Shown: positions 1-64,000 of the stretch, piece by piece | Layout of the letters: every line of letters begins with the position of its first letter | Numbering within the stretch: position 1 is the first letter of the stretch | NCBI GenBank assembly: GCA_040754625.1 | Contig: JBFMCF010000083.1 | Coordinates: 5,604 to 69,603, forward strand | Length of the DNA: 64,000 nucleotides | Origin: a bacterium | GTDB lineage: Bacteria; JACRDZ01; JAQUKH01 | Direction: 5' to 3' | Notes under the pieces: model-generated | The model's database searches: none | Seen by the model: only the letters and a program-made list of their open reading frames with translations | What the model was told of the DNA's origin: nothing | Made by a program: the position numbers and the translations under genes

Positions 1-253
1 GGCGGGAAGGAAATTTCCATCTTTCTTTCACCAAGTCTATATTCGCATCCGCGACCGTTACGGTTTTGTCATTCATGAAGCTTAGATTATCGTAGCCTTT
101 TGTTATTTTGCACCCGTATTCCAATACGTTTTTAAAAGGATATCTGGTCCCCAGCTTCTCAAAAAAAGCCTTTAGCATGAACCTTTCATAAATAGACCCG
201 ATGCCTTCTTCCTCAATAAGCGAACACAAAAAATTTTCTATGTCGTTTTTCAT
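1..253 (-). CDS. Hypothetical protein, 5'-partial in window (start codon at 253, runs off the window start). N-terminus MKNDIENFLCSLIEEEGIGSIYERF...VLEYGCKITKGYDNL has a weak class I SAM-methyltransferase motif I-like signature.
   Basis: Reverse-complement of 1-253 translates as an open frame from ATG at 253 to the window edge. Co-oriented immediately downstream of the radical SAM gene. Confidence 0.3.
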   Translation of the reverse strand, partial: MKNDIENFLCSLIEEEGIGSIYERFMLKAFFEKLGTRYPFKNVLEYGCKITKGYDNLSFMNDKTVTVADANIDLVKERWKFPSR

Positions 254-309
254 AATTTACATATTATAATCCTAAAAACATATATTTGCAAATAGTTTTT
301 AAAGGCAAT

Positions 310-1395
310 TTATTCCCGGGACAAGAGTTTAAAAAAAGAGCTTAAGGCGATTCTGCTGATGGTTTTTATATTAAATAACATATTTGTGTAACTCGCGCTT
401 GCGAGCGGGCAGAAACATTCACCTTTCTTAATATAATCCCTTACCTTATATGCTTTTTCTGAAAACCATATTTTTTTAAAATCATAATTTGTTTCCCGCA
501 GGTTGCCTATCGGTTCGGCCTTGATACAGCACATCCATACGTCTCCGTCAGGCGCTATATGACATGAGGCAAAACCCGCGAAACAGGGGAGTATCTGACG
601 ATTTTCCTTTAATATTCTTTTTACAAGATTATAGTAGCTGAACCTGAGTTTTTGCGTGACCTTGCCGAGCCCGGAAGCCGGATATTTTTTTAGAATGCCG
701 ATTAGATTGTCTATGGCGGCCGCGTATTCTTCGGCGGACGGTGTTATGTCCGAATTAATCGTATCAAGCTCTATCCTTTTTTCCGCAATTTCAGTAATGT
801 AGCTGTCAGGATTTAATTTAAGAAGTTCCGCCGCTATTTCAGGGAGCCTCTGGACATTGAATTTCGAAACAACCGTATGTATCCCGAGTGTTAAGTTCGG
901 ATAATTTAGTCCTTTTAAACAGTTAAATGTGTTGATTGTTTTATTAAAATTTCCTTTTATATTTCTTATATCATCATGCCTTTCTCCGATTTCATCCAGC
1001 GAAAGATTAATGACAAACTTGGTTTTTGGGCACGATGATAAAATTATTTTAATTTTTTCAACGATAAGTTCAGTTAAAATTCCATTGGTCGGAATATTTA
1101 TTATTTTAGGATGGCAGGTTTTATACAGGCATTGGATTATTTCAGCAATGTCCTTTTTTAAGAATGGTTCTCCTCCGCTTATAGTTATCCAGTAAGGAGA
1201 TGTCCCAAAGCCAGCGAATATTTTTTTATATTCTTCCAGGGTCAATTCATCTGATTTTTTTTGCCATATGTTACAGGTTTTACATCTCGAATTGCAGCGG
1301 TATGTTAGGCTGATAGTATAATTTAACGGCAAAAGCCGCGGCCGGTTAAATTGACGGAAAGATTTATAAACAGGTATTTTGTTTAATAAAGGCAT
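310..1395 (-). CDS. Radical SAM enzyme with C-terminal SPASM/twitch-type cysteine cluster (peptide/protein-modifying radical SAM family).
   Basis: CNSRCKTCN (CxxxCxxC) radical SAM cluster near the N-terminus. GGEP motif (ISGGEPFL). C-terminal Cys-rich region CFAGFASCHIAPDGDVWMCC...GECFCP is consistent with a SPASM auxiliary cluster domain. Confidence 0.8.
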   Translation of the reverse strand: MPLLNKIPVYKSFRQFNRPRLLPLNYTISLTYRCNSRCKTCNIWQKKSDELTLEEYKKIFAGFGTSPYWITISGGEPFLKKDIAEIIQCLYKTCHPKIINIPTNGILTELIVEKIKIILSSCPKTKFVINLSLDEIGERHDDIRNIKGNFNKTINTFNCLKGLNYPNLTLGIHTVVSKFNVQRLPEIAAELLKLNPDSYITEIAEKRIELDTINSDITPSAEEYAAAIDNLIGILKKYPASGLGKVTQKLRFSYYNLVKRILKENRQILPCFAGFASCHIAPDGDVWMCCIKAEPIGNLRETNYDFKKIWFSEKAYKVRDYIKKGECFCPLASASYTNMLFNIKTISRIALSSFFKLLSRE

Positions 1396-1400
1396 ATTGT

Positions 1401-2303
1401 TTAATTGCTGTTTAATTCCTTGGTAGATTCTATCATGTCCCAGACAACGGGATTTTTCTTTTTTATATAAAAATCATATACCCCCAGCAGTCTCCCGAGC
1501 ATTTCAAGAAAAACCGCCCCCAGAATCCAGAACATATGTTTCCGGTCGTTATTAAATTCCCTGAAGGTTAAACTGACCGCCCGCCAGGGGTTCATGGAAG
1601 ATGCTTCATAACTGAGCGATTTTTTTACCTGCAAATGTCCGGCAAATATTCTTCGTCTTTGTTTTAAAAAATCTTTAACGGTTTCAGGCCCTTTGTTTAT
1701 AACTAGGGCCCCGGGCGCGTAAGCAAGATTAAATCCCTGTTTTTTTATCTCGGCTTCCAGAGATATTTCATCAACAGCCGTATTGTCCGGGATTTTTTTG
1801 ACTACATTGCGGAAGGCTATTAATTCACCCAGTTTAACAGATTCTTTATTGAGATTATGATGTATTTGCCATTGAAGGTGCGCAACATACCCCATGAATT
1901 TATTTCTAGGATTAATTGGAACAGGGTGCCCGCCGGTCATTCCTATTTTTGGGTCTAAAAAAGGTTTAATTAAAGATTCAAAAGCATTTTCTTCAGGGAT
2001 ATTGTCCGCATTTTGAAGGATTAAAATATCTCCAGCGGCTTCTTTAATGAAAAGATTTATCGCGGAAGCCTTTCCCTGTCGTTTTTCCTGTATAAGAAGT
2101 TTTAGTGTTTTAATTTCAGGCAGGATATTTTTTACAATATTTACGGTATTATCGGTACACCCTGACGCGATAACAATAATCTCGAGGATAAAGCCGGAAA
2201 TGATTTTTTGCCCTGCAGCGGATTCTATGGTTTTTTTAATGTTTTTTTCTTCATTATACGCCATTATTCCTATGCTGCATTTTAACAATTTATTATTTTC
2301 CAT
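1401..2303 (-). CDS. Family 2 glycosyltransferase (GT2, GT-A fold).
   Basis: N-terminal CSIGIMAYNEEKNIKKTIES...GCTDNT motif block typical of GT2/DPM1-like enzymes. 300 aa. Co-oriented between the giant cytochrome and the radical SAM gene. Confidence 0.7.
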   Translation of the reverse strand: MENNKLLKCSIGIMAYNEEKNIKKTIESAAGQKIISGFILEIIVIASGCTDNTVNIVKNILPEIKTLKLLIQEKRQGKASAINLFIKEAAGDILILQNADNIPEENAFESLIKPFLDPKIGMTGGHPVPINPRNKFMGYVAHLQWQIHHNLNKESVKLGELIAFRNVVKKIPDNTAVDEISLEAEIKKQGFNLAYAPGALVINKGPETVKDFLKQRRRIFAGHLQVKKSLSYEASSMNPWRAVSLTFREFNNDRKHMFWILGAVFLEMLGRLLGVYDFYIKKKNPVVWDMIESTKELNSN

Positions 2304-2365
2304 ATATTTAAAGATACTTCGTCGCCTGGCTCCTCAGGATGAATGGCCTGAAACTGTCGGACCAT

Positions 2366-5300
2366 TCATTTAATCGGAACTATATTGTATTCTTTTATTT
2401 CTTCAAACTGCTGTTTTAGTTTTTCCCCGTGTTTTTCGGCGTCTTTCTTGTCATTAAAAAGCCCTGAACGTATAGTATACCATATCATTCCATTAATAAT
2501 GACTTTTTTAACATAGGCATAATTGCGTGAATCTGTCTTGTTGATTTTATCTGAAAAATTAGAAGCCCAGTCTTTGTTTTTGTCAGATGCCACTTCAATA
2601 GTCCATATCTGTTTAATTTTTTTAGGGGGGACATATACCAATTTGGTAATTTCTTCCTTTTTGGTTTCAGCGGATACCGGTTCCTTGTATACTCCGGTGT
2701 CAGTCATTTTCAAAGTTTCCGCTTTGGCTGTGGTGGTTTCCACTGGCTTTTCTTGTAAAAGACCCGCGGTTTTTTCTGTTAGAGGCAAAACCGGTTCTTT
2801 ACTGGTTTTAGATTCTTTTGCAGGGACTGTTTTAGCTGTCCCTGTTATTTCCATTGGTTCTATATTTACGGCGGCAGTTTCAGCAGGTTTTTGTTTTGAT
2901 GTTTCCGGTAGTTTAGGAACAACAGGCGCATATAACGGCTCTCCGGCCGTATCCTGTTTTTTATCCGGAACTGCAGTTGGTCCAGACGCAGTAGTATCTG
3001 TTTTTAAAGGAATAAGGGCCTGGGTAACCTTTTTGACAGCTTCAATGGGCAGGTTTATGACCTTCTGGGTGATATCAATGGTTTTTTCAGGTAAAGCAGC
3101 GGCCATTTCCAGACCCTTCGCAGGAAGCGAAGCCTCTGGAGGCGGTGTTTTAGTAGTATCGGGTGTTTTTTGAATAACAGTGGTGTCCGTTTTAGATGGA
3201 ATAATAGCCTGTGTAACTTTCTTGACAGCCTCAATGGGCAGGTTTATGACCTTCTGGGTGATATCAATGGTTTTTTCGGGCAGGCTGCTGACCGCCTCTT
3301 TTGTGGTTGTTATTCCCTCAGATACTTTTTGTAAAATAGAGGCCTTGGAGGGTGTGGGGACATTGAGAAAAATTTTCTTGCTGAATATATCGGAATAGTT
3401 TCCTACTTCATCCCGCAGCCAGAAATAAATTATTTTTTCGCCGTATCCTGGTGAGAGCGTATATTGAAATTCTGATTTTTTAGCCTCCCACCTGGCATTT
3501 TCAAAAAATGGGTTTTCGCTGACTTTTTGATAGTTATAATTTTCAAATTTGGTTTTAATAGTTATCTCCCGTGCTGTAGTTGTGTCCTGCGGCACTATTT
3601 CTATTTTTTCTGAATTTTGGATAAAATCTTTTGGCGGGGCAATATTTTCAATTTTAATATTGCTGACATATGAAATATTCCCGTTATCATCTTTAAATTT
3701 AAAATATATTGTTTTTTCTCCCAGGGGTTCCGAAAGATTAAAAGAAAATCTTTCGGAAAAAGGGACCCATGGACTATTTGAAAAATCAGGATCTTCTGAG
3801 GCCGTTAAATATTTTGCATTATAAGCGTAGATATATAAATTGACCCATGGAGTAAATGTAAAAATTTCTTCCATGGGTATTGTGGCTGTTATAATTGGAA
3901 AAATCGGGCTGTAAAAAAAGGAAGCCTTTGCCGTGGTTGATATATTATTGCCAGCCATGTCATATGCCTCGTTTATAACAATAATAATTTCTCCTGTCAT
4001 GTTTTCCTTCAGGATAACGGGAGGGGTAGTGTATGTGTCGTTTTGTATTATACTTGTGGAAAAAGTCCCTCCCGCGGGAATTTTTGGAGTATTTTCCCCC
4101 AATCCTATGAACGTAATTTGAGGATTACGGCTTATATCCATTGATTCGTTAAAAACACAGGAAAGTGTAAGAGAAGAGTTTTCAGGATTATACTGGAATT
4201 TGTAAAAGAGATTTTGAGGGCTGGTTTTGTCAACTATTACCTCGACCTTAAACGGCTCGGATATATTGCCGAACTGGTCTTGCAGCCTCAGATATATTTT
4301 TTTTCTTCCCTGTTCTTCAGAAAGAGGGAAAGGAGCAAAGTCGATATAACTTCTCCATAGATCTTCGGCAGTAGTATCAAGAATTTCATTCGTGCTTAGC
4401 ATAATAAACTCTGCGTCATCCGAGCTTATGATTAAATTGACCGTATTTTCCTTGGTATATTCTCTTTCCGCGGAAAAATTATTCAGGATCGGCGGGAACG
4501 TGTCTAACTGAAATGTTTCTTCTGAAATAATATCCATGATATTCCCCGCGAGGTCAGAAGCGTTTTTCACTACAATAGTTATTGCCCCGCCCATACCGGG
4601 TGATAAGCTGACAGGAGGAGTAGTATAAGTATCATTTTCCAGAGAGGTTGGTGTATTGCTTCTTGAAAAAGAACCTCCCTTGGAGACAAGGGGATTTTCT
4701 GTGCCGGTGCTGATTAGGATGACCTCGGGGATTATTGTTGTGTCGAGACTTTCATCAAAAATAACTGAGATTACTAAATCGCTGTTTAAAGTTACAGGAT
4801 TAGGATAGTTATACGAAATAACCGAGGGTTTTGTTAAATCCAGGTTGGTATTCAGTGTAACCGTTTTTGATATATTTCCTTCTTCATCGCGGACCCTGAT
4901 ATAGATTTGTTTTTGGCCGGACGCGGAAGATAAAACAAAAGGAGTATTGTTGGAATATTTAATCCATTTACTTTCCAGGAAAGAAGGATTTTCACTGATT
5001 TGCATTGAACTTGCTTTAATGGCACTCATTAAAATATGGATTTCTTTTTTATTGGTGTATACGCCTTCTTTTATAAGGGCGCTTTTTATTTCCGTGGGCA
5101 ATATATCGTAAATAAAACCTGTTAATGAAGCAGTTTGCATTTTATTTCCGGCTAAATCCGATACATTTTCTATCTCAAAATCAATATTTCCGGCGAGAGA
5201 ATCCTTTAAAGGTATGCTTGAACTGAAGTAAATGTTGTTAAATCCGTTTTCACTTGCGAAATAACCGCCTTGTTCAAGCACGGGTATTTTATCTTTATTA

Positions 5301-8300
5301 TTTATTACAAGGATTATTTTAGGTATTGTATTAATGTCCAGTGTTTCGGAAAAAATCAGTTTGATGCGGAATGACCGTAATGTTTTTATGTCTTCGGGAA
5401 GTATTGAATTAGTTATTTCGGGGGCGATGTTATCATAATTAATCATAAGTTTTTCCGGGTCTGAAATATTTCCCTCGCCGTCTTTAAAACGGACATAAAT
5501 TTGTTTATTGCCCGCGGGCCCGGATAAAGTAAAGGGAAGCAGTTCAGTGTATCTTATCCATTCAATATTCTCGAAGGAAGCATTTTCACTTATTTGAATT
5601 TCTGAGGCTTGAGGGTTATTTAAAATAATATTTATTTCTTTTTCCTTGGTAATTTCTCCATTTTCTATTCCAACGTTTGTTTTTAATTCGAAAGAGCCTA
5701 TTTTTGTCAACCCGATGGTATTTCCGGATAAATCCTGGATATTTTCTATAAATACCTCGTTTTCACCTGACATGGTTGTATCAAGGATTATGTCAGGAGT
5801 TGTGAGTATGTTATTTGAAAACTTGTTGTCTGAAAACGCCCAGTTATTATTTGATGTAACGGGATTTTTCCCGCCGCTTAAGTTTTTGATATAAAGTTTT
5901 GGCTCAATATACGGGTTTATCGGCTCATTTAATTCAAATTTTATGTGAAATTTAGGATTTATTCTTGCTGTCTTCGGGATAGAGACGCTTTCTATTTTTG
6001 GTTTTTGAGTATCTGTCAGTGCCAGCGCGGCTTCTGATTCGGACAAAATTGGAGCAGGGAGTATGGGTTTATATATTAATTGGCCCAGTGTCTCATCTGT
6101 ATTTTTATCGTAGAAATACAGTTCAATAAAGTTTGGTTTATCAGTACCCCACCAGTTATTCATTACATCTAAATCGTTATTAAAATTTTTTAAATAAAAG
6201 TTAAATTCTTTATTGTTAAAAATACTGTTATTTTGAATTAAAAATTTCCGGCTGAATTTCTCGCATAAAATACCGGTCTTATTGTCCCTGATTAGATTTT
6301 TAAAAATCAACGGAGAAGATTCTACCAGATAAATACCCTCATTTTTGTTTTTGGCTATTAGATTATTGACTAAGGCAGGAGAAGATAAAAAAGCTATTTT
6401 AAGACCAATATTCGTGTTTTCCATGATAGTATTATTGGCTATTTGGGGGGATGACCCTCTCTGGCAATTGATCCCGATTTCATTATTCATAATATAGTTA
6501 TTCATAATTGATGGAGAGGAGACATCATCGCAGAAAATCCCGGTTTTATTTTCAAATATTTCATTCTTAATGATGCTCCCGCTGGAGTTCAGCAATATGA
6601 TACCCTCATTTTTGTTATTTTCAATTTTTGATGATTCGATTTTCAACAATGAGTTATTAGCGGCGGAAACAGCAGTATTATTTTTAGAAAAAATAGAATT
6701 TGTTAAAACAGCCTTGGATTTATCCAGTGTTACAGCGATGTCTGCGAAATTGATTTTACAGAATTCAAAAATATTTTCCTGTACCCCTTTGATAATTATT
6801 CCTTTCCAGTCCCCTGTCTGGGGAGATGCCGATTGAATATCGAATTCTATTTCTTTATCTTTTTCTCCCCTGGCGATTAATTTGCCTTCAACAATTAACG
6901 CCGGTTTTTCCGTGACAGATATTTCTTTTTCATCAGCAACCTGCCGTTTTTTTAATTCAGAAAAAAGTAATTGGACGCCGGGTTGTATGGTTAACGTAAC
7001 ATCGCGCCCCACCGTAATTTCACCCCGCAGGTAATACGGGCTGTTTTCCCGGGTCAAAACCAGGTTGGTATCAATTATTTGAGGTAAATTTTGTTTCCCC
7101 TGGGGCAAAATAAAAGTACATATTTTGGTTACAGGAGCGGAAATGTTGCCGGCTGAATCTTTAAACTTAAAATATATAATTTTTTCTCCCTCGCTGCTGC
7201 TGAGGGGGAAGGTTTTTACAGGTTTAAAGGCCTGCCATTGAGAAGCCTTGAAAGTAACATCTTCTGTAATCATCATTTCTTCCGCTTCTGTTATATTGAA
7301 TTTAATATTTATCTGCGGGGAAAATGTAAAATTGCCTTCTTCGATAATTATACTGTCCGGTTTATCCAGGTTAAACCCTCTTTCGGGTTTCAGGATAAAA
7401 TTTTCTTCAGCCACTTTTTTTATTATGTTCCCTGCGGGATCGCGGGCGTCACTCACGACAATAGTGATTTCACCGGCCATGTTTTCGTCCAGTAAAATAT
7501 CAGGGGTTATATAAGTGTCGTTAGTTTGTGAAGTGCTTTTTATTTCACCGCCTTTTCCCACCAAAGGCGATACACGGCCATTGCCGATCAGGGTTATGAC
7601 AGGCGGGAAGTTAGTATCGATGGTTTTATTGAAAACCACTTTTATTTTAAATTCATTGCTTAATTTTACGGGTCTGGGATAAACATAAGAAATGATGTTT
7701 AACGGGGTGCTGTCTAAAGTTATATTCAAAAGCTGAGATGACGCAATCCTGCTCTTTTTGTCGGTTATGGTCATTTTTAAATTATTCTTGCCTTCTTTTA
7801 ATTTTATTATGCTTGAGAAACTTCCTTCTTTTACTTCTACCGGGAGAGAATCTTCGTTTAAAATTAATGTTGCTACCGTTAATGAAGTGTCGGAAATTGT
7901 GCCTTGAATGGTTTGTTCAGGATTATTTATTATCTGGTTATTGGCCAAAGATGTAATTTCAACAGTCAGGGGAATTTCTTCTTCATACCACTCAGACACA
8001 TATTCTGGTATTAAGGCCTGTGCTGATTCAAACGCAAGCAAAGTCATGATTTTTTTTACAGGAGATGTATGACATTCATTACAGATTTGATTGGCAGGGT
8101 TTTTTACTCTTAAAAAACTATTTTGGCCGTCCCCTTCTTCCTGGCTTATTATTTCGGCATTTGACGAGTCCCATTGATGGACATTATGGCATGTCGCGCA
8201 ACTCACTATGCCCAGGTCGAAATTAACAGCCGTCCCGGTATCAAAAAACGGTAATGGGAATACGGGCTTTTTTAATTGCGGCTTATTTTCCAATTGAAAA

Positions 8301-10882
8301 TAATTACTGTTATGGTGCCATTTATAATCTATAGATTTATTAGGGGCGATCCCCTCTTTTACATGGCAGGCAAAGCAGATCCCTGAAGCAGGGTCCGGGT
8401 TCGGGCCCCTGGGGGGTTTTGCCGATAAAAAAATGTTTATACTATTATGGACAAGATGGCACCCGGAGCATGGCCCGGATTCCAGGACGGTATTGTCCTG
8501 AATGTTTTTTTCAGCCGGGGCCTGAATGGATAAGTCGTGTTTTGTTCCCAAAACAGATTTTTCTTTAGGATGGCAGTCTAAACATAAAAAGGAGTTTTTG
8601 TTTGAAATTTTCAGGAAACTGTTTTCTCCTGTCCCTTTTACAATCTTTCCTTTTAAAAATAGGTTGACATCGATAATATAATCACCTTCATGGATGTCTG
8701 CTATAGTTTCAGGGGATAATATTTTTGCAAATGCTTTAAAAGTTTTAGCGTAAGGATTATATTTTTCTACTATTATTTTTGTTATTGTTACATTTTCTTC
8801 ATCAATAATTACAAATATCCTCCCGATTTCGGTATCATAATTTTCTTTAAGGTTTATATAAATATAATCTCCCTGGATAAAAGCAACTTCTCCAATATAG
8901 GCGAGGTCCACCTGCTCATCTGTAAATTTTTCTTTTTCGAGTTTTTTGATGTCCTCCCTGGTTGATTTTTGCAATTCGGTTTTTGTGAAATATTCAGGGT
9001 CCCACAGGTGTGGGTCATGACAGGTTAAACAGGTAATGAGCCCATTCCTGTCAACAATGCCGTCAGAGTTATAAAGCGGAAGACGAATGGGAATACTATT
9101 ATTTACCCGGATATTTATCCGGTGAGAAATTTCTTTAACAAGAGACTCCTTTGCTATGCCGTTTTCATTATGACAGCTTTGGCATAAATTGTTTTGCAGG
9201 ATGCCTTCTTTAGGTAATTCCCTGGCCCATTTTGTTGAATCGGACGCGTTGTGGATAAGGTGGCACGCGCTGCAGTTCCCGGAGGCCTCTATTTTATTAT
9301 TTTGTATATTTAAAGAGTAAGGGGCAATCCGGGTCATATCGTGATTGGAGTTTGCAATAACGCCCTCTTTTTTATGACAGTCGGAACAAAGTTCGCTGGA
9401 AAAATTTGCCGTTTTTCTTAAAAAACTGTTTTTACCGGTCCCTTCTTCTTCAGTTGCCTGGCCGCCTTCGGTATTTGACGGGTCCCATTGATGCACATTA
9501 TGGCAGGTCGCGCAGGTGATATTCCCGCTGACAAGTTTTATCCCGTCTTTCGTATATAAAGGTAAAGTTGAAGTTAAGTTAAGTGTTAAAATGGGGACAT
9601 TTATCGGGTGATAATAATTGCCGATAAGTTTGTTTTTTGCAATATCGTTTTCATTGTGACAACTGTAACACAAAGCTGAAATGACATCGTCCTTCGAGAT
9701 TATCGTTCTTGACCAGAGCTTTATATCATAGGCATTATGGACAAGATGGCAGCCCGCGCACGCACCTGTTTCCTGGACTTGCCCGGAAGGCTTATTCTCC
9801 GCGCCGGTGGATACCGCAGAAAGGTCGTGTTTTGTCCCGATTACCGCCTTTTCTTCAGGATGGCATTCTATACACAGCTCGGTCTGCTTGTTTTCCATGC
9901 GCAAAAAATTTTTTTTGTCGAAATGAGGGTCATGACACGTGGTACAGGAAAGTGTATTGTTTTTTGACAAGGTCAGTCTTTTTTGGGTTTGAGGCGTAGA
10001 TACAAGATTTATATCTACAGGATGATATATTTCCCCGATTTGTTTTTTAGAGGCGCATTTGTTGTCAGCGTGGCATGTGGCGCATAAAAGTGTGGCGGTT
10101 TTTTCTTTTTCCGGGTCCAGCGGTTTTGACCAGAGCATGAAGCTGTTCCCGTTATGTACCGAATGGCAGGCCCCGCAGATACCGGACTCTTCCGCTGTTT
10201 TTCCCAATATGTTTTTTTCACCGGGCGCGGAATTGACCAGATTATGAGAAGTGTTTATTAACTTGTCTTTATCGGGATGACAGGTTAAACATAAAATTGG
10301 TTTTCCTTTTTGAGACACAATGGTTGTGGTTTCCGGCGCACTATGGATGATATGGCAGGCGGGACATCCCTTTGTTTTTGAGGCGGTTTCCTTTTCATCT
10401 TTTTGTTTAAAAAGATGGGTAACCGCGACCTCGCCTGCTTTGTTAACATGACAGCTCTGGCAAAGAGATTCAAGCGGTATCCGGAAAAAACCGGGTTCCT
10501 CGACCTTCTTTTTTGATATTCCATGGGGCCGGTGGCATGTCCCGCAGTAGATTTTTTTGTCTTTAGTCAGCGGGAGGTTTTCCGATATATTAGTTTGCGG
10601 AGATTGTTTTGTTATTATTGTATGGCCTTTGGCAATAATAGAATTTCTTGAGTCGCTTACTGAACCGTCGTGGCATGTATAACACATTTTCATATCGGAA
10701 GATAATATGTCCTGCTTTTCGATCAGGGAATTATCTTTTGTTAAGCGTTCAATATGGCACAGGGCGCATTCTATTTCTATCTCTTTGGATTTTTCAGCCC
10801 ATGCATTGGAACAGGTAAACAAGAAAAATAAAATAAATATAATTTTTTTCACCCAGCTCTTCCTTTTTTCGTTAATGTCCAA
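2366..10882 (-). CDS. Giant secreted multiheme c-type cytochrome (2838 aa, about 22 CxxCH) with parallel beta-helix, repeated Ig-like modules, Pro/Thr/Lys-rich linker and C-terminal SPOR-like peptidoglycan-binding domain. The track start is TTG at 10882; an in-frame GTG at about 10852 preceded by AGGAAGAG gives a more canonical signal peptide MKKIIFILFFLFTCSNAWA.
   Basis: 22 CxxCH motifs counted in the first ~935 residues (CALCH, CYTCH, CGTCH, CQSCH, CPACH, CLTCH x2, CGACH, CATCH x3, CTTCH, CIECH, CAGCH, CYSCH, CSDCH, CSACH, CQSCH, CLDCH, CSGCH, CFACH, CNECH). Hydrophobic signal peptide. PbH1-like N/I/S-rich repeats. Six copies of a ~45-aa module ending G-x-K-IY-x-RF-KD-x-x-GN-I-S. C-terminal YAYVKKVIINGMIWYTIRSGLFNDKKDAEKHGEKL resembles SPOR. 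Confidence 0.85.
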   Translation of the reverse strand: MDINEKRKSWVKKIIFILFFLFTCSNAWAEKSKEIEIECALCHIERLTKDNSLIEKQDILSSDMKMCYTCHDGSVSDSRNSIIAKGHTIITKQSPQTNISENLPLTKDKKIYCGTCHRPHGISKKKVEEPGFFRIPLESLCQSCHVNKAGEVAVTHLFKQKDEKETASKTKGCPACHIIHSAPETTTIVSQKGKPILCLTCHPDKDKLINTSHNLVNSAPGEKNILGKTAEESGICGACHSVHNGNSFMLWSKPLDPEKEKTATLLCATCHADNKCASKKQIGEIYHPVDINLVSTPQTQKRLTLSKNNTLSCTTCHDPHFDKKNFLRMENKQTELCIECHPEEKAVIGTKHDLSAVSTGAENKPSGQVQETGACAGCHLVHNAYDIKLWSRTIISKDDVISALCYSCHNENDIAKNKLIGNYYHPINVPILTLNLTSTLPLYTKDGIKLVSGNITCATCHNVHQWDPSNTEGGQATEEEGTGKNSFLRKTANFSSELCSDCHKKEGVIANSNHDMTRIAPYSLNIQNNKIEASGNCSACHLIHNASDSTKWARELPKEGILQNNLCQSCHNENGIAKESLVKEISHRINIRVNNSIPIRLPLYNSDGIVDRNGLITCLTCHDPHLWDPEYFTKTELQKSTREDIKKLEKEKFTDEQVDLAYIGEVAFIQGDYIYINLKENYDTEIGRIFVIIDEENVTITKIIVEKYNPYAKTFKAFAKILSPETIADIHEGDYIIDVNLFLKGKIVKGTGENSFLKISNKNSFLCLDCHPKEKSVLGTKHDLSIQAPAEKNIQDNTVLESGPCSGCHLVHNSINIFLSAKPPRGPNPDPASGICFACHVKEGIAPNKSIDYKWHHNSNYFQLENKPQLKKPVFPLPFFDTGTAVNFDLGIVSCATCHNVHQWDSSNAEIISQEEGDGQNSFLRVKNPANQICNECHTSPVKKIMTLLAFESAQALIPEYVSEWYEEEIPLTVEITSLANNQIINNPEQTIQGTISDTSLTVATLILNEDSLPVEVKEGSFSSIIKLKEGKNNLKMTITDKKSRIASSQLLNITLDSTPLNIISYVYPRPVKLSNEFKIKVVFNKTIDTNFPPVITLIGNGRVSPLVGKGGEIKSTSQTNDTYITPDILLDENMAGEITIVVSDARDPAGNIIKKVAEENFILKPERGFNLDKPDSIIIEEGNFTFSPQINIKFNITEAEEMMITEDVTFKASQWQAFKPVKTFPLSSSEGEKIIYFKFKDSAGNISAPVTKICTFILPQGKQNLPQIIDTNLVLTRENSPYYLRGEITVGRDVTLTIQPGVQLLFSELKKRQVADEKEISVTEKPALIVEGKLIARGEKDKEIEFDIQSASPQTGDWKGIIIKGVQENIFEFCKINFADIAVTLDKSKAVLTNSIFSKNNTAVSAANNSLLKIESSKIENNKNEGIILLNSSGSIIKNEIFENKTGIFCDDVSSPSIMNNYIMNNEIGINCQRGSSPQIANNTIMENTNIGLKIAFLSSPALVNNLIAKNKNEGIYLVESSPLIFKNLIRDNKTGILCEKFSRKFLIQNNSIFNNKEFNFYLKNFNNDLDVMNNWWGTDKPNFIELYFYDKNTDETLGQLIYKPILPAPILSESEAALALTDTQKPKIESVSIPKTARINPKFHIKFELNEPINPYIEPKLYIKNLSGGKNPVTSNNNWAFSDNKFSNNILTTPDIILDTTMSGENEVFIENIQDLSGNTIGLTKIGSFELKTNVGIENGEITKEKEINIILNNPQASEIQISENASFENIEWIRYTELLPFTLSGPAGNKQIYVRFKDGEGNISDPEKLMINYDNIAPEITNSILPEDIKTLRSFRIKLIFSETLDINTIPKIILVINNKDKIPVLEQGGYFASENGFNNIYFSSSIPLKDSLAGNIDFEIENVSDLAGNKMQTASLTGFIYDILPTEIKSALIKEGVYTNKKEIHILMSAIKASSMQISENPSFLESKWIKYSNNTPFVLSSASGQKQIYIRVRDEEGNISKTVTLNTNLDLTKPSVISYNYPNPVTLNSDLVISVIFDESLDTTIIPEVILISTGTENPLVSKGGSFSRSNTPTSLENDTYTTPPVSLSPGMGGAITIVVKNASDLAGNIMDIISEETFQLDTFPPILNNFSAEREYTKENTVNLIISSDDAEFIMLSTNEILDTTAEDLWRSYIDFAPFPLSEEQGRKKIYLRLQDQFGNISEPFKVEVIVDKTSPQNLFYKFQYNPENSSLTLSCVFNESMDISRNPQITFIGLGENTPKIPAGGTFSTSIIQNDTYTTPPVILKENMTGEIIIVINEAYDMAGNNISTTAKASFFYSPIFPIITATIPMEEIFTFTPWVNLYIYAYNAKYLTASEDPDFSNSPWVPFSERFSFNLSEPLGEKTIYFKFKDDNGNISYVSNIKIENIAPPKDFIQNSEKIEIVPQDTTTAREITIKTKFENYNYQKVSENPFFENARWEAKKSEFQYTLSPGYGEKIIYFWLRDEVGNYSDIFSKKIFLNVPTPSKASILQKVSEGITTTKEAVSSLPEKTIDITQKVINLPIEAVKKVTQAIIPSKTDTTVIQKTPDTTKTPPPEASLPAKGLEMAAALPEKTIDITQKVINLPIEAVKKVTQALIPLKTDTTASGPTAVPDKKQDTAGEPLYAPVVPKLPETSKQKPAETAAVNIEPMEITGTAKTVPAKESKTSKEPVLPLTEKTAGLLQEKPVETTTAKAETLKMTDTGVYKEPVSAETKKEEITKLVYVPPKKIKQIWTIEVASDKNKDWASNFSDKINKTDSRNYAYVKKVIINGMIWYTIRSGLFNDKKDAEKHGEKLKQQFEEIKEYNIVPIK
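2369..2600 (-). other. C-terminal SPOR-like (septal peptidoglycan-binding) domain of the 2838-aa cytochrome.
   Basis: Last ~75 aa: WTIEVASDKNKDWASNFSDKI...YAYVKKVIINGMIWYTIRSGLFNDKKDAEKHGEKLKQQF. The alternating hydrophobic pattern and length match SPOR domains. Confidence 0.5.
3010..3294. repeat. Two about 97-bp direct repeats (3010-3106 and 3198-3294, period 189 bp, ~90% identical, 47-bp perfect core) inside the C-terminal linker of the 2838-aa cytochrome. They encode the duplicated peptide LPEKTIDITQKVINLPIEAVKKVTQA.
   Basis: Identical string tcaatgggcaggtttatgaccttctgggtgatatcaatggttttttc occurs at 3042-3088 and 3231-3277. Confidence 0.85.
6125..7040 (-). other. Right-handed parallel beta-helix (PbH1-like) repeat domain inside the 2838-aa cytochrome.
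   Basis: Recurrent 22-25 aa N/I/S-rich units (NNSIFNNKEF, NNTIMENTNIGLKIA, NNLIAKNKNEGIYL and similar) ending NNWWGTDKPNF. Confidence 0.55.
8067..10770 (-). other. Heme-binding region of the 2838-aa cytochrome (about 22 CxxCH motifs, interrupted by one ~120-aa non-heme insert).
   Basis: CxxCH motifs located directly in the translation. The last one, CNECH, maps to about 8067-8084. Confidence 0.8.
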
Positions 10883-11025
10883 ACTAACTGATTTTACCCA
10901 ATCCTTCCTTTTTATTCATTCAGGAAGGGCTGGGTTCATTTGTTATATATTATACCATAAAGTAATTTAAAGATTATCCTTCAAGCAGGGACATAAAAAA
11001 ATAATAAAAAAGTAATGTAAAATAT

Positions 11026-11060
11026 ATTCTTGACCGATTATAATAATCATTGATATAATA
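11026..11060 (+). promoter_or_regulatory. Candidate sigma70-type promoter (TTGACC ... TATAAT-like) in the 239-bp AT-rich divergent region between the minus-strand giant cytochrome and the plus-strand NHL/cytochrome operon.
   Basis: ttgaccgattataataatcattgatataat lies upstream of the AGAGG Shine-Dalgarno sequence and ATG at 11122. Confidence 0.3.
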
Positions 11061-11121
11061 AAACATTCCATTCTTATAAATTTCGGAGAAACCAATTAAT
11101 ATATTTAGAGGTATAATAATC

Positions 11122-12132
11122 ATGGCTGAATTAAATAGAATTTTGGTTTTGGCTGGCGTGATAATTTTTTCTTCTCTGGCGTATTCGCAGGAAACAACGA
11201 CCGTTTTGGATACAACTATTCGGAAACTGGACACTGCAAAAGCAGAACCGTCTCTTCCCGTAAAATGCACACAGGTTATTAATATCGGATATCGTATAGG
11301 GGGCCTGGCTGTTGATTCCAAAGGTAACTATTATGTAAATGGGGGGCGGGGTATAAACGCTGTTACAATTTTTAACCCGATGGGAGAGAAAACAGGAGAT
11401 TTTATTTTGCAGGATGCCCAGATTCCTCCGCCTTCTGAAAACCAGTCGTCGATTAGAGGAATTGATATCGATCTTAATGAGAATATTTACCTTTGTAACG
11501 CAGGTTATAAGACAGTAGAGAAATTTACAAAAATAGGAGATTTTCTTAAAAAGATTTCCCTGCCTGTAAGCCCGAAACCGGAGTGGAATTATGCGCTTGG
11601 AGGTGTGGTTGTTGATGAAGAGGGTACCATCTATGTTGCCGCATACACCAAAATTATATATATTTTTGACAAAGAAGGAAATTTTTTAAGACAGTGGGTA
11701 AAATCGGATAAGGAGAAAGACCAATATGGTTATGTAAGGGCATTGGCGATTGACCGTTATAAAACCTCCAAGCTAAAAAGGATTTATGTGGGCGATGATT
11801 ATACTAACAGAGTTTATGTGTTCACTAAAAAGGAAAGAAAATTACTTTTTTCTTTGGGAAGCCGCGGTTCTAGTCCGGGTGAAATGCTGGATATTACTGA
11901 TTTAGATGTTGACAGTGACGGCAATATTTTTGTGTTGGACCGGGGGATGGGGTATTGTTCGGTTTTTAACAATGAAGGTAAGTTTCTTTTTAGATTCGGC
12001 CAGGGCGATAAATCGGGAGAAAAAAATTTAGCTTTCCCACTGGGTATTTTTATTGACCAGAAGAATAAAATACACATTTCTAATACTGAAAAAGGAAATA
12101 TTTTGGTTTGGGAATGGAGAAAAGATAAATAG
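11122..12132 (+). CDS. Secreted NHL-repeat beta-propeller protein.
   Basis: Signal peptide MAELNRILVLAGVIIFSSLAYSQ. Repeated NHL-like blades (YVGDDYTNRVYVF, IFVLDRGMGYCSVFNNEGKF, IYLCNAGYKTVEKF). First gene of the plus-strand cytochrome operon. Confidence 0.75.
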   Translation: MAELNRILVLAGVIIFSSLAYSQETTTVLDTTIRKLDTAKAEPSLPVKCTQVINIGYRIGGLAVDSKGNYYVNGGRGINAVTIFNPMGEKTGDFILQDAQIPPPSENQSSIRGIDIDLNENIYLCNAGYKTVEKFTKIGDFLKKISLPVSPKPEWNYALGGVVVDEEGTIYVAAYTKIIYIFDKEGNFLRQWVKSDKEKDQYGYVRALAIDRYKTSKLKRIYVGDDYTNRVYVFTKKERKLLFSLGSRGSSPGEMLDITDLDVDSDGNIFVLDRGMGYCSVFNNEGKFLFRFGQGDKSGEKNLAFPLGIFIDQKNKIHISNTEKGNILVWEWRKDK

Positions 12133-12154
12133 CGATTAAAACCTGGGAAAAATC

Positions 12155-15100
12155 ATGTTTAAAAAAAGCATATTTTATTTAACGTTTTTTGTTGTTTTAA
12201 GTTTATTTTTTATATTTGGAGAAAAAATATTTGCAAAAGGCCCGCATACTAATGAGTCCACATATACCGGAACAGAATTAGCCGGTGTATGCGCGGCATG
12301 CCATGTGCCTCACAAGGCGGTGGGGGACAGGTTATGGCCGGTGGGTTTAACAGATACAACAGGCAAAACAACTATTCAGAACTTATGCACATATTGCCAT
12401 TGGCAGACAGAGCTCGATGCTGACCAGGATAGTACGGGTACTTTTTATCTGGGAAAATATCAAGCCCACATTTTAGGCCGGGCGCATGGCAGACACGGTA
12501 TAGCTTATAAAGATTCTACAGGTGCGTATGAAAGTCCGATAATAAGACGTTACGGCCCGGGGCATTTATACCGCAGCAGTACAATTACAAGGGATGGAGA
12601 TGCCGTTATGGGATATGAGAGCCTGGGATATCCCGATTTCGAATCAATCGCGGTTTATGCTGATCCTGATACTACGAACAATGATAGTGTATCGGTATTG
12701 CCTCGTCTGTCCTGTACGTCCTGCCATGACCCGCACGCTGAATACCTTGCCGGAAATTACAGAGACAGACAGGGAGCGCAGGAAACTTATGAGTCCGCGG
12801 CTGATAATTACATCTTGAATATTGTCGGAGATTATGAACCGCTTTCTACGACTTATTATTCTGCGAGTGTATTTGGCAGGACGAGATCGGTGTGCATAGC
12901 CTGCCATGGGACATCCGGGAGGCCGTCAGGAACAGTAATAGACGGGTTAACCCCTCCTCTTCCTCCTCCCTCAATGGGAGACCATAGATTAGGTTCAATA
13001 TCGAAATGTACGGGATGTCATGCATGGGACTGGCCGCCTGCCAATTGCGACCAATGTCACGGCCCGAGCGGGCCAAGTGTTAAAAAAGACGACCATTATC
13101 CGCAGGATTATTATAATAATACCACTTATACAGCTTTTACAATAAGAGGAATTGGGGCTCATGACACCCATGTCAAAGGTGAAGAATATGCCTGTATGAT
13201 GTGCCATCCCAGTCCAACCGATACAACTCATAATAATGGTATAGTAAACGTGGTATTTAATACGGATTATATTTATATTGACGGGACTACTTATGTTACC
13301 GCGGCAATCGGTTTCCCGGGCGGAACGAAAATTAGAGACACTGATACCTGTAAAGTTACAGGGACGGGCGAAACAAAAGATATCAGATGTATAGTTGCAT
13401 GCCATGATCCCGTTCTCGGCGGGGTAGTCGATAACACCACTGAGGTTTTGTGGCCTACGGTCGCAGTAGGAGAAATAGGGAATCCTTATGCGACAGCGAG
13501 TATTATCAACCTGGACAGCCTTTATACAATTCTTTCCTGTATTTCCTGCCATGAAGCAGTCGGCAATATTTTTAAGATATCCAGCGCTTCGGATTCCTCA
13601 GCCCATCCTTTTATAACAGCGTCTGTTATTACGGAAAGAAACTCTTGTGAAATTTGCCACAGGGACCACCAGTGGGTAACATATAATACCACTAAATCCA
13701 GATGGATGGGAAAAAGTGACCCCTATACGCTTTGTGACACCGTAAGATATCATACCCATACCAGCAGGTTCGATTCAAGTTCTGATGTATTTAATAAATA
13801 TGGAAATACAACATCAACTTTTGAATGGAACCCGTTTGTATTTAATTCAACGGATGCAAGAGGTTTTAAAAATCCCTCGATAGCGGACTATTCAAATGCG
13901 GAAACAGTATTGTATCGTTTTCCTACACGGTTTGGGACCACAAGTTATTATAATACGGTTTATAATATATATAACGAGGGTTATAATACGGTTGGAATAT
14001 GTGACCCATGTCATGACAGGACCCCGTTTGAGATACTTTACGGGACTGCGATTCGCCATGATACCACTGTTGAGCCGAAAAATTTAGGGTCTACTTATTA
14101 TTTCAGAGGGCCCAAGGCAGCCGCGTTTTTTTACGAAAGCGCCCTGTACGATTCTGGCGGGATACTCGGGACTACCGGGATCGGGGGACACGGACAGAGT
14201 TTAACCCAGGTAAGTAATCATAGAATGGGCGATTCGAGGCTGCCCGGTGTTGTTGATGAACAACGGGTGAAATGCCGGAGCTGCCATCTCTATCATGGTT
14301 CCATGATACCCAAAATACTTGATACGGCGGCAAACCGGCCGCCGGATGTATATGCCACAACCGGAGCCCCGGGGGCCCTGGCGTATGCTACGACAGGAAA
14401 TGATAATAAGTTTTGTTACCGCTGTCATTTTTTTGTATATGATAATGGTTTTTATTCTTCAACAATGTATGAATCATCAATACACGGCGATACAACGCAG
14501 CCTAACTTTATAATATGGTCTGATACCACCAGGATTGGGCCTTACGCGCCTTCAAACGGGCATCCTGAAAGTTATTACTGGAAACCCCCGAAAGGAGACA
14601 CTACTTACAGGCGGGGTCTTTGTATTTATTGTCATGAGCCTCACGGCGGTTACGGCTGGGACACTAATGTATTCGATACACCGGGATTTTCAAGTTTTAC
14701 GCGCGCAGGGACGAGAGGATCGCGCGTTTTCGGAGAGAGATATGGAACCGCGGTAAACCTTGGAGATGAAATCCTTTGTTTTAAATGCCATACTTTTGAT
14801 TCAACATGGAATGTATTCGGGGAAACCGTGTGGTCAACCCCTTATTATGCCGGCAAGGTTTATAATGCGAAAGACTGGTATGATAAGGGTGATACTACGG
14901 TCAAGAATATAAGCGAATACTTTGATACTTCAAATGGAGGCAGCCGTCATCGTGTTCACAGGAATGAACAGGACACTACGCTTGGCAACACTGATTATCT
15001 GATAATCGAATGCATTAACTGTCATAACCCGCATACAGTCAGGAAAGATACTACACATGACAGTGTGGTAACAAACCTGATGTATCCTTTCAAGCCTTCT

Positions 15101-16099
15101 GAATTTATATATGATACCGCGGTAACGGACAGCACAAGGGAATACAAAGTTTATAATAAATTCTGCCTTGTCTGTCATGATTCAGGCAGTGAGGTTAATT
15201 CAGACAGCGGTATGATTTATTTAGACAGTTCCCTTGATACATTATGGGGAAAACTTCCAAGGGGGATAAAATTTTCAAAAAAAGTCTATTGGGGTGAAGG
15301 AGATACATCATCCCCGGATGATACTACCCGTTTCCACAGCTGGAACAAAGAAAAATACTATAATTCAACCGGGCATGGTGTGGATTCCACCCTGAATATT
15401 GGCGCCGATTATGAAACTGACCGGCTGCCGATGGCCAGGCGCGGATCATACGGCATGTCCTGCGCCAGGATAGATGAATTTGCATGTCATGACCCGCATG
15501 GGAACACCACCAATATATCTCTTTTAAAAACTGATGTTAAGCACCCGGCTGGGTTTAATTATAATACCCCGCATATTTATGATACGAGTTATAATCCAGC
15601 AGATGAGCCGAAGACTGTTGACAGATGGTGCGCGGCGGCATGCCACCAGATAGGAATAAGAACAGGTGAAAGAGATTGGTCCCATGCCTATACATATGTC
15701 CGAAAAACGAGTGACGGCCCCTGGGACAGCGGGATATATGATTATGGGACGGACAGCAGAAAAGACATTGATATATATGACACGGGAGGGACCAATGAAC
15801 CGGGGATGGATAATTCAGCGGATAAAAATCAGGATACTTCCACTTCCTGGATGCATTCTTCTTTTAACAGGGTGCCGGGAGACGGCAATAACTGGCCTGA
15901 TGAATCCCAGTGGGGATATGATACCAATTACAAGAATAATTTGCCGGCAAAATCAGATGCCGGGAGGCGTTTTGTGTGTTTTACATGTCATGACCCGCAT
16001 GGGACAAAAAATCATGGAATGATAAGATATAAATTTAATGATGATACGACTGATCCGAACAGCAATGAATTATGCACGAGGTGCCACAAGTATCAATAA
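12155..16099 (+). CDS. Large secreted multiheme c-type cytochrome (1314 aa, about 19 CxxCH plus 2 CxxxCH).
   Basis: N-terminal hydrophobic segment. Motifs CAACH, CTYCH, CTSCH, CIACH, CTGCH, CDQCH, CMMCH, CIVACH, CISCH, CEICH, CDPCH, CRSCH, CYRCH, CIYCH, CFKCH, CINCH, CLVCH, CAAACH, CFTCH, CTRCH. Thr/Tyr/Asp/Asn-rich composition. Confidence 0.85.
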   Translation: MFKKSIFYLTFFVVLSLFFIFGEKIFAKGPHTNESTYTGTELAGVCAACHVPHKAVGDRLWPVGLTDTTGKTTIQNLCTYCHWQTELDADQDSTGTFYLGKYQAHILGRAHGRHGIAYKDSTGAYESPIIRRYGPGHLYRSSTITRDGDAVMGYESLGYPDFESIAVYADPDTTNNDSVSVLPRLSCTSCHDPHAEYLAGNYRDRQGAQETYESAADNYILNIVGDYEPLSTTYYSASVFGRTRSVCIACHGTSGRPSGTVIDGLTPPLPPPSMGDHRLGSISKCTGCHAWDWPPANCDQCHGPSGPSVKKDDHYPQDYYNNTTYTAFTIRGIGAHDTHVKGEEYACMMCHPSPTDTTHNNGIVNVVFNTDYIYIDGTTYVTAAIGFPGGTKIRDTDTCKVTGTGETKDIRCIVACHDPVLGGVVDNTTEVLWPTVAVGEIGNPYATASIINLDSLYTILSCISCHEAVGNIFKISSASDSSAHPFITASVITERNSCEICHRDHQWVTYNTTKSRWMGKSDPYTLCDTVRYHTHTSRFDSSSDVFNKYGNTTSTFEWNPFVFNSTDARGFKNPSIADYSNAETVLYRFPTRFGTTSYYNTVYNIYNEGYNTVGICDPCHDRTPFEILYGTAIRHDTTVEPKNLGSTYYFRGPKAAAFFYESALYDSGGILGTTGIGGHGQSLTQVSNHRMGDSRLPGVVDEQRVKCRSCHLYHGSMIPKILDTAANRPPDVYATTGAPGALAYATTGNDNKFCYRCHFFVYDNGFYSSTMYESSIHGDTTQPNFIIWSDTTRIGPYAPSNGHPESYYWKPPKGDTTYRRGLCIYCHEPHGGYGWDTNVFDTPGFSSFTRAGTRGSRVFGERYGTAVNLGDEILCFKCHTFDSTWNVFGETVWSTPYYAGKVYNAKDWYDKGDTTVKNISEYFDTSNGGSRHRVHRNEQDTTLGNTDYLIIECINCHNPHTVRKDTTHDSVVTNLMYPFKPSEFIYDTAVTDSTREYKVYNKFCLVCHDSGSEVNSDSGMIYLDSSLDTLWGKLPRGIKFSKKVYWGEGDTSSPDDTTRFHSWNKEKYYNSTGHGVDSTLNIGADYETDRLPMARRGSYGMSCARIDEFACHDPHGNTTNISLLKTDVKHPAGFNYNTPHIYDTSYNPADEPKTVDRWCAAACHQIGIRTGERDWSHAYTYVRKTSDGPWDSGIYDYGTDSRKDIDIYDTGGTNEPGMDNSADKNQDTSTSWMHSSFNRVPGDGNNWPDESQWGYDTNYKNNLPAKSDAGRRFVCFTCHDPHGTKNHGMIRYKFNDDTTDPNSNELCTRCHKYQ

Positions 16100-16171
16100 G
16101 CACGGGCATGAATAATTTTTTATGAAACTTCCCAATAATGTTTTAGGTATATCTGGTTGGATGAGGGGAAA

Positions 16172-19117
16172 ATGAGAGATAACAAAAAGTTGTTTATACC
16201 TATAATAATATTTTTGGCAGCAATCGGTATTTACAATTTCAGCTGTATAAAATATGTATTCGGATATGCGTATGACACAACTCAGAGTAAAAATTGCGCC
16301 GGCTGTCACAGCATAAGAAAATCAAAGGCAAAAACCGGCACATGGGCCATAAGAAGTGATGTAATCAGAATAGTGGACAGCACTGAAGATTTTAACTATG
16401 ACAGATGGTCATGTGATATCTGCCACAGGGACAAGAGAAGTAATTTTGGAGACCTTGAAACCGCGTCCGCGAAACTGCCTTCCGCGCATCCTGTCCCGGT
16501 CAAGGGAATGGAGAAAGACAAATTGTTGAATGACGGGAAAAAGGTTATGTATTGCACGAGTTGTCATGATCCGCTCCAGGTGGACAGGGGAGTCCATTCC
16601 ACTTATGTCAGTATTTTCAGGTTAAAATTCAGCGGTCTTGACAGCTCAGGAGTGCGCCATTATGACCCTGACCCCGTAGATGATACAGTTGCAGTCGGAG
16701 TTGATTCAACTTCATGGTTCTGGGAAAACCCGTTTGATACCTCTGATTCCACATTTAAAGGTTTCCTGAAATTCGGTAAAATCAATCATTATCAAACTGC
16801 AAGCGGCGGTGTTTTTGATCCAAAAAATGCAAGGGCCGGCAGGGAACTGGCTGATTTTTACCGGGCGACAGAAACTACAAATGACGACAAGTTATCGCAA
16901 ACGCAGACAATATATTTTTGTATAACCTGCCATGACAGCAACGGTTTCCCGCTCGATCCGATGAATACTACTCTTAGTGTTGACGACTCAACCGAGAACA
17001 GGGTAAGGCCCCCTGGATTTATTGGCGGGGGTGTCAGTTATAATAATTCAGACGGGAACAAGACTAAATGGACCGAGTCGGACGGCGGCCATGTAATCCA
17101 GGCTGAAAGTACTAAAACAGGCCTGAACGTGGGAGACAGGCTCCCGTGTATCGATTGCCATGACAGTCACTCTTCGTCATCAAACAGAAAACTGATCAAA
17201 GAAGGTTTAGCGATAGGAAAAGGTGAAGATTTTTTTGCGAGAGATTTATGTCTCGCCTGCCATAATACAGGTGTTTCCAACCGTTATTACCCGTCAGGCG
17301 CTTTTACTAAATATGGAGAGACTGTGGCAACGTCAATGCTGCCAAAAGAAGATACCGCCCGGGTGGCGGGTGATCCTGATTTACAAAATTACCATTCCCA
17401 GACTTACGCAAAGACATGTTATGGTTATGTTGATGAAAGTGATAAATATGGTGTTTATTCAGGATGCCACAGAGATCCCCACACGCCTACAATGTTTTGC
17501 GCCGGCTGCCATAAGGACCATTTTGAAGCATATGGAGCTATGACAAGAAAAAGCCATCCTGTCGGAATTGATATAGATTTGTTTACTAAGCCTGTCGGAG
17601 ATTCACTTAGCATTAATGAGTATTACCATTTATATGCCGATACTATGGAAGTCCCGTTGTTTAATAACAGGATTGAATGCCTGACCTGTCATAATGACCA
17701 CCCGAAGTCCGGAGATTCAGCTTTTGCCCCGCAGATGCAGGGCCTGCTCCGCGGGGACGCGGGTATAGACATTACAGCTAATCTTGATAGTGTAAAACTA
17801 GGGATAGGAAATAATTATAAAAATCATAATTCCAATCAGAATACGGTATTAAAAAACCTGGCGCTGAGTTCAGGACAGGGTATTACCGCGGGCCAGTTTG
17901 ACAGCCTCCGGTCCATGCCGGAACTTTGTATTAACTGCCATTATCGTATTATAGGAGTTGATAATGACCATGGCGGATTTGACGGCGGCGGTTTCGGGAT
18001 GTGTGATAAATGCCACAGCATGCACGGGCAGCATTCGGAACCCGACAGCGCGGACATCCCGATAGATTCCAGTAACGTAATAAGGCCCCTGCACTATGGA
18101 ATGTATATAGCTTATGATCAGTTACCGTCACCCAGTGAATTAGCGGCCGCTGTGAAATATCAAAAGGTTGTGGTTGAATGGGACACTTCCGGTTCGCACG
18201 CGATAGATACGATAGATGTCTACCAGGATGTCGGGACGGGAAAGAAATTTTCCAGCCAGCAAAATGAACATTTGCTTCATGAGAAGTTACAGGAAAAGCT
18301 GTGTGAAAGGTGCCATGGAAATTCCAATTGGCCGGCGCTCGTGGAAACTTCTGCTACCCAGCCGCCGCCGCCGCAGATTTTCTTTGACTCGGCCGGAAGC
18401 AGGGAAGACACCGCGGATGTTTATTTTACTACAACCCAGATTAATATTCTCTACAAAAACAAAAGTACTCATCCTGTAGATATTAAGGGCAGGGTTGTCC
18501 CGGGCAGCGGTTACAGTGTAGCCACCGATTTAAGATGCAGTTCAGGGACGAAATACTCAGGCTGTCATACCCCGCACGGGAATGATAACTACGCCCAGTT
18601 AAATGTGATGACTGCCATCGGGAACACGGATAACCAGAGCAAATCTATTTACGGGATTGCCGAAGTTTTATATACGTCAGCAGGAACTAAAGCAAAATAT
18701 GTAAGCGGCATGCATGAATTCTGCGGTTTATGCCATGACAGGTTTGCCGGTAATATAAAGGTTGATTCCGTATATACCCGGCACCCGGTGGGTCCCGGTG
18801 TAAGCTTATTAAATCTTTATCCTGCGGCGTCTGAAAGAGCGCAGCTTGGGCTTGATACCGCTTTTATAAGTTTTTTTGATAGTTTGATTCTGGATTATGA
18901 TACAAATGACTATCCCGGCGGCCGGCCTAATTTTGATTCTTTTCTTGCGGTTTCTGATACATCGAGGACTTTAATAGCGCAGAAAAATTTTATAATGAGC
19001 TGTATTACTTGTCACCGCCAGCACGGCTCGAATTATTTGCATTTGAGAAAATTTAACGACAGGGCTGTTTACGAATGTGTAAATTGCCATAGTAAATCTC
19101 CGGATATTTTAGAATAG
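16172..19117 (+). CDS. Large secreted multiheme c-type cytochrome (about 981 aa from ATG at 16172, about 14-16 heme motifs). The track start at 16157 is TTG; ATG at 16172 is preceded by a GAGGGG Shine-Dalgarno sequence.
   Basis: Motifs CAGCH x2, CDICH, CTSCH, CITCH x2, CIDCH, CLACH, CLTCH, CINCH, CDKCH, CERCH, CGLCH, CVNCH plus SGCH-type variants. N-terminal TM/signal LFIPIIIFLAAIGIYNF. Confidence 0.85.
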   Translation: MRDNKKLFIPIIIFLAAIGIYNFSCIKYVFGYAYDTTQSKNCAGCHSIRKSKAKTGTWAIRSDVIRIVDSTEDFNYDRWSCDICHRDKRSNFGDLETASAKLPSAHPVPVKGMEKDKLLNDGKKVMYCTSCHDPLQVDRGVHSTYVSIFRLKFSGLDSSGVRHYDPDPVDDTVAVGVDSTSWFWENPFDTSDSTFKGFLKFGKINHYQTASGGVFDPKNARAGRELADFYRATETTNDDKLSQTQTIYFCITCHDSNGFPLDPMNTTLSVDDSTENRVRPPGFIGGGVSYNNSDGNKTKWTESDGGHVIQAESTKTGLNVGDRLPCIDCHDSHSSSSNRKLIKEGLAIGKGEDFFARDLCLACHNTGVSNRYYPSGAFTKYGETVATSMLPKEDTARVAGDPDLQNYHSQTYAKTCYGYVDESDKYGVYSGCHRDPHTPTMFCAGCHKDHFEAYGAMTRKSHPVGIDIDLFTKPVGDSLSINEYYHLYADTMEVPLFNNRIECLTCHNDHPKSGDSAFAPQMQGLLRGDAGIDITANLDSVKLGIGNNYKNHNSNQNTVLKNLALSSGQGITAGQFDSLRSMPELCINCHYRIIGVDNDHGGFDGGGFGMCDKCHSMHGQHSEPDSADIPIDSSNVIRPLHYGMYIAYDQLPSPSELAAAVKYQKVVVEWDTSGSHAIDTIDVYQDVGTGKKFSSQQNEHLLHEKLQEKLCERCHGNSNWPALVETSATQPPPPQIFFDSAGSREDTADVYFTTTQINILYKNKSTHPVDIKGRVVPGSGYSVATDLRCSSGTKYSGCHTPHGNDNYAQLNVMTAIGNTDNQSKSIYGIAEVLYTSAGTKAKYVSGMHEFCGLCHDRFAGNIKVDSVYTRHPVGPGVSLLNLYPAASERAQLGLDTAFISFFDSLILDYDTNDYPGGRPNFDSFLAVSDTSRTLIAQKNFIMSCITCHRQHGSNYLHLRKFNDRAVYECVNCHSKSPDILE

Positions 19118-19140
19118 CTTTTTTTTAGGGGGAATTAAAA

Positions 19141-22100
19141 ATGAGACCTAAAATCTTAAATGATAAAACAGATTTGATATCTTTAATATTTTTATTAATA
19201 TTATCTTTAATCCCCTTTATTTTTATAAAGGCAATAGAAACAACCGATTACCGGCGGACGATGCTTGGCAGTGCCCACGACTTAAACAATCCTGACTCAA
19301 CAGCATCCTGTCTTAATTGTCACTGGATGCATCAAAGAGGCGAGAGGGTGGAAGGTTATTCCCACTCCTTAATAAGCCAATACACGAGAGATGTATGTTT
19401 TGTATGCCACAGCGGTTTAAATCCCAATCTGGAAACGGCCGCTTTAAAGGATTTTGGTTACATTAAACAGGATTTTCTGGATTACAAACCTAAACAATTC
19501 CAGGGAGTGGATACTGTCCATTTTTCCGGCCAGATAGGTAAAAATCCTTATGACATTAAAGCGGAATACGGGGTGGCTACAGCGTCAGCAGCCGGGTCAT
19601 TCCATATGTTTTACAGCACGACCGGTGAATTTAGCGGTATTGACATAAACACATTCAGCTGTTTTGATTGTCATAACCACGGAATTTACGAAAGCACCCT
19701 GGATACCATGGGCGGCAGGCTTCCGAGGCTTATATGGTCAAAAGGGTCTTATGCCAACTTTGGCACTACAATAACCAAAGCAGATAGAAAGGATATTAAT
19801 AAATTTTATGCGACCGAATATTATTGCTTAAGCTGTCATTCCAAGTATGGTTATCCGGATAAATGGAAAACACTGACATGGGATTCCGCGAGGAGACAGC
19901 TCAATGATACATTTTTCCTTGAAACCAGGCATAGCCTTCTCGAACGGTATGGAATACGGTCAGACCTGCCCGCTGGCAGTGTCCCTGAGCCGAGGAACCC
20001 CTACGGATTCGGCAATGATATTTCATGTTTTGTATGCCATTCAAGACACGCCTCAGCGTATCCTTCTCTGATGCGGGGAGATTTTTCAGAAGTTGACATG
20101 TGTATGAATTGTCATTATGGCGCTGCCAGGGACAGTACATATGCTTTTACTTACATACACGAAACAAGCCTGGCAATCAATTACATAACCGCGGGCCATT
20201 ACGCGGATAAAGGGTATTCTTCAATAGGCCATGTTAAGGATATTGCCCTTGGAGGCCCCGGTGTAGTATGTACGGACTGCCATAACCCGCATGGGACCGG
20301 ACATTACAAAATGGTCAAGGGTGTAGTAAAAGATCCCAGGTTTAAAAGAGGCGATACCACTTATGATTCTTCGTATAATCTGGAAACCACTTATTCATAT
20401 ATATATGACCTTGATTCTTTAAAGGCGGTCAGCGGGTTTTGCGGGGGAGCATGCCATAATAAAAATTCTCCTGCAAACTATGAGAGATGGTACGCGCTGG
20501 GTATGGCAAGTTATACCGATTCAGCAACAATGCCAAGCTATTACCGCGGCCTGCCTTTATATGATTCATCTAAACATAAAGGTGTATATAATTCAGTCCA
20601 GACAGCCCCGTTTATTTTGTCAAATTGTTCAGCCTGTCATGACGCGCACGGGACGGTTAATAAGGCCCTTTTATGGCAATCCGAAGAGGAGCTTTGTTTT
20701 CAGTGCCATTTTGAGTCAACAATAGGAGGCGCTCCTGATATTAAAAAGTATTTTGATACGGCTGTTTCCGGCAACCACGCGAGGTCCCATCATCCTATTT
20801 TTGATACGGGAAAAGTAAATGCGGACCAGAGTTCTGTAAGAGCGGTTGAGTGTATTAACTGTCACAACCCCCATCTTGCGACTAAACAATATCCAACAAT
20901 ATATCCTTATAACTGGTCATTGATAAGCGATTATTCCAGTGTTCTGAATACAAATAACAGTACAGACCATGAAAACAGGGCTAAGTTCTGTTCAGCCTGT
21001 CATTCAGAAACATTCCCAAAACTTGATCCAAGAATATATCCATATGGCACAACCTATTCCACTACAATAGCATATCCACCGGGGGTCAGGATTAACGCCA
21101 AACAAATTGGGAATGAATGGTTTGGGGTGCAGGGGAGTGCTATACCTGCTACATTAACATATGTTACTAACGGCCATTTTAAATTTCCGGGCCTTATTGA
21201 CTGTATTAACTGCCACAGCCCGCATGGCTCATCCAATCCGTCGAATATCAGGGATGAAGCATATCTTGACCCAATAGACAGCGCTGTGGACAATTTTATA
21301 AGCAGTGTATATGTTAATTTTGGAAATTACCAGGCTTTTTATAATGAAAATACAAAAATCAGCAGAAAATTCTGCTATACTGCGGATACCGCTGTAACTT
21401 ATGGGTGCCATACACCGCAGTATTTAACCACACAGGTCACTTTCCCGGATAATTTACAACAGGATAGTACCCGGCACAGGACCCGCAGGGTGCCTTTTGG
21501 CCCGATAGATTCTTCGTATTATATTGATGAGCATGATCCATATTGGGATACAAATACAATTAGTGCGGTTCCGCCAAGCGGTATTTTGGGATGTTCTGTC
21601 TGCCATTATCTGGCACATAACCCTACTCCGGATTATTGGTATGTAAATTCCGCGAAAGGTGTTGCGCAGAATTGTTTAGACTGCCATCATCCGGCAGAAA
21701 ACACATATAGTTCCACGACCGCCAAATTTTATGGAGGCGCGCCTACACAATACGAAAGCCCGTATGTGGAGTTTGTTACCTCAGGCGTTTATCCGGTATC
21801 AACTACTTATGTATCCAAACATCTGGCCTCTGCCGGCATTAATGACACAACGAGCAATTATTGTAAACAGTGTCATGGTGAACATGTCCGGCCCACAAGA
21901 ACTAATCCTCCTGTTCGGACAGATGAATATCATGATGTGCCCGGGGGGGGTTTTATCGCAAGCCCGGACACCTCGTTTGGCTATGCAACCACATATCTTG
22001 ACGGCCAGACATTCTGCCTGGCATGCCACAGGGGGGCTTCAAGGTTTGGCGGAAAGATCGCGCCGAATGTTAATGTAACTTATGAAAGCGCCGGGCACGG

Positions 22101-25100
22101 GAGATTAGGAAGGGGCGATACGAGTTCTTCCGATACCACATACGGAATAAAAGTTTATTGTTTTGATTGTCATACAAAACATTCATCTCAAAACCCGAAA
22201 CTTTTGAGGACAAAGATTAGAGATTTAATTACTTACAGCACAAGCGATATATGGACCACTATTGTAAGCAACAGGCAAATCCGGGCGGAAGATCTGGACA
22301 CGGGCTTTAATTATGTATCGGTCAGGACAGTAGGGTACCAGGCTGTATGTTTTGCATGCCATTCGCTCCCCGGTTCAGTTTATGACAGCAGTATATATTA
22401 CCAGAACAATGCCTGGAATTCAAACCCGGGGACTAAGCTCTGGTTAGGAAAGACGGTCTATGAGAGCGCGGGCCACGGAAATACATTTATTACTCCTTAT
22501 GCGTATGTGGATACTGCAGAATACGGAACTACAAAACCTGTAAACGGCGGTATGAAATGTTCGTGGTGTCATGAACCTCACGGCCGCGGGACAGACAGCA
22601 CAGGCGCATTTAACAGTACCTTTAACGACGATATGCTCGAAATCGGGAGCACCACGGAAACAGGAGGAAATATAACTTTATGTTATAAATGCCATAACAA
22701 AGTATTAACTGCCCCCGATAGTTCTTACAGCATTGCAAATATTAAAGCGCTTTTTGATTCAAGTTATTCAATGCATGATATTTATTCGACTGCCACAGAT
22801 ACCAAAGTCACATGTCTTAACTGTCATAACCCGCATACAGGGAATAAAGCATATCCGGTTGTTGTTGCCAATTATAGAACTGATGTAAATGCGGGCGATG
22901 ACGCTTTTTGTATTTCGTGCCATCTTGCGGAGGGGTTAGTGCCGAAATTCAGCAGGGGAAACCCTCCTCCGGATGTTGAGTTCCCTAAAAAGGACGCGCA
23001 GGGAGAAGCCCTTACTGGTTTTGATAAATCCGGTTATACCGCGTCGGCGCACGGCCTTGGCGGTGCCTGGTGCCGGACCTGCCATAAACCTCACGGGACA
23101 ATGAAATTAAAATTGTTAAGAGAAGTTTACGATTTCAACCAGGATGGTCTCCTTGGCGGGCATAGTTATGACACGATTTATACTACAACAAGATATGGAA
23201 CCACAGATTACAGGGAAGAGGATGTATGTTTTGGCTGTCATCGTAACCACGATAATGATGGTGGTGACTGGAACACCGCATGGGCAGGTATCCCGGATGT
23301 CCTCCAGTTTTATCAAATATTTGATACTGTAACAAAGACTTATGGCGAAAGGACCCGTTCTCACCACAATGTTTATCTCGATGAACAGCGCGGGCTGGAC
23401 TCCACATGGGGAACGACGAACGGGGTTATTGACGATACAAGGGTCGAGTGTGAAAGTTGTCATAACCAGCATAAAGCTACAAAATCCCAGCCGCTTACAG
23501 ACCCGGACAGCCCGGATATAATAATGAGCGCATGGGGGGACAGCGGTATATCATTCTGTTTAAGATGCCATGACAATGAGCCTCCCCCGGGGATTACAGG
23601 CCTTACGGATGAAAAATATAAAAATATTCTGAAAGAATATGGAAAACCGGATATAAACGGAATATATCCGAATTTTACAGGCCATTACCGCCAGATAGAC
23701 GGGAAACCTTTAGAGTGCCGTTTATGCCATAGTATGCATGGGTCAAATTATTCTAAACAAATCCAGGATGCCATGGGTTCCGAGCTTGATACTTTCAAGA
23801 TGATGCGTAATATGAGAAGTGTGGCATTAACAGATACATCGCTCGGCGGCAATGACACGCTGGCTTTAAGCACCGTTACCGAGATTTGTTTAAGCTGTCA
23901 CAGCGGAAAATCACAATTCTATGACAGAAACATGCTTGTATGGAGAGATATACCGATAGCTCCTCCGCCGCAGCGGGTGGATTTGTATGTGAATACCGCT
24001 GTATATCACCCGAGATTACTGGATACTTCACTTGACAGTGCTATTTATATTGCTTACGCGGACACGGGGCTTGTCCGGAAAAAGGTAAAATCTGTTTATT
24101 CAACTGTATTTAACATTGATGATACTACCGTGGATGCCGCCGGATGCAACTGCCACGGCGCGCATAATCCTTACAAGGCGGCTTCAAACGAATTTTCTAA
24201 CTGTTTTAACTGCCACAATGGATACGCGGGTATCCCGGACCAGCAAACGCCTTTTGATACAGGTAAATTCAGGGATGGCCCTGCGCCGTTAATAAAAGAC
24301 GATAATACGCTTTTACTGCTCCATTTAAACGGGAGTTATGACGGAGAAAGCAAAGAAGGATCAATTGAAAATACCGGTTTGGCATATGTCGCGGGAAAAT
24401 ATGATCTCGGGCTTTCTTTTCAAACAACATACAGCACTACGAAATTAGCTTATCCGTTGTGGACCACTAAATCCACAGGCGCGCCCGGCCAGATTGGCAG
24501 GGTCCAGCATGTGCAGAGTAACGATTTAACCCTCCGGTTCAACAATACATGCAATGATGAAGATGCGGGAGGCCAAAGATATATTAACAGCCTTTCAACG
24601 GCAACAGGGGTGAGTTATGTAGAAGGTTATATCCCGGGCATTACAGGGGCCGTATATCTTGGAACAGGCAATAACCTGACCTGCAGCACGACCGCGGCCG
24701 GTGTTACGCCGTTGTCCAGCAAGAAAAATATTGATATATCGGATTCCACCAATAACGGGTCGGTCCAGGCATGGGTAAGAATCGACGATCCCGGGACAGG
24801 AATACAGGATACGACAACGGATAGATATATATTCATTCACGCGACTACAAGCGCAGAACCTTTTAAAAACGCAATTTTCCTCCGGCATTCCAATTTTAAT
24901 ACATGGGACATAGGCGTAAGCGATGAAACAGGAGTCCAATATAATATAGTGTCCGCAAAGGATGAATTAACAGCAGGCTGGCACCATATAGCAGGAACAT
25001 GGTCGAAGGCCGATAAACAATTAAAAATATATATTGACGGGGTATTGGTCGCGTCTGAAGGGGCGTTGTTTTTCCCTAAATATACAAGCACGACATTCCG

Positions 25101-28100
25101 TATAGGTTCTTCGAGTGCTGCCGCAGGCGCGATAAATACCGCCCTTGATGAATTCCAGATTTCAAATAACACAAAACCCGGTGCTGAAATTTTAGCTGAT
25201 TACAATGGGGAAAATGAAATGAATTTCAGCGCAAGAAGAGGGACCCTGGCGTTCTGGGTAAAACCGTATTGGAATGGAAATGATAGTGAAGATCATACCT
25301 TTTTTGAAAGCAATTATGATACCAATAACTATTTCAGGCTCCAGAAAACAAGCGCCAATAATTTAACGTTTACAATAAGAGGCAGGGCCGCGTCACCGGT
25401 TGCTGTCTCTTACTCAGTTAATGATACCGCCACCCTGCCGGCAGGCATCTGGTCGCATATCGCGGCTTCATGGGAAGATTTTGATTCAAGCCGCTCGAAA
25501 ATGAAGCTGTATTTAAATGGCATACAGGTGAATAGCATAGATACCGCCACAATGATGGTATATACAGATACCGCTTTTTATATCGGGTCTCTCGAGAACG
25601 GCACGCAGTCGGTAAAAGCGGCCATGGATGAGGTTTGGATAACAGATATTATGCAGGATACTTCTATTATTTCATCCATATATGCTACTTTAAGCAATAC
25701 AGGCACAGGTTCAACCACAAGCCCGACAGAAAGTTACCTGCCGAACCCTACAAGTTTAACTTTGTTATTGTCTTATGATACTACATACAATGGGGCGAGT
25801 GGGGAACAGGCTTTGAATACGAGTAATATTTCGCGTGTAAGCGGAAAATTTGACAGCGGCTTGTCAATCAGCGGGAACGGCACCATAAGTTATTTGTCAG
25901 GAAATGGTTATTCGTCATTGGCCCTGGCCAATGGTTTTAATAACAGCCTTGGGATAGGTGTCCTTGATTCAACCGGGCCTATTACATGGACACAGGGATT
26001 CTTAGGCGGCACGGCCGGCGGCGTTTTAATTGATTCATCAGATGTATTAAGCTACAACAATAATACATTTTTAATTTATTATTATTATAATGACGGGACC
26101 GGTATTATGAAATTGGCCTGCAAGGAAACGATTAATTCCACCCCGCCGGATTCAACTAATCTTGGTTCTCAATTCTTATTGGGAATCGGTTCCGGCAGTT
26201 CGGACCAGGCCCAGGCCCCTGATATAATAAAACTTAGTGACGAGAGATACAGGATTTACTATGGATATTCTTTTAGTTATTACCAATTAGCATATAAGGA
26301 GACTATTAATACAAACCTGCCTGATTCAACCAGCCTTGGGTCGCGCCAGTTGTTAGGGATAGGGTCGTCTTTATCAGACCGGGCGAACGGCCCTAATATT
26401 ATAAAGCTTGATAACGGGAAATACAGGATTTATTATTTTTACAATGATGGGACATATACGCAGTTAGCTTACAAGGAAACCAGTGATACAAACCCGCCGG
26501 TAATAACTAATATTGGTTACCGACAGTTATTAGGTGTCGGTGATTCTATTACAAATCAGGCACAGAGTCCGAGTATTATAAGACTCCCCGATAATAAATA
26601 TAGAATATATTACGCTTATAACAACAATACCTTTGCACAACTGGCTTATAGGGAAACGAATGATACAAATGCGCCGGATTCCACTAACATTGGTTCCCAG
26701 CAGTTATTAGGTACAGGAACGTCTGCCAATGACCGTGCGAATGCCCCATATATAATACAACTTTCAAATGGATACTACAGGATTTATTACCAATATTATA
26801 ATGGGAGTTATTGGCAGTTGGCTTATAAACAAACAAGTAATGCCAATGCACCGGATTCATCAAATACTTATAGCCAGCCGCGGATTACGATAGCGACAGG
26901 GGGTTATAGCACTGCCCAGGCATACGAACCAAGTGTTGTCCCGAAGAATAAAATAAATGCGAAAAACGGGACTATCCAGGTCTGGGTCAATATTAATTCA
27001 GGTATTAAAGATACGGGGAGCAGAAGATATATTGTCCGGTCAACGTTTGATACATCTGCCGCTGACCCAAATAATAGTCTGGCGCTCTTTCACGATACTG
27101 ATGCAGCATGGAAATTTACTTCAAGAAATTCAACAACGACAAGCACTGTTTCTATAGCGGATAATCTTTCTTATGGCTGGCACAATTTTGCGGCAACATG
27201 GGACACCTCCGCCCTGAAATTATATATTGACGGTGAACTGCAGAATTCAGTATCAAGTCCAAACCTGCCGGACAGCACGGCAAGCCGTTATTATGTCGGG
27301 TGCGGCGGGGGAAGCGGCCAGATTAATACCGCGCTTGATGAATTGCTGATCGATGGAGCGGCAAAAACCCAGAGCGAGATTCGGACAAACATTCAGGCTT
27401 CAAGCTATAATTTCAACCCTGTTTCCGGGACCGTTGAGATGTGGATGAAGCCGATAAACTGGACAGGGACAGATACGACAAAACAACACTATTTATTTGA
27501 CGCCCATAATAACAGCCTCACAAAGGACCGTGTTTCATTATATTATGACACAACGAAAGAGATTAAGTTCGATGTTTACTCGTCAACAGGGGTTTTAAGA
27601 AGCGCTAAAATAGATGTAAGCACATTTTTGGATTCAACGACATTCCGTCATTACGCGGGCACGTGGGACCAGTATAGTGTGAATTTATATATAAACGGTA
27701 TACTGGCGGGCGATACCGCTTACACGGCAGTGTCCGACCAGAGGGCGGTCAATTTATCAATCGGAAGCAGCGCAAGAATAACAGGCCAGGCAGACGCCAT
27801 AATCGATGAGGTCAGGATATTTGATGTCCTGCGCGACGATGCCGCGATTAAGGCGGACGCGGGCGGAGTATATGATTATAAAATGTATTTCGCGAATAGT
27901 TTTGATCCTTATGACGGCGGGAGCCGCCACCCGATAAATATGGAGAGCGATGCCTTTGATTCGAGTTTTGGGACGGATGTATCAAAAATGGAATGTTTGA
28001 AATGCCATCTCCAGCTTGAAAATGACACAACTTTATATCACAGGAGAACAGGCGGGCTTATAAAATTTGTTAACGTGGACAGCAGTATGGTCTGGAACCA

Positions 28101-31100
28101 GCGAACGTGGAAGTATGATAACAGCACAAAAGCAAATGTTACTAAATTCTGTTTGTCCTGTCATATGAGGCCGGACATCAATTTTGACACAATTACAAAT
28201 TTAGGGGCCTCCGGATACACCTTCAGCGGTTCTTCTCCTGCTTATGGAGGGAAACCAGTCCAGCTAAGACCGTTAGACAGTACCGATACACCGGTATCAA
28301 AACCGGGTGGTGGAGTTTATTATCCGATAGATACTGCATCAGCCCATTTTGACTCAAGCTTCGGGTCAACCGCTGTCGGCGGGTTAAGCTGTACAGATTG
28401 TCATGACCCGCACGGGTCGATCAATAAGTCGATGCTGCAGGACTTCGAGGAGGCCAAGGAACAGAAAGATTATAACCGTGACGGGATAATGGCCCGCGAG
28501 ATACAATATCTGGATAAGGAAAATGTCCGGCTGTATCAATTAAATGAAGAGAAATTCTGTTACTTCTGCCATAACGGGAGATTCAATACCACAGGCGTGA
28601 ACCCGCCGGGAAGCATTCCGGGCGACCCGCTTTACTGGAAGATGAAGGACATTGAAAGTAAATTCGCATACCAGGGTGCCCATCATATGGTAGATGACGT
28701 GGAACAGGACGCGAATGATGTCAGGATAGAATGCACAAATTGCCATAACCCGCATACCGCGAAGAGAGATGCGGTTGTTCTTAACCCGCTGACAGGACAA
28801 AGGGCTTATGTAACTGCCACGGTCCTTATGAATACTTTTTGCGTAGGATGCCATGGTGACAGCACAATCAGTAATGTGATCCCGACCACGTGGGATGAGG
28901 GTATAAAATTCCCCGGGTCCATGATAAACAGGCCTGTCCCGGAATGGACCGGCAATTTATGGAATAAGTTCAATAAACAGTCAATGACTTCAGGAAATAA
29001 GCATTTCCAGAATGTTGAATGTGCGGCATGTCATGACCCGCATGGAACAAGCAACTACCGGCTGTTAAGTGAAACTGTTTTAAATAGATATACGGCCCTT
29101 GGCGGCAGCCCGTCAAGCCCGTCAACTACAAATGTCTACGGCCTGCAGTTAATGCTTCAACCCAAGCCCGACGGCAGGAAACGTTATGAGGTATACAGCA
29201 CAACCTATGGCACGGTTGTCACAAATTACAGCATTAACAGATTCTGTTTTGGGTGTCATAATAAACCGTATGGATACGACCCTGATTACGCGAGCAGTTA
29301 TATTTACCCCGGAGAAACCTGCTACAGCCAGTGGGATTTCGGGGTTGTAGACAGTTCATCGCAATGGACAAATTTTACAAAATACGATTCTATAATGACT
29401 GTGGGCGGCGCTTATAAATATATAGCGCCCGATGTTTATGGAAAAGATAAAGATTGTGATTACTGTCATAATCCTCATGGTTCAGATTCCACCCGTATAC
29501 GCATGGTGCGGGACAATGTTCCGCAGGATCTGGACAGGAACTCGCAGACCTTCGGGGACCGTGTTGACAGCGCAATGTGGTTCCAGGACGGTTATCCTGC
29601 TACTGGAGTGGATTTCTGCCTCAGCAGGGGATGCCATGTTACGAATCGTTTTGCCAAATTGGGGCCAAGAGATCCAAATTATGTTCCTGGCGGGATGTCA
29701 ACATGGTGGACTAAACCCTATGACCAGTTCAATTTGCTTACATATGGCACGTATGGCGCGTTGCCATTTTCCAGTATAAGACCGGGAAGCTTTAAACCGG
29801 ATGGTATAGCATATACTACCGCGCGGGCGTCAAAACACCCGATAATGCCTTACGATGATTTTATAAACCAGGGAAATACGTTGATTTGTTTATCATGCCA
29901 TACACCGCACGGTTCGCCCGGGAATACCGGATTGGCCGCGAGTTACGGCAGTAATTATGAGTCCACTTATCCCCAGGACGCCGCCGGGCTTCGCCGCGCG
30001 TATTATAGAAGAATATATTGGTGGCCTGTAACCTTCTGGAAACGAAGCAGTCCGGCCGACATTGCAATCGGGCATGCCTATGGCGGCACTCCTTCTAATA
30101 ATCAGTTTGCAAATTTCGCAAATTTTAATTATGATTATGATGTCAACACCCTCCTGCAAAACGACGCATATTACTCACTTTTTGTCACCCGCAGAATAAC
30201 AACATATTATAATCTTTATGGGACCCAGGAGATGCATCCTGATGGTGCAGTAGGCACAGAAAATCCTATGCGATACGGTGAAAAAGTTTTTAATCAGAAT
30301 ATTCCCTCGGCCGGAAATGATCTTTGCTATATGTGCCATCCTATGCCGGAAATTGCAGGAGCTACCGGCTGGCCTGAGACTACTTACATAGGAATTGATA
30401 CCACAAAAACCCGTTTTGTAGGCCATGAGGCGGTAATAGGCGGTTCAAAAATAGGAGAGACTAAATTCGGGACAGGGAGCTCGGTAGGGAATATGGGCCT
30501 TAATCTTAGAACGTTCATCGTCCGGAGTGATTTTCATAAATTTACATGTTCAATGTGCCATGGCCCGCACGCCGCTACAAATGAAAAATTATTGACCAAC
30601 AAATGTTATGCTTATAATTTCCGGAAACCGCCGACACTTGACACTCACGGTAATGATGTAGATAACAGGGGCCGTCCTTCCGTATATTGCCATCCTTATG
30701 ACAATACAGGCCCGACAAACTGGAATTACAAAGTTAACTGGAAGGACACCGAGCCTGGAACAACATTCGTCGGGTGGAGAAATATGGTTGACACCACGAA
30801 GATGGATTTTGACAGGCCGCCGAACAGCATAGATACATTGTTTGTATATTTTAATACAACCGGTGTTTACGATACGAATACGGTAATTCCCGGGCTGAGT
30901 AATCTTTATGTAACATCCAGTGATTTTGATGTTGTCCTCGCATGGAGGTCCGTCTATGACAGTACAAGATGGATTGACCATTATAACGTATATCGCGGAG
31001 AGACTACACTTACCCAGGCAAATAAGGCCTATAAGACCAACCCGCCGGGTGTTACCATTAAAACATGGCCGGGATGGAATTACAGCTTTGTAAGCCGCAT

Positions 31101-34100
31101 TTATGACAGCAATCTTACACGGCCGACCGGGGAATTTAATACATTATATACCATTGACCCGTCTTTTGCCCATACCCTTGGAAAAAAATATTATTATATT
31201 GTGGCCCCCGCGGATTCTTTTAATAATGAGGCGCTGACACCAAACTGCCAGGATACAGCAGGGTCTTATTACACAAGCACCAATACCGTTGCTCCAAGGC
31301 CGGTTACCGCCTTGAGCCTGACCCAGGAGACATACGACAGCGGAGGTTTTAATTTCAAGATGCGTTTTATCTGGCAGGACCCGGGGGATAATATAGCTAC
31401 TAAAAATTATTCTTTATACTATAAAATAATAGATACTGCCCAGTTTAATCCAAGTTATTCTTCGCTTAGCGCTTATTTGACTGATTATATTGTAACTGTA
31501 ACTGATACAAGCTTCAATACGGATATAATTTCTGCAATAAATTTCGGAGATTATTATGTTACTACTCATGCAAATGAAAGTACAATGGATTCAGACGCGG
31601 TAGTTCAAAGGAAAGTATATGTTTTAGGCATAAAGCCGGCCGATAATCAAAATAACACCGCGTCTCTTTACAGCATAAAATATATAAGAATAGCAGATCC
31701 TGTTCCATCCATGATAACTGATTTGAAAGCAAGGCCGGATATAACGGCTAATCTGACTGATACTACAAATAATAGATATAATGTCAGATTAGAATGGTCG
31801 GTCCCATGGGATAATGCTCAAAGCATAGAGTCTGCTTCTATCCCGATATACAAGATTTACCGTAAACTTAACGATCCTATTAACCAGATTGAGCTGAATA
31901 CCTATAATTTGATAGACACTGCATTGACAACTATTGAAAATATAGCGGTTTTAACCGCCTATAATTCCGTGGCCCTTTCTCAATATAATTTTGGAAACGT
32001 TATTACGTATACGGATAATGTTGAGCCGAATAAGGTATATTATTATGCTGTAACCTCAATAGATAAATACGCGACTGCCGCGGCAAATCTCGCAGACACT
32101 GTTTATGGTTATACCACCGACCGCGCGGGCAGGTTATACCGTGAACAAATATTGCCGGGTTATAATACTAAACTACTTAGCCCTTTAAGCAGTAAATTTA
32201 AAACGGTAAAGTCAAATACTTCTTTCAGGTTCTCATTTAATGAAGCCACCTATGAAACAGCCTATTTTAAAGAATACAGGTTCTATGAACGTTTTGAAAC
32301 GGACAGGGCCTGGAGGTTTAATTCCACTTATTTTGAAACTGCAATGATTCACGCGACCACTTCTGTCTGCTGGACGCCGGGTTCGGGCTGTCATGATGAC
32401 AGGCTGAGTCACGGAGATACCTCAGAGTGCAGGGTTTGCCACCAGGGTAACGCGCGGGGCAGGCTTGATATAGATACCACTTATCCTGTAGGGACTTATT
32501 ATTTTGCAGGTTCAATTGTTTATAATAGCGTCCGGATCATTATTGATGGAAGGCCGGCAACGGTCAATAACCTGGAATCACCTTTGAATGAAATAGCATC
32601 ATTGACCGTTTACGATTTGATTCCTCCATCTCCGTTTAATTATTTAAATTACACACTTGTGCCGGAAAGGGAAAACGGTTACGATAGTGTCAGGCTCTCG
32701 TGGTCCGGAGGACGGGATACGACTAATTTCCAGAATTATATAATCAAGTACCGTCCCGAAATGGCACCCTACAACCAGTGGTTAAGCAGTTCATGGGTAA
32801 CGCAGGACACCACAGTAATTAATACCTATCAAACCACCTGGACGGCACTGTATCCTACGCCGGACAGCCGATGGCAGTCTAGTCTGGCCCAGCCTAAATA
32901 CGGCGATTTTATTTATAGATATGAAATACAGGCCTGGGATTCAGATTATAATTATTCGTCAATAAGTACTCAGATATCGACACGTCCGCCGTCCGGTGTT
33001 GTAGGCCCTGGTTTTAATTTGCAGGGACTGGCAGGACCTGAAATCAGGTTAAGCTGGACAAATATGTATAACCTCTCGTATGGAACAGATTATTCAGCGA
33101 CAATAGGAGGATATAAACTTTATGCAAAAGAAACGGCCGGCACAATAGACCACATTTTTTACGGGACAACACTTAACATTGATACCGCTTATGGTATTAA
33201 TTTGATAAAGACCATGACTCCGATACTTGATACTACAGCGTGGCCGCAGGGTAACCAGGCACTTAATTGTTATGTTACTGCAAGCAGCAACCAGCCTTAC
33301 GCGTCGAACGCAAACGATGGAAGCTTAGCGTCACTGTGGCTTGCTGATGCTTATGATACGTTCTCGACAACATATATTATGTTTGATTTAGGTGCAAGAA
33401 AAGAAATAGCCACCATAACATATAATAATTCTATTGAAGGAATTAGTTTTGCGGTGGATAGTACCGATAGTTCCCAGGGTTATACTATATTGGTCGCTGA
33501 TACAAACATGGTTTGGGAAACAGTTGTTTCTAAACCTGTAAATACCCCGAGGGGCGAAGTTGCATGGCCGAGAACAGGAGCTCTAACACCGATTCAATAC
33601 ATAATGGTAACCAATTTCAGCAGTTACGCCACTGATAATATTTCGGGAGCTGTAACTGAATTAAAGGCAAACTATCCGTCAGATACAACTACGACCGTGT
33701 TTAACCATGCAAATAATAATCCCTTGTTCAAGGCCCTTATCGGCCGCAGGTATGCCTATGGTATATATTTAGAAGATACAACAAGCGCCAAGAGCCGGTC
33801 GGCGTTTACAGGATCATCCTATTTAGTGCAGGATATTAACAGGCCGTATTCGGTTATTGACCTGGCGGCATACGGCTCAGGCAAGGACAATTACATACGT
33901 CTGAAATGGTCAAAACCGTACGATGATTCCGGAGGTATCGCACGTTATGAAGTATGGCGCAGGGAAGATAACCCGGACATTGTAGATAATAACGGATATG
34001 ATTTCAATAAAAATGTGCGTCTCAGTTCAACATACACGACTGAATTTTATACGGACACAAGTACTCTTTCATCAAGCCCGTACTGGTATGCAATTTGTGC

Positions 34101-35808
34101 GGTAGATTCTACCGGGAACAGGTCTCTTTTTGCGGGTAAAAACTATTCAGTTTCTGCTACAAAAGGAAAAAATAAGGACACAACGCCGCCCGAACCGACA
34201 GTTTTGCAAAAACTTGATTACAGGAAAGTCAGGGACGGCGGCCCGGATGTTACTCTTGGCTGGAAGAGCACAAAAGATAAAAAAGATTACGACACGCTTG
34301 GCCAGGAGGACACTACTTTATATCCGATACCTTCAGATTCAACAATAGGGATCTCTATATATTCGATTTATAAGGTGGATTACGCACTGGATTCCACTCC
34401 TTTTGCCAATGAACTTGAATTGCTTGGCAGAAACACTTTTAACAGCGGCTATTCAACCACCCTGGGAGTTGTAGCTGATGGATGGAAGGCCGGGACATGG
34501 GGGTCGACTAATGTATTGGCAAGTATTGACAGCACGTTGTCAAGCCCTGCCCAGAAACTGAATATTTATAATTATAACGGTGATCCAAATGAACAAATAA
34601 CAGCTAATCCAAAGTATGTCAGGAGCGCGGCATACCTTAAAACAACAGGCTACACATTTGAGACCTCAAGATACATTATCAGCGGCATGGAAACAGCAAC
34701 TACGCATTATATATTTGGTTTATGGTTAAAAGCGGAAGGCCAGTTTGTGGCCCAGTACCCGGGTAATGTTTATGTTGATATAGCAACTAAATTAAATTCC
34801 GGAAATGAGTCAACTTATACCTTAATAGCGAGGAGGACAATTAAAAAACCCGGCTACAACTGGAAGTATTATATACTCAATTTTGTGACTCCGACAAGCG
34901 GCCTGGATTCTACAAATGAAAATGGTATTATGATTTGGGGAAATAATGACGGGAACATATGGATGGACAGCGCCAGACTGACATATCTGGGAAGACCGAC
35001 AATAAGAAAACCTGAAACTACAACAGTTGACATGGATGTCTCGGCAAACCAGAATTATGTTTATGCCGTGACTGCCGTGGATTACCTTGCGGATAATAAC
35101 CCGGATGACGGTTTTATCTATGACGGAAATGAGGGTGATTTTGAGAGCAGTATGATGATTGGTACTGATGAAAGAGAACCGTATTTTGATTCCGCGTATG
35201 AATCAATATGGGACAGTACGCCGTGGCTTATGCTTACTAATCCCGCCCGTGTATTTAAAACCGGCACCACTCCTACTATATCTTTTATGGAAGGTGCGAC
35301 CCCGACTGATTATGTAACGGTTCAGTATGGAGGTAACGGGCTTATTTTTGATTCTGATAATATATTTAAAAACGGTGATTTTGTGAGTTTTAAAATGAAA
35401 ATTATGGACCCGGTTACGAACCTGCCTGATACGACTATTTTGCAGGGAATAGGTTTTCTATATGTTGATTACAGCAGGCTGGATGTTACACGGTGGGGTG
35501 TTTATTCACCTGTCCCGCTTGGCGACGGGGAATACAAATACTATTTTAGAATCAGCACGGATGATTATCTATATTACACGGCGGGAATACCACAACTGCC
35601 GGACACACCCTATAATACTGCCACAGGCATGTATGAAAGCTTATCCAAGATTGTCATTTACGCTGTAGATAAAATGGGGAATGGGCCGTATTTTGACGAT
35701 ACTACCGGACTTGATACAACAGATAATAATCCGGACACTACTTATCGGTGTATACTTGATAATGAAGTCACGGATGCGCCCGGCAGCCCCGGAGGAGAGG
35801 AACCATAA
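19141..35808 (+). CDS. Giant secreted multiheme c-type cytochrome (5555 aa, about 45 heme-binding motifs) with four LamG-like lectin domains, five tandem 59-aa repeats, multiple FN3-like modules and a discoidin (F5/8 type C)-like domain.
   Basis: ATG at 19141 with a GGGGG Shine-Dalgarno sequence. Signal/TM LISLIFLLILSLIPFIFI. About 30 CxxCH in residues 57-1690 and about 13 more in residues ~2950-3810, plus CRVCH near residue 4430. LamG-like blocks end in NTALDEFQISNN and NTALDELLIDG. FN3-like Y/W-rich beta-sandwich modules in the C-terminal third. Confidence 0.85.
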   Translation: MRPKILNDKTDLISLIFLLILSLIPFIFIKAIETTDYRRTMLGSAHDLNNPDSTASCLNCHWMHQRGERVEGYSHSLISQYTRDVCFVCHSGLNPNLETAALKDFGYIKQDFLDYKPKQFQGVDTVHFSGQIGKNPYDIKAEYGVATASAAGSFHMFYSTTGEFSGIDINTFSCFDCHNHGIYESTLDTMGGRLPRLIWSKGSYANFGTTITKADRKDINKFYATEYYCLSCHSKYGYPDKWKTLTWDSARRQLNDTFFLETRHSLLERYGIRSDLPAGSVPEPRNPYGFGNDISCFVCHSRHASAYPSLMRGDFSEVDMCMNCHYGAARDSTYAFTYIHETSLAINYITAGHYADKGYSSIGHVKDIALGGPGVVCTDCHNPHGTGHYKMVKGVVKDPRFKRGDTTYDSSYNLETTYSYIYDLDSLKAVSGFCGGACHNKNSPANYERWYALGMASYTDSATMPSYYRGLPLYDSSKHKGVYNSVQTAPFILSNCSACHDAHGTVNKALLWQSEEELCFQCHFESTIGGAPDIKKYFDTAVSGNHARSHHPIFDTGKVNADQSSVRAVECINCHNPHLATKQYPTIYPYNWSLISDYSSVLNTNNSTDHENRAKFCSACHSETFPKLDPRIYPYGTTYSTTIAYPPGVRINAKQIGNEWFGVQGSAIPATLTYVTNGHFKFPGLIDCINCHSPHGSSNPSNIRDEAYLDPIDSAVDNFISSVYVNFGNYQAFYNENTKISRKFCYTADTAVTYGCHTPQYLTTQVTFPDNLQQDSTRHRTRRVPFGPIDSSYYIDEHDPYWDTNTISAVPPSGILGCSVCHYLAHNPTPDYWYVNSAKGVAQNCLDCHHPAENTYSSTTAKFYGGAPTQYESPYVEFVTSGVYPVSTTYVSKHLASAGINDTTSNYCKQCHGEHVRPTRTNPPVRTDEYHDVPGGGFIASPDTSFGYATTYLDGQTFCLACHRGASRFGGKIAPNVNVTYESAGHGRLGRGDTSSSDTTYGIKVYCFDCHTKHSSQNPKLLRTKIRDLITYSTSDIWTTIVSNRQIRAEDLDTGFNYVSVRTVGYQAVCFACHSLPGSVYDSSIYYQNNAWNSNPGTKLWLGKTVYESAGHGNTFITPYAYVDTAEYGTTKPVNGGMKCSWCHEPHGRGTDSTGAFNSTFNDDMLEIGSTTETGGNITLCYKCHNKVLTAPDSSYSIANIKALFDSSYSMHDIYSTATDTKVTCLNCHNPHTGNKAYPVVVANYRTDVNAGDDAFCISCHLAEGLVPKFSRGNPPPDVEFPKKDAQGEALTGFDKSGYTASAHGLGGAWCRTCHKPHGTMKLKLLREVYDFNQDGLLGGHSYDTIYTTTRYGTTDYREEDVCFGCHRNHDNDGGDWNTAWAGIPDVLQFYQIFDTVTKTYGERTRSHHNVYLDEQRGLDSTWGTTNGVIDDTRVECESCHNQHKATKSQPLTDPDSPDIIMSAWGDSGISFCLRCHDNEPPPGITGLTDEKYKNILKEYGKPDINGIYPNFTGHYRQIDGKPLECRLCHSMHGSNYSKQIQDAMGSELDTFKMMRNMRSVALTDTSLGGNDTLALSTVTEICLSCHSGKSQFYDRNMLVWRDIPIAPPPQRVDLYVNTAVYHPRLLDTSLDSAIYIAYADTGLVRKKVKSVYSTVFNIDDTTVDAAGCNCHGAHNPYKAASNEFSNCFNCHNGYAGIPDQQTPFDTGKFRDGPAPLIKDDNTLLLLHLNGSYDGESKEGSIENTGLAYVAGKYDLGLSFQTTYSTTKLAYPLWTTKSTGAPGQIGRVQHVQSNDLTLRFNNTCNDEDAGGQRYINSLSTATGVSYVEGYIPGITGAVYLGTGNNLTCSTTAAGVTPLSSKKNIDISDSTNNGSVQAWVRIDDPGTGIQDTTTDRYIFIHATTSAEPFKNAIFLRHSNFNTWDIGVSDETGVQYNIVSAKDELTAGWHHIAGTWSKADKQLKIYIDGVLVASEGALFFPKYTSTTFRIGSSSAAAGAINTALDEFQISNNTKPGAEILADYNGENEMNFSARRGTLAFWVKPYWNGNDSEDHTFFESNYDTNNYFRLQKTSANNLTFTIRGRAASPVAVSYSVNDTATLPAGIWSHIAASWEDFDSSRSKMKLYLNGIQVNSIDTATMMVYTDTAFYIGSLENGTQSVKAAMDEVWITDIMQDTSIISSIYATLSNTGTGSTTSPTESYLPNPTSLTLLLSYDTTYNGASGEQALNTSNISRVSGKFDSGLSISGNGTISYLSGNGYSSLALANGFNNSLGIGVLDSTGPITWTQGFLGGTAGGVLIDSSDVLSYNNNTFLIYYYYNDGTGIMKLACKETINSTPPDSTNLGSQFLLGIGSGSSDQAQAPDIIKLSDERYRIYYGYSFSYYQLAYKETINTNLPDSTSLGSRQLLGIGSSLSDRANGPNIIKLDNGKYRIYYFYNDGTYTQLAYKETSDTNPPVITNIGYRQLLGVGDSITNQAQSPSIIRLPDNKYRIYYAYNNNTFAQLAYRETNDTNAPDSTNIGSQQLLGTGTSANDRANAPYIIQLSNGYYRIYYQYYNGSYWQLAYKQTSNANAPDSSNTYSQPRITIATGGYSTAQAYEPSVVPKNKINAKNGTIQVWVNINSGIKDTGSRRYIVRSTFDTSAADPNNSLALFHDTDAAWKFTSRNSTTTSTVSIADNLSYGWHNFAATWDTSALKLYIDGELQNSVSSPNLPDSTASRYYVGCGGGSGQINTALDELLIDGAAKTQSEIRTNIQASSYNFNPVSGTVEMWMKPINWTGTDTTKQHYLFDAHNNSLTKDRVSLYYDTTKEIKFDVYSSTGVLRSAKIDVSTFLDSTTFRHYAGTWDQYSVNLYINGILAGDTAYTAVSDQRAVNLSIGSSARITGQADAIIDEVRIFDVLRDDAAIKADAGGVYDYKMYFANSFDPYDGGSRHPINMESDAFDSSFGTDVSKMECLKCHLQLENDTTLYHRRTGGLIKFVNVDSSMVWNQRTWKYDNSTKANVTKFCLSCHMRPDINFDTITNLGASGYTFSGSSPAYGGKPVQLRPLDSTDTPVSKPGGGVYYPIDTASAHFDSSFGSTAVGGLSCTDCHDPHGSINKSMLQDFEEAKEQKDYNRDGIMAREIQYLDKENVRLYQLNEEKFCYFCHNGRFNTTGVNPPGSIPGDPLYWKMKDIESKFAYQGAHHMVDDVEQDANDVRIECTNCHNPHTAKRDAVVLNPLTGQRAYVTATVLMNTFCVGCHGDSTISNVIPTTWDEGIKFPGSMINRPVPEWTGNLWNKFNKQSMTSGNKHFQNVECAACHDPHGTSNYRLLSETVLNRYTALGGSPSSPSTTNVYGLQLMLQPKPDGRKRYEVYSTTYGTVVTNYSINRFCFGCHNKPYGYDPDYASSYIYPGETCYSQWDFGVVDSSSQWTNFTKYDSIMTVGGAYKYIAPDVYGKDKDCDYCHNPHGSDSTRIRMVRDNVPQDLDRNSQTFGDRVDSAMWFQDGYPATGVDFCLSRGCHVTNRFAKLGPRDPNYVPGGMSTWWTKPYDQFNLLTYGTYGALPFSSIRPGSFKPDGIAYTTARASKHPIMPYDDFINQGNTLICLSCHTPHGSPGNTGLAASYGSNYESTYPQDAAGLRRAYYRRIYWWPVTFWKRSSPADIAIGHAYGGTPSNNQFANFANFNYDYDVNTLLQNDAYYSLFVTRRITTYYNLYGTQEMHPDGAVGTENPMRYGEKVFNQNIPSAGNDLCYMCHPMPEIAGATGWPETTYIGIDTTKTRFVGHEAVIGGSKIGETKFGTGSSVGNMGLNLRTFIVRSDFHKFTCSMCHGPHAATNEKLLTNKCYAYNFRKPPTLDTHGNDVDNRGRPSVYCHPYDNTGPTNWNYKVNWKDTEPGTTFVGWRNMVDTTKMDFDRPPNSIDTLFVYFNTTGVYDTNTVIPGLSNLYVTSSDFDVVLAWRSVYDSTRWIDHYNVYRGETTLTQANKAYKTNPPGVTIKTWPGWNYSFVSRIYDSNLTRPTGEFNTLYTIDPSFAHTLGKKYYYIVAPADSFNNEALTPNCQDTAGSYYTSTNTVAPRPVTALSLTQETYDSGGFNFKMRFIWQDPGDNIATKNYSLYYKIIDTAQFNPSYSSLSAYLTDYIVTVTDTSFNTDIISAINFGDYYVTTHANESTMDSDAVVQRKVYVLGIKPADNQNNTASLYSIKYIRIADPVPSMITDLKARPDITANLTDTTNNRYNVRLEWSVPWDNAQSIESASIPIYKIYRKLNDPINQIELNTYNLIDTALTTIENIAVLTAYNSVALSQYNFGNVITYTDNVEPNKVYYYAVTSIDKYATAAANLADTVYGYTTDRAGRLYREQILPGYNTKLLSPLSSKFKTVKSNTSFRFSFNEATYETAYFKEYRFYERFETDRAWRFNSTYFETAMIHATTSVCWTPGSGCHDDRLSHGDTSECRVCHQGNARGRLDIDTTYPVGTYYFAGSIVYNSVRIIIDGRPATVNNLESPLNEIASLTVYDLIPPSPFNYLNYTLVPERENGYDSVRLSWSGGRDTTNFQNYIIKYRPEMAPYNQWLSSSWVTQDTTVINTYQTTWTALYPTPDSRWQSSLAQPKYGDFIYRYEIQAWDSDYNYSSISTQISTRPPSGVVGPGFNLQGLAGPEIRLSWTNMYNLSYGTDYSATIGGYKLYAKETAGTIDHIFYGTTLNIDTAYGINLIKTMTPILDTTAWPQGNQALNCYVTASSNQPYASNANDGSLASLWLADAYDTFSTTYIMFDLGARKEIATITYNNSIEGISFAVDSTDSSQGYTILVADTNMVWETVVSKPVNTPRGEVAWPRTGALTPIQYIMVTNFSSYATDNISGAVTELKANYPSDTTTTVFNHANNNPLFKALIGRRYAYGIYLEDTTSAKSRSAFTGSSYLVQDINRPYSVIDLAAYGSGKDNYIRLKWSKPYDDSGGIARYEVWRREDNPDIVDNNGYDFNKNVRLSSTYTTEFYTDTSTLSSSPYWYAICAVDSTGNRSLFAGKNYSVSATKGKNKDTTPPEPTVLQKLDYRKVRDGGPDVTLGWKSTKDKKDYDTLGQEDTTLYPIPSDSTIGISIYSIYKVDYALDSTPFANELELLGRNTFNSGYSTTLGVVADGWKAGTWGSTNVLASIDSTLSSPAQKLNIYNYNGDPNEQITANPKYVRSAAYLKTTGYTFETSRYIISGMETATTHYIFGLWLKAEGQFVAQYPGNVYVDIATKLNSGNESTYTLIARRTIKKPGYNWKYYILNFVTPTSGLDSTNENGIMIWGNNDGNIWMDSARLTYLGRPTIRKPETTTVDMDVSANQNYVYAVTAVDYLADNNPDDGFIYDGNEGDFESSMMIGTDEREPYFDSAYESIWDSTPWLMLTNPARVFKTGTTPTISFMEGATPTDYVTVQYGGNGLIFDSDNIFKNGDFVSFKMKIMDPVTNLPDTTILQGIGFLYVDYSRLDVTRWGVYSPVPLGDGEYKYYFRISTDDYLYYTAGIPQLPDTPYNTATGMYESLSKIVIYAVDKMGNGPYFDDTTGLDTTDNNPDTTYRCILDNEVTDAPGSPGGEEP
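19309..24216 (+). other. Heme-rich region 1 of the 5555-aa protein (about 30 CxxCH/CxxxCH motifs from CLNCH to CFNCH).
   Basis: Motif positions read directly from the translation and DNA: tgtcttaattgtcac at 19309 and tgttttaactgccac at about 24201. Confidence 0.8.
24755..25650 (+). other. Two consecutive LamG/concanavalin-A-like lectin domains (Laminin_G_3-like) in the 5555-aa protein.
   Basis: SVQAWVRIDD...WHHIAGTWSKADKQLKIYIDGVLVA...INTALDEFQISNN, then LAFWVKPYW...WSHIAASWED...MKLYLNGIQV...MDEVWITD. Confidence 0.6.
26020..26990 (+). repeat. Five tandem, diverged 177-bp (59-aa) repeats, consensus LAYKET-x-x-TN-x-PDSTNLGS-x-QLLGIGSS-x-SDRA-x-AP-x-IIKL-x-x-x-x-YRIYY-x-YN, inside the 5555-aa ORF.
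   Basis: Repeat units start at about 26115, 26284, 26461, 26641 and 26818. Protein-level identity between units is roughly 50-60%. Confidence 0.8.
26965..27825 (+). other. Third and fourth LamG/concanavalin-like domains of the 5555-aa protein.
   Basis: GTIQVWVNINSG...WHNFAATWDTSALKLYIDGEL...INTALDELLIDG and GTVEMWMKPINW...YAGTWDQYSVNLYINGIL...IDEVRIFD. Confidence 0.6.
27990..30565 (+). other. Heme-rich region 2 of the 5555-aa protein (about 13 motifs from CLKCH to CSMCH, including the CX4CH variant CLSRGCH).
   Basis: CLKCH, CLSCH x2, CTDCH, CYFCH, CTNCH, CVGCH, CAACH, CFGCH, CDYCH, CLSRGCH, CYMCH, CSMCH. Confidence 0.8.
33260..33520 (+). other. Discoidin (F5/8 type C)-like carbohydrate-binding domain within the FN3-rich C-terminal third of the 5555-aa protein.
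   Basis: LNCYVTASSNQPYASNANDGSLASLWLADAYDTFSTTYIMFDLGARKEIATITYNN matches the discoidin pattern (A-S-S..., DG...T-W, DLG...I). Confidence 0.45.
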
Positions 35809-35837
35809 AATTATATTGTGAAACAAAAAAAAAGAAA

Positions 35838-35848
35838 AAATGGTATAA
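35838..35848 (+). promoter_or_regulatory. Extended -10 element (TGGTATAAT) immediately downstream of the 5555-aa ORF stop, upstream of the FN3/TPR protein gene.
   Basis: aaaaatggtataatttagtgaggtataatgtaATGAAA. A GAGGT Shine-Dalgarno sequence lies 9 nt before ATG at 35868. Confidence 0.3.
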
Positions 35849-35867
35849 TTTAGTGAGGTATAATGTA

Positions 35868-38800
35868 ATGAAAATAAATAGAATTTGTTTAGCAGCCTTA
35901 ATGCTTTTGATGACGCTTGTTTCATCAAAGACAGCGCTTGATGTGAAAACAGGTGACCGCCAGGTGGAAATCAGATGGGCGCCGCCTAAATATAATCTCA
36001 ATAAAGCGACAAAACTGCCTGATCCGACAAGGCCTGTTTATGACCTTTTTTTCTATGATGTTTACCGGAGAAGCATAGATGACCCGTTGGCACCATGGAT
36101 CAAAATTAACAGGCAGATGATACCAAATTATCAACATTACTATGTTGATGTAAATTTGATTAATAAACGCCCCTATTACTATTATGTTGTGGCGTATGAC
36201 TATGCTGGTAACCAGAGTCCTCCTTCAAAAACCGCCGTGGGTGTTCCCGGCCGTGGTATCGCGCCCGGCAGGATTACATCCTTGCGGGCATGGAGCACTG
36301 AAAGCGGTATCGTTGAGTTAGAGTGGGGAGAAGCGACTGATAAAGATAATAATATTGATGTATACCAGATTTACAGGGACCTCACAGAGATTAAGGAAGA
36401 ATATCTGGCCGATATTATGAGAGGGCGTCCCTCGCGGTATCTTCCCGTTGCTTCTATTTCAAAAAATAAAGCAGTTAATGGAATATTTCGTCATTCGGAC
36501 ATAGGTTTACCTAACGGGACCATATATTATTATGGAGTAACCGCGCTGGACCTGGATAAGAATGAAGGAAAGGCGTCTAATACTATAGGAGTAAAAGTTT
36601 TTGGAGTGGATATTGTTCCTCCTTTTGTTGAGAGGATTAATCATGATGCGGTGGATAAGCCTCTTAAAGCAGGTAAAGTATTAATGGTCACAAGTACCGG
36701 GGAGTCCGGCAATAATGTAACGTTTGACCTGGTAAAATGGCCTGAGAACAATGTTGTAAATTTACCAGCGGGGCCTGTTGAAAATAGGCTGATGCGGGTG
36801 GCCTCGCAGCCCGGTATGTATTTTGCGCTGGAAACAGTAACGGTTGATTACCCGAATAATGTTTCCATCCTGCCCCGTGTTTATTATTCTGATCCTGCCG
36901 GGAACAGCGCATATATGCTGTCTGATACATCAATGCCCATTAAAATCGATACAGTTCCGCCTGAAAGAATTAGCGCTCTTAGCGGCATGGTTGAGGAGTA
37001 TACAGTGAAATTGTCATGGCCGGATGTTACTGAAAATATTCCAGGCTTTCGGGTCTACAGGTCATATTCCGCGATCAGTGAAACAGCAGCGGTGCTTGAT
37101 ACAAATAATATCATAAGCGGTAAAAAGCTTATTAGAAAGGACAAAAAAGATTCAAGTGGATTTTTGCATTTCATAGACTATAACCCTGTTCCGACAGAAA
37201 CTTATTTTTACGCGGTCACATCGGTTGATGAAGCAGAAAATGAGAGTGTTTCCAATAATTTGGGCTTTACAATCCCGGATATCACAGGGCCTCCCGCAAT
37301 TTATAGCGTGGCAGAAAATACGGTAAGCGCTCCGAAAAAAGCGGGAAGCGCTATTTCTATTACTATAAAGGGTGAACCGGGGAAGAAATATGAAATTAAA
37401 AATAAGGTTTATGAAACAAAGGCGTATTTTAACATATTAAAAAATGATAGTGTTATAGTGGAAAAAACAGGGATAAACGAGATTTTAATCGGGGACAGGC
37501 GGACAGGGACATACGAGGGGAGCTACATAGTTAAAGACACCGATGAGGTTGAGTCTGCGCAGATAACAGGTTTTCTGGTCGGGCCTTTCGGACATGAAAC
37601 AACGCTGCTTTGCTCTACATATGTGACCCTGGTTGGCGTATCCAGCGATACTACGGCCCCTGTGATACAGGAGATAACAACTGAACCTGTTTACACTAAT
37701 ATGGACGGGATAGTCCCTGTTTTGTCAAATGAACGCAGGCAATACCTGGTTGTAAACAACGAACTAAAAGTCACCTTGATAGGCGAGCCGGGAGGAGTGG
37801 CCTATTTTGATATTGGGACAATGAGACGGAATATACGAATGACGGAAGACCCGAATAATCCCGGTATATACAACGGGAGCTATAGAATCATCCAGGGCGA
37901 CAGGATGAACCCCGTCAGCATAACCGGTTATCTTGTGGACAGAAACGGCAATATGTCAAATAAAATCCAGGTAACAAGTTATAAGATTGATACAATAATA
38001 ATTGTCAATATGGATAGAAGTACAGAGGAAATTTCTACTAATGAAAATGATGCTGATGAAGCAAGGAAATCTGTTATTACTGCCACATTGCGCGACAGGC
38101 ATAATAACGCTTTGAAAAACAGGGAGGTAGAATTTCATCTGGTCGGCGGTTATGGAGATATGAATCCTTTAATAGGGGTTACTGATTCAAAAGGCATGGT
38201 TGTGTCCACATATACAGCCGGCTATGTAGTTGAAACGGGATATATTGCCGCTGAGGACCGTTCTACCGGTTACGCAGGAGTAACATATGTTACTACTAAA
38301 AAAACAGGGACGGTGAATATTCTTCTGGAGGCCCTGACTCCCACCCCCGGGCAGCCGCGGACAAGTAACGGGACGGCATATATTTCTTTAAGGGCGAAGC
38401 CGTTAAGGATAGAAGCCAATGGGAAATCGGTTTCTGTTATCAGCGCGTTTTTAGGTTATATCGGAGATGACCAGATAATCAATGATCCATATAGTGAAGA
38501 TTATGAACCGGACACCAATAAATTGGACCGTGATAAACCTATTGAAAATGTGGAAGTTAAATTCTTAATCCGTGATTATATCGAGGACTATAAAAGGCCG
38601 GAATACTACGGTCTCCCGAAGGCCGAAGAATTGGAATTAAAACGCGGGAAGATTGAAATAACCCAGCCTTTTACGGATAAAAATGGCGAGGCAAAAGCAG
38701 TTTATACCGCAGGGACAAAGACCGGTCTTACCATAATCCAGGCAATTGCCCCGGAGGCGCCGGGAGGTCCTGTGGGAGAGACAATTGGTGTAGTTTTACT

Positions 38801-39881
38801 CGCGGGAGGAGTCAGGTATCTCCTTATTGAGGCAAGGCCTATTGGAACTCCGGCCAATCCGATCAACAGCCCATGGGGAGAAGTGGAAGGAAGCGCCCAG
38901 AACAGCAAAATTAAAGCTGACGGCCAGGAACGGGCGCAGATAAAAGTCATATTGCTTGATAGTTTCGAAAATCCTGTTCCTGAAATAAAAGTATATTTCT
39001 CCTGTGATGTAGGACAGGTTTTGGATGAGGGGAACGGTTTGACTAATAATGAGGGTAAGGCTTATGCCACCTATACGTCTCCGATATTGCAAAATGGCGG
39101 CATTGCCCACGTCAGCGCGAAAGTGACATCTGTAAATCCATTGGAAGAGGGTCTTGTGAGTTTTAATATTGGTAATAAAAGAATGATTGAAGATGTATTA
39201 GATGTTGACGATATAGCGGTTGCGAATAAGAATTATTGGAACGCAATTAGTTTTTTTGAGTCAACATCTGCCGGGTATCCCTATGAGCATTTAATTTACC
39301 CGTTAGCTGCCAGGAAATGGACCATAGAAGAACAGGAACGCGCTTATCCTGATATGATATGGAATGACGATATGTTATATGTTATGGGATATACGTATGA
39401 ACTTCTGGAAGGTTATGATACGGCAGTTATACGTTATAATGAGGTAATAGATTTCTATTTTGGAGGGACATGGGCGGATAATGCCAATTTCAGGAAAGGG
39501 CAGGTTTATGAAGAGCAAGGTAAATTAGAGCAGGATGAAAATAAGCGGAAAGATTATGTTGATAAAGCGTTAAGCGCTTATGAAAACCTGGTTTATAAAT
39601 TTGACACAAGTAATTTAGCGGATAATGCCATGTTCCAGATAGGCAGGATTTATGAACAGAAAGAATTTTATCCAAAGGCAATTGAAAGTTACAGGAAGCT
39701 TATTCGTGAATATCCGAATAGTGATTTAGTAAATTACAGCTGGTATAGTATAGGCCAATGTTATGAACAGCTGGGCCAGAAAGAAGAGGCCATCAACGCT
39801 TATCAAAGAATTTTTGCCCCTTTTAATGATTTAATTTATAAGTTAGCCCAGGAGGCTTTAAAGAGGCTGAGAGGATATTAA
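35868..39881 (+). CDS. Secreted multidomain protein (about 1337 aa) with FN3-like and Ig-like modules and a C-terminal tetratricopeptide-repeat (TPR, YbgF/CpoB-like) region. The track start at 35853 is probably an upstream in-frame ATG; ATG at 35868 gives the signal peptide MKINRICLAALMLLMTLVSS.
   Basis: FN3-like units (VEIRWAPPKY, VELEWGEATDKDNNIDVYQIYRD, VKLSWPDVTENIPGFRVYRSY). C-terminal TPR-like helices (KGQVYEEQGKLE..., AMFQIGRIYEQKEFYPKAIESYRKLIREYPNS, YSIGQCYEQLGQKEEAINAYQRI). Confidence 0.7.
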   Translation: MKINRICLAALMLLMTLVSSKTALDVKTGDRQVEIRWAPPKYNLNKATKLPDPTRPVYDLFFYDVYRRSIDDPLAPWIKINRQMIPNYQHYYVDVNLINKRPYYYYVVAYDYAGNQSPPSKTAVGVPGRGIAPGRITSLRAWSTESGIVELEWGEATDKDNNIDVYQIYRDLTEIKEEYLADIMRGRPSRYLPVASISKNKAVNGIFRHSDIGLPNGTIYYYGVTALDLDKNEGKASNTIGVKVFGVDIVPPFVERINHDAVDKPLKAGKVLMVTSTGESGNNVTFDLVKWPENNVVNLPAGPVENRLMRVASQPGMYFALETVTVDYPNNVSILPRVYYSDPAGNSAYMLSDTSMPIKIDTVPPERISALSGMVEEYTVKLSWPDVTENIPGFRVYRSYSAISETAAVLDTNNIISGKKLIRKDKKDSSGFLHFIDYNPVPTETYFYAVTSVDEAENESVSNNLGFTIPDITGPPAIYSVAENTVSAPKKAGSAISITIKGEPGKKYEIKNKVYETKAYFNILKNDSVIVEKTGINEILIGDRRTGTYEGSYIVKDTDEVESAQITGFLVGPFGHETTLLCSTYVTLVGVSSDTTAPVIQEITTEPVYTNMDGIVPVLSNERRQYLVVNNELKVTLIGEPGGVAYFDIGTMRRNIRMTEDPNNPGIYNGSYRIIQGDRMNPVSITGYLVDRNGNMSNKIQVTSYKIDTIIIVNMDRSTEEISTNENDADEARKSVITATLRDRHNNALKNREVEFHLVGGYGDMNPLIGVTDSKGMVVSTYTAGYVVETGYIAAEDRSTGYAGVTYVTTKKTGTVNILLEALTPTPGQPRTSNGTAYISLRAKPLRIEANGKSVSVISAFLGYIGDDQIINDPYSEDYEPDTNKLDRDKPIENVEVKFLIRDYIEDYKRPEYYGLPKAEELELKRGKIEITQPFTDKNGEAKAVYTAGTKTGLTIIQAIAPEAPGGPVGETIGVVLLAGGVRYLLIEARPIGTPANPINSPWGEVEGSAQNSKIKADGQERAQIKVILLDSFENPVPEIKVYFSCDVGQVLDEGNGLTNNEGKAYATYTSPILQNGGIAHVSAKVTSVNPLEEGLVSFNIGNKRMIEDVLDVDDIAVANKNYWNAISFFESTSAGYPYEHLIYPLAARKWTIEEQERAYPDMIWNDDMLYVMGYTYELLEGYDTAVIRYNEVIDFYFGGTWADNANFRKGQVYEEQGKLEQDENKRKDYVDKALSAYENLVYKFDTSNLADNAMFQIGRIYEQKEFYPKAIESYRKLIREYPNSDLVNYSWYSIGQCYEQLGQKEEAINAYQRIFAPFNDLIYKLAQEALKRLRGY

Positions 39882-39935
39882 AAAAATAAAGGCTTGGTTT
39901 TACTAGCAGGTTGCCTTTTACGATGGTAACCTGAT

Positions 39936-40209
39936 AGTGCTCTGGCAAGTTAATTTTTGATAGATAGAATGCCCCAGATTTGAGACAATTTCGACGAAGG
40001 ACGACGCGATGTATCCGCAGTGATACATCAAGGAGGAGTGAGGAAGAAATTGGCCAAAGATGGGCATTCCCGAAGGGCAGGGCTCTTTTGCCCTGCTTCT
40101 GCGTTGCTCGTCGCTTACCATACCACAGAGGGTATGCTGCGCTCCGAGCGCCTTGAATCAGGACAAAATAGCCTCTGCTATCTATCAAAAATTAACTTGC
40201 CAGAGCACT
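39936..40209. repeat. 274-bp element bounded by 32-bp perfect inverted repeats (39936-39967 and 40178-40209) enclosing a GC-richer, highly self-complementary 210-bp core. Candidate structured sRNA or MITE-like element.
   Basis: agtgctctggcaagttaatttttgatagatag is exactly reverse-complemented at 40178-40209. Internal hairpins at gatgtatc-cgcagt-gatacatc and gggcagggc-tcttt-gccctgc. aatgccc pairs with gggcatt. An 11-bp direct repeat aaaggcttggt flanks it at about 39888 and 40260. Confidence 0.6.
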
Positions 40210-40249
40210 AGTCTTATTTATCCCGCCAGAAAGTTCACAAAAGGCTTAA

Positions 40250-41560
40250 ATGTTGACAAAAAGGCTTGGTGACCGGATTTACCAATTTTTTAAATCCAGA
40301 AAATTAGCAGTAAGTTTATTGTTCTTATTGGCAGTAATTGCAATTTTTGGCACAATATTTAATCGCGGAGAAATTGATTCCGGGGTGGCCCCCCTGGATC
40401 CTTCAATATGGCTGTCTTATTTTGAAACAGGTGAATTTTATCATTCCCCTATATTTATTTCAGCAATAGGTTTATTATTTGTTAATTTAACTGTTTGTAC
40501 TTATGACCGTTTAAAATCAAATTGGAGAAAATTGACAGGGGTATCTTATGCGGTTGAAGACAATTATATACTTAGTTTACCTTTTCATTTTTCATGCTTA
40601 GCTCCCCAAAACCCCCTCTTTTTAAAAGAATTTTTGTCATCTGATGGTTATAAGATTTATAATAATGAAGGAATATTTTACGGAGAAAAGGGGAAAATTC
40701 ATTCATGGGGGACATATATTACACATTTCAGCATTATTTTAGTTATTATAGCCGGGACAATCAGCGCGTTATTCAGTTATGTCGGCACTGTAGGTATATT
40801 TGAACAAAAAGAGACAGATACTTATTACAACTGGACGAAAAAAAAATATCAGGTTCTGCCTTTTACAATCAGGGTCGAAGACCTGAATGTTGATTATTAT
40901 ACACCTGTAATTGAGGCGGAAATAGGGGACAAAAGAATTTCTTTAAAAAAAGGTGATGAAATATTTTACAAAAATGATAAAATTGTCTTTTTCGATTTTT
41001 TGCCGGACAGCATGGTGATGAATAATGAAGTATATTCTATTTCCGAATTTATGCATGACCCGGCAGTCCTTTTTAAAATTTACCGGGACGGGAATTTTAT
41101 TTCAAATTACTGGATTTTTGCTAAAGATACAGGTTACCGGAATAGTATGCCGCTGCCTTATTCCATTAAAGTATTAAATAATCTATATCTCGTTAAAAGC
41201 AGCGAGAGCCTTTTAAATATAATTGAGAACGGGGAAATAAAACTAAGAGAATCCGTCAGCCCTAACAAATCCATAAATTATAAAGGGCTGAATATTTATT
41301 TCTGGGGATTTAACCAGGACGCGTATAGGAATTATTTTACAGGACTTCAACTCAGTTATGAGCCGTGTTTATGGTTTACATGGGCCGCTTTAGGCGGGGT
41401 TTTGTGCGGGTTGTGTCTTACCTTTTTTATTTCCTCTGAGAGAGTTTGGATTAAATATTCTTCCGGCCAAATTTTAATTGGCGGGAAAACCAGCGGAGAC
41501 AAGGAAAAATTCAATGAAAGAATGCAAAATTTGGTTAATAAAATAAAAAGGAATTTATGA
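40250..41560 (+). CDS. ResB/Ccs1-like cytochrome c biogenesis protein (System II heme-handling component). No adjacent CcsA/ResC.
   Basis: N-terminus ...IYQFFKSRKLAVSLLFLLAVIAIFGTIFN matches the conserved ResB N-terminal TM signature. Predicted TMs at residues ~20-40, ~62-82, ~160-182 (containing a His) and ~385-405, with a ~200-aa periplasmic domain between. Confidence 0.55.
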   Translation: MLTKRLGDRIYQFFKSRKLAVSLLFLLAVIAIFGTIFNRGEIDSGVAPLDPSIWLSYFETGEFYHSPIFISAIGLLFVNLTVCTYDRLKSNWRKLTGVSYAVEDNYILSLPFHFSCLAPQNPLFLKEFLSSDGYKIYNNEGIFYGEKGKIHSWGTYITHFSIILVIIAGTISALFSYVGTVGIFEQKETDTYYNWTKKKYQVLPFTIRVEDLNVDYYTPVIEAEIGDKRISLKKGDEIFYKNDKIVFFDFLPDSMVMNNEVYSISEFMHDPAVLFKIYRDGNFISNYWIFAKDTGYRNSMPLPYSIKVLNNLYLVKSSESLLNIIENGEIKLRESVSPNKSINYKGLNIYFWGFNQDAYRNYFTGLQLSYEPCLWFTWAALGGVLCGLCLTFFISSERVWIKYSSGQILIGGKTSGDKEKFNERMQNLVNKIKRNL

Positions 41561-42345
41561 AAAAAATAATATGGATGACAATTTTTTTTATAATAAATGC
41601 CGGATATCACAGCTTTTGTGAAGCAAAAAGCCGGAAGATAGAAAATACTGAAATTCCCGATGGTCTGGGCCGGGTTGAAGCTTCTATCAGGGATTTATCC
41701 GGGAACCCGATGCAGGGGAGCAGGTTATACATTTATTTGAATAACAATGCGGATTTTCGCGGGCCCGCGGACCATATTTCTGATATGACCGATGATAATG
41801 GTGTGGCAGAAATTAATTTAAGACCGGGAAGATATTTTATTATCGCCAGGAAAAGGGCGAAAGAAGAAGATGTGGGGCCCCTGAAAGAAGGCGATTTTTC
41901 CGGCAGGTTTGATAAAAATCCGGTAGAATTAAAATTGAAAGATATTGTAAAAATTGAGATACTGATGGGAAAAATCGAAGGGAAAATGCTGCTGTCCCCG
42001 TTATCACCCAATACCTCCATTTTTATCGAGGGTGTGCTGAAAGATGAAAGAGGCGGCCCTGTCCAGGGCGGTTATGCCATGGTTTACCGTTCTAAAGAAA
42101 TAAACGGCCGGCCTGATTATATGTCGAAACCGTCGGATAATGAGGGAAGATTTAAAGTAAATATTGCTGAAACAGGCAGGTTTTTTATTATTGGAAGAAT
42201 AAAATACGGCGGCCCTCCGAAATTGGAGGAACTTTATGGAAATTATAATGAAGAAGGAATTGAAATAAAAATTGATGATAAAATAAAAGATATAGAGATT
42301 ATTTTGAAACCGTTTGATATAGATTTGGATACTTTAAATAAGTAA
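41557..42345 (+). CDS. Secreted hypothetical protein built from repeated ~100-aa modules carrying an ARKR...GPL-x-x-GD...NPVE motif. Paralogue of the 49864-50976 gene.
   Basis: Signal peptide MKKIIWMTIFFIINAGYHSF. YFIIARKRAKEEDVGPLKEGDFSGRFDKNPVEL and a second degenerate copy. Clear similarity to YFLLARKRWNYASTGPLRIGDY and YYVTARKRANKDKFGGLKKGDL in the 370-aa paralogue. Confidence 0.5.
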   Translation: MKKIIWMTIFFIINAGYHSFCEAKSRKIENTEIPDGLGRVEASIRDLSGNPMQGSRLYIYLNNNADFRGPADHISDMTDDNGVAEINLRPGRYFIIARKRAKEEDVGPLKEGDFSGRFDKNPVELKLKDIVKIEILMGKIEGKMLLSPLSPNTSIFIEGVLKDERGGPVQGGYAMVYRSKEINGRPDYMSKPSDNEGRFKVNIAETGRFFIIGRIKYGGPPKLEELYGNYNEEGIEIKIDDKIKDIEIILKPFDIDLDTLNK

Positions 42346-42351
42346 AAAAAC

Positions 42352-43347
42352 ATGTTAAAAGACAGTTTTGGCAGGGAAATTAATTATTTACGTATATCTC
42401 TTACTGACCGGTGTAATCTGCGCTGTATATATTGCCTTCCCAAAGAAGGGGTAAAATTAATATCTTCTTCTGAAATTATGAGTTATGAAGAGATATTGCG
42501 TTTTGTCAGAATCCTTGCGGGATTGGGTGTAAACAAGGTAAGACTTACAGGGGGGGAACCGCTTCTTCGCCTGGGTATTGTGGATTTTATTAAAGAGATA
42601 AAAACCATCCCGGGGCTGAAAGATTTAAGCCTGACTACAAACGGCGTGATTTTCCAGGAAAAAGTCGATGGGCTTTTTAAAGCGGGGTTGACGAGAGTTA
42701 ATATAAGTGTCAATACATTAAAAAAAGAAAAATATGAAAGCATTACCGGCAGTAAAAATAATCATTTTATTAAAATTATTAAAGGCATAAATGAAGCGCT
42801 GGATTTGGGAATAAACCCTGTTAAGATAAATGTCGTGGCGTTAAAGGGAATAAATGATGATGAAATCCCGGATTTTGCAAAATTAACAAAAGACAAAAAT
42901 CTACATGTCCGGTTTATTGAATTCATGCCCATTAAGGAAAGGGAGATCGACTGGCATGGCAGTTTTATCCCGGTGGAAACAATTAAGTTAATTATCGAAA
43001 ATAAATATGGTAAACTTATACCGGTCAATAAAACCGATAAAAGCCCGGCTGATTATTTCAGGTTAAAAGATTCAAAAGGGACAATAGGGTTTATAAGCCC
43101 GATTTCTTTATGTTTTTGTGAAAAATGCAACCGTTTAAGGTTGACCGCGGATGGAAAATTGCGTTTATGCCTTTTCTCAGATACTGAGGTTGATATAAAA
43201 AATATGATAAGATCCGGTGCAGATGAAAAAGATTTGGCTGATATGGTGCAGAAAGCCCTTTTAACCAAACCTAAACAACATAATTTGAATGTTAATAACG
43301 ATTTTTTTACAGAATGCCGGAGGACGATGGCTGAGATTGGAGGGTAA
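42352..43347 (+). CDS. moaA: GTP 3',8-cyclase MoaA (molybdenum cofactor biosynthesis, radical SAM).
   Basis: LRISLTDRCNLRCIYCLP N-terminal cluster motif. TGGEPLLR. C-terminal CEKCNRLRLTADGKLRLCLF second [4Fe-4S] motif. Confidence 0.9.
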   Translation: MLKDSFGREINYLRISLTDRCNLRCIYCLPKEGVKLISSSEIMSYEEILRFVRILAGLGVNKVRLTGGEPLLRLGIVDFIKEIKTIPGLKDLSLTTNGVIFQEKVDGLFKAGLTRVNISVNTLKKEKYESITGSKNNHFIKIIKGINEALDLGINPVKINVVALKGINDDEIPDFAKLTKDKNLHVRFIEFMPIKEREIDWHGSFIPVETIKLIIENKYGKLIPVNKTDKSPADYFRLKDSKGTIGFISPISLCFCEKCNRLRLTADGKLRLCLFSDTEVDIKNMIRSGADEKDLADMVQKALLTKPKQHNLNVNNDFFTECRRTMAEIGG

Positions 43348-43353
43348 AATAAA

Positions 43354-43896
43354 ATGCAGAAGTCAGAAGTCAGAAGTCAGAAGTTACGAGCAACGGGCAA
43401 CGAGCAACGAACAACGAGAACATTATCTCATCTGGATGGAAGAGGTAAAGTCAAAATGGTTGATGTCGGGCATAAAGATGTGACCGAGAGAGAGGCAATT
43501 GCTTCGGGTGTTGTCCGAGTAAGTCCTGAAATAATAAAGTTAATAGATAGAAATAAAATTGCAAAAGGGAACGTCCTGGAAACAGCAAAAATCGCGGGAA
43601 TAATGGCCGCGAAAAAAACACAGGAGCTGATCCCGCTGTGCCATCAGATTAATCTGACGCATGTCGGCCTGGAATTGGAAATGGATAAGGCAAATAACAA
43701 AATTAAAATACAATCTTTTATAAAAACAAAAGACAGGACCGGTGTGGAAATGGAGGCCCTGACAGCGGTAGCTGTCGCGGGACTTACGGTTTATGATATG
43801 TGCAAGGCAGTTGACAAAAGTATGGAAATCGGAGAAATCAGTTTAGTTTTTAAAAAGGGAGGAAAAAGTGGAAGTTATGCCCGAAAAGAAGCCTGA
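43354..43896 (+). CDS. moaC: Cyclic pyranopterin monophosphate synthase MoaC, with an unusual N-terminal extension encoded by short tandem DNA repeats.
   Basis: [25 protein letters not shown]...[28 protein letters not shown] matches MoaC. Only one in-frame start (ATG 43354) precedes the conserved core. Confidence 0.85.
   Translation: [180 protein letters not shown]
43357..43420 (+). repeat. Simple sequence repeats, (CAGAAGT)x4 followed by four copies of a CAACGAG-like unit, inside the 5' end of moaC.
   Basis: cagaagtcagaagtcagaagtcagaagt tacgagcaacgggcaacgagcaacgaacaacgagaac. Confidence 0.8.
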
Positions 43897-44338
43897 TATA
43901 ATTACCGGCGAGGTGGTTTCAGTAAATATAAGCTCGGAAAAAGGCGTAAGTAAAAAAAGGGTCGCAAAAATTTTACTGAAAGAAAATTTTGGCGTTGAAA
44001 ATGATGCTCACGCAAAGACGCCGAACAGGGAAGTAAGCCTTTTAGCCGTTGAATCAATTTTTAAAACGAGAAAGAAAAAACTCGCTGTTAATCCCGGCGA
44101 TTTTGCGGAGAATATAACCACCAGAGGCATAGATTTAATGCATCTGCCCCCTGGAACAAAACTCCAGATTGGGAAGGCTTTGCTTGAGATAACGCAGATT
44201 GGAAAGACATGCCATTCCCGGTGCCAGGTTTTTTATAAGGTTGGAGATTGTGTGATGCCAAAAGAAGGCATTTTTGCGAAAGTTTTGCATGGCGGGGAAA
44301 TAAAAGTAGGAGACATGATTATATGCACAACAAATTAG
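43868..44338 (+). CDS. MOSC (MoCo sulfurase C-terminal) domain protein, YiiM-like.
   Basis: GENITTRGIDLMHLPPGTKLQIGKALLEITQIGKTCHSRCQVF contains the conserved MOSC cysteine context. Follows moaA-moaC. Confidence 0.7.
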   Translation: MEVMPEKKPDIITGEVVSVNISSEKGVSKKRVAKILLKENFGVENDAHAKTPNREVSLLAVESIFKTRKKKLAVNPGDFAENITTRGIDLMHLPPGTKLQIGKALLEITQIGKTCHSRCQVFYKVGDCVMPKEGIFAKVLHGGEIKVGDMIICTTN

Positions 44339-45249
44339 CCCAGGGCGTTTATTACGAAAACCGCGAACCGGTCCTTACATGGGATAATATTGCCGGTTAT
44401 CCCGGGATTAAGGAAAAGGTTAAACAATTGGTTTCCCTGCCACTGGTATGCGGAAGCGAATTGGAAAGACAAGGAATACAGCTTCCCACCGGCGTAATGC
44501 TCTGGGGGCCGCTGGGGGTGGGTATAAAAATGATGGCGGAGGCCGCCGCGAGCCACGCAGAGGTGAGGCTGGTTTATGTTTCCGGCCGGGAAATTTTAGG
44601 CAAGCCGCGTGATCTGCAGGAGGCATTTAAAACCGCCCGTCTTAACCGGCCGTGTGTTCTTTTTGTTTCGGATACCGAGTGGCTCGCGCCCCAGCCGCAT
44701 GCTGATTATTCATGGCCATTACCCCCTTCAGGGGGAAGGGGGGCACCTGAAGGGGGAGGGTGTTTCAGCCGCGGTAAACCTTCTGCCTTTGCCGACAGGG
44801 AAATGACTACTGTATTTCTGGAAGAGCTTGACAATATTTCAGGAATAAGAGATATTGCTTTGGCTGGCTCATGCTACCGCATTGATGCGGTCGACCAGTG
44901 CCTTTTTAAGGAAAAATCAAGGTTTAACAGAAAAATATTTGTTCCCCCTCCTTCGTCCGTTGACAGGGAATATATGTTTAAATTTTTTGTTAATAAAATA
45001 AATCTTGCGGGAAAAAATAAACTGGATCTGGAGAAATTTGCCAGAAACACTGAAGGTTATACCGGCTGGGACATAGAAAATTTGTGCAAAGACGTGGTTC
45101 TCCAGGCTGTGCAAAATAAAAGCGGTGAAATAAAAGAGGAGTATTTTAATAACGCTTTATTAAAAATTAAACCCTGGCTTACAAAAGAAATGACAAAAAA
45201 ATATTTTGAGCTTTATGAACAGGATTGCCCCCATTATTATCACTTTTAA
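44323..45249 (+). CDS. AAA+ ATPase-like protein with degenerate Walker A/B motifs and a Gly-rich insert (possible pseudo-ATPase). The track start at 44248 overlaps the MOSC gene by 90 nt; ATG at 44323 is preferred.
   Basis: LWGPLGVGIKMMAEAAAS stands where GPPGTGKT is expected. RPCVLFVSDTEWLAP stands where Walker B hhhhDE is expected. C-terminal lid-like YTGWDIENLCKDVVLQAV. Insert WPLPPSGGRGAPEGGGCFSRG is encoded by a GC-rich palindrome. Confidence 0.45.
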   Translation: MHNKLAQGVYYENREPVLTWDNIAGYPGIKEKVKQLVSLPLVCGSELERQGIQLPTGVMLWGPLGVGIKMMAEAAASHAEVRLVYVSGREILGKPRDLQEAFKTARLNRPCVLFVSDTEWLAPQPHADYSWPLPPSGGRGAPEGGGCFSRGKPSAFADREMTTVFLEELDNISGIRDIALAGSCYRIDAVDQCLFKEKSRFNRKIFVPPPSSVDREYMFKFFVNKINLAGKNKLDLEKFARNTEGYTGWDIENLCKDVVLQAVQNKSGEIKEEYFNNALLKIKPWLTKEMTKKYFELYEQDCPHYYHF

Positions 45250-45392
45250 AGTCCATGTGTGACTTTTTTTTGAAGGTTTTGCCTGATTTTTGCGGAATTA
45301 ATCCGCCTAAGGCTGAGACTAAAGCAAAAAATCAGACAAAACCTACAAATATCTTAAAATTAGTCGCACACACAGCGTAAACCTGATAAAAA

Positions 45393-47771
45393 ATGAATTT
45401 TAGATTTTTCTTGCCTGAAAAACGCCATTTACCCGGGATATTCATTGTTTCCTTAACCACAATTTTCTATGAAATATTATTAACGCGTATTTTTGCCGTT
45501 ATTATCTATTATCATTTTGCTTCCCTGTCTATTGCCCTTGCCCTTATGGGATTAAGCATCGGAGCTGTATTTTATTATTGGACACAGAACTATGCCAGGA
45601 ATAATTACACTAAAATTGTTTTCTATTCTTTTATCTTTTATTGTATTAGTTTTATTTTTGTCTTTTTGATGCTTTTTTTCCTGTCATTAAATGCTGAAAA
45701 AGTATCAAACCTGCTTAATTATTTCCGGCACCCTTTTTACAGGCCGTCACAGATAGTATTGAACAATCCGGGAATATTCTCACTTTTTTTGATGTGGATT
45801 AGTTTTTTTTTCATGCTTTTACCCTTTGTTTTAAGCGGATATTTATCAAGCCTGTTTTTGACCGTCTCATCTTTTGAGATTGAAAAAACATATTTTTGGA
45901 ATTTGTTTGGCGCAAGTTTGGGCTGTATTTTAATTTTTGTTTTGCTTCCTGTTTTCGGCGGCCCGAATTTATTTATATTTATAGCTGTTTCCGGAATAGG
46001 TTTAGGGTTTTTATCGCTTTCTTTCTCAAAAACAGAAAAAGTATTTTTGGCAGTATTATTGATTATAATATCAGTATTATTTATATATTCCGTTAAAAGT
46101 AATCCCGCGAAAATAAATTTTGTAAGGTCAAGGTTTCAAGATATATTGAAAAGCCGGTGGAATTCTTACTCCTACGTTGCGGTTTATCCGTTCCAGGATG
46201 ATATGGAAATAGGCAATTTATGGGGTTTGAGCTCCGTGTATACAGGTTTTGTCCCGCCCCACTTAAATATGGTTGTTAATGAAATAGACTACACCCCGAT
46301 AATAAATTTTGACGGGGATTTATCAAAGCTGGAATTCCTTAAATATGATTTAATATCATTGCCATACTATTTGCTGGAACAGCCTGAAGTGCTGATAATC
46401 GGCCCCGGCGGCGGCAAAGAAATTCTCCTCGCGAAATTTTTTAACTCCAGGAAAATCGATGCCGCGGAGATAAATCCCCTGGTTATTGATTTTGTTGATA
46501 ACGAATTTAAAGAATTCAGCGGGAGCCCCTACAGCTTGGAAAATGTTGCCGCGATTGTAGATGACGGGAGAAACGCAGTAAAAACAGGCGGTAAAAAATA
46601 TGATTTAATTACCGCCACGCAGGTTTACGCCTATCTTGATCCTGTTGCGTCAGCATTCAGTTTCACGGAAAATTATCTTTATACGAAGGAGGCGTTTATC
46701 GATTATTTAGATCACCTTAACCCGGGAGGCATGATAACGATAATCAAGCCCTTTGTCCCTGAGGAAAAACTCAGGATTTTTTCCCTGGCAAGGGCATCGT
46801 TGGAAACAAGGGGTGAAAAGGATTTTTCAAAACATTTGATGCTTTTGAGGGAACGCGGCATGAATATTTTTGTAATGAAAAAAGAAAGGTTCACACAGGA
46901 AGAGATTGGGAAAGTAAAAGAAATCTGCAGTGAGAAACAATTCGATATTTTATACTATCCGGGTCTTGAAGGCGAAGGTGACTTGTTTGATTTTATAAAC
47001 GCAAAAGATGAAAAGGCCTTCTATAAAAATTATCCTCTGGATGTCCGCCCGAGCACCGATGACCGGCCCTTCTTTTCCACATTTTTAAAACCGGTGGATT
47101 TCTGGCTGGGGCACTGCCCGAAGGAAAAAAGGGATTTCCCTTTAAAAGTGGTTTTTACATTAAGAAAATTTTTATTGATATTCTTATTTATAAATCTGCT
47201 GCTGATTGCGGTTTTTGGTTTTAAAGAAAGAAGTATCGCAATTCCGTCATATTTTTCTTTTCTCGGGATAGCATATATGCTTGTGGAAATTACCCTTATC
47301 CGAAAATTTATATTTTTACTGGGGCACCCCGTTTACGCGGTTTCACTTATTCTTTTCAGCCTGCTTTTATTCAGCGCGGCGGGGAGCCTGGCAAGCAAAA
47401 AAATGGAAGGCCTTTTGAAGCGAAAAGCAGCAATTTTTATCTTTTTATTTTTTTTAATACTGTTTTACAGCTATCCCCTGGACAGTGTATTTAACAGTTT
47501 TATTCCACTGCCTTATTATCTCAAATATATCCTTACTATATTTTTGCTTTTCCCTCTGGGCTTTTTTATGGGGATGCCTTTCCCATTGGGAATAAACGCG
47601 CTTAAGGAAAGCAGATCCATTTCTTATGTATGGGCGGTCAACGGAGCAAGCTCGGTATTCGGCTCACTGCTTGCCCTGGTCTTGTCAATGAGTATCGGCT
47701 ATAACCTGACTATTCTTCTGGCAGGGCTTGTTTATCTTTCGGCGGGATGTCTTGCAAACAGGAATATTTAG
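45393..47771 (+). CDS. Polytopic membrane protein with a central spermidine-synthase-like (class I SAM-dependent aminopropyl/methyl-transferase fold) domain.
   Basis: Many predicted TM helices at both ends. Central VLIIGPGGGKEILLAKFF...IDAAEINPLVIDF...VDDGRNAV...YDLITATQVYA matches spermidine synthase motifs. Confidence 0.6.
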   Translation: MNFRFFLPEKRHLPGIFIVSLTTIFYEILLTRIFAVIIYYHFASLSIALALMGLSIGAVFYYWTQNYARNNYTKIVFYSFIFYCISFIFVFLMLFFLSLNAEKVSNLLNYFRHPFYRPSQIVLNNPGIFSLFLMWISFFFMLLPFVLSGYLSSLFLTVSSFEIEKTYFWNLFGASLGCILIFVLLPVFGGPNLFIFIAVSGIGLGFLSLSFSKTEKVFLAVLLIIISVLFIYSVKSNPAKINFVRSRFQDILKSRWNSYSYVAVYPFQDDMEIGNLWGLSSVYTGFVPPHLNMVVNEIDYTPIINFDGDLSKLEFLKYDLISLPYYLLEQPEVLIIGPGGGKEILLAKFFNSRKIDAAEINPLVIDFVDNEFKEFSGSPYSLENVAAIVDDGRNAVKTGGKKYDLITATQVYAYLDPVASAFSFTENYLYTKEAFIDYLDHLNPGGMITIIKPFVPEEKLRIFSLARASLETRGEKDFSKHLMLLRERGMNIFVMKKERFTQEEIGKVKEICSEKQFDILYYPGLEGEGDLFDFINAKDEKAFYKNYPLDVRPSTDDRPFFSTFLKPVDFWLGHCPKEKRDFPLKVVFTLRKFLLIFLFINLLLIAVFGFKERSIAIPSYFSFLGIAYMLVEITLIRKFIFLLGHPVYAVSLILFSLLLFSAAGSLASKKMEGLLKRKAAIFIFLFFLILFYSYPLDSVFNSFIPLPYYLKYILTIFLLFPLGFFMGMPFPLGINALKESRSISYVWAVNGASSVFGSLLALVLSMSIGYNLTILLAGLVYLSAGCLANRNI

Positions 47772-47795
47772 TTTAATATTAGCTAATAATATTTT

Positions 47796-48089
47796 TCAAT
47801 TACTGTCATAGGCATTAGAGTGTAATGAACAGTTATGAAATTTTATTTTTTTCTTTGGTGAATGGGTTATATCCAGAAGACCATCAATAGAAATATCTTC
47901 ATCAATTAAAGGCCAGTGGATGCCATAACCTGAAGGAGAAATTTCAAATTTATTTCTTTCGATAGTGCTCGCTTTGGATAATCTCTCCGAAATTTCTTTG
48001 AGTTGGTATGTATGTTCTTTATCATCAATATTTATTATCAATTTATTCCCAACTATTTTGATATTTTTTATTTTATGAATCTTATCCAT
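47796..48089 (-). CDS. DUF2442-family small protein (downstream partner of the DUF4160 pair).
   Basis: 97 aa. ...YQLKEISERLSKAS...FEISPSGYGIHWPLIDEDISIDGLL resembles DUF2442. Abuts the preceding gene with no gap (48089/48090). Confidence 0.55.
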   Translation of the reverse strand: MDKIHKIKNIKIVGNKLIINIDDKEHTYQLKEISERLSKASTIERNKFEISPSGYGIHWPLIDEDISIDGLLDITHSPKKKIKFHNCSLHSNAYDSN

Positions 48090-48344
48090 TTAGTTTTTCC
48101 TTTTTTGAAAATCTTTCCATTGTTGTTCAATATATTCAAAATGTTCAAAGATGATTTTTTTAATTTCTCTTTTATCTTTTCTACTCATATTATAGGCAAA
48201 AACCTCTTCTAAGTCAAATTCACTAACAAGGAGCCAATATTTACATTCTTTTTCACTTTTCCTGCAATGGATATGAATTGGTTCGTTTCCTTCATTAGCA
48301 TAAAAAAATAATCTCCAGCCTAATATTTGTAGAATTGTTGGCAT
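48090..48344 (-). CDS. DUF4160-family small protein.
   Basis: 84 aa. ILGWRLFFYANEGNEPIHIHCRKSEKECKYWL matches the DUF4160 signature (F-x-F-Y-x-x-E-H-x-P-P-H-I-H). Confidence 0.6.
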   Translation of the reverse strand: MPTILQILGWRLFFYANEGNEPIHIHCRKSEKECKYWLLVSEFDLEEVFAYNMSRKDKREIKKIIFEHFEYIEQQWKDFQKRKN

Positions 48345-48443
48345 ATTATAATATAATACTTAGAGTTTATTTATATCTTTTTTCTTGTCGATTGAATTTT
48401 ATAAACGAATTATAGCATATATAAAATAAATATTTTACTGTTT

Positions 48444-49781
48444 TTAATACGGTTTATATTGACTGAATTTGGCTTTGCAAAAAATAATAATATTTTCTAA
48501 TCCCCATCCCGCAAAGATCGCGAGAAAGGGCAGAAACAGGAATCTTTGCCTGGCGTCACCGAAAAATACGAGGGTGGTTATCTGGGAATAAAACAGGACA
48601 AGGTAAAGAAGAAGAAAAGTCCGCTTTTGCCTTAGAGAAAAAATAAACCCGGAAAAAACAAGGGCCGGGAAGGAAACATAAAATAACAGGTCAATTAATT
48701 TTAACTTGACCGGTATCGCGGGCCAGCGGGTATGGGGACTCCAGTACTGCCAGAAGCAGTAAATTTTTCGAGGTAATAGTTTGATGAAGGGAAGCGGGTT
48801 ATCTTTAATCCAGATAAGCCCCTGCAGGTAATATTTTCTGTCGGCTTCCTTTTCGCTTAAGCCTGAAGAAAAATTCCCAGGGTCAAGTTCGGAAAGATAC
48901 ATGTTTTGCCACGTGTCTCCCTCCCATTTTGTCCAGTCTCTTTTTTCATCCCCCTGCGGTATCCCCTCGGAATAATAGAGGCGGGGTGAACCGCTGACAA
49001 GGATTGCGTCGCCCTGTGCCTGGGGATTATTGCCGGCAAGGAACATCCTGCCCCCGCCCGTAGCGATGGGGATAAAACCGTTAAAAATTTTCCAATTTCT
49101 TATCATCCATGGTGCTATGACTGTTAATGTCGTTAAGGTAATTATTAAAAATATTTTAGCCGCCTCTTTTTTTGGAAATTTTAAAAAGGCCCATAGAGGA
49201 ATAATAAAAAGAAAAGAAATAAAATTGGGGCGGGTCAGGTTAGTCAATCCGAGAAAAAGCCCTGATGCGGCCTGGTTGAAAAAAGACGGGGTTATTTCCG
49301 TCTTTAAAAGATAATAGATTGTCAGCAGGGAAAAAAGAACGCATAGATTTTCAGTTAAAAACCAGCCTGAGACATAAATATAAGAGGGAATGATGCTCAG
49401 GATTATTAAAGAAAAATAAGGGAACAGAGAAAAGTTGTCTGTTTTTGAAATATTCCGAAGGAGGTTTTCAGAAAACATGAATGTGAAAATGCAGGTTAAA
49501 ACAGCTAAAAAAATATGGCCTATTCTGGCCATGGCGAAATTATGCCCAAAAAAAAGGTAGATTAAAGCAATAAAAGCAGGGTACAAGGGAGGTTTTTTTG
49601 CAGTCGGAGCGTCCGGATTGGAACCATACCCTCCACCTTGTGAAAGATTATAACCCACTTGTTCAAGAAAATAACCATGGGATTCCGGTGAAGAGTAAAA
49701 ACCGGTAAAATAGTAAATATACAGGAAACGCAAAAGAAAAGCTAAAGACAGAATTAATAAAAACCAATAGTTTTTTTTCAT
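48444..49781 (-). CDS. Polytopic membrane glycosyltransferase of the PMT_2/ArnT-like (GT39/GT83) family, paralogue 1 of 3.
   Basis: About 11 predicted TM helices. Conserved periplasmic-loop motif APTAKKPPLYPAFIALIY early in the protein. Aromatic-rich periplasmic loops (WEGDTWQNMY). Confidence 0.6.
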   Translation of the reverse strand: MKKNYWFLLILSLAFLLRFLYIYYFTGFYSSPESHGYFLEQVGYNLSQGGGYGSNPDAPTAKKPPLYPAFIALIYLFFGHNFAMARIGHIFLAVLTCIFTFMFSENLLRNISKTDNFSLFPYFSLIILSIIPSYIYVSGWFLTENLCVLFSLLTIYYLLKTEITPSFFNQAASGLFLGLTNLTRPNFISFLFIIPLWAFLKFPKKEAAKIFLIITLTTLTVIAPWMIRNWKIFNGFIPIATGGGRMFLAGNNPQAQGDAILVSGSPRLYYSEGIPQGDEKRDWTKWEGDTWQNMYLSELDPGNFSSGLSEKEADRKYYLQGLIWIKDNPLPFIKLLPRKIYCFWQYWSPHTRWPAIPVKLKLIDLLFYVSFPALVFSGFIFSLRQKRTFLLLYLVLFYSQITTLVFFGDARQRFLFLPFLAIFAGWGLENIIIFCKAKFSQYKPY

Positions 49782-49807
49782 TTCAATATCCCAAACCCCT
49801 CTTTATC

Positions 49808-49855
49808 TCCCCTTATCAGGGGAGAAATTATGAACTATCCCCCTGATAAGGGGGA
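49808..49855 (-). terminator. Intergenic inverted repeat (14-15 bp stem, 16-nt loop) between two co-oriented minus-strand genes. Possible terminator or RNA-processing hairpin, but it lacks a clear U-tract.
   Basis: ctccccttatcagggg ... cccctgataaggggg are reverse complements. Confidence 0.35.
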
Positions 49856-49863
49856 TATGGGGG

Positions 49864-50976
49864 TTAATAAAATTCTTCGACGACAATATCGATATTTTCT
49901 CTGATTTCATTATCTTTAATATTTATTATGTGTTCAGTTGTCCCGTTATATGCGCCGACGAGATCTCCCGGGGCGAGAGGCCCGCCGAAGGTATTTCTTG
50001 CGCCCAGGTAATAATTTCCGCCGCGGCTTAGAAAGATTTCGTAAAATCCGTCTTTTTGCGTCACAACAGAGCGGTATAAAGGTTTTCCTATCATTTGTGA
50101 ATCCTGGTATACAAACGCGTAAATTCCTTCTTTTGGCCTGCCTGATTTATCTTTAATTGTTCCACTGATAATCGTTTGGGTATTTGGTTTTATCTCACCC
50201 TCCAGTATGCTTTTTAATTTCCCGGGGTCTATTGTTTCTAAAACAATAGACCTAAGATTTGTGTAATTATTTATTTTGACTTCCACAGGGTTCTTTTCAT
50301 AGTCGGTGTTTAAATCGCCTTTTTTTAAGCCTCCGAATTTATCTTTATTTGCTCTTTTCCGGGCGGTAACATAATATTTGCCCGCGGGTAAATCAAGCAG
50401 GAAATTTCCGGCTTTGTCCGGCTTTGTCAAAGCATGATAAGACGGTCCGCGCAAGTCACTGTCGCTGTTTAAATAAACATAAATAAATACACCTTCCATA
50501 TTATCCGCTCCTGAAACTATTTTACCTTTTATCCCTGTGTTTTTTGGCGAGGCTGCCAGAGATTCAGTTTTAATTTCTTCCAATTCAAGGTTTATATCAA
50601 GCCATTTGTTTTCCTCGACGGTAATAGGATTTTGATTGTAATTTACCTGGTAATCTCCAATCCGTAAAGGTCCCGTCGAGGCGTAATTCCAGCGTTTTCG
50701 CGCTAAAAGAAAATACTTCCCTGGCTTTGGAGAGATTGAGTATTCTCCGCCGCGTTTGGTTGCCTCAGAGATAGCAGTGTATTGTTTTTTATAACCGGTA
50801 TCTTCGTCGTTATAAAGATAAACGAATGCGAAGTCTATAGGTTTGCCCTGGTAAGTTACAACGCCTTTTACTCCATAATTTTTAGCTGGTTTTTTCTCCG
50901 TGGATTTTTGGCAGCCGCTGAATAAAATAAAAATATGGACAAATAAAATTATTGTTTTAAAAATGTTATTTTTCAT
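49864..50976 (-). CDS. Secreted/lipoprotein-like hypothetical protein with three repeated ARKR...G-x-L-x-x-GD...NP modules. Paralogue of 41557-42345.
   Basis: Signal peptide with Cys (ILFSGCQKS). YFLLARKRWNYASTGPLRIGDYQVNYNQNPITVE, YYVTARKRANKDKFGGLKKGDLNTDYEKNPVEVK, YYLGARNTFGGPLAPGDLVGAY. Confidence 0.5.
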   Translation of the reverse strand: MKNNIFKTIILFVHIFILFSGCQKSTEKKPAKNYGVKGVVTYQGKPIDFAFVYLYNDEDTGYKKQYTAISEATKRGGEYSISPKPGKYFLLARKRWNYASTGPLRIGDYQVNYNQNPITVEENKWLDINLELEEIKTESLAASPKNTGIKGKIVSGADNMEGVFIYVYLNSDSDLRGPSYHALTKPDKAGNFLLDLPAGKYYVTARKRANKDKFGGLKKGDLNTDYEKNPVEVKINNYTNLRSIVLETIDPGKLKSILEGEIKPNTQTIISGTIKDKSGRPKEGIYAFVYQDSQMIGKPLYRSVVTQKDGFYEIFLSRGGNYYLGARNTFGGPLAPGDLVGAYNGTTEHIINIKDNEIRENIDIVVEEFY

Positions 50977-52288
50977 ATTGCCCTTTTTTTAATCTTGTTA
51001 AGGTATTTTTTGCGGAATATATTCCAAGTGCCGAAAAAATAAGTATAAAGCTCCCGACCCGCATTCTTTGCTGTATATCTCCGAAGTGGTATAACGCTAT
51101 AATAATCTGGTGAATGATAAGGAGATATAAAAAAATATAATTTTTCCATTGTTTTATGCTTGCGGCGATTCCAAGCAAAAAAAACGGCAGGATGATAAGT
51201 TCGAATAAAAAAGAAATGTTCCTGAAAGTGTTTGATAAAAAGGGGCTTACTGAATGTTTTGAAAAAGGGTGCCATAAGATTAAAAATTTTTTCCCAAGCA
51301 GTTTAAAATATTTAATGGGATTGTTTTTAATCCAGTCTATCGCGAGTTTAAAGTAACGTCCGTTAATTTCAGGTTCAGACAATGTGTCTTTTTTATTGAG
51401 AACGAGTTCCTGAAAAGGATATCCCATTTTTTCCGACAACTCTATCCAATTGGATGCATCGTGCCACCCGGGTTTCTGGCTGTCAAAAAAGAAGCGGGCT
51501 GAGCCGATCCACGGGAGCCAGTTACCGTCGGCCCTGGGATTGTTCCCGCCCCAGAAACGGACGCCGCTTTCTGTGTTATTGTAGATAACTTTTTTAAAAG
51601 CAATATAATTGCGCGCCATCCAGATAGAAACGGGGATAAATATTCCAAGAGTTATCAATAAGGCGTTTTTTAGCCGGTTTTTTGGGAATTTATAATATGC
51701 CCATATAAAAGGCAGAGGGAAATAAAACGCTGTTCCATATTGAACTGAAAGGGTCGCGAGGCCTATGCATAATCCACAGGCCAGAAATACCGGAGGTTTC
51801 AGTTTTTCCATGGGCAGTGTAAGAAGATATACACCCAGGGCCAGGGTAAAATACATGAATGTGTTTGAAAGCACCCACCATGAATTATAAATTAACAAAG
51901 GGGAAATGGCCGCGAGCGCTGCGGAAATTAAGCCGGTTTCTTCATTGACGGTGTTTCTTGCGATAAGGTAAACCAGGAAAGGTGTAAGGCTTGAAAAAAT
52001 AATAAGGAAAATCCTCACGGCGGTATAATTATGCGTCCCGAAAATTTTATAGATCAAGCTCATAATAAGTATGAATGCCGGCGGTTTTTTTGCAGTGGGA
52101 ATCCCGGGGTAAACCGAGTAACCATGGCCCGTTGCAAGATTATAGGCAACCTTGTCGAGGACGATACCGTCGATTCCCGGCGTGGCGTTTATATCATAGA
52201 ATAAATTAAACGCAATACGCAGGCAGGACGCAAGTGTTATGAGAAAGATGATATGTTTCAGGTTTGTTTTATTGGTATTTTGTTCCAT
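50966..52288 (-). CDS. PMT_2/ArnT-like membrane glycosyltransferase, paralogue 2 of 3.
   Basis: IPTAKKPPAFILIMSLIY motif. Multi-TM architecture. Clear paralogy to 48444-49781 and 52258-53571. Confidence 0.6.
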   Translation of the reverse strand: MEQNTNKTNLKHIIFLITLASCLRIAFNLFYDINATPGIDGIVLDKVAYNLATGHGYSVYPGIPTAKKPPAFILIMSLIYKIFGTHNYTAVRIFLIIFSSLTPFLVYLIARNTVNEETGLISAALAAISPLLIYNSWWVLSNTFMYFTLALGVYLLTLPMEKLKPPVFLACGLCIGLATLSVQYGTAFYFPLPFIWAYYKFPKNRLKNALLITLGIFIPVSIWMARNYIAFKKVIYNNTESGVRFWGGNNPRADGNWLPWIGSARFFFDSQKPGWHDASNWIELSEKMGYPFQELVLNKKDTLSEPEINGRYFKLAIDWIKNNPIKYFKLLGKKFLILWHPFSKHSVSPFLSNTFRNISFLFELIILPFFLLGIAASIKQWKNYIFLYLLIIHQIIIALYHFGDIQQRMRVGSFILIFSALGIYSAKNTLTRLKKGQYEK

Positions 52289-53571
52289 AATTCACTTAAT
52301 TTCCCGATTGCGAGAGCGGCGAATATGCTAAAGAAAGGAGTTATCACAAGCCTTTGCTGGGCATCGCCGTAATATATTAAAGACCCGATAATAGAATGTA
52401 TAACAGCCAGGTATATAATTAAATATTTTCTCCATGCAGTTAGTGATAAGCAGGCACCATAAATAAAAAGCGGGAAAATAAAACAGTAAAATATAACAGC
52501 GGCCGTCCTGTAATTACCCGGTATTCTGGGAAACGCAGAGTGCGGATTGTACGGTTCAAAGAAATGATAAAGTTTCTTAGGAAGGAGTTTTAGAAAGGAC
52601 AGGGGATTTTCCCTTATCCAGTCAAAACCCGCTTTATAATTCAATAAGTTGATTTCATAATCATTATAGTCTTTTTTATCGCTGAACAGGAGGTCCAGCC
52701 AGAGGTAATCTGCTTCACCAGCCCATGTCTCGAAGTCGGGAGAACCACCCCATCCCCGTCCGGAACCCGAGAAATAAAACCGGGGGGAACCGCTTGATGG
52801 CGTCCAATACCCTTGAGCCCGCGGATTGTTTGAACCGCGGAACCTATACCCGCCGTTTGTGACAATAGGGATAAATTTTTTATAGGCGATATAATTCCGT
52901 ATTGTCCATATTGAAACAGTCAGAGTTGTAGATAGAAATACTAAAGATGCGATTTTCACGGCATTTTTACGGTCAGGCCGGAAAATAACAAGTCCCCAGA
53001 GGAAAAGATAAGGGTAAAAAAGAAACGTGTTATAACCCATCGAGAGGCCTGCAAGACCCCAGAATACTCCGGATAAAACCTGGTTTAACAATGACGGCTT
53101 TTCAATTGTTTTAAGGCAAAAAAACACAGCGAGGGAAACAAATAAATAAACCAGGATATGGGCCAGGACCCATCCTGAAATATATACAAGAAACGGGTCA
53201 ATCATTACCAGGAAAGAAGAAATGACTGCCGCGCGGCTCCCGGCCAATTTTTTTGCAATAAGATAAATTATAACAGTGGACGCGCCGCCCAGGATAATTT
53301 GCGTTATTCTTAACGCGAGAAAATTACCTTTTCCGAAAAAAAGGTAAATCAAAGCCATAAAATACGGATAAATGGGAGGTTTTTTGGTGGTTGGGACTCC
53401 TTCTTTAACAACAAACCCAAGCCCGTTTGAAATGTTTGCCGCGACTCTGTCATAAAAAATTTCGTCCATCCCCGGCAGGGTATTAAATCCGGAAAAAAAA
53501 TAGACATAAAAAAATCTTATTGCAATTGCCAGAAAGAAAATTAAAATTATGGTTTTTTTTTCATTCAACAT
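52258..53571 (-). CDS. PMT_2/ArnT-like membrane glycosyltransferase, paralogue 3 of 3.
   Basis: VPTTKKPPIYPYFMALIY motif. Multi-TM architecture. Overlaps the next paralogue by 31 nt. Confidence 0.6.
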   Translation of the reverse strand: MLNEKKTIILIFFLAIAIRFFYVYFFSGFNTLPGMDEIFYDRVAANISNGLGFVVKEGVPTTKKPPIYPYFMALIYLFFGKGNFLALRITQIILGGASTVIIYLIAKKLAGSRAAVISSFLVMIDPFLVYISGWVLAHILVYLFVSLAVFFCLKTIEKPSLLNQVLSGVFWGLAGLSMGYNTFLFYPYLFLWGLVIFRPDRKNAVKIASLVFLSTTLTVSIWTIRNYIAYKKFIPIVTNGGYRFRGSNNPRAQGYWTPSSGSPRFYFSGSGRGWGGSPDFETWAGEADYLWLDLLFSDKKDYNDYEINLLNYKAGFDWIRENPLSFLKLLPKKLYHFFEPYNPHSAFPRIPGNYRTAAVIFYCFIFPLFIYGACLSLTAWRKYLIIYLAVIHSIIGSLIYYGDAQQRLVITPFFSIFAALAIGKLSELWNKIPIKQT

Positions 53572-53609
53572 ATAAAATATTCCGAAGGGGGGATTTCCTG
53601 CCCCTACAT

Positions 53610-54800
53610 TTAGTAATATTGCATAACCTTCTTAAAGGTTTCATAAAAAGTATCAATCTCTTCCGTTGTGTTGTAAATCTGGAATGAGATTCTTATTGAA
53701 GCGGGTTTATGTGTTTGATTAAACCATGAATGAACGCAATGGACACCGGCGCGGACCATAATTTTTTTAGCTTCGTCGATTATCTGAGCTAATTGGACAG
53801 AATCAAATTTATTGCATATAAAATTGAAAATATTTCCCCTGGATTTTGCGTCTTTTGGGCCGATTATTTCAATATTTTCCTCAGACATTTTTTGCGTTAA
53901 ATAAATATTTAGCCCGGTTAAATGACTGTGTATTTTTTCAACGCCGATGGATTCAATAAAATTAATTGCCTCCATTGTGCCTATCACCCCAGGGTAATTT
54001 TGAATTCCAGCCTCAAATTTATCGGGCAGGGAAGAGATGACAAAATCATTCATATTAACATCTTCAGCGGTTTCGCCGCCGACAATAAAAGGTGAAAGGT
54101 TTTCCATGAGGTGTTTTTTGCCGTATAAAATTCCGGTGCCGGGCGGGCCAAACATTTTATGAGCTGAAAACGCGAAGAAGTCAACATCCAGTTCCCTCAC
54201 ATCGATTTTTTGATGCGCGACGCTTTGCGCACCGTCTAAAAGAACAAGCGCTCCATTCTGGTGAGCGAGAGAGATTATTTCTTTGACAGGGAAAGTCACC
54301 CCGCTTAGATTTGATGTGTGAAGAACGCTTAATAGTGTGATTTTATTGTTTTCCAGGATTTTTGCAAGTGAGCCAAGATTAAAGGTCAAGTCGTCATTAA
54401 CAGGGACTATTCTGTGAGTAATTTCATTTTTTGCGGCAAGCGCCATCCATGGCAAAAAATTGGAATTATGCTCAATATCGGTTGTAAGCACAATATCATT
54501 TTTTTTGAAAGAAAAACTGCGGCTCAGAAGATTGATTGCTTCGGTTGTATTTTTCGTAAAAATAACTTCATTGATATAACGGGCATTTATAAATTTCTGG
54601 ATTTTCCCCCTGCTTTTTTCATAGATCTCCGTGGTTTTTTGACTGAAAAAATGGCTCCCGCGCTTGTGGCACCCGGAAAAATTGTAGTATTCATTCATAG
54701 CGTCGATTACCTGCCGGGGTTTTAATGTTGTGCATGCACTGTCAAAATATATGACCTTTTCATTATTTAATGCCGGAAATTTACTGCGGATATTGTTCAT
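53610..54800 (-). CDS. Class V aminotransferase / cysteine desulfurase family PLP enzyme (SufS/CsdA-like).
   Basis: FSAHKMFGPPGTGILYGKK (PLP lysine in SAHK). LHTSNLSGV, HQNGALVLLDGAQSVAH. Confidence 0.75.
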   Translation of the reverse strand: MNNIRSKFPALNNEKVIYFDSACTTLKPRQVIDAMNEYYNFSGCHKRGSHFFSQKTTEIYEKSRGKIQKFINARYINEVIFTKNTTEAINLLSRSFSFKKNDIVLTTDIEHNSNFLPWMALAAKNEITHRIVPVNDDLTFNLGSLAKILENNKITLLSVLHTSNLSGVTFPVKEIISLAHQNGALVLLDGAQSVAHQKIDVRELDVDFFAFSAHKMFGPPGTGILYGKKHLMENLSPFIVGGETAEDVNMNDFVISSLPDKFEAGIQNYPGVIGTMEAINFIESIGVEKIHSHLTGLNIYLTQKMSEENIEIIGPKDAKSRGNIFNFICNKFDSVQLAQIIDEAKKIMVRAGVHCVHSWFNQTHKPASIRISFQIYNTTEEIDTFYETFKKVMQYY

Positions 54801-54920
54801 TTTTATACCGGATAATTATATTCGATTTTGGTGGAATTAATTCTAATTATAACACAAATAACTCCGTAAAATTCCAAAAAGAAGAAGATAAAAAGCTGGA
54901 TTTATGATAAAATAAAAAAC

Positions 54921-56459
54921 ATGCTGGCAATTATTCAAAGCAGTACGGTTTTTGGAATAGACAGTTATCTTGTCAGAGTTGAAGTGGATATCGCGGGAGG
55001 ATTGCCCGCCTATTCCACCGTGGGTCTGCCTGATGCGGCGGTAAAAGAAAGCAAGGACAGGGTTAAGGCGGCGATAAAAAATTCTGATTTTGAATTTCCA
55101 AGCAAAAGAATTACAGTTAATCTTTCACCGGCGGACGTGAAGAAAGAAGGGCCTGCGTTTGACCTGCCGGTTGCCATAGGGATACTTGCCGCTACCAACC
55201 AGATAAAATCGGAAAAATTAAAAGAATACGCGGTTGTAGGGGAACTTTCGCTTGACGGAACAGTGCAGAAAATAAACGGCGCCCTGCCTATCGCATTGGG
55301 AGTAAAACGTGAAGGTTTGAAGGGGTTGATTTTACCGTATTTTAATTCAGATGAGGCGGGTGTTGTTGACGGTATTGATGTTATCCCGGTAAAAGACCTT
55401 TTTGAAACCATTAAATTTCTTGAAGGTGAAAAAGAAATTGCGCGTTATAGGGTGAATTTGAATGAAATTTTTGATACTAACAAAAACTATGAATTGGATT
55501 TTTCAGATGTTAAAGGACAGGAACAGGCAAAGAGGGCATTGGAGGTAGCTGCGGCCGGAGGCCATAATGTTATTATGGTAGGCCCCCCGGGTTCGGGAAA
55601 AACCATGCTGGCACAGCGTTTCCCGACGATTTTGCCGGATATCAGTTTAGAAGAAGCATTGGAAACCACCAAGATTCACAGTGTCGCCGGGACCCTGGTT
55701 TCAGGGAAAGGTTTAATCGCTGTCCGGCCATTCAGGTCGCCCCATCACACGGTTTCACATATCGCGCTGACAGGCGGCGGTCAATACCCGAAGCCGGGGG
55801 AGGTAAGCCTGGCGCATCACGGGGTTCTGTTTTTAGATGAGCTCCCGGAGTTTAGCAGGAACGCTTTGGAGGTTTTGCGCCAGCCGCTTGAGGACGGTGT
55901 GGTAACAGTTTCACGCGCGGCCGCGTCATTAACATACCCCGCGAGATTTATGCTGACGGCTGCGATGAATCCTTGTCCCTGTGGCTATTACGGTGACCCC
56001 TTCCATGAATGCCGTTGTTCACCGAACCAGATACACAGATACCGCTCTAAAGTCTCAGGACCGCTCCTTGACAGGATTGACATTCATCTCGACGTCCCCG
56101 CTGTTAAATTTAAGGATATATCAAGCAGGGTTCCCGCTGAAAGCTCGGCGGAAATCAAACTTAGAATAAATAAAGCGCGGGACATACAGGAAAAAAGGTT
56201 CAGAAACAATAAAAAAATTTTTTGCAACAGCCATATGGGGCATAAAGACATCAAAAAATACTGTGAGATAGATGAAATTTCGCTGAATCTTCTAAAAGAT
56301 GCCATCCAGAAAATGGGTTTTTCCGCGCGTGCCTACGACCGCATCCTAAAAGTTTCCCGCACGATTGCCGATTTGGAAGGGTCAGAATCCATTCAACAGC
56401 AACATATCCTGGAGGCTATTCAATACCGGAGCCTGGACAGGGGCGAGAATAAGTTTTGA
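54921..56459 (+). CDS. comM: YifB/ComM family Mg-chelatase-like AAA+ ATPase.
   Basis: [48 protein letters not shown]... Walker [15 protein letters not shown]-terminal ChlI-like region. Confidence 0.9.
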
Positions 56460-56627
56460 AATGGTGTTTACAATATTGGATTAATTGAAAACATCTTTCC
56501 GGAGAAAATTCAGGCCAAATATTTTTGTTCTCAATGTTTTTCCAAGGTCTTTTAATTCCTTGGAATATTTAGAAGACAACGGCCCCGTGGAACTTTTAGA
56601 TTTATCTTACAGAATGGCAGCACAGGT

Positions 56628-57497
56628 ATGATAAATATTACTAAACGCACGAAAATGAAAATAGAGGATGATTTAAGGGAGTCAGAAGAAAGATTTAGGA
56701 GTGTGGTAGATAATATTGGTATCGGTGTATCGCTCATCGGTCCGGCCATGGAAATATTATCCATGAATAAACAAATGAGAAAATGGTTTCCAGATATCGA
56801 TATTACCAAAAAACCGGTTTGTTACCGGGCTTTTAATAAACCGCCCAGAAAAAATATATGCAATTATTGCCCAACCTGTAAGACATTAAAAGACGGCCGG
56901 GTCCATGAATCAGTTACCGACACACCTGCAGGCGGTAAAATTATTAATTATAGAATAATTTCTTCTGCAATTAAAAATAAAGAAGGAAAGATTATTGCAG
57001 CGATAGAGATAGTAGAAGATATTACCAAGCGCAAAGAGGTGGAAGATGCCCTGAGAAAGTCTAAGGAAGAACTACATAAACAGAAATTGGCTTTGGAACA
57101 GAAAAATCTGGCTCTTAAAGAAATGATAGAGTATATTGAAAGAACGAAAATTGATATGAAAGAAAATATAGCAATTAATGTAAATGAGTTATTGCTGCCA
57201 ATTTTAAAAAAACTTAAAATAAAAGGGGCGTCTTCCAAGTATATTAATTTACTCCAGTATCATTTGGAAAATTTGGTTTCTTCCTTTGGACGTAAGATTA
57301 CGGAAAAAACCACTAAATTAACAGCCCGGGAAATCGAAATTTGTAATATGTTAAAAGGCGGTTTTACAAGCAAAGATGTCTCGGAGCTTTTAAATATTTC
57401 CCGGCAGACAATCGAGAAACACCGTAAAAATATAAGAAGAAAGTTAAACATATCTAACGAAAAGGTTAATTTAATTTCTTTCCTGCAAAGACTCTAA
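56628..57497 (+). CDS. PAS-domain sensor fused to a LuxR/FixJ-type HTH transcriptional regulator.
   Basis: N-terminal PAS-like SEERFRSVVDNIGIGVSLIG. C-terminal LTAREIEICNMLKGGFTSKDVSELLNISRQTIEKHRKNIRRKL. Confidence 0.75.
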   Translation: MINITKRTKMKIEDDLRESEERFRSVVDNIGIGVSLIGPAMEILSMNKQMRKWFPDIDITKKPVCYRAFNKPPRKNICNYCPTCKTLKDGRVHESVTDTPAGGKIINYRIISSAIKNKEGKIIAAIEIVEDITKRKEVEDALRKSKEELHKQKLALEQKNLALKEMIEYIERTKIDMKENIAINVNELLLPILKKLKIKGASSKYINLLQYHLENLVSSFGRKITEKTTKLTAREIEICNMLKGGFTSKDVSELLNISRQTIEKHRKNIRRKLNISNEKVNLISFLQRL

Positions 57498-57638
57498 CCA
57501 AGAGAAAGCTCTTCTATATTATGGGTATTTTTATACCCATTATATAACCATTAAAGCCCTATTGATGTTTTTTGCTTAATAAAATAATATAATACAATTA
57601 TACATATCTTAATTTAGAATCATAAAGGAGGTAAAATT

Positions 57639-57923
57639 ATGGCGAAGAAAATATTTAGCAGAGAGAGAAAAGTGATATTCCACCTTGATGCACCTGACGC
57701 AAACGATGTATTGTTAACAGGTGATTTTAATTCGTGGAATGAAGCCGGCTTAAAAATGAAAAAGAATCAAAACGGGAAATGGAGTGTAGAAGTAAACCTT
57801 GAACCGGGTAAATATGAGTATAAATTTATTGTTGATGGCCGGTGGTGGACAGACCCATTAAATACCGAGACCGTTACAAATTCATTTGGTTCTTTAAATT
57901 CAGTAAAAGAAGTAGAATTCTGA
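57639..57923 (+). CDS. Small CBM48 / AMPK-beta glycogen-binding-domain-like protein.
   Basis: VIFHLDAPDANDVLLTGDFNSWNEAGLKMKKNQNGKWSVEVNLEPGKYEYKFIVDGRWWTDP. Strong Shine-Dalgarno sequence AAAGGAGG. Confidence 0.65.
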   Translation: MAKKIFSRERKVIFHLDAPDANDVLLTGDFNSWNEAGLKMKKNQNGKWSVEVNLEPGKYEYKFIVDGRWWTDPLNTETVTNSFGSLNSVKEVEF

Positions 57924-57957
57924 TTCATTTTACAATTTTCGCCGGGGCAAAGCGACT

Positions 57958-59118
57958 ATGAGAATAGCTATTTTTTCGTGGGAATCTGCTCACTCTATAT
58001 ATATAGGTGGTGTGGCGATTCATGTTACTGAACTTGCGGCCGCCCTGGAGAGAAAGGGCCACGAAGTTCATGTGTTCACGCGAATGGGTAGGTCTAACCA
58101 TTCTCTATATGAGCGCATAGAAGGTGTTCATTATCATAGGTGTCCTTTTGCTTCAAGCCCGGATTTTATAGAAGAAATAAATAACATGTGCCGTTCATTT
58201 GTGGATACATTTTTTCAAACTGAGGATTATATAGGGCATTTTGATATAATCCATGCGCATGATTGGTTGACCACCAATGCGTTGGCCTGGATAAAAATCG
58301 GGAGGCCCCGAAAGTCGGTAATTACCATTCATTCTACTGAATATGGGAGGTGCGGTAATAACTTTTTCGATGGTAATTCAAAAAGAATAAGGCATCTTGA
58401 GTGGTATGGAACATATTGCGCTGATAAAGTTATTGCAGTATCGCAATCTTTAAAAAATGAGATTATGTGGATATACAATGTGCCTGATGGAAAGATTAAT
58501 GTCATATATAATGGTATAAATTGCAGAAATTATGACGGCTGGATAGATGTTGCGTCTGTCCGGAGAAGATATGATATAGGTCCGATGGATCCAATGGTAT
58601 TATTTGTAGGAAGAATGGTGTATCAAAAGGGCATTGACATTTTAATAGAGGCTGTGCCATACATACTTAGATTTTATAATAACGCAAAATTTGTTTTTAT
58701 AGGTGATGGAGGAATGCGCCGGTCCATTGAGGAGAGAGCCCGGCAGTTAGGCGTAAGTTATGCAACCAGATTTCTCGGACATCATAACGGAAACGGCATT
58801 ACAGATATTTATAAAGCTACAGATTGTGTTTGTGTGCCCAGCAGGAATGAACCCTTTGGAATTGTTATTCTTGAAGCATGGAGTGCAGATAAGCCAGTGA
58901 TTGCGAGTGTCCATGGCGGCCCGTCAGAAATAGTATGGCATGATGTTAATGGGTTAAAGATTTATCCAAATGTAGACTCTGTGGCATGGGGTGTAGGAAC
59001 TTTATTTTCCAATTTTGAACATGCGCGGTGGATGGGTAGAAATGGACGTGCCGCAGTTGAAACAGCATTTTCATGGGATGTAATAGTAAATCAGGTGTTG
59101 ACAGTTTATAACAATTAG
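57958..59118 (+). CDS. GT4-family (GT-B) glycosyltransferase.
   Basis: MRIAIFSWESAH...GGVAIHVTELAAALERKGHEVHVFT. EPFGIVILEAWSADKPVIAS (E-x7-E motif). Confidence 0.8.
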   Translation: MRIAIFSWESAHSIYIGGVAIHVTELAAALERKGHEVHVFTRMGRSNHSLYERIEGVHYHRCPFASSPDFIEEINNMCRSFVDTFFQTEDYIGHFDIIHAHDWLTTNALAWIKIGRPRKSVITIHSTEYGRCGNNFFDGNSKRIRHLEWYGTYCADKVIAVSQSLKNEIMWIYNVPDGKINVIYNGINCRNYDGWIDVASVRRRYDIGPMDPMVLFVGRMVYQKGIDILIEAVPYILRFYNNAKFVFIGDGGMRRSIEERARQLGVSYATRFLGHHNGNGITDIYKATDCVCVPSRNEPFGIVILEAWSADKPVIASVHGGPSEIVWHDVNGLKIYPNVDSVAWGVGTLFSNFEHARWMGRNGRAAVETAFSWDVIVNQVLTVYNN

Positions 59119-59149
59119 TGATCATTTCAATTATTGTCAATAAAAATTA

Positions 59150-59218
59150 CAACAACATTATATTCTGGAAGCTATTCAATACCGGAGCCTGGACAGGGGC
59201 GAGAATAAGTTTTGAAAT
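59150..59218 (+). repeat. Direct duplicate of the 3' end of comM (56394-56462). The 48-bp core is identical and the flanks are degenerate, so the two copies bracket a 2.7-kb three-gene module.
   Basis: gctattcaataccggagcctggacaggggcgagaataagttttgaaat is present at 56415-56462 and 59171-59218. Confidence 0.85.
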
Positions 59219-59250
59219 TGAAATAGAGTAACAGGCATATACTAAAAGGC

Positions 59251-60375
59251 TTATATCAAATACCGCTTTGATATATTTTTGTACATTTCTGAAAATCCCC
59301 AATACTTTGTGTGTGCCAGCCCAAATGCGGACCGAAGGTCTAATTTTATGTTTTCGTCCACATCGTAAAAATCCAGGTGCCCGCTGATGGGATCTTTTGG
59401 ATTCCAGAAATTCATCCAATAGACTTTTTTATCGAGAATAGATTGATAAGGATTTTCGATTTCAGTCTCGTCTTTTTTTAAATTGAGGTTTAAGCTTTTG
59501 AAACTGTGGAAATGGGAGAGGATTTGACGCCGGATAAATTCTTCGGGTTTGGTGTGTTCCCGGAAGAAGAAGGCGATCTTATCCAGGGGTGAGCCGAATG
59601 TGACAAAACCTTTTATCTTCCCTGCGTTTGCCTTCATACCGGGGTCAACGTTCATCTGGAGATTTATTCTGTTAAGGCAGTCATAACCTATTACGCTTCC
59701 AAGGGAATGGCCTGCCACGATTATTTGGCCGTATCGTTCGTCTTTAAGAAGAAGCTTGAGATGTTCCACCGCTCCATCCAGGATTTGTTTTCTTATCTCG
59801 AATGTTTTTGATTTGATGTCTGTTGAGGTATAGGCTACCACGTCACCAAGATAGCTGATGAGGACCTGTTTGGCTTCATTCAGGAACAAATTGATGACCG
59901 GATCCAAATAACTTATCCTTGTTATTTTAATAAAAGAAAGTAATCTGAGAAATACGCCCATGTGTCTGAGATACCAATATTTTTCAAATTTTCCGTTTTT
60001 GAAGGCTTTCACCCCCAATTCTTCATATTTGGCAGCCAGTTTGTTGTTTTCTTCGTAGAATTTTCCCGCGCCGTCCGATGTGGTAATCAGCCAGTCGAAT
60101 ATTTCCTGGAGATTTACCCGCCTTTGCGGAATATTGGCCCAATAATGTTCAAAAAAATCAATCGGTGTGCCGCTTTGATCAAGTTTCAGAGATACATAAT
60201 TTTCAATCCAGCCTTTTCTTTTTTCGCATTTATGCAGGCATGTCACCTTGCGAGGCATATTTTCTTTTTCAAGCAACGACCAGAAAGGCCTTACAAAACT
60301 ATCCAGTGTTTCGTAAGGATTTTGTTCGCCGATACCGTGGATTATGAGAAAAGCAGCCGGTTTTTCCGCCCACAT
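59251..60375 (-). CDS. Alpha/beta-hydrolase fold lipase/esterase-like protein (GHSLG nucleophile elbow).
   Basis: IIVAGHSLGSVIGYD. Downstream FVTFGSPLD. No signal peptide evident. Confidence 0.5.
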   Translation of the reverse strand: MWAEKPAAFLIIHGIGEQNPYETLDSFVRPFWSLLEKENMPRKVTCLHKCEKRKGWIENYVSLKLDQSGTPIDFFEHYWANIPQRRVNLQEIFDWLITTSDGAGKFYEENNKLAAKYEELGVKAFKNGKFEKYWYLRHMGVFLRLLSFIKITRISYLDPVINLFLNEAKQVLISYLGDVVAYTSTDIKSKTFEIRKQILDGAVEHLKLLLKDERYGQIIVAGHSLGSVIGYDCLNRINLQMNVDPGMKANAGKIKGFVTFGSPLDKIAFFFREHTKPEEFIRRQILSHFHSFKSLNLNLKKDETEIENPYQSILDKKVYWMNFWNPKDPISGHLDFYDVDENIKLDLRSAFGLAHTKYWGFSEMYKNISKRYLI

Positions 60376-60602
60376 GTTTGCCTCCTATTATCAAATATAA
60401 TAAATTATCTCAATTATATTTCATATCCGGACATTTTTACAAATATTTTTTAGTTTTCGGTTTTTATCCATCCGCACAAAAATTTCTCACCGGCCATATT
60501 TTCTGGTAAAATACAATTAAGTTACATAAATTATTGGCACTTTTTCGGCTCCACTAAAAATTAAAGTAACAGAGCACTGGATAAAACAAAAGAAGAAAGT
60601 TT

Positions 60603-62180
60603 ATGAGAAAATCAAAAATGATTAATATCTCATTTAGTATATTTCTGGTTTTGTTTTTTCTATTTTCACCGCTGTCCGCTGAAATAATTCCTCCGGCTGA
60701 ACTGGATAATACAGTTTTGACTGAAAAAATCCGTAAGGATGTAAAAATGCTTGTTGTTTACAGGGACGGGTTGGTAACGATAATGAATTTCTTAAAAACT
60801 GAGCCGGTTTTTTCATCCGTGAAAAAAGAAGGTTCAAAACAGCGGTCTATGCCGACGCGCGAAGAAAAGGAAGTCCTCTGGAATACATGGAAAAGTTTTC
60901 TGGACTATTATATCGCGCTGGATTCTCTTAAACAATACTACAGTAAATTCAATGATATCAAAGATGACAAGTTAAAAAAAGATTCGTTTTCAATTTTTCA
61001 TTCTGCCTTTATTGTCCAATACCGGTTTGCGCTTGATTTTATCAGTGAGATAGAAAAAAATCCGCATTTTGATACCGTTCTTAATGAACCTGTGGTTGAG
61101 CTGGGTTTACCTGAAAAAACATACGACAATTTTAAATTTGAATTTCTGAATATGATAAAAGCGAGTGAATTTGCCGCTTTGAATATTGTCCGGAAATTTT
61201 ATGGAAAATCTGATATTGATGAAATTATAGAACAAGATAAAAAGAAAATCTGGGACGCGGGGAAAGGGAAAGGAGAGGTTTTAACAATAAAAAACGCATT
61301 TGATGTTATTGGAAAAATTGGTTCTTCAGTTTTTATACCTGTCCAGGAGGGAGTTTCGACATGGATGGGAGATACCCGTGTAAGGCGTAAAGGAGAATCA
61401 CTGATTTCACAGGAACAGATTGCGGGAATGCTTCCTGAACTGCAGCCGGGTGATATCTTGCTTGAAAGGCGGGAATGGTATATATCTAATATAGGATTGC
61501 CCGGATTTTGGACCCACGCTGCGCTTTTTATCGGTTCACCCAAAGATAGAAAAAAATATTTTGAGACCGAGGAAATAAAAAACTGGGTAAAAGAACAGGG
61601 GCAAAAAGACGGAGATTTTGAAGAACTGCTTAAATCAAAATATCCAAAAGCTTATGAATTAAGCCTTAAACAGCAGGAAGAAGGGCATATCCCGCGCGTT
61701 TTGGAAGCTATTGGAGAAGGTGTTTCATTTACAACTCTCGAGCATTCAGGAGCCGCGGATTCATTAGGAGTATTGCGCCCGAAATTGGCTAAAATTGAAA
61801 AAGCGAACGCCTTGTTAAGGGCTTTTCAATATAGCGGCAGGCCGTATGATTTTAATTTTGATTTTTTAACGGACGCGGAACTGGTTTGTTCCGAGCTTAT
61901 TTACAAGGTGTATGAACCCTCAAAAGATTATAATGGTTTAAAACTTCCGCTGGATAAGGTCATAGGCCGCCTGCTTCTTTCCCCGAATGAAATCTGCCGT
62001 ATTTTTGACAATGAATTAAACTCCGGGAATCAGCAGATGGCTTTTGTTTTGTTTCTTGACGGAAATGAAAAACAAGACAAGGCGATAGAAACAGGCGCGG
62101 ACGAATTCAGAAAAAGCTGGAAACGCCCGAAGTGGCATATTATTGTTCAAAAATCAGCAGATGAAAAGCAGGAAAAATAA
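60603..62180 (+). CDS. Secreted protein with a C-terminal permuted papain-like (YiiX/DUF830-like) putative amidase/peptidase domain.
   Basis: Signal peptide MINISFSIFLVLFFLFSPLSA. GDILLERREWYISNIGLPGFWTHAALFIGS (His) precedes ELVCSELIYKVYEP (Cys), the permuted order seen in YiiX-type NlpC/P60-like enzymes. Confidence 0.4.
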   Translation: MRKSKMINISFSIFLVLFFLFSPLSAEIIPPAELDNTVLTEKIRKDVKMLVVYRDGLVTIMNFLKTEPVFSSVKKEGSKQRSMPTREEKEVLWNTWKSFLDYYIALDSLKQYYSKFNDIKDDKLKKDSFSIFHSAFIVQYRFALDFISEIEKNPHFDTVLNEPVVELGLPEKTYDNFKFEFLNMIKASEFAALNIVRKFYGKSDIDEIIEQDKKKIWDAGKGKGEVLTIKNAFDVIGKIGSSVFIPVQEGVSTWMGDTRVRRKGESLISQEQIAGMLPELQPGDILLERREWYISNIGLPGFWTHAALFIGSPKDRKKYFETEEIKNWVKEQGQKDGDFEELLKSKYPKAYELSLKQQEEGHIPRVLEAIGEGVSFTTLEHSGAADSLGVLRPKLAKIEKANALLRAFQYSGRPYDFNFDFLTDAELVCSELIYKVYEPSKDYNGLKLPLDKVIGRLLLSPNEICRIFDNELNSGNQQMAFVLFLDGNEKQDKAIETGADEFRKSWKRPKWHIIVQKSADEKQEK

Positions 62181-62199
62181 AAAACAATATCACCTTACA

Positions 62200-62235
62200 C
62201 TTGACAAAATTGTATTTGTATGTTTTAATTCTCGA
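62200..62235 (+). promoter_or_regulatory. Candidate sigma70 promoter (TTGACA, 17 nt, TTTAAT) upstream of the AbiEi-like gene.
   Basis: cttgacaaaattgtatttgtatgttttaattctcg. Confidence 0.3.
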
Positions 62236-62259
62236 TAGCTACCTAAAGGATGTATACAA

Positions 62260-63045
62260 ATGGCTTCAAAAAATACAATTTTAACGGAAAAACGGTTGAA
62301 AGATATTGAAGATATCATTGCTTTTTCAGGCAGAATTGTCCCTGCCAATGATATTTATAGAAATTTAGGTAAAAAATACTCAAGATTTGCCTTAAAGAAA
62401 AAAATATTTGAATTAAAAGAAAAAGGATGGCTTGTTTCTTTAAAAAGAGGGCTTTATTTTATTACAGATATATCTTCCCGCGGATTTGTAAATATCTCAC
62501 CTTTTGTTATTGCAAATGCTTTTAATAAAAATTCCTATATTTCGTTAGATTCGGCTATGAGTTTCTATGGCCTTTTTGACCAGATGTTACGGACTACTTC
62601 ATCAATAACGACATCCAAATCCAGAAAATATCTGTTTCAAGACAATATATATAATTATCTTAAGATAAATAAACAGTTATACTTCGGTTTTAAAACTGAA
62701 AACTTAGAAGGTTTTTATATTAAAATCGCTGAGTTGGAAAAAGTAATTTTGGATTATCTGTATTTCAAGAATGACACTTATTCAATAGATTTATTGATTG
62801 AAAAACTACAAAAGGTAAAGGATAAACTTGATTTTAAAAAACTATTTACTTGCGCACTAAAATTTCCAGAAGCAACAAAACGGAAATTAGGATTTATTTT
62901 GGATTTGATAAAAGTAGATACTGAGGAGTTACATAAGAGAGTAAAAACAAAAGGTTATAGCAAATTAACTCCCAACTCAAAAAGATTTAACGCAAAATGG
63001 CGTCTCTATTATGAAGATAGATTTACTATCAAGAGCTCAACTTGA
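62260..63045 (+). CDS. AbiEi-family antitoxin-like transcriptional regulator (type IV TA / abortive infection, N-terminal wHTH).
   Basis: IVPANDIYRNLGKKYSRFALKKKIFELKEKGWLVSLKRGLYFI is typical AbiEi_4-like. Overlaps the downstream AbiEii gene by 35 nt. Confidence 0.65.
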   Translation: MASKNTILTEKRLKDIEDIIAFSGRIVPANDIYRNLGKKYSRFALKKKIFELKEKGWLVSLKRGLYFITDISSRGFVNISPFVIANAFNKNSYISLDSAMSFYGLFDQMLRTTSSITTSKSRKYLFQDNIYNYLKINKQLYFGFKTENLEGFYIKIAELEKVILDYLYFKNDTYSIDLLIEKLQKVKDKLDFKKLFTCALKFPEATKRKLGFILDLIKVDTEELHKRVKTKGYSKLTPNSKRFNAKWRLYYEDRFTIKSST

Positions 63046-63766
63046 AATCCTGAACAAACGCGGGCCAAAATATCATTTACAGGATGCTGAAAAAGATTAT
63101 TTTCTTGCGATAATCCTGAATATATTTTATAACTCCGGATTAAAAAATGCTCTTGTATTTAAAGGTGGAACAGCCGTTTATCATTGTTATTTAGAGCAAA
63201 GCCGGTTCTCAAAAGATTTGGATTTTACCTCCAGAGTCAAATTAACCCAGGCGGATTTGGAAAAAGTATTTTCCAGAATCGACATATTTAAATTGAAAGA
63301 TGCAAAAGAGAAAAAATACGGATTGGATTTTTCTATCCAATACCGGGGCGTATTATCCCATCCAGACACAATTGGGATTGATATAAACACCAATCAAAAA
63401 GTTTTGCTTGAACCAAGAATAATGGAGTACAAAAATTATTACGGGGTAAAACTCTCCTGCCTGGTCATGAATGAAAAGGAAATATTTGCAGAGAAACTTC
63501 GTACACTCTCTGACAGGGCAAGGCCAAGGGATCCTTATGATTTAGTGATATTAAAGAAAAATTTTGGGTTTAAAATAAAAGAAGGATTGGCCCTATTGCA
63601 AAAGAAGGAGTTACATAAGCCTTTAGACAAAGAAAGAATCGCGGAAAATTTGAGAATATCGTTAGACAGATTTGAGAATGAAATGCAGGAATTATATTAC
63701 CGTGAATCAGTAACTAAAGAAGAGGTTAAGAAATTGGCTGATGAAATTGTTGAGACGGTAAAATAA
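63011..63766 (+). CDS. AbiEii/AbiGii-family nucleotidyltransferase toxin (DUF1814).
   Basis: ALVFKGGTAVYHCYLEQSRFSKDLDFTS is the hallmark AbiEii NTase motif (GG[ST]A...RFSEDLDF). Confidence 0.85.
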   Translation: MKIDLLSRAQLEILNKRGPKYHLQDAEKDYFLAIILNIFYNSGLKNALVFKGGTAVYHCYLEQSRFSKDLDFTSRVKLTQADLEKVFSRIDIFKLKDAKEKKYGLDFSIQYRGVLSHPDTIGIDINTNQKVLLEPRIMEYKNYYGVKLSCLVMNEKEIFAEKLRTLSDRARPRDPYDLVILKKNFGFKIKEGLALLQKKELHKPLDKERIAENLRISLDRFENEMQELYYRESVTKEEVKKLADEIVETVK

Positions 63767-64000
63767 GTCAGTAAGGCTGGGAACGAACGGCGTTCAAGGA
63801 AAAGATATTTCCGCTCAGCATGTGGAGGTCTTAAAATACACTAATCCTGTTTTTAAAAAACTTTACGGTGATTTATACACGGAATTGGTTAACCATAAAC
63901 CCGATTTGCTTGGTTGGCTGTATAACGAGCTTGATAAACCATGGCAATATCAAAAACGGAGAATGGCCTTAAACAGGCTTAATCCCGGGGATATTGACGG

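Follow-up and report, generated by a model that had tools for sequence, protein, structure and literature searches.

A conserved bacterial gene cluster for four giant, predicted exported multiheme cytochromes fused to adhesin- and lectin-type domains

What would a bacterium do with about 100 hemes carried on four giant proteins encoded side by side? The window, by which we mean the whole 64-kb stretch of DNA analysed, contains four such open reading frames, here called A to D. A preliminary description had suggested that they form an envelope-spanning or extracellular electron conduit of a type not described as a unit.

2366..10882, minus strand: cytochrome A, 2838-aa ORF (NCBI version 2828 aa)
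12155..16099, plus strand: cytochrome B, 1314 aa, signal peptide, 18 CxxCH and 2 CxxxCH
16157..19117, plus strand: cytochrome C, 986 aa, 14 CxxCH
19141..35808, plus strand: cytochrome D, 5555 aa, 44 heme sites

Heme motifs and domain architecture

The ORF list places the four frames at exactly the coordinates and lengths first reported (2838, 1314, 986 and 5555 aa), and none has an internal stop. Motif counting gives 22 CxxCH in A, 18 plus two CxxxCH in B, 14 in C, and 42 plus one CxxxCH and one CxxxxCH in D (44 sites), which amounts to 96 canonical CxxCH and to 100 sites when the three CxxxCH and the single CxxxxCH are included. The original counts of 22, 21, 15 and 45, more than 100 in all, were therefore essentially right and slightly high. 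Chance was said to supply far less than one motif per protein, and composition indeed predicts 0.016-0.064 for each of A-D; 2000 shuffles of their sequences yielded at most 2 CxxCH, and the remaining 23 ORFs of the window (9515 aa) contain 0. Within A-D, 80-85% of all cysteines sit inside heme motifs. Pfam finds Paired_CXXCH_1 in A-D at 64-170 bits (cutoff 20.6), Cytochrome_C7 and Cytochrom_c3_2 well over the gathering score, and Mtrc-MtrF_II-IV_dom over cutoff in all four (44-98 bits), and TIGR01905 is over cutoff in an NCBIfam scan of A, B and C. Signal sequences, an N-terminal hydrophobic segment with a basic n-region, are predicted by hydropathy in 4 of 4. Judged by sequence, A-D are multiheme c-type cytochromes that are exported and carry fused domains of adhesin/lectin type, and NCBI already annotates cluster genes as "cytochrome c3 family protein". 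Matches to Ig-like, beta-helix, LamG, FN3, discoidin-like and SPOR modules across the four proteins uphold the initial view that adhesin, lectin and peptidoglycan-binding domains are fused to the heme arrays.

8069..10768, minus strand: heme domain of A, aa 39-938, 22 CxxCH, Paired_CXXCH_1 125 bits
6083..7015, minus strand: right-handed beta-helix of A (NosD/pectin-lyase-like), about aa 1290-1600
2408..2608, minus strand: C-terminal SPOR domain of A (peptidoglycan-binding), aa 2759-2825
1401..2303, minus strand: family 2 glycosyltransferase (GT2), Glycos_transf_2, 84 bits, directly downstream of A
310..1395, minus strand: radical SAM/SPASM enzyme, Pfam Radical_SAM and SPASM, downstream of A

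Cytochrome A probably starts 10 codons downstream of the ORF start, as in the 2828-aa NCBI version. From the N-terminus it consists of the signal peptide, the 22-heme domain, Ig-like modules and a NosD-like right-handed beta-helix, followed by alternating Ig-like repeats, a Pro/Thr/Lys-rich linker of ~250 aa and the SPOR domain. Median motif spacing in the heme domain is 38 aa, with one heme-free insert of 149 aa, and the A-family profile gives weak PDB matches to 6R2Q chain A, NrfB and OcwA (6I5B, E 0.006). The beta-helix scores 64-75 bits with Pfam Beta_helix and 48-50 bits with NosD. For the SPOR domain, Pfam gives 29-30 bits against a cutoff of 21, with a weak PDB match to the SPOR of DamX (2LFV), and the domain is also present in the A homologue P0003. 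NCBIfam matches of the radical SAM/SPASM enzyme are generic and all sub-cutoff.

10883..11121, unstranded: divergent intergenic region between A and the NHL gene, 239 bp, 24.7% GC
11122..12132, plus strand: secreted NHL-repeat six-bladed beta-propeller, 336 aa, Pfam DUF5128/SGL/NHL, first gene of the plus-strand operon
35853..39881, plus strand: protein E, 1342 aa, last operon gene, 44 bp after D
40250..41560, plus strand: 436-aa membrane protein, ResB/CcsB-like, for System II cytochrome c biogenesis
41557..42345, plus strand: 262-aa secreted protein, carboxypeptidase-regulatory-like beta-sandwich repeats, translational coupling to ResB

The genes NHL-B-C-D-E form one tight operon with gaps of 22-57 bp, from which A diverges. 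The AT-rich control region between them has the 239 bp first ascribed to it, and consensus matching predicts a near-consensus sigma-70-type promoter there (TTGACC-18-TATAAT, 11030-11059) facing the operon. The propeller, named '6-bladed beta-propeller' by NCBI, occupies the same location in the related locus L002. Protein E comprises a signal peptide, FN3-like repeats, Ig-like/Big_1 domains and a C-terminal YbgF/CpoB/BamD-like TPR, and has no heme motif; its YbgF/BamD-like TPR (sub-cutoff, NCBIfam) is the only hint in the window of an outer membrane. ResB (PF05140, 158 bits; NCBI name in agreement) has about 4 hydrophobic segments by hydropathy. Its CcsA/ResC partner, sought as Cytochrom_C_asm, has no match within the 64-kb window and may lie elsewhere in the genome. 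The 262-aa secreted protein is a paralogue of a lipoprotein at 49864-50976. Family matches back all of the accessory genes initially listed nearby (NHL, FN3/Ig/TPR protein, ResB, GT2 and radical SAM/SPASM). The remark that no porin partner is seen also stands, none of the 27 window ORFs of at least 150 aa matching a porin or outer-membrane family; the window leaves out ~9 kb of its source contig. Pfam and NCBIfam likewise found no quinol dehydrogenase or periplasmic shuttle in the 64-kb window. A porin and a quinol dehydrogenase may, like CcsA, be encoded elsewhere, and the nanowire-like character and the departure from Mtr/Pcc architecture that were first hinted at are best taken as hypotheses.

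18674..19081, plus strand: OmcS-like segment of C (approximate), about aa 840-975, two CxxCH and an RHPxG motif
19309..24216, plus strand: heme block 1 of D, 30 sites within aa 57-1692
24259..27894, plus strand: LamG/concanavalin-A-like lectin cassette of D, aa ~1707-2918
27994..30561, plus strand: heme block 2 of D, 13 sites within aa 2952-3807
30838..35808, plus strand: C-terminal tail of D, aa ~3900-5555, FN3-like repeats, discoidin-like domain, lone CxxCH at aa 4430

The C-family profile matches OmcS (6EF8) with an E value of 3.2e-5 over OmcS residues 222-346, ~120 residues being aligned, and the N-terminal motif likeness of C to OmcS is not significant. C appears weakly OmcS-like, in its C-terminal part. 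The lectin cassette of D holds at least four, probably five, Laminin_G_3 domains (Pfam, 205 bits over 4 stretches, with one more in the second half of D). A discoidin/galactose-binding-like domain at about aa 4723-4797 scores 24 bits with F5_F8_type_C_2, below the cutoff of 27.8, and homologues of D carry PF00754 and PF00041. By BLAST, D is colinear over both heme blocks and tail with eight proteins (P0037-P0044) of ~4000 aa that have 44 hemes and FN3/discoidin domains, and 16 CxxCH columns are invariant in D and these homologues at ~25-35% identity. Colinearity breaks at the LamG cassette (466-1706 corresponds to P0038 482-1510, and 2919-4391 to P0038 1512-2537). Because it breaks exactly there, the ~1200-aa cassette has, on these alignments, been inserted into D when compared with the wider 44-heme family.

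The Bacteroidota O-glycosylation sequon D-(S/T)-(A/I/L/V/M/T) is 3-4.6-fold enriched in B (24 observed against 5.9 expected), C (19 against 4.1) and D (79 against 24.8), with z of 8-11. The reversed motif, used as a control, gave a z of -0.1, and the enrichment is absent in cytoplasmic proteins and in distant cytochromes.

Conservation and integrity of the locus

One database protein, P0001, a 'cytochrome c3 family protein [bacterium]', is identical to A, and another, P0036, to D. Two further homologues of A (P0002 and P0003; 65-69% identity) keep 22/22 heme motifs. For C, only 2 full-length close homologues occur among 1.84 billion representatives, and both keep 14/14. Partial homologues of B cover its N-terminus in L002 and its C-terminal 649 aa in L006, the latter with 65% identity and 8/8 aligned motifs kept; a word-indexed search and PDB gave no relatives of B. 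N-terminal fragments of D in L006 and L007 (57-63% identity) keep 28/29 and 23/23. Thus, in relatives 53-69% identical and from independent assemblies, every aligned heme motif is kept except one. These alignments show purifying selection on the predicted heme sites of A-D, with one aligned D motif not kept.

The gene order A|NHL|B, B-C-D and A-GT2-rSAM (rSAM, radical SAM) recurs in relatives, the independent assemblies with synteny being L002, L006 and L007. In L002 the GT2 and rSAM/SPASM pair likewise follows the A homologue, and in L001 the A homologue is flanked by rSAM and GT2 genes. Two further SRA assemblies contain the junctions B|NHL|A, B-C-D and C-D as well, and a second NCBI MAG also has A. 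The cluster is genuine and conserved in a few relatives.

We also weighed whether the giant ORFs could be assembly chimeras, decaying pseudogenes or chance accumulations of CxxCH, given that the source is a short-read MAG, that close homologues do not reach D beyond aa ~2183 or the D/E junction, and that the GC of B-E (42-45%) is above that of the flanks (34-40%). Against this, 32 kb of coding sequence run without stop or frameshift, chance motifs come to <0.07 per protein, single proteins of other phyla align colinearly with D to either side of the LamG insert, and the GC3 of B-E (0.40-0.44) is inside the range of other window genes. Chimera and pseudogene readings fail because gene order and motifs recur in independent assemblies, and were rejected on that ground. 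We regard an artefact as extremely improbable.

Proposed function and alternatives

From the exported heme arrays and accessory genes, an extracellular or envelope electron conduit, as first proposed, is the most reasonable predicted function. We favour, with moderate confidence, the reading that A-D and their accessories constitute a lineage-specific apparatus that passes electrons, outside the cytoplasm, between the cell and a redox partner that is insoluble or lies outside the cell, such as mineral, humic matter or a partner cell; electron flow may be export or uptake. The four Sec-exported proteins, predicted to be covalently heme-loaded, would together carry about 100 hemes, attached outside the membrane by ResB and an unseen CcsA. 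The 22-heme domain of A, densely packed at one heme per ~38 aa and MtrA/NrfB/OcwA-like, would form a closely spaced heme chain, and the lower-density OmcS/MtrC-like blocks of B, C and D would form further ones. SPOR would tether A to peptidoglycan, and the beta-helix, LamG, discoidin-like, FN3 and Ig modules would fix the cytochromes in a polysaccharide matrix or on a surface or partner. The NHL propeller and TPR protein E may help to assemble or stabilise the system, a role that has been proposed for NHL proteins beside OmcS and further extracellular cytochromes.

The proposed path is anchored at neither end, because the window is without quinol dehydrogenase, periplasmic shuttle, porin and CcsA. 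In A, about 1500 aa of heme-free stalk separate the SPOR anchor from the heme domain, so A alone cannot conduct wall-outward. Two AlphaFold2 attempts gave pLDDT of 29 and 28, and therefore heme-chain continuity is without support from any model. The likenesses of the cluster proteins to OmcS, MtrA and OcwA are partial and weak, which also counts against the conduit reading.

It is possible that the ~100 hemes act instead as a periplasmic or wall-bound capacitor, an electron store or redox buffer for intermittent acceptors, not a through-conduit. The very many hemes per polypeptide would suit a store, long-tailed heme counts having been attributed to electron storage or long-distance transfer (PMC11492766), as would a SPOR domain holding A within the wall or periplasm and a porin unseen in the window. 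Lectin, FN3, Ig and beta-helix modules, however, typify surface-exposed ligand binders and would be superfluous in a capacitor, C is OmcS-like, and NHL and TPR accessory genes are tied to extracellular cytochromes in the literature. We consider storage unlikely.

A second alternative places the non-heme domains at the core, as redox-active surface enzymes or adhesins for polysaccharide binding or cleavage or for cell-cell adhesion, with the heme arrays feeding or draining electrons for extracellular catalysis on soluble metals, humics, peroxide or species of sulfur or nitrogen, or for oxidative polymer attack. The NosD/pectin-lyase-like beta-helix, a weak GH16-like match, LamG, the discoidin-like domain and CBM in homologues point in this direction, as does the pectin-lyase-like domain of MHC-C of ANME archaea, suggested to recognise partner cell walls (PMC9012536). 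Yet NosD_copper_fam reaches 23 bits against a cutoff of 300, GH16 reaches 22.8 bits against 22 with no single stretch passing, catalytic-type heme families (NrfA/HAO-like) are unmatched, and the heme counts are far beyond catalytic need (as argued in PMC11492766). This reading, too, has a low probability in our estimate.

The electron-transfer path that we favour can be extended to a porin-independent, peptidoglycan-tethered, heavily O-glycosylated cytochrome fibre or matrix wiring the cell to minerals or partners, an extension that we put forward as speculative and rather doubtful. SPOR-anchored A and sequon-rich B, C and D might then extend tens of nanometres from the cell, with C giving OmcS-like modules and the NHL propeller acting as an assembly factor. 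If true, D-S/T-x O-glycosylation, so far held to be unique to Bacteroidota, would operate in an unclassified lineage, or be used by it for cytochromes. The sequon enrichment leads to a testable hypothesis, that the extracellular cytochromes of the source lineage are glycoproteins.

Comparison with known electron-transfer systems

Giant cytochromes of ANME archaea carry 20-86 hemes, are fused to envelope-anchoring/S-layer and pectin-lyase/beta-helix domains, and are adjoined by a dedicated cytochrome-maturation gene (PMC9012536). ANME MHC-A/B/C and the 86-heme protein of ANME-2c ERB4 are likewise very large, with 20-86 CxxCH. By analogy, a beta-helix fused to a heme array (MHC-C there, A here) and an adjoining maturation gene would be common to both, and the ANME proteins have a proposed electron route through a non-outer-membrane envelope layer, with partner contact. 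[quoted passage not shown] Maturation is by System II ResB here and CcmF2 there, and LamG, FN3 and discoidin modules are found here. The resemblance is architectural, by analogy, with no sequence relationship shown.

Within bacteria, D is colinear (E 1e-76 and 1e-77) with the 44-heme proteins introduced above, which come from uncultured bacteria, one labelled Nitrospirae bacterium, and share its 44 heme sites and the invariant columns. In L005 a family member is preceded by another giant cytochrome (42 hemes). The family differs from D in identity (~25%), in lacking the LamG insertion between hemes 30 and 31, in the rest of the neighbourhood and in the absence of D-S/T-x enrichment. Cytochrome A, in turn, shares an N-terminal multiheme region followed by NosD/beta-helix with P0005-P0012 (Candidatus Desantisbacteria, Candidatus Poribacteria and 'bacterium'), at 31-35% identity over 26-50% of A. 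These differ in having 15-38 hemes against 22 and precomputed Pfam lists without SPOR. Both P0006, among housekeeping genes in L003, and P0005, following a 509-aa cytochrome in L004, are without the cluster context of A.

The Geobacter nanowire cytochrome OmcS is matched by the C family over the segment given above, two heme motifs included, but C is larger (986 aa with 14 hemes) than OmcS (407 aa with 6), and only those ~120 residues align significantly. The NHL protein GSU2505 adjoins omcS and is implicated in electrode reduction (PMC9070056); an NHL gene is in the operon of C too, a positional likeness. With MtrCAB/Pcc of Shewanella and Geobacter the cluster would have in common bis-His-type heme chains serving trans-envelope transfer, and it shares Mtrc-MtrF_II-IV_dom in A-D and weak DmsE/MtrA-like matches. 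The MtrA/DmsE decaheme model TIGR03508 (cutoff 192) scores 69 bits in A, 36 in B and 44 in C, and the 6R2Q_A matches are weak. Unlike those systems, the window is without a porin gene, and A-D are 3-17 times larger, with non-heme modules. Thermincola potens OcwA (6I5B) exemplifies wall-bridging cytochromes without a porin, and the A-profile match to it is marginal (E 0.006). OcwA is a 9-heme protein of ~500 aa, and here there is no evidence of a monoderm host.

The Uet cluster of Ca. Tenderia electrophaga combines multiheme cytochromes, NHL beta-propellers, CcsA/CcsB and TPR (bioRxiv 10.1101/2022.05.06.490989). Compared by the paper's description, the part kit is the same (multiheme cytochromes, NHL, CcsB, TPR). 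Uet differs in having an outer-membrane protein of beta-barrel type, CcsA, a cupredoxin and small cytochromes with three, four and eleven hemes; the cytochromes here are giants that carry lectin and anchor domains, and the window shows neither barrel nor CcsA.

If expressed, the cluster would provide an uncultured bacterium with very large extracellular redox capacity, its five genes, co-transcribed or divergent, accounting for 100 hemes. It illustrates two routes of giant-cytochrome evolution, a lectin cassette inserted into a conserved 44-heme scaffold (D) and a peptidoglycan anchor added to a cytochrome/beta-helix fusion (A). It would extend the ANME design of cytochrome, envelope anchor and carbohydrate-binding module to bacteria, and it adds a further case in which the same accessories recur, an NHL propeller, a TPR protein and a System II gene of its own. 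No concept is overturned, since metagenomes have already yielded many reports of giant multiheme cytochromes and of clusters of them.

The initial claim of a type not described as a unit does not hold. ANME fusions and Uet-type NHL/CcsB/TPR clusters had already been reported, metagenomic multiheme cytochromes reach 116 motifs (bioRxiv 10.64898/2026.05.27.727921), A and D both belong to wider uncharacterised families, and a tandem of 42- and 44-heme proteins exists in another lineage. Because fused giants with as many as 86-116 hemes are on record, the cluster is a variant of a kind of electron-transfer system already known in other microbes.

Four multiheme cytochromes and the NHL-headed operon

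The cluster contains four large open reading frames (ORFs), here called cytochromes A to D, all of which are present exactly where the preliminary description had placed them.

2366–10882, minus strand: cytochrome A, 2838 aa, without interruption
12155–16099, plus strand: cytochrome B, 1314 aa, without interruption
16157–19117, plus strand: cytochrome C, 986 aa, without interruption
19141–35808, plus strand: cytochrome D, 5555 aa, without interruption

A programmatic count gave 22 CxxCH motifs in A, 18 in B, 14 in C, and 42 in D, with variant sites in B (two CxxxCH) and D (one CxxxCH and one CxxxxCH). The large number of heme-binding motifs claimed earlier is real, but the total is slightly lower than the 103 then given: 96 are canonical, or 100 with the variants. 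From their own composition, the proteins would be expected to carry 0.016–0.064 CxxCH each; the maximum in 2000 shuffles was two, and the other 23 ORFs of the window (9515 aa) contain none. Between 80 and 85% of the cysteines in A–D belong to heme motifs. Pfam domains Paired_CXXCH_1, Cytochrome_C7, Cytochrom_c3_2, and MtrC/MtrF domain II/IV score well above threshold in A, B, C, and D, and all four N-termini are basic, then hydrophobic. Heme sites occur once every ~38 aa in A, a density typical of compact wire-like cytochromes. B, C, and D are sparser, at 52–76 aa per site, and resemble OmcS or MtrC in this, with more non-heme scaffold.

A lies opposite a plus-strand operon across a 239-bp spacer of 24.7% GC, bearing out the divergent layout first described. 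The operon encodes a secreted NHL propeller, B, C, D, and the non-heme protein E, with successive gaps of 22, 57, 23, and 44 bp. A promoter-like site in the spacer, recognized by consensus match alone (near-consensus TTGACC-18-TATAAT), is oriented toward the operon. Protein E, 1342 aa long, lacks heme motifs and carries FN3-like repeats and Ig/Big_1 domains, with a YbgF/CpoB/BamD-like TPR region at the end.

The longest ORF of A opens at TTG, ten codons upstream of the NCBI start (2828 aa). Homologues of A begin MKK[IV]IF..., the same start as the 2828-aa version, and the true start is probably at 10852. About 1500 heme-free residues separate the heme domain of A from its SPOR anchor. The linker before SPOR (window 2611–3350, aa ~2510–2755) is rich in Pro, Thr, Lys, and Glu, and ~70 aa of it are duplicated internally (LPEKTIDITQKVINLPIEAVKKVTQA...KTDTT). 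Conservation in A is lowest here, at 44–45% identity compared with ~70% elsewhere.

Database entries P0001 and P0036, both named 'cytochrome c3 family protein', are identical to A and D; they come from an NCBI MAG labelled 'bacterium', on a contig of 72,944 bp. The entries MEW6088097–MEW6088121 (locus tags AB1498_) include B, the NHL protein, ResB, and others. An exact-sequence contig look-up of B, NifS, P0001, and P0036 returned no record. At 90% identity, B is clustered under a 43-aa JGI peptide, P0054. Considered as a JGI copy of B, P0054 was rejected as unrelated in sequence, and the grouping looks like an artefact of how the protein collection was clustered.

Close and distant relatives

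Close relatives of the cluster are limited to a handful of assemblies. All 22 motifs of A occupy the same alignment columns in its homologues P0002 (GCA_043809805.1; 68% identity) and P0003 (SRA run SRR22388020; 65%). A search of 1.84 billion representative proteins recovered two full-length homologues of C (56% and 53% identity), in which its motifs are conserved 14/14. Three contigs from close relatives preserve parts of the gene order. L002 opens with the beginning of a B homologue, followed by the NHL gene, A, GT2, and the radical SAM (rSAM)/SPASM gene; L006 has the end of B, then C, then the N-terminal 2183 aa of D; and L007 has C with the N-terminal 1362 aa of D. Within these fragments, motifs are conserved at 8/8 covered sites of B and at 28/29 and 23/23 of D. 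Past aa ~2183, D is without a close homologue and is there colinear with single proteins of other lineages. The preliminary description had named non-conserved motifs, chimeric assembly, and pseudogenes as possible undoing; none was found, because the motifs are conserved and the A|NHL|B, B-C, and C-D junctions are present in relatives' contigs, where gene order recurs. We therefore regard it as highly improbable that the cluster is an artefact.

Other searches returned little. Scans of genome contigs found no relatives with B or with the C-family alignment, the latter using a single poor pattern from an alignment that included fragments. A metagenome-contig scan with the D N-terminal alignment gave nothing, one with the A-family alignment gave distant cytochromes only (L008–L015, 22–27%), and a word-indexed search with B had no match.

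A belongs to a wider family of cytochrome and NosD/beta-helix fusions with 15–38 hemes, from MAGs labelled Desantisbacteria, Poribacteria, and 'bacterium'. Only A and its close relatives add the long repeat stalk and the SPOR domain at the C-terminus, and in the two contigs inspected (L003 and L004) there is no comparable cluster around the family gene.

Eight proteins of ~4000 aa (one labelled Nitrospirae) align colinearly with D at ~25% identity; each has 44–50 CxxCH ahead of FN3, discoidin, and CBM domains. The 44 sites of D are the usual number for this family, and 16 CxxCH columns are shared without exception by D and the eight homologues. Alignment with one homologue, P0038, gave four segments.

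Colinear segments of D and P0038
D 12–400: P0038 6–307
D 466–1706: P0038 482–1510 (E 1e-76)
D 2919–4391: P0038 1512–2537 (E 1e-77)
D 4593–5088: P0038 2994–3436

D also has at least four, probably five, LamG/ConA-like domains (205 bits). Since the P0038 segments are colinear on both sides of this region, the LamG/ConA-like domains are an insertion of ~1200 aa into a conserved scaffold. On L005, an unrelated metagenome contig (ERZ25039477 contig_23289, 1–21877), a 1875-aa 42-heme cytochrome precedes a 3958-aa 44-heme discoidin/FN3 cytochrome, an adjacent pair with 86 hemes preceded by an RCC1-repeat propeller protein of >1800 aa. Giant cytochromes in tandem therefore occur elsewhere.

Single-sequence searches found no solved relatives of C or B. 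The C-family profile matched OmcS (6EF8) with an E-value of 3.2e-5; the match spans ~120 residues and takes in two heme motifs and an RHPxG motif. In addition, P0027 (1263 aa, 14 hemes) is a distant colinear relative of C. The profiles of A and D gave only weak matches, to NrfB, OcwA, and 6R2Q chain A, which is the MtrA subunit of MtrCAB, although deposited under another label. AlphaFold2 models of C (5-sequence alignment, pLDDT 29) and of D aa 466–1660 (9-sequence alignment, pLDDT 28) were unusable.

Neighbouring genes and predicted O-glycosylation

A second operon begins 368 bp after E with a ResB/CcsB gene (158 bits), followed by a secreted 262-aa beta-sandwich protein, MoaA, MoaC, a MOSC-domain gene, and an AAA ATPase. 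The Mo-cofactor genes MoaA and MoaC, together with the MOSC-domain gene (42352–44338), directly follow the 262-aa gene in the same apparent operon, which hints at a molybdoenzyme partner encoded elsewhere. Between E and ResB lies a 276-nt element (39935–40210) with perfect 33-nt inverted repeats at its ends (TAGTGCTCTGGCAAGTTAATTTTTGATAGATAG), which folds much better than shuffled sequence (z −9.2). It is single-copy in the window, absent from the loci retrieved for comparison, and matches nothing in Rfam convincingly; a structured RNA and a MITE-like insertion are both candidate identities. Scans of the window for tRNAs and Rfam families were negative.

Downstream of A are a GT2 glycosyltransferase and a radical SAM/SPASM enzyme. 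Identity of the latter with the heme synthase AhbD or with NirJ was considered but is unsupported, at scores of 60–71 bits, far below cutoffs of 500. Genes B–E (12000–40000) have a G+C of 42–45% (GC2 up to 0.475), compared with 34–40% for A and flanking genes. Much of this difference is explained by amino-acid composition, because GC3 of B–E overlaps the range in the rest of the window; B–E may be of foreign origin. Overlapping genes for an AbiEi-like antitoxin and an AbiEii nucleotidyltransferase toxin, a type IV pair, lie at 62260–63766 and have unusually low G+C (28% and 34%).

The general O-glycosylation system of Bacteroidota recognizes the sequon D-(S/T)-(A/I/L/V/M/T) (PMC8550257). No other motif-directed O-glycosylation is described as known in bacteria, and the sequon's enrichment is reported mainly from that phylum (PMC12871550). 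The tripeptide is over-represented 3–4.6-fold in B, C, and D (12155–35808), with 122 sites in total.

Sequon counts
B: observed 24, expected 5.9, z 7.9
C: observed 19, expected 4.1, z 7.8
D: observed 79, expected 24.8, z 11.2

DTT alone occurs 24 times in D against 3.8 expected. Close homologues of B, C, and D (P0023 and those on L006 and L007) are also enriched; E, the NHL protein, cytoplasmic proteins, and distant giant cytochromes are not, nor is the reversed sequon. The sites are evenly spread, their flanks are not conserved, and only about one-third are conserved in position. Glycosyltransferases in the window comprise GT2, three tandem GT-C/PMT_2 genes, and GT4. The sequon enrichment, together with these several glycosyltransferases, suggests that B, C, and D may be heavily O-glycosylated. 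The GT-C-type tandem (48444–53571, minus strand) consists of paralogous PMT_2/ArnT/Agl23-like membrane proteins and is split by a lipoprotein gene (49864–50976) with carboxypeptidase-regulatory-like repeats, a paralogue of the ResB-coupled 262-aa protein.

Predicted electron transfer and comparison with known systems

Taken together, the analysis establishes, as predicted from sequence, an exported, heme-site-conserved, co-transcribed cytochrome set with a dedicated System II maturation gene. Such a set would provide an electron path outside the cytoplasmic membrane. That A–D form an envelope or extracellular electron conduit is the reading we favor, with moderate confidence, from the heme densities, the kinds of non-heme module, and the match of the accessory genes to known extracellular electron-transfer loci. 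The SPOR module is of a peptidoglycan-binding kind, the beta-helix, LamG, and discoidin-like modules of carbohydrate-binding kinds, and the Ig and FN3 modules of kinds that space and stack proteins on surfaces. With such modules beside the heme arrays, a redox-coupled surface enzyme or adhesin is an alternative that we consider unlikely.

Among window ORFs of at least 150 aa, none matched porin, CcsA, or membrane quinol-dehydrogenase families, and neither end of the proposed electron path is encoded in the window. This weakens the conduit reading, as do the ~1500 heme-free residues between the heme domain of A and its anchor. Two unannotated ORFs were rejected as hidden porins: one of 374 aa resembles a cytoplasmic alpha/beta-hydrolase (GHSLGS motif), and one of 370 aa is the lipoprotein with carboxypeptidase-regulatory-like repeats. 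That the heme arrays act instead as an electron capacitor seems to us improbable, and the conduit remains the preferred reading.

Heme number by itself has precedents. Publications describe as many as 116 motifs in multiheme cytochromes from metagenomes (bioRxiv 10.64898/2026.05.27.727921) and 86 hemes in ANME proteins (PMC9012536), and long 'nanowire-like' cytochromes are catalogued in Desulfuromonadia. The genes of the cluster already carry cytochrome annotation, and the novelty is the specific combination: a cytochrome/beta-helix protein with a SPOR anchor (A), a 44-heme scaffold carrying an inserted LamG cassette (D), and two lineage-restricted cytochromes (B and C), one partly OmcS-like, in one NHL-headed operon confined to a small uncultured clade. 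A literature search for multiheme domains combined with discoidin, LamG, or beta-helix found nothing relevant.

The accessory genes are of kinds found at known extracellular electron-transfer loci. In the Uet cluster of Ca. Tenderia, multiheme cytochromes occur with CcsA/CcsB, a TPR protein, and NHL propellers (bioRxiv 10.1101/2022.05.06.490989); the window has all of these kinds except CcsA, with ResB/CcsB as its maturation gene. In the giant cytochromes of ANME archaea, heme arrays are joined to S-layer or pectin-lyase-like domains, and a maturation gene is dedicated to them (PMC9012536). Both G. metallireducens and D. ferrophilus have NHL proteins linked to outer cytochromes, and the NHL protein encoded beside omcS has been implicated in the reduction of electrodes (PMC9070056). 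As at the omcS locus, the NHL gene of the window stands beside its cytochromes.

Follow-up and report, generated by a model that had tools for sequence, protein, structure and literature searches.

Large extracellular multihaem cytochromes are the hardware with which microbes exchange electrons with minerals, electrodes and partner cells and, to our knowledge, little is understood of the way in which these wires locate their targets and keep hold of them. Here, we examine a bacterial gene whose single product appears to carry both the haem chain and the modules that could hold a target. We ask whether this gene is real, how its haem and non-haem parts are arranged along the chain, and what the arrangement may be for.

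An intact gene with two groups of relatives

The gene is a complete open reading frame at positions 19141..35808 (+) of the window, the 64,000-nucleotide stretch of a MAG contig that we analyzed; all positions below are those of the window. It has an ATG start, a Shine-Dalgarno-like GGGGGA about 8 nt 5′ of it, and zero internal stops across 5555 codons, so that the single uninterrupted 16.7-kb frame of the preliminary description is borne out by read-through. The identical protein is listed at NCBI as MEW6088100.1, labelled 'MAG: cytochrome c3 family protein [bacterium]'. A homolog search with ComM returned close matches labelled 'bacterium' only and, at 63-67% identity, named matches from Edwardsbacteria, KSB1 and Thermodesulfobacteriota; these lend no support to a placement in Ignavibacteriota.

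Its relatives form two groups. The metagenomic cytochromes P0002-P0005 (3958-4178 aa, 44 CxxCH each, with an N-terminal signal sequence) are only 22-30% identical to the query and, by BLASTP, are collinear with aa 38-1706, 2919-4391 and 4593-5088; P0007 and P0008 are fragments of the same ~4000-aa cytochrome family, for which our literature search found no publication. Like the query, P0002-P0005 consist of a first haem block, a second haem block, FN3 modules and an FN3 module split by a discoidin domain, and have a second large cytochrome gene immediately upstream. They differ from the query in lacking a 1212-aa cassette, a haem pair at aa 4410-4434 and a conserved C-terminal domain. The closer group, 51-57% identical to the query, consists of two shorter paralogs with LamG domains, L002 and L003 (MAG JBDROR01), and of P0006 (Logan SRR22388020), a truncated ortholog. 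These share with the query the LamG cassette site, haem block 2, the C-terminal domain and syntenic downstream genes. However, L002 and L003 lack the query's 1450-aa FN3/CBM32 tail, and the long haem block 1 is missing from at least L003.

A frame of this length in a MAG contig could also be at least two genes fused in frame by chimeric metagenome assembly or by gene calling, and an in-frame assembly error was the test that the preliminary description had set for itself. Nearby paralogous cytochromes share haem-motif DNA with the query, the similar gene of a related MAG has a frame change, and the two junctions of the propeller, at aa ~2305 and ~2600, are seen in the query contig alone. Against a fusion, the 16.7 kb stays open in DNA of ~43% G+C, G+C and GC3 are even over all modules, and no direct repeat within the frame or its surroundings exceeds 56 nt. 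An independent assembly contains a syntenic ortholog, collinear over aa 3001-5546, and the junctions 1671->2305 and 2600->3891 are common to the query and a related MAG. L002 and L003 keep the junctions between haem block 1 and LamG, between LamG and haem block 2, and between the tail and the C-terminal domain; the distant relatives are collinear with the query over the two haem blocks and a portion of the tail. We therefore consider a fusion artefact very improbable: the 5555-aa gene is real and intact.

The haem blocks

The chain begins with a hydrophobic helix (aa ~10-33; 19141..19239, +), visible in the sequence and in a hydrophobicity scan, which may be a Sec signal peptide or a signal anchor. 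The helix contains zero Cys and therefore the protein is not a lipoprotein. At the equivalent position, a classical signal peptide is present in P0002-P0004. The query is probably an exported or secreted c-type cytochrome.

The protein contains 42 CxxCH motifs and three variants (CxxxCH, Cx4CH and Cx6CH), while its Cys and His content would yield ~0.05 CxxCH by chance (our own arithmetic). The resulting ~45 haem sites are distributed as 30 + 13 + 2. Haem block 1 (aa 34-1706; 19240..24258, +), delimited by motif count, Pfam matches and collinearity with P0002-P0005, holds 29 CxxCH and one CxxxCH (aa 434) between aa 57 and 1688. Haem block 2 (aa 2919-3890; 27895..30810, +), delimited by motif count, P0003 and L002/L003, holds 12 CxxCH and one Cx4CH (aa 3493) between aa 2952 and 3803. 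It is 56-57% identical in L002 and L003, and its 12+1 motif count recurs in P0003 after the junction of that protein. The rough counts first proposed for the two blocks (~30 and ~13) turn out to be exact. The remaining two sites, a Cx6CH (aa 4410) and a CxxCH (aa 4430), are located in a small haem module (aa 4330-4491; 32128..32613, +) that has no Pfam match, is conserved in P0006 and is missing in P0002-P0005; the pair, at aa 4410-4434, is 627 residues beyond the preceding haem motif.

Cytochrome families in Pfam match well above their cut-offs: Paired_CXXCH_1 (E 8e-51, 169.9 bits versus 20.6), MtrC-MtrF_II-IV (E 4.5e-28, 98.4 bits versus 30) and Cytochrome_C7 (73.1 bits versus 24.8). Together with the number of motifs, these matches bear out the assignment of a multihaem cytochrome on one polypeptide. 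A phmmer search of the haem blocks against all PDB sequences returned just one marginal match, 6r2q_A (E 0.008), while block 2 matched nothing; no sequence similarity to the solved filament subunits OmcS, OmcE or OmcZ was found in the PDB search.

Judged by its collinear haem blocks, matching motif counts and FN3/discoidin tail, the query belongs to the ~4000-aa, 44-CxxCH family, a conserved giant scaffold composed of haem block 1, haem block 2 and the FN3/discoidin tail. The proposed rank of the query among the largest known cytochromes may be right by polypeptide length, since none of the few relatives found is longer. It is not right by haem number, for which 63 motifs (PMC5566968) and up to 116 (bioRxiv 10.64898/2026.05.27.727921) have been reported.

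A cassette between neighbouring haem sites

The two haem blocks are separated in the query by a cassette of 1212 residues (aa 1707-2918; 24259..27894, +), delimited by the P0003 alignment and by Pfam, with the order LamG, LamG, five-bladed propeller, LamG, LamG. In P0003, residues 1227-1705 pair with query aa 1220-1706 and residues 1707-2695 pair with query aa 2919-4320; the haem sites that flank the cassette in the query are only 47 residues apart there. Because P0002-P0005 are collinear with both blocks and do not contain aa 1707-2918, the alignments place the cassette as a true insertion, mid-chain, between two neighbouring haem sites. The preliminary description had positioned LamG domains and repeats between two haem blocks, and this position stands.

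Each LamG domain was scanned alone against Pfam PF13385 (Laminin G / concanavalin A-like lectin), whose gathering score is 27.6 bits, and all four domains that had been proposed pass it as Laminin_G_3 domains. LamG 1 (aa 1868-2017; 24742..25191, +) scores 62.6 bits, LamG 2 (aa 2029-2169; 25225..25647, +) 66.5 bits, LamG 3 (aa 2601-2747; 26941..27381, +) 54.0 bits and LamG 4 (aa 2750-2903; 27388..27849, +) 68.4 bits. LamG 3 and LamG 4 also have weak GH16 matches.

Between the two LamG pairs are five 59-aa repeats (aa ~2299-2604), pairwise 47-57% identical. They surfaced in a chunked self-comparison, a whole-protein self-BLAST having returned the identity match only, and Tandem Repeats Finder called no DNA-level tandem repeat in the frame because the repeats are too diverged in DNA. 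Their proposed number, five, is correct; their description as tandem repeats is better replaced, as structural modeling presents them as the blades of one five-bladed beta-propeller (aa ~2305-2615; 26053..26985, +). The predicted fold is that of the five-bladed glycoside hydrolases (GH43, GH62, GH32/68, GH117, GH130 and GH159), from which the query propeller differs by an identity of 7-17%, by near-identical blades and by having no Pfam model. No Pfam model matches the propeller domain or its nine closest scanned relatives. Among the 17 relatives scanned, four have Pfam annotation, and in none of these four is an enzyme family located on the propeller itself.

The propeller repeat is also found in large haem-free proteins, beside Laminin_G_3, He_PIG and FN3 domains, and in one protein it follows a pilin-type N_methyl motif; the domain company suggests an adhesin-type origin of the cassette. 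The module in the cassette slot differs between relatives. L002 and L003 have LamG domains at the same insertion site, with a fifth LamG replacing the propeller, and therefore the function of the propeller can be replaced by a binding-type domain. Two scans of JGI metagenomes returned no further LamG-bearing cytochromes, only haem-free LamG proteins.

The FN3/discoidin tail and the C-terminal domain

An iterated HMM identifies seven FN3-like modules in the tail, five intact and two split by insertions. Modules 1-3 (aa 3913-4045, 4048-4188 and 4195-4329; 30877..32127, +; domain E 5e-14, 9e-11 and 1e-16) precede the small haem module, and are followed after it by module 4 (aa 4492-4619; 32614..32997, +; E 5e-12). 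Module 5 (32977..33831, +), delimited by the HMM, by Pfam PF22633 and by a profile, is split by a discoidin/CBM32-like domain, and module 6 (aa 4898-5009; 33832..34167, +; E 4e-21) is the most canonical. Module 7 (34174..35145, +), delimited by the HMM, the ortholog and sequence motifs, is split by an insert of ~200 aa (aa ~5095-5295) with no Pfam match; the HMM places its C-terminal half at 5258-5322, and both halves are visible in the ortholog. The sequence assignments thus give the tail the same nested design as the cassette region, with a CBM32-like domain and a ~200-aa domain inside FN3 modules.

The FN3 and discoidin assignments are made at the profile level. Pfam fn3 (PF00041) has no match at E <= 1 in any tail piece. 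However, profile A4, built from the query and its ortholog only, matches the FN3 domain of chitinase A1 (1k85; E 1.9e-5), and its 41 matches at E <= 1 are mostly FN3-bearing chains (insulin receptor, neogenin, DSCAM and titin). The earlier count of about eight FN3-like modules is corrected to seven, while their FN3 likeness is upheld at this profile level. The discoidin-like domain is likewise confirmed, marginally: scanned alone, aa 4723-4804 score 28.2 bits with PF22633 (cut-off 27.8) and 24.8 bits with PF00754, below its 28.2 cut-off, and a profile of the region matches the AlyQ CBM32 (7d29; E 8e-4). Precomputed PF00754 matches are present in P0002-P0008; the P0002 and P0008 segments align to the query's discoidin region, and both proteins contain the same discoidin-split FN3 module. 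An AlphaFold2 model of aa 4480-5555, computed from an alignment of only 4 sequences, has a pLDDT of 33.

The protein ends in a conserved domain (aa 5336-5555; 35146..35805, +) that is retained even by shorter paralogs and terminates in an invariant DTTY[RQ]CILD motif; it has no Pfam match and, at the profile level, no PDB match. A type IX secretion tail was considered and dropped, as NCBIfam models have no matches over the last 1700 aa, neither T9SS, PEP-CTERM nor another sorting signal.

Gene neighbourhood and known systems

Upstream, a same-strand string (11122..19117, +; intergenic gaps of 58 and 24 nt) encodes an NHL beta-propeller protein (336 aa), an 18-CxxCH cytochrome (1314 aa) and a 14-CxxCH cytochrome (986 aa). 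With an upstream 22-CxxCH cytochrome, which ends in a SPOR (peptidoglycan-binding) domain, there are three further multihaem cytochrome genes nearby. Downstream (35853..41560, +), Pfam and synteny identify a 1342-aa FN3-like/Big_1/TPR protein and, 4.4 kb beyond the frame, a ResB-like protein of cytochrome c biogenesis; L001 has both genes in synteny, 72% and 67% identical. Pfam scans recognised no porin family among 26 neighbouring ORFs, several of which match no family and could include a novel porin, and no secretion-system gene in the window.

The decahaem proteins MtrC, OmcA and MtrF of Shewanella are electron conduits of the cell surface that alternate haem domains with beta-rich domains free of haem. 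The query has in common with them its Pfam similarity to MtrC/MtrF domain II/IV and to Paired_CXXCH_1 and, by analogy, may share their role as a surface-exposed conduit. However, it is >8x longer, has no significant sequence match to solved Mtr-type structures save the marginal 6r2q, and has no MtrAB-type porin or periplasmic partner recognised nearby; nor was an outer-membrane beta-barrel porin gene, as expected of a porin-cytochrome complex (Mtr, Pcc or PCC3), recognised in its cluster. Very large multihaem cytochromes with dozens of haems per polypeptide have been read as molecular wires for extracellular electron transfer (EET), among them PCC3 extracellular cytochromes, proteins of Ignavibacteria, Geobacter and Burkholderiales with 40-49 haems, and cytochromes from peat (PMC5566968, PMC7399161, bioRxiv 10.64898/2026.05.27.727921). 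The published giants are haem-dense, low-complexity wires (PMC5566968), whereas the query has binding-type domains within its chain. In this literature, we found no mention of LamG, discoidin or propeller domains inside a haem chain, and searching it by accession, or by LamG together with multihaem cytochromes, brought up nothing relevant.

A proposed wire with modules that may hold its target

The reading to which we lean, by a modest margin of confidence, is that the protein conducts electrons outside the cell and is equipped with binding modules, where the haem blocks would form one chain and the cassette and tail would hold a target. After Sec export, haem would be attached, a ResB-like gene being close by. 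Both haem blocks would then pack as one continuous chain of ~43 haems, where continuity across the insertion is assumed, and the cassette would loop sideways out of it. Located at or beyond the cell surface, alongside the three other large cytochromes encoded nearby, the protein would deliver respiratory electrons to an insoluble partner or take them up from it, while its LamG, propeller, CBM32 and FN3 modules would hold the wire to a glycan-rich or solid target. The target might be the envelope or matrix of the cell itself, a partner cell, a polymer-coated mineral or particulate organic matter. Certain observations run against a surface wire: the haem blocks are without a close solved relative, and three FN3 modules stand between the main chain and the haem pair at aa 4410-4434, which has no obvious electronic link to that chain.

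The same parts might instead work without ever leaving the envelope, the haems serving as a capacitor or an envelope-spanning wire and the modules anchoring or spacing the protein on the cell's own peptidoglycan or envelope glycans. The lack of a recognised porin, secretion-system gene or known C-terminal sorting signal, which weighs against a surface wire, fits such a periplasmic or wall-embedded protein, as does the SPOR domain of the neighbouring 22-CxxCH cytochrome; the C-terminal domain kept in all paralogs could be its anchor. However, proteins that carry FN3, CBM32, LamG and Big_1 modules are typically secreted or located on the surface, the pilin-type protein is one of the relatives of the propeller-LamG cassette, and 5555 aa is very large for the periplasm. 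None of these points is decisive, and we judge a periplasmic or wall-embedded location unlikely. Still less probable, in our estimate very unlikely, is a redox-assisted polymer-degrading enzyme, in which the propeller would be catalytically active, as a glycosidase or phosphorylase of the GH43/GH130 type, while the haems would supply or withdraw electrons so that polysaccharide or particulate organic matter is attacked by oxidation. The agreement of the propeller fold with glycoside hydrolases and the weak GH16 matches speak for it, but the blades are near-identical where those of enzymes are differentiated, their identity to enzymes is low, and a LamG fills the same slot in the sister MAG. 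The motifs at the strand start are suggestive only: a strand-initial 'DP' is common in GH43/GH130-type enzymes, whereas the query blades read AP, GP or SP.

The cassette may do more than hold the protein in place. We put forward, as a speculative and rather unlikely extension, that the cassette is a functional break-out point, a lectin-type array between two adjacent haems, where the binding of a specific glycan-bearing target would position or conformationally gate the haem chain at mid-length. Extracellular electron transfer would then be ligand-dependent and targeted, and the swappable module in the slot would set target specificity; here, the candidates are an exopolymer-coated mineral, the envelope of a partner cell and particulate organic matter.

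Implications

Giant multihaem cytochromes were already known, and the new element is the mid-chain LamG-propeller cassette. In the query and its small clade, a long haem chain appears to tolerate a binding-type cassette of >1200 residues between neighbouring haem sites, and the content of this cassette has been exchanged among relatives. This adds a clear example from nature in which domains foreign to cytochromes are grafted into the interior of a multihaem cytochrome, rather than fused to its ends. It also brings to light an unannotated repeat family, predicted to form five-bladed propellers and without a Pfam model, that travels with LamG in surface proteins. The query and its clade offer a concrete system for asking whether the recognition of a glycan or surface may be physically coupled to electron transfer.

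The gene and its haem motifs

The giant cytochrome is encoded by a single ORF of 5555 codons at window 19141..35808 (+), which starts with ATG and is preceded, about 8 nt upstream, by a ribosome-binding-like GGGGGA. We counted 42 CxxCH and three variant haem motifs. The preliminary description had put about 30 and about 13 motifs in two blocks, which is correct: haem block 1 (aa 57-1688) contains 29 CxxCH and a CxxxCH at aa 434, 30 in total, and haem block 2 (aa 2952-3803) contains 12 CxxCH and a Cx4CH at aa 3493, 13 in total. Both blocks match the Pfam Paired_CXXCH_1, MtrC/MtrF domain II/IV, cytochrome c7 and c3 families well over the cut-offs. A small haem module at aa 4410-4434 (window 32368-32442, +) consists of a Cx6CH at aa 4410 and one CxxCH, 2 in total; it lies among FN3 modules, three of which separate it from the main haem chain, and the closest of the other haem motifs is 627 residues away. 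This pair is kept in the 5'-truncated ortholog P0006 and missing in distant relatives with 44 CxxCH. The protein has one N-terminal hydrophobic helix. An identical protein is deposited at NCBI from a 72.9-kb contig (MEW6088100.1, 'MAG: cytochrome c3 family protein [bacterium]'), and a literature search for this accession or the 5555-aa protein found no paper describing it.

LamG domains and the 59-aa repeats

Between the haem blocks, we scanned each LamG-like domain alone against the Laminin_G_3 gathering score of 27.6 bits. All four predicted domains scored above it, at aa 1868-2017 (62.6 bits), 2029-2169 (66.5 bits), 2601-2747 (54.0 bits) and 2750-2903 (68.4 bits). The five 59-aa repeats noticed earlier are likewise real, spanning aa ~2299-2604 with pairwise identities of 47-57%. 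The repeat domain has no match in Pfam. A profile of repeat-containing proteins matches solved five-bladed propeller enzymes of GH130, GH117, GH32 and GH43 (E 1e-6 to 1e-3), and an AlphaFold2 model from a 51-sequence alignment is confident (pLDDT 83.9, pTM 0.81). The repeats thus form a five-bladed beta-propeller, each being one blade.

By exhaustive HMMER search of 1.84 billion representatives, we detected the repeat in 115 proteins (P0009-P0123, homologs of window 25951-27000), a rare family without a Pfam model whose members are often giant and contain several propellers. No Pfam family at all was found in 13 of 17 scanned homologs, and CxxCH is missing in 43 of the 44 best homologs checked among the 115; the exception, P0027, has 4 CxxCH motifs besides the repeat. 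In haem-free giant proteins the repeat adjoins Laminin_G_3, He_PIG and FN3 domains; Laminin_G_3 is present in two scanned homologs, one of which (P0016) begins with a type IV pilin-like N_methyl motif. These associations point to an adhesin-type origin of the cassette at aa 1707-2918, in which the propeller is flanked by two LamG domains on each side.

Insertion of the cassette and exchange of modules

A search of 5.8 billion proteins yielded no more than four distant relatives of full length (P0002-P0005, 3958-4178 aa), each with 44 CxxCH and a signal peptide, and a further search added two fragments, P0007 and P0008. All six have precomputed fn3 or discoidin Pfam matches. The distant relatives are collinear with the 5555-aa protein in two pieces: in P0003, residues 1227-1705 align with aa 1220-1706 and residues 1707-2695 with aa 2919-4320, and the 1212 intervening residues, carrying the four LamG domains and the propeller, are missing. 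In P0003, 47 residues separate the flanking haem motifs (1687, 1734), against 1264 here (1688, 2952), and block 2 has 12+1 motifs in both proteins. The alignments therefore show that the cassette was inserted into an older scaffold, between one haem site and the next. If the haem chain remains continuous, such an insertion would have to loop out, with its ends near each other.

Closer relatives carry different combinations of modules. P0006 (Logan SRR22388020, locus L001) aligns collinearly with aa 3001-5546 (51% identity) and is followed by homologs of the next two window genes (72% and 67% identity). Two shorter versions occur in one GTDB genome, MAG JBDROR01 ('bacterium'), at loci L002 and L003; both match aa ~1671/1869-2308, then 2600-3891, then 5340-5547, and homologs of window genes 43354-47771 lie downstream of L002 (68-82% identity). 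In both, the propeller slot is occupied by one more canonical LamG domain, and the 1450-aa FN3/CBM32 tail is absent while the C-terminal domain is kept. Modules have evidently been exchanged within this small clade, judging by these alignments. Two JGI metagenome scans found no further LamG-bearing cytochromes.

At L003 1-8638 (JBDROR010000044.1), sequence homologous to the window's 18-CxxCH cytochrome (aa 587-1311) leads directly into the protein with an E-like LamG cassette, haem block 2 and the C-terminal domain. The reading frame changes near L003 1611-1664, so that the arrangement is either a fused gene containing a sequencing error or two adjoining genes.

The FN3/discoidin tail and C-terminal domain

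Over the last 1700 residues, Pfam fn3 has no match. Iteration of an HMM, starting with the most canonical module, delineates seven FN3-like modules, rather than the roughly eight proposed earlier, at aa 3913-4045, 4048-4188, 4195-4329, 4492-4619, 4613-4897 (split), 4898-5009 and 5012-5335 (split). A profile built from this protein and its ortholog only matches the solved FN3 of chitinase A1 (1k85, E 1.9e-5), followed by insulin receptor, neogenin, DSCAM and titin. The fifth module is split by a discoidin/CBM32-like domain, as already suspected, with a PF22633 match at aa 4723-4804 (28.2 bits, cut-off 27.8) and a profile match to the AlyQ CBM32 (E 8e-4); the same split module is found in distant relatives with precomputed PF00754 matches. 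The ~200-aa insert in the seventh module has no match. These FN3 and discoidin assignments are profile-based, a structural model of aa 4480-5555 having reached a pLDDT of only 33.

A conserved domain makes up the last 220 residues (window 35146-35805, +). It ends in the invariant motif DTTY[RQ]CILD and is present in all four clade members (the 5555-aa protein, L001, L002 and L003), including those without the FN3 tail. It has no match in Pfam or PDB and may be an anchoring or sorting element.

Gene neighbourhood and host

The giant gene lies within a + strand string with gaps of 24-58 nt. Upstream are genes for a 336-aa NHL/six-bladed beta-propeller protein (window 11122-12132), an 18-CxxCH cytochrome with 2 additional CxxxCH (12155-16099) and a 14-CxxCH cytochrome (16157-19117), with gaps of 58 nt between the two cytochrome genes and 24 nt before the giant gene; these genes and the giant gene are probably one transcription unit. 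Downstream (35853-39881, +) is a haem-free 1342-aa protein with three FN3 modules by FN3 HMM (aa 23-135, 136-252, 366-475), Big_1/invasin domains and a C-terminal TPR region similar to YbgF/BamD, a conserved neighbour with 72% identity in L001. A ResB-like (System II) cytochrome c biogenesis gene follows 369 nt later (40250-41560, +), then MoaA, MoaC and MOSC genes; the ORF adjoining the ResB-like gene (41557-42345) has no CcsA/ResC match and weak Ig-like matches only.

A divergent upstream gene (2366-10882, -) encodes another giant cytochrome, 2838 aa long. Its 22 CxxCH all fall within the first 940 residues; Glucodextran_B/Big_13 and a right-handed beta-helix/NosD-like region come next, and a SPOR (peptidoglycan-binding) domain forms the C-terminus. 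The gene has a 103-nt direct repeat (2989-3091 / 3178-3280, 87% identity). Three PMT_2 (ArnT/dolichyl-phosphate-mannose-type) glycosyltransferase genes lie at 48444-53571 (-), the first and second separated by a CarboxypepD_reg-domain gene; their products may glycosylate proteins of the envelope or cell surface. An AbiEii nucleotidyltransferase toxin gene (63011-63766, +) overlaps an upstream unannotated ORF (62260-63045), likely its antitoxin. Among the 26 neighbouring ORFs scanned and at the protein's C-terminus, we recognised no porin, no secretion system and no known sorting tail. The host is a bacterium whose housekeeping ComM shares 87% identity with the ComM of another unclassified MAG but only 63-67% with those of named groups (Edwardsbacteria, KSB1, Thermodesulfobacteriota).

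Proposed function and alternatives

Secreted bacterial proteins use modules of the LamG, propeller, CBM32 and FN3 kinds to bind glycans and as spacers. Because of these module kinds and the adhesin-type cassette, and with the domain order, insertion, propeller fold and cytochrome-rich neighbourhood established, we favour, with moderate confidence, an electron conduit combined with binding modules ('wire plus grip'). The protein, with its N-terminal hydrophobic helix and with distant relatives that have a classical signal peptide, would be exported via Sec and loaded with ~45 haems, and would conduct electrons over a long path on the cell surface or outside it, alongside the neighbouring cytochromes; its grip could be directed at the cell's own envelope or matrix, particulate organic matter, polymer-coated mineral or a partner cell. 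The same LamG, propeller, CBM32 and FN3 modules could instead anchor an envelope-internal electron store or relay, which we regard as unlikely. It is quite improbable that the propeller is a catalytic glycosidase: the blades are near-identical, AP/GP/SP occurs in them where DP is expected, and a LamG domain takes the propeller's place in the sister MAG.

An assembly artefact is hardly credible. The preliminary description had named an in-frame assembly error as a possible flaw, and the evidence opposes it: the relatives are collinear, including the independent ortholog across aa 3001-5546, the giant ORF has no direct repeats >56 nt and no DNA tandem repeats, and G+C and GC3 are even across its modules, so a chimeric join is unlikely. 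The two propeller junctions are backed by the window's own contig alone.

Comparison with known cytochromes

Very large multihaem cytochromes are amply described: those of Ignavibacteria, Geobacter and Burkholderiales have 40-49 haems (PMC7399161), PCC3 clusters encode cytochromes with up to 63 (PMC5566968) and peat metagenomes contain up to 116 motifs (bioRxiv 10.64898/2026.05.27.727921). The haem number is consequently not exceptional, while the polypeptide length may be near the top, so that the proposed rank among the largest cytochromes known may hold for length but does not hold for haem number. Non-cytochrome domains grafted onto multihaem cytochromes have been discussed mainly as terminal fusions, such as flavocytochrome c3 (bioRxiv 10.1101/2025.05.29.656830), and in our literature search no LamG, discoidin or propeller modules were reported within a haem chain. 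Since the haem blocks have no close relative among solved structures, there is no support for placing the protein in the MtrC/OmcA or nanowire families, whose working principle it is nevertheless proposed to share. Overall, the preliminary observations stand with small corrections, and their interpretation is partly supported.

On the alignments and profiles, the protein is a member of an undescribed giant-cytochrome scaffold with a swappable lectin-type mid-chain cassette and a nested FN3/CBM tail. Its function, location and expression are inferred, and through it a link between recognising a target and transferring electrons outside the cell can be tested.
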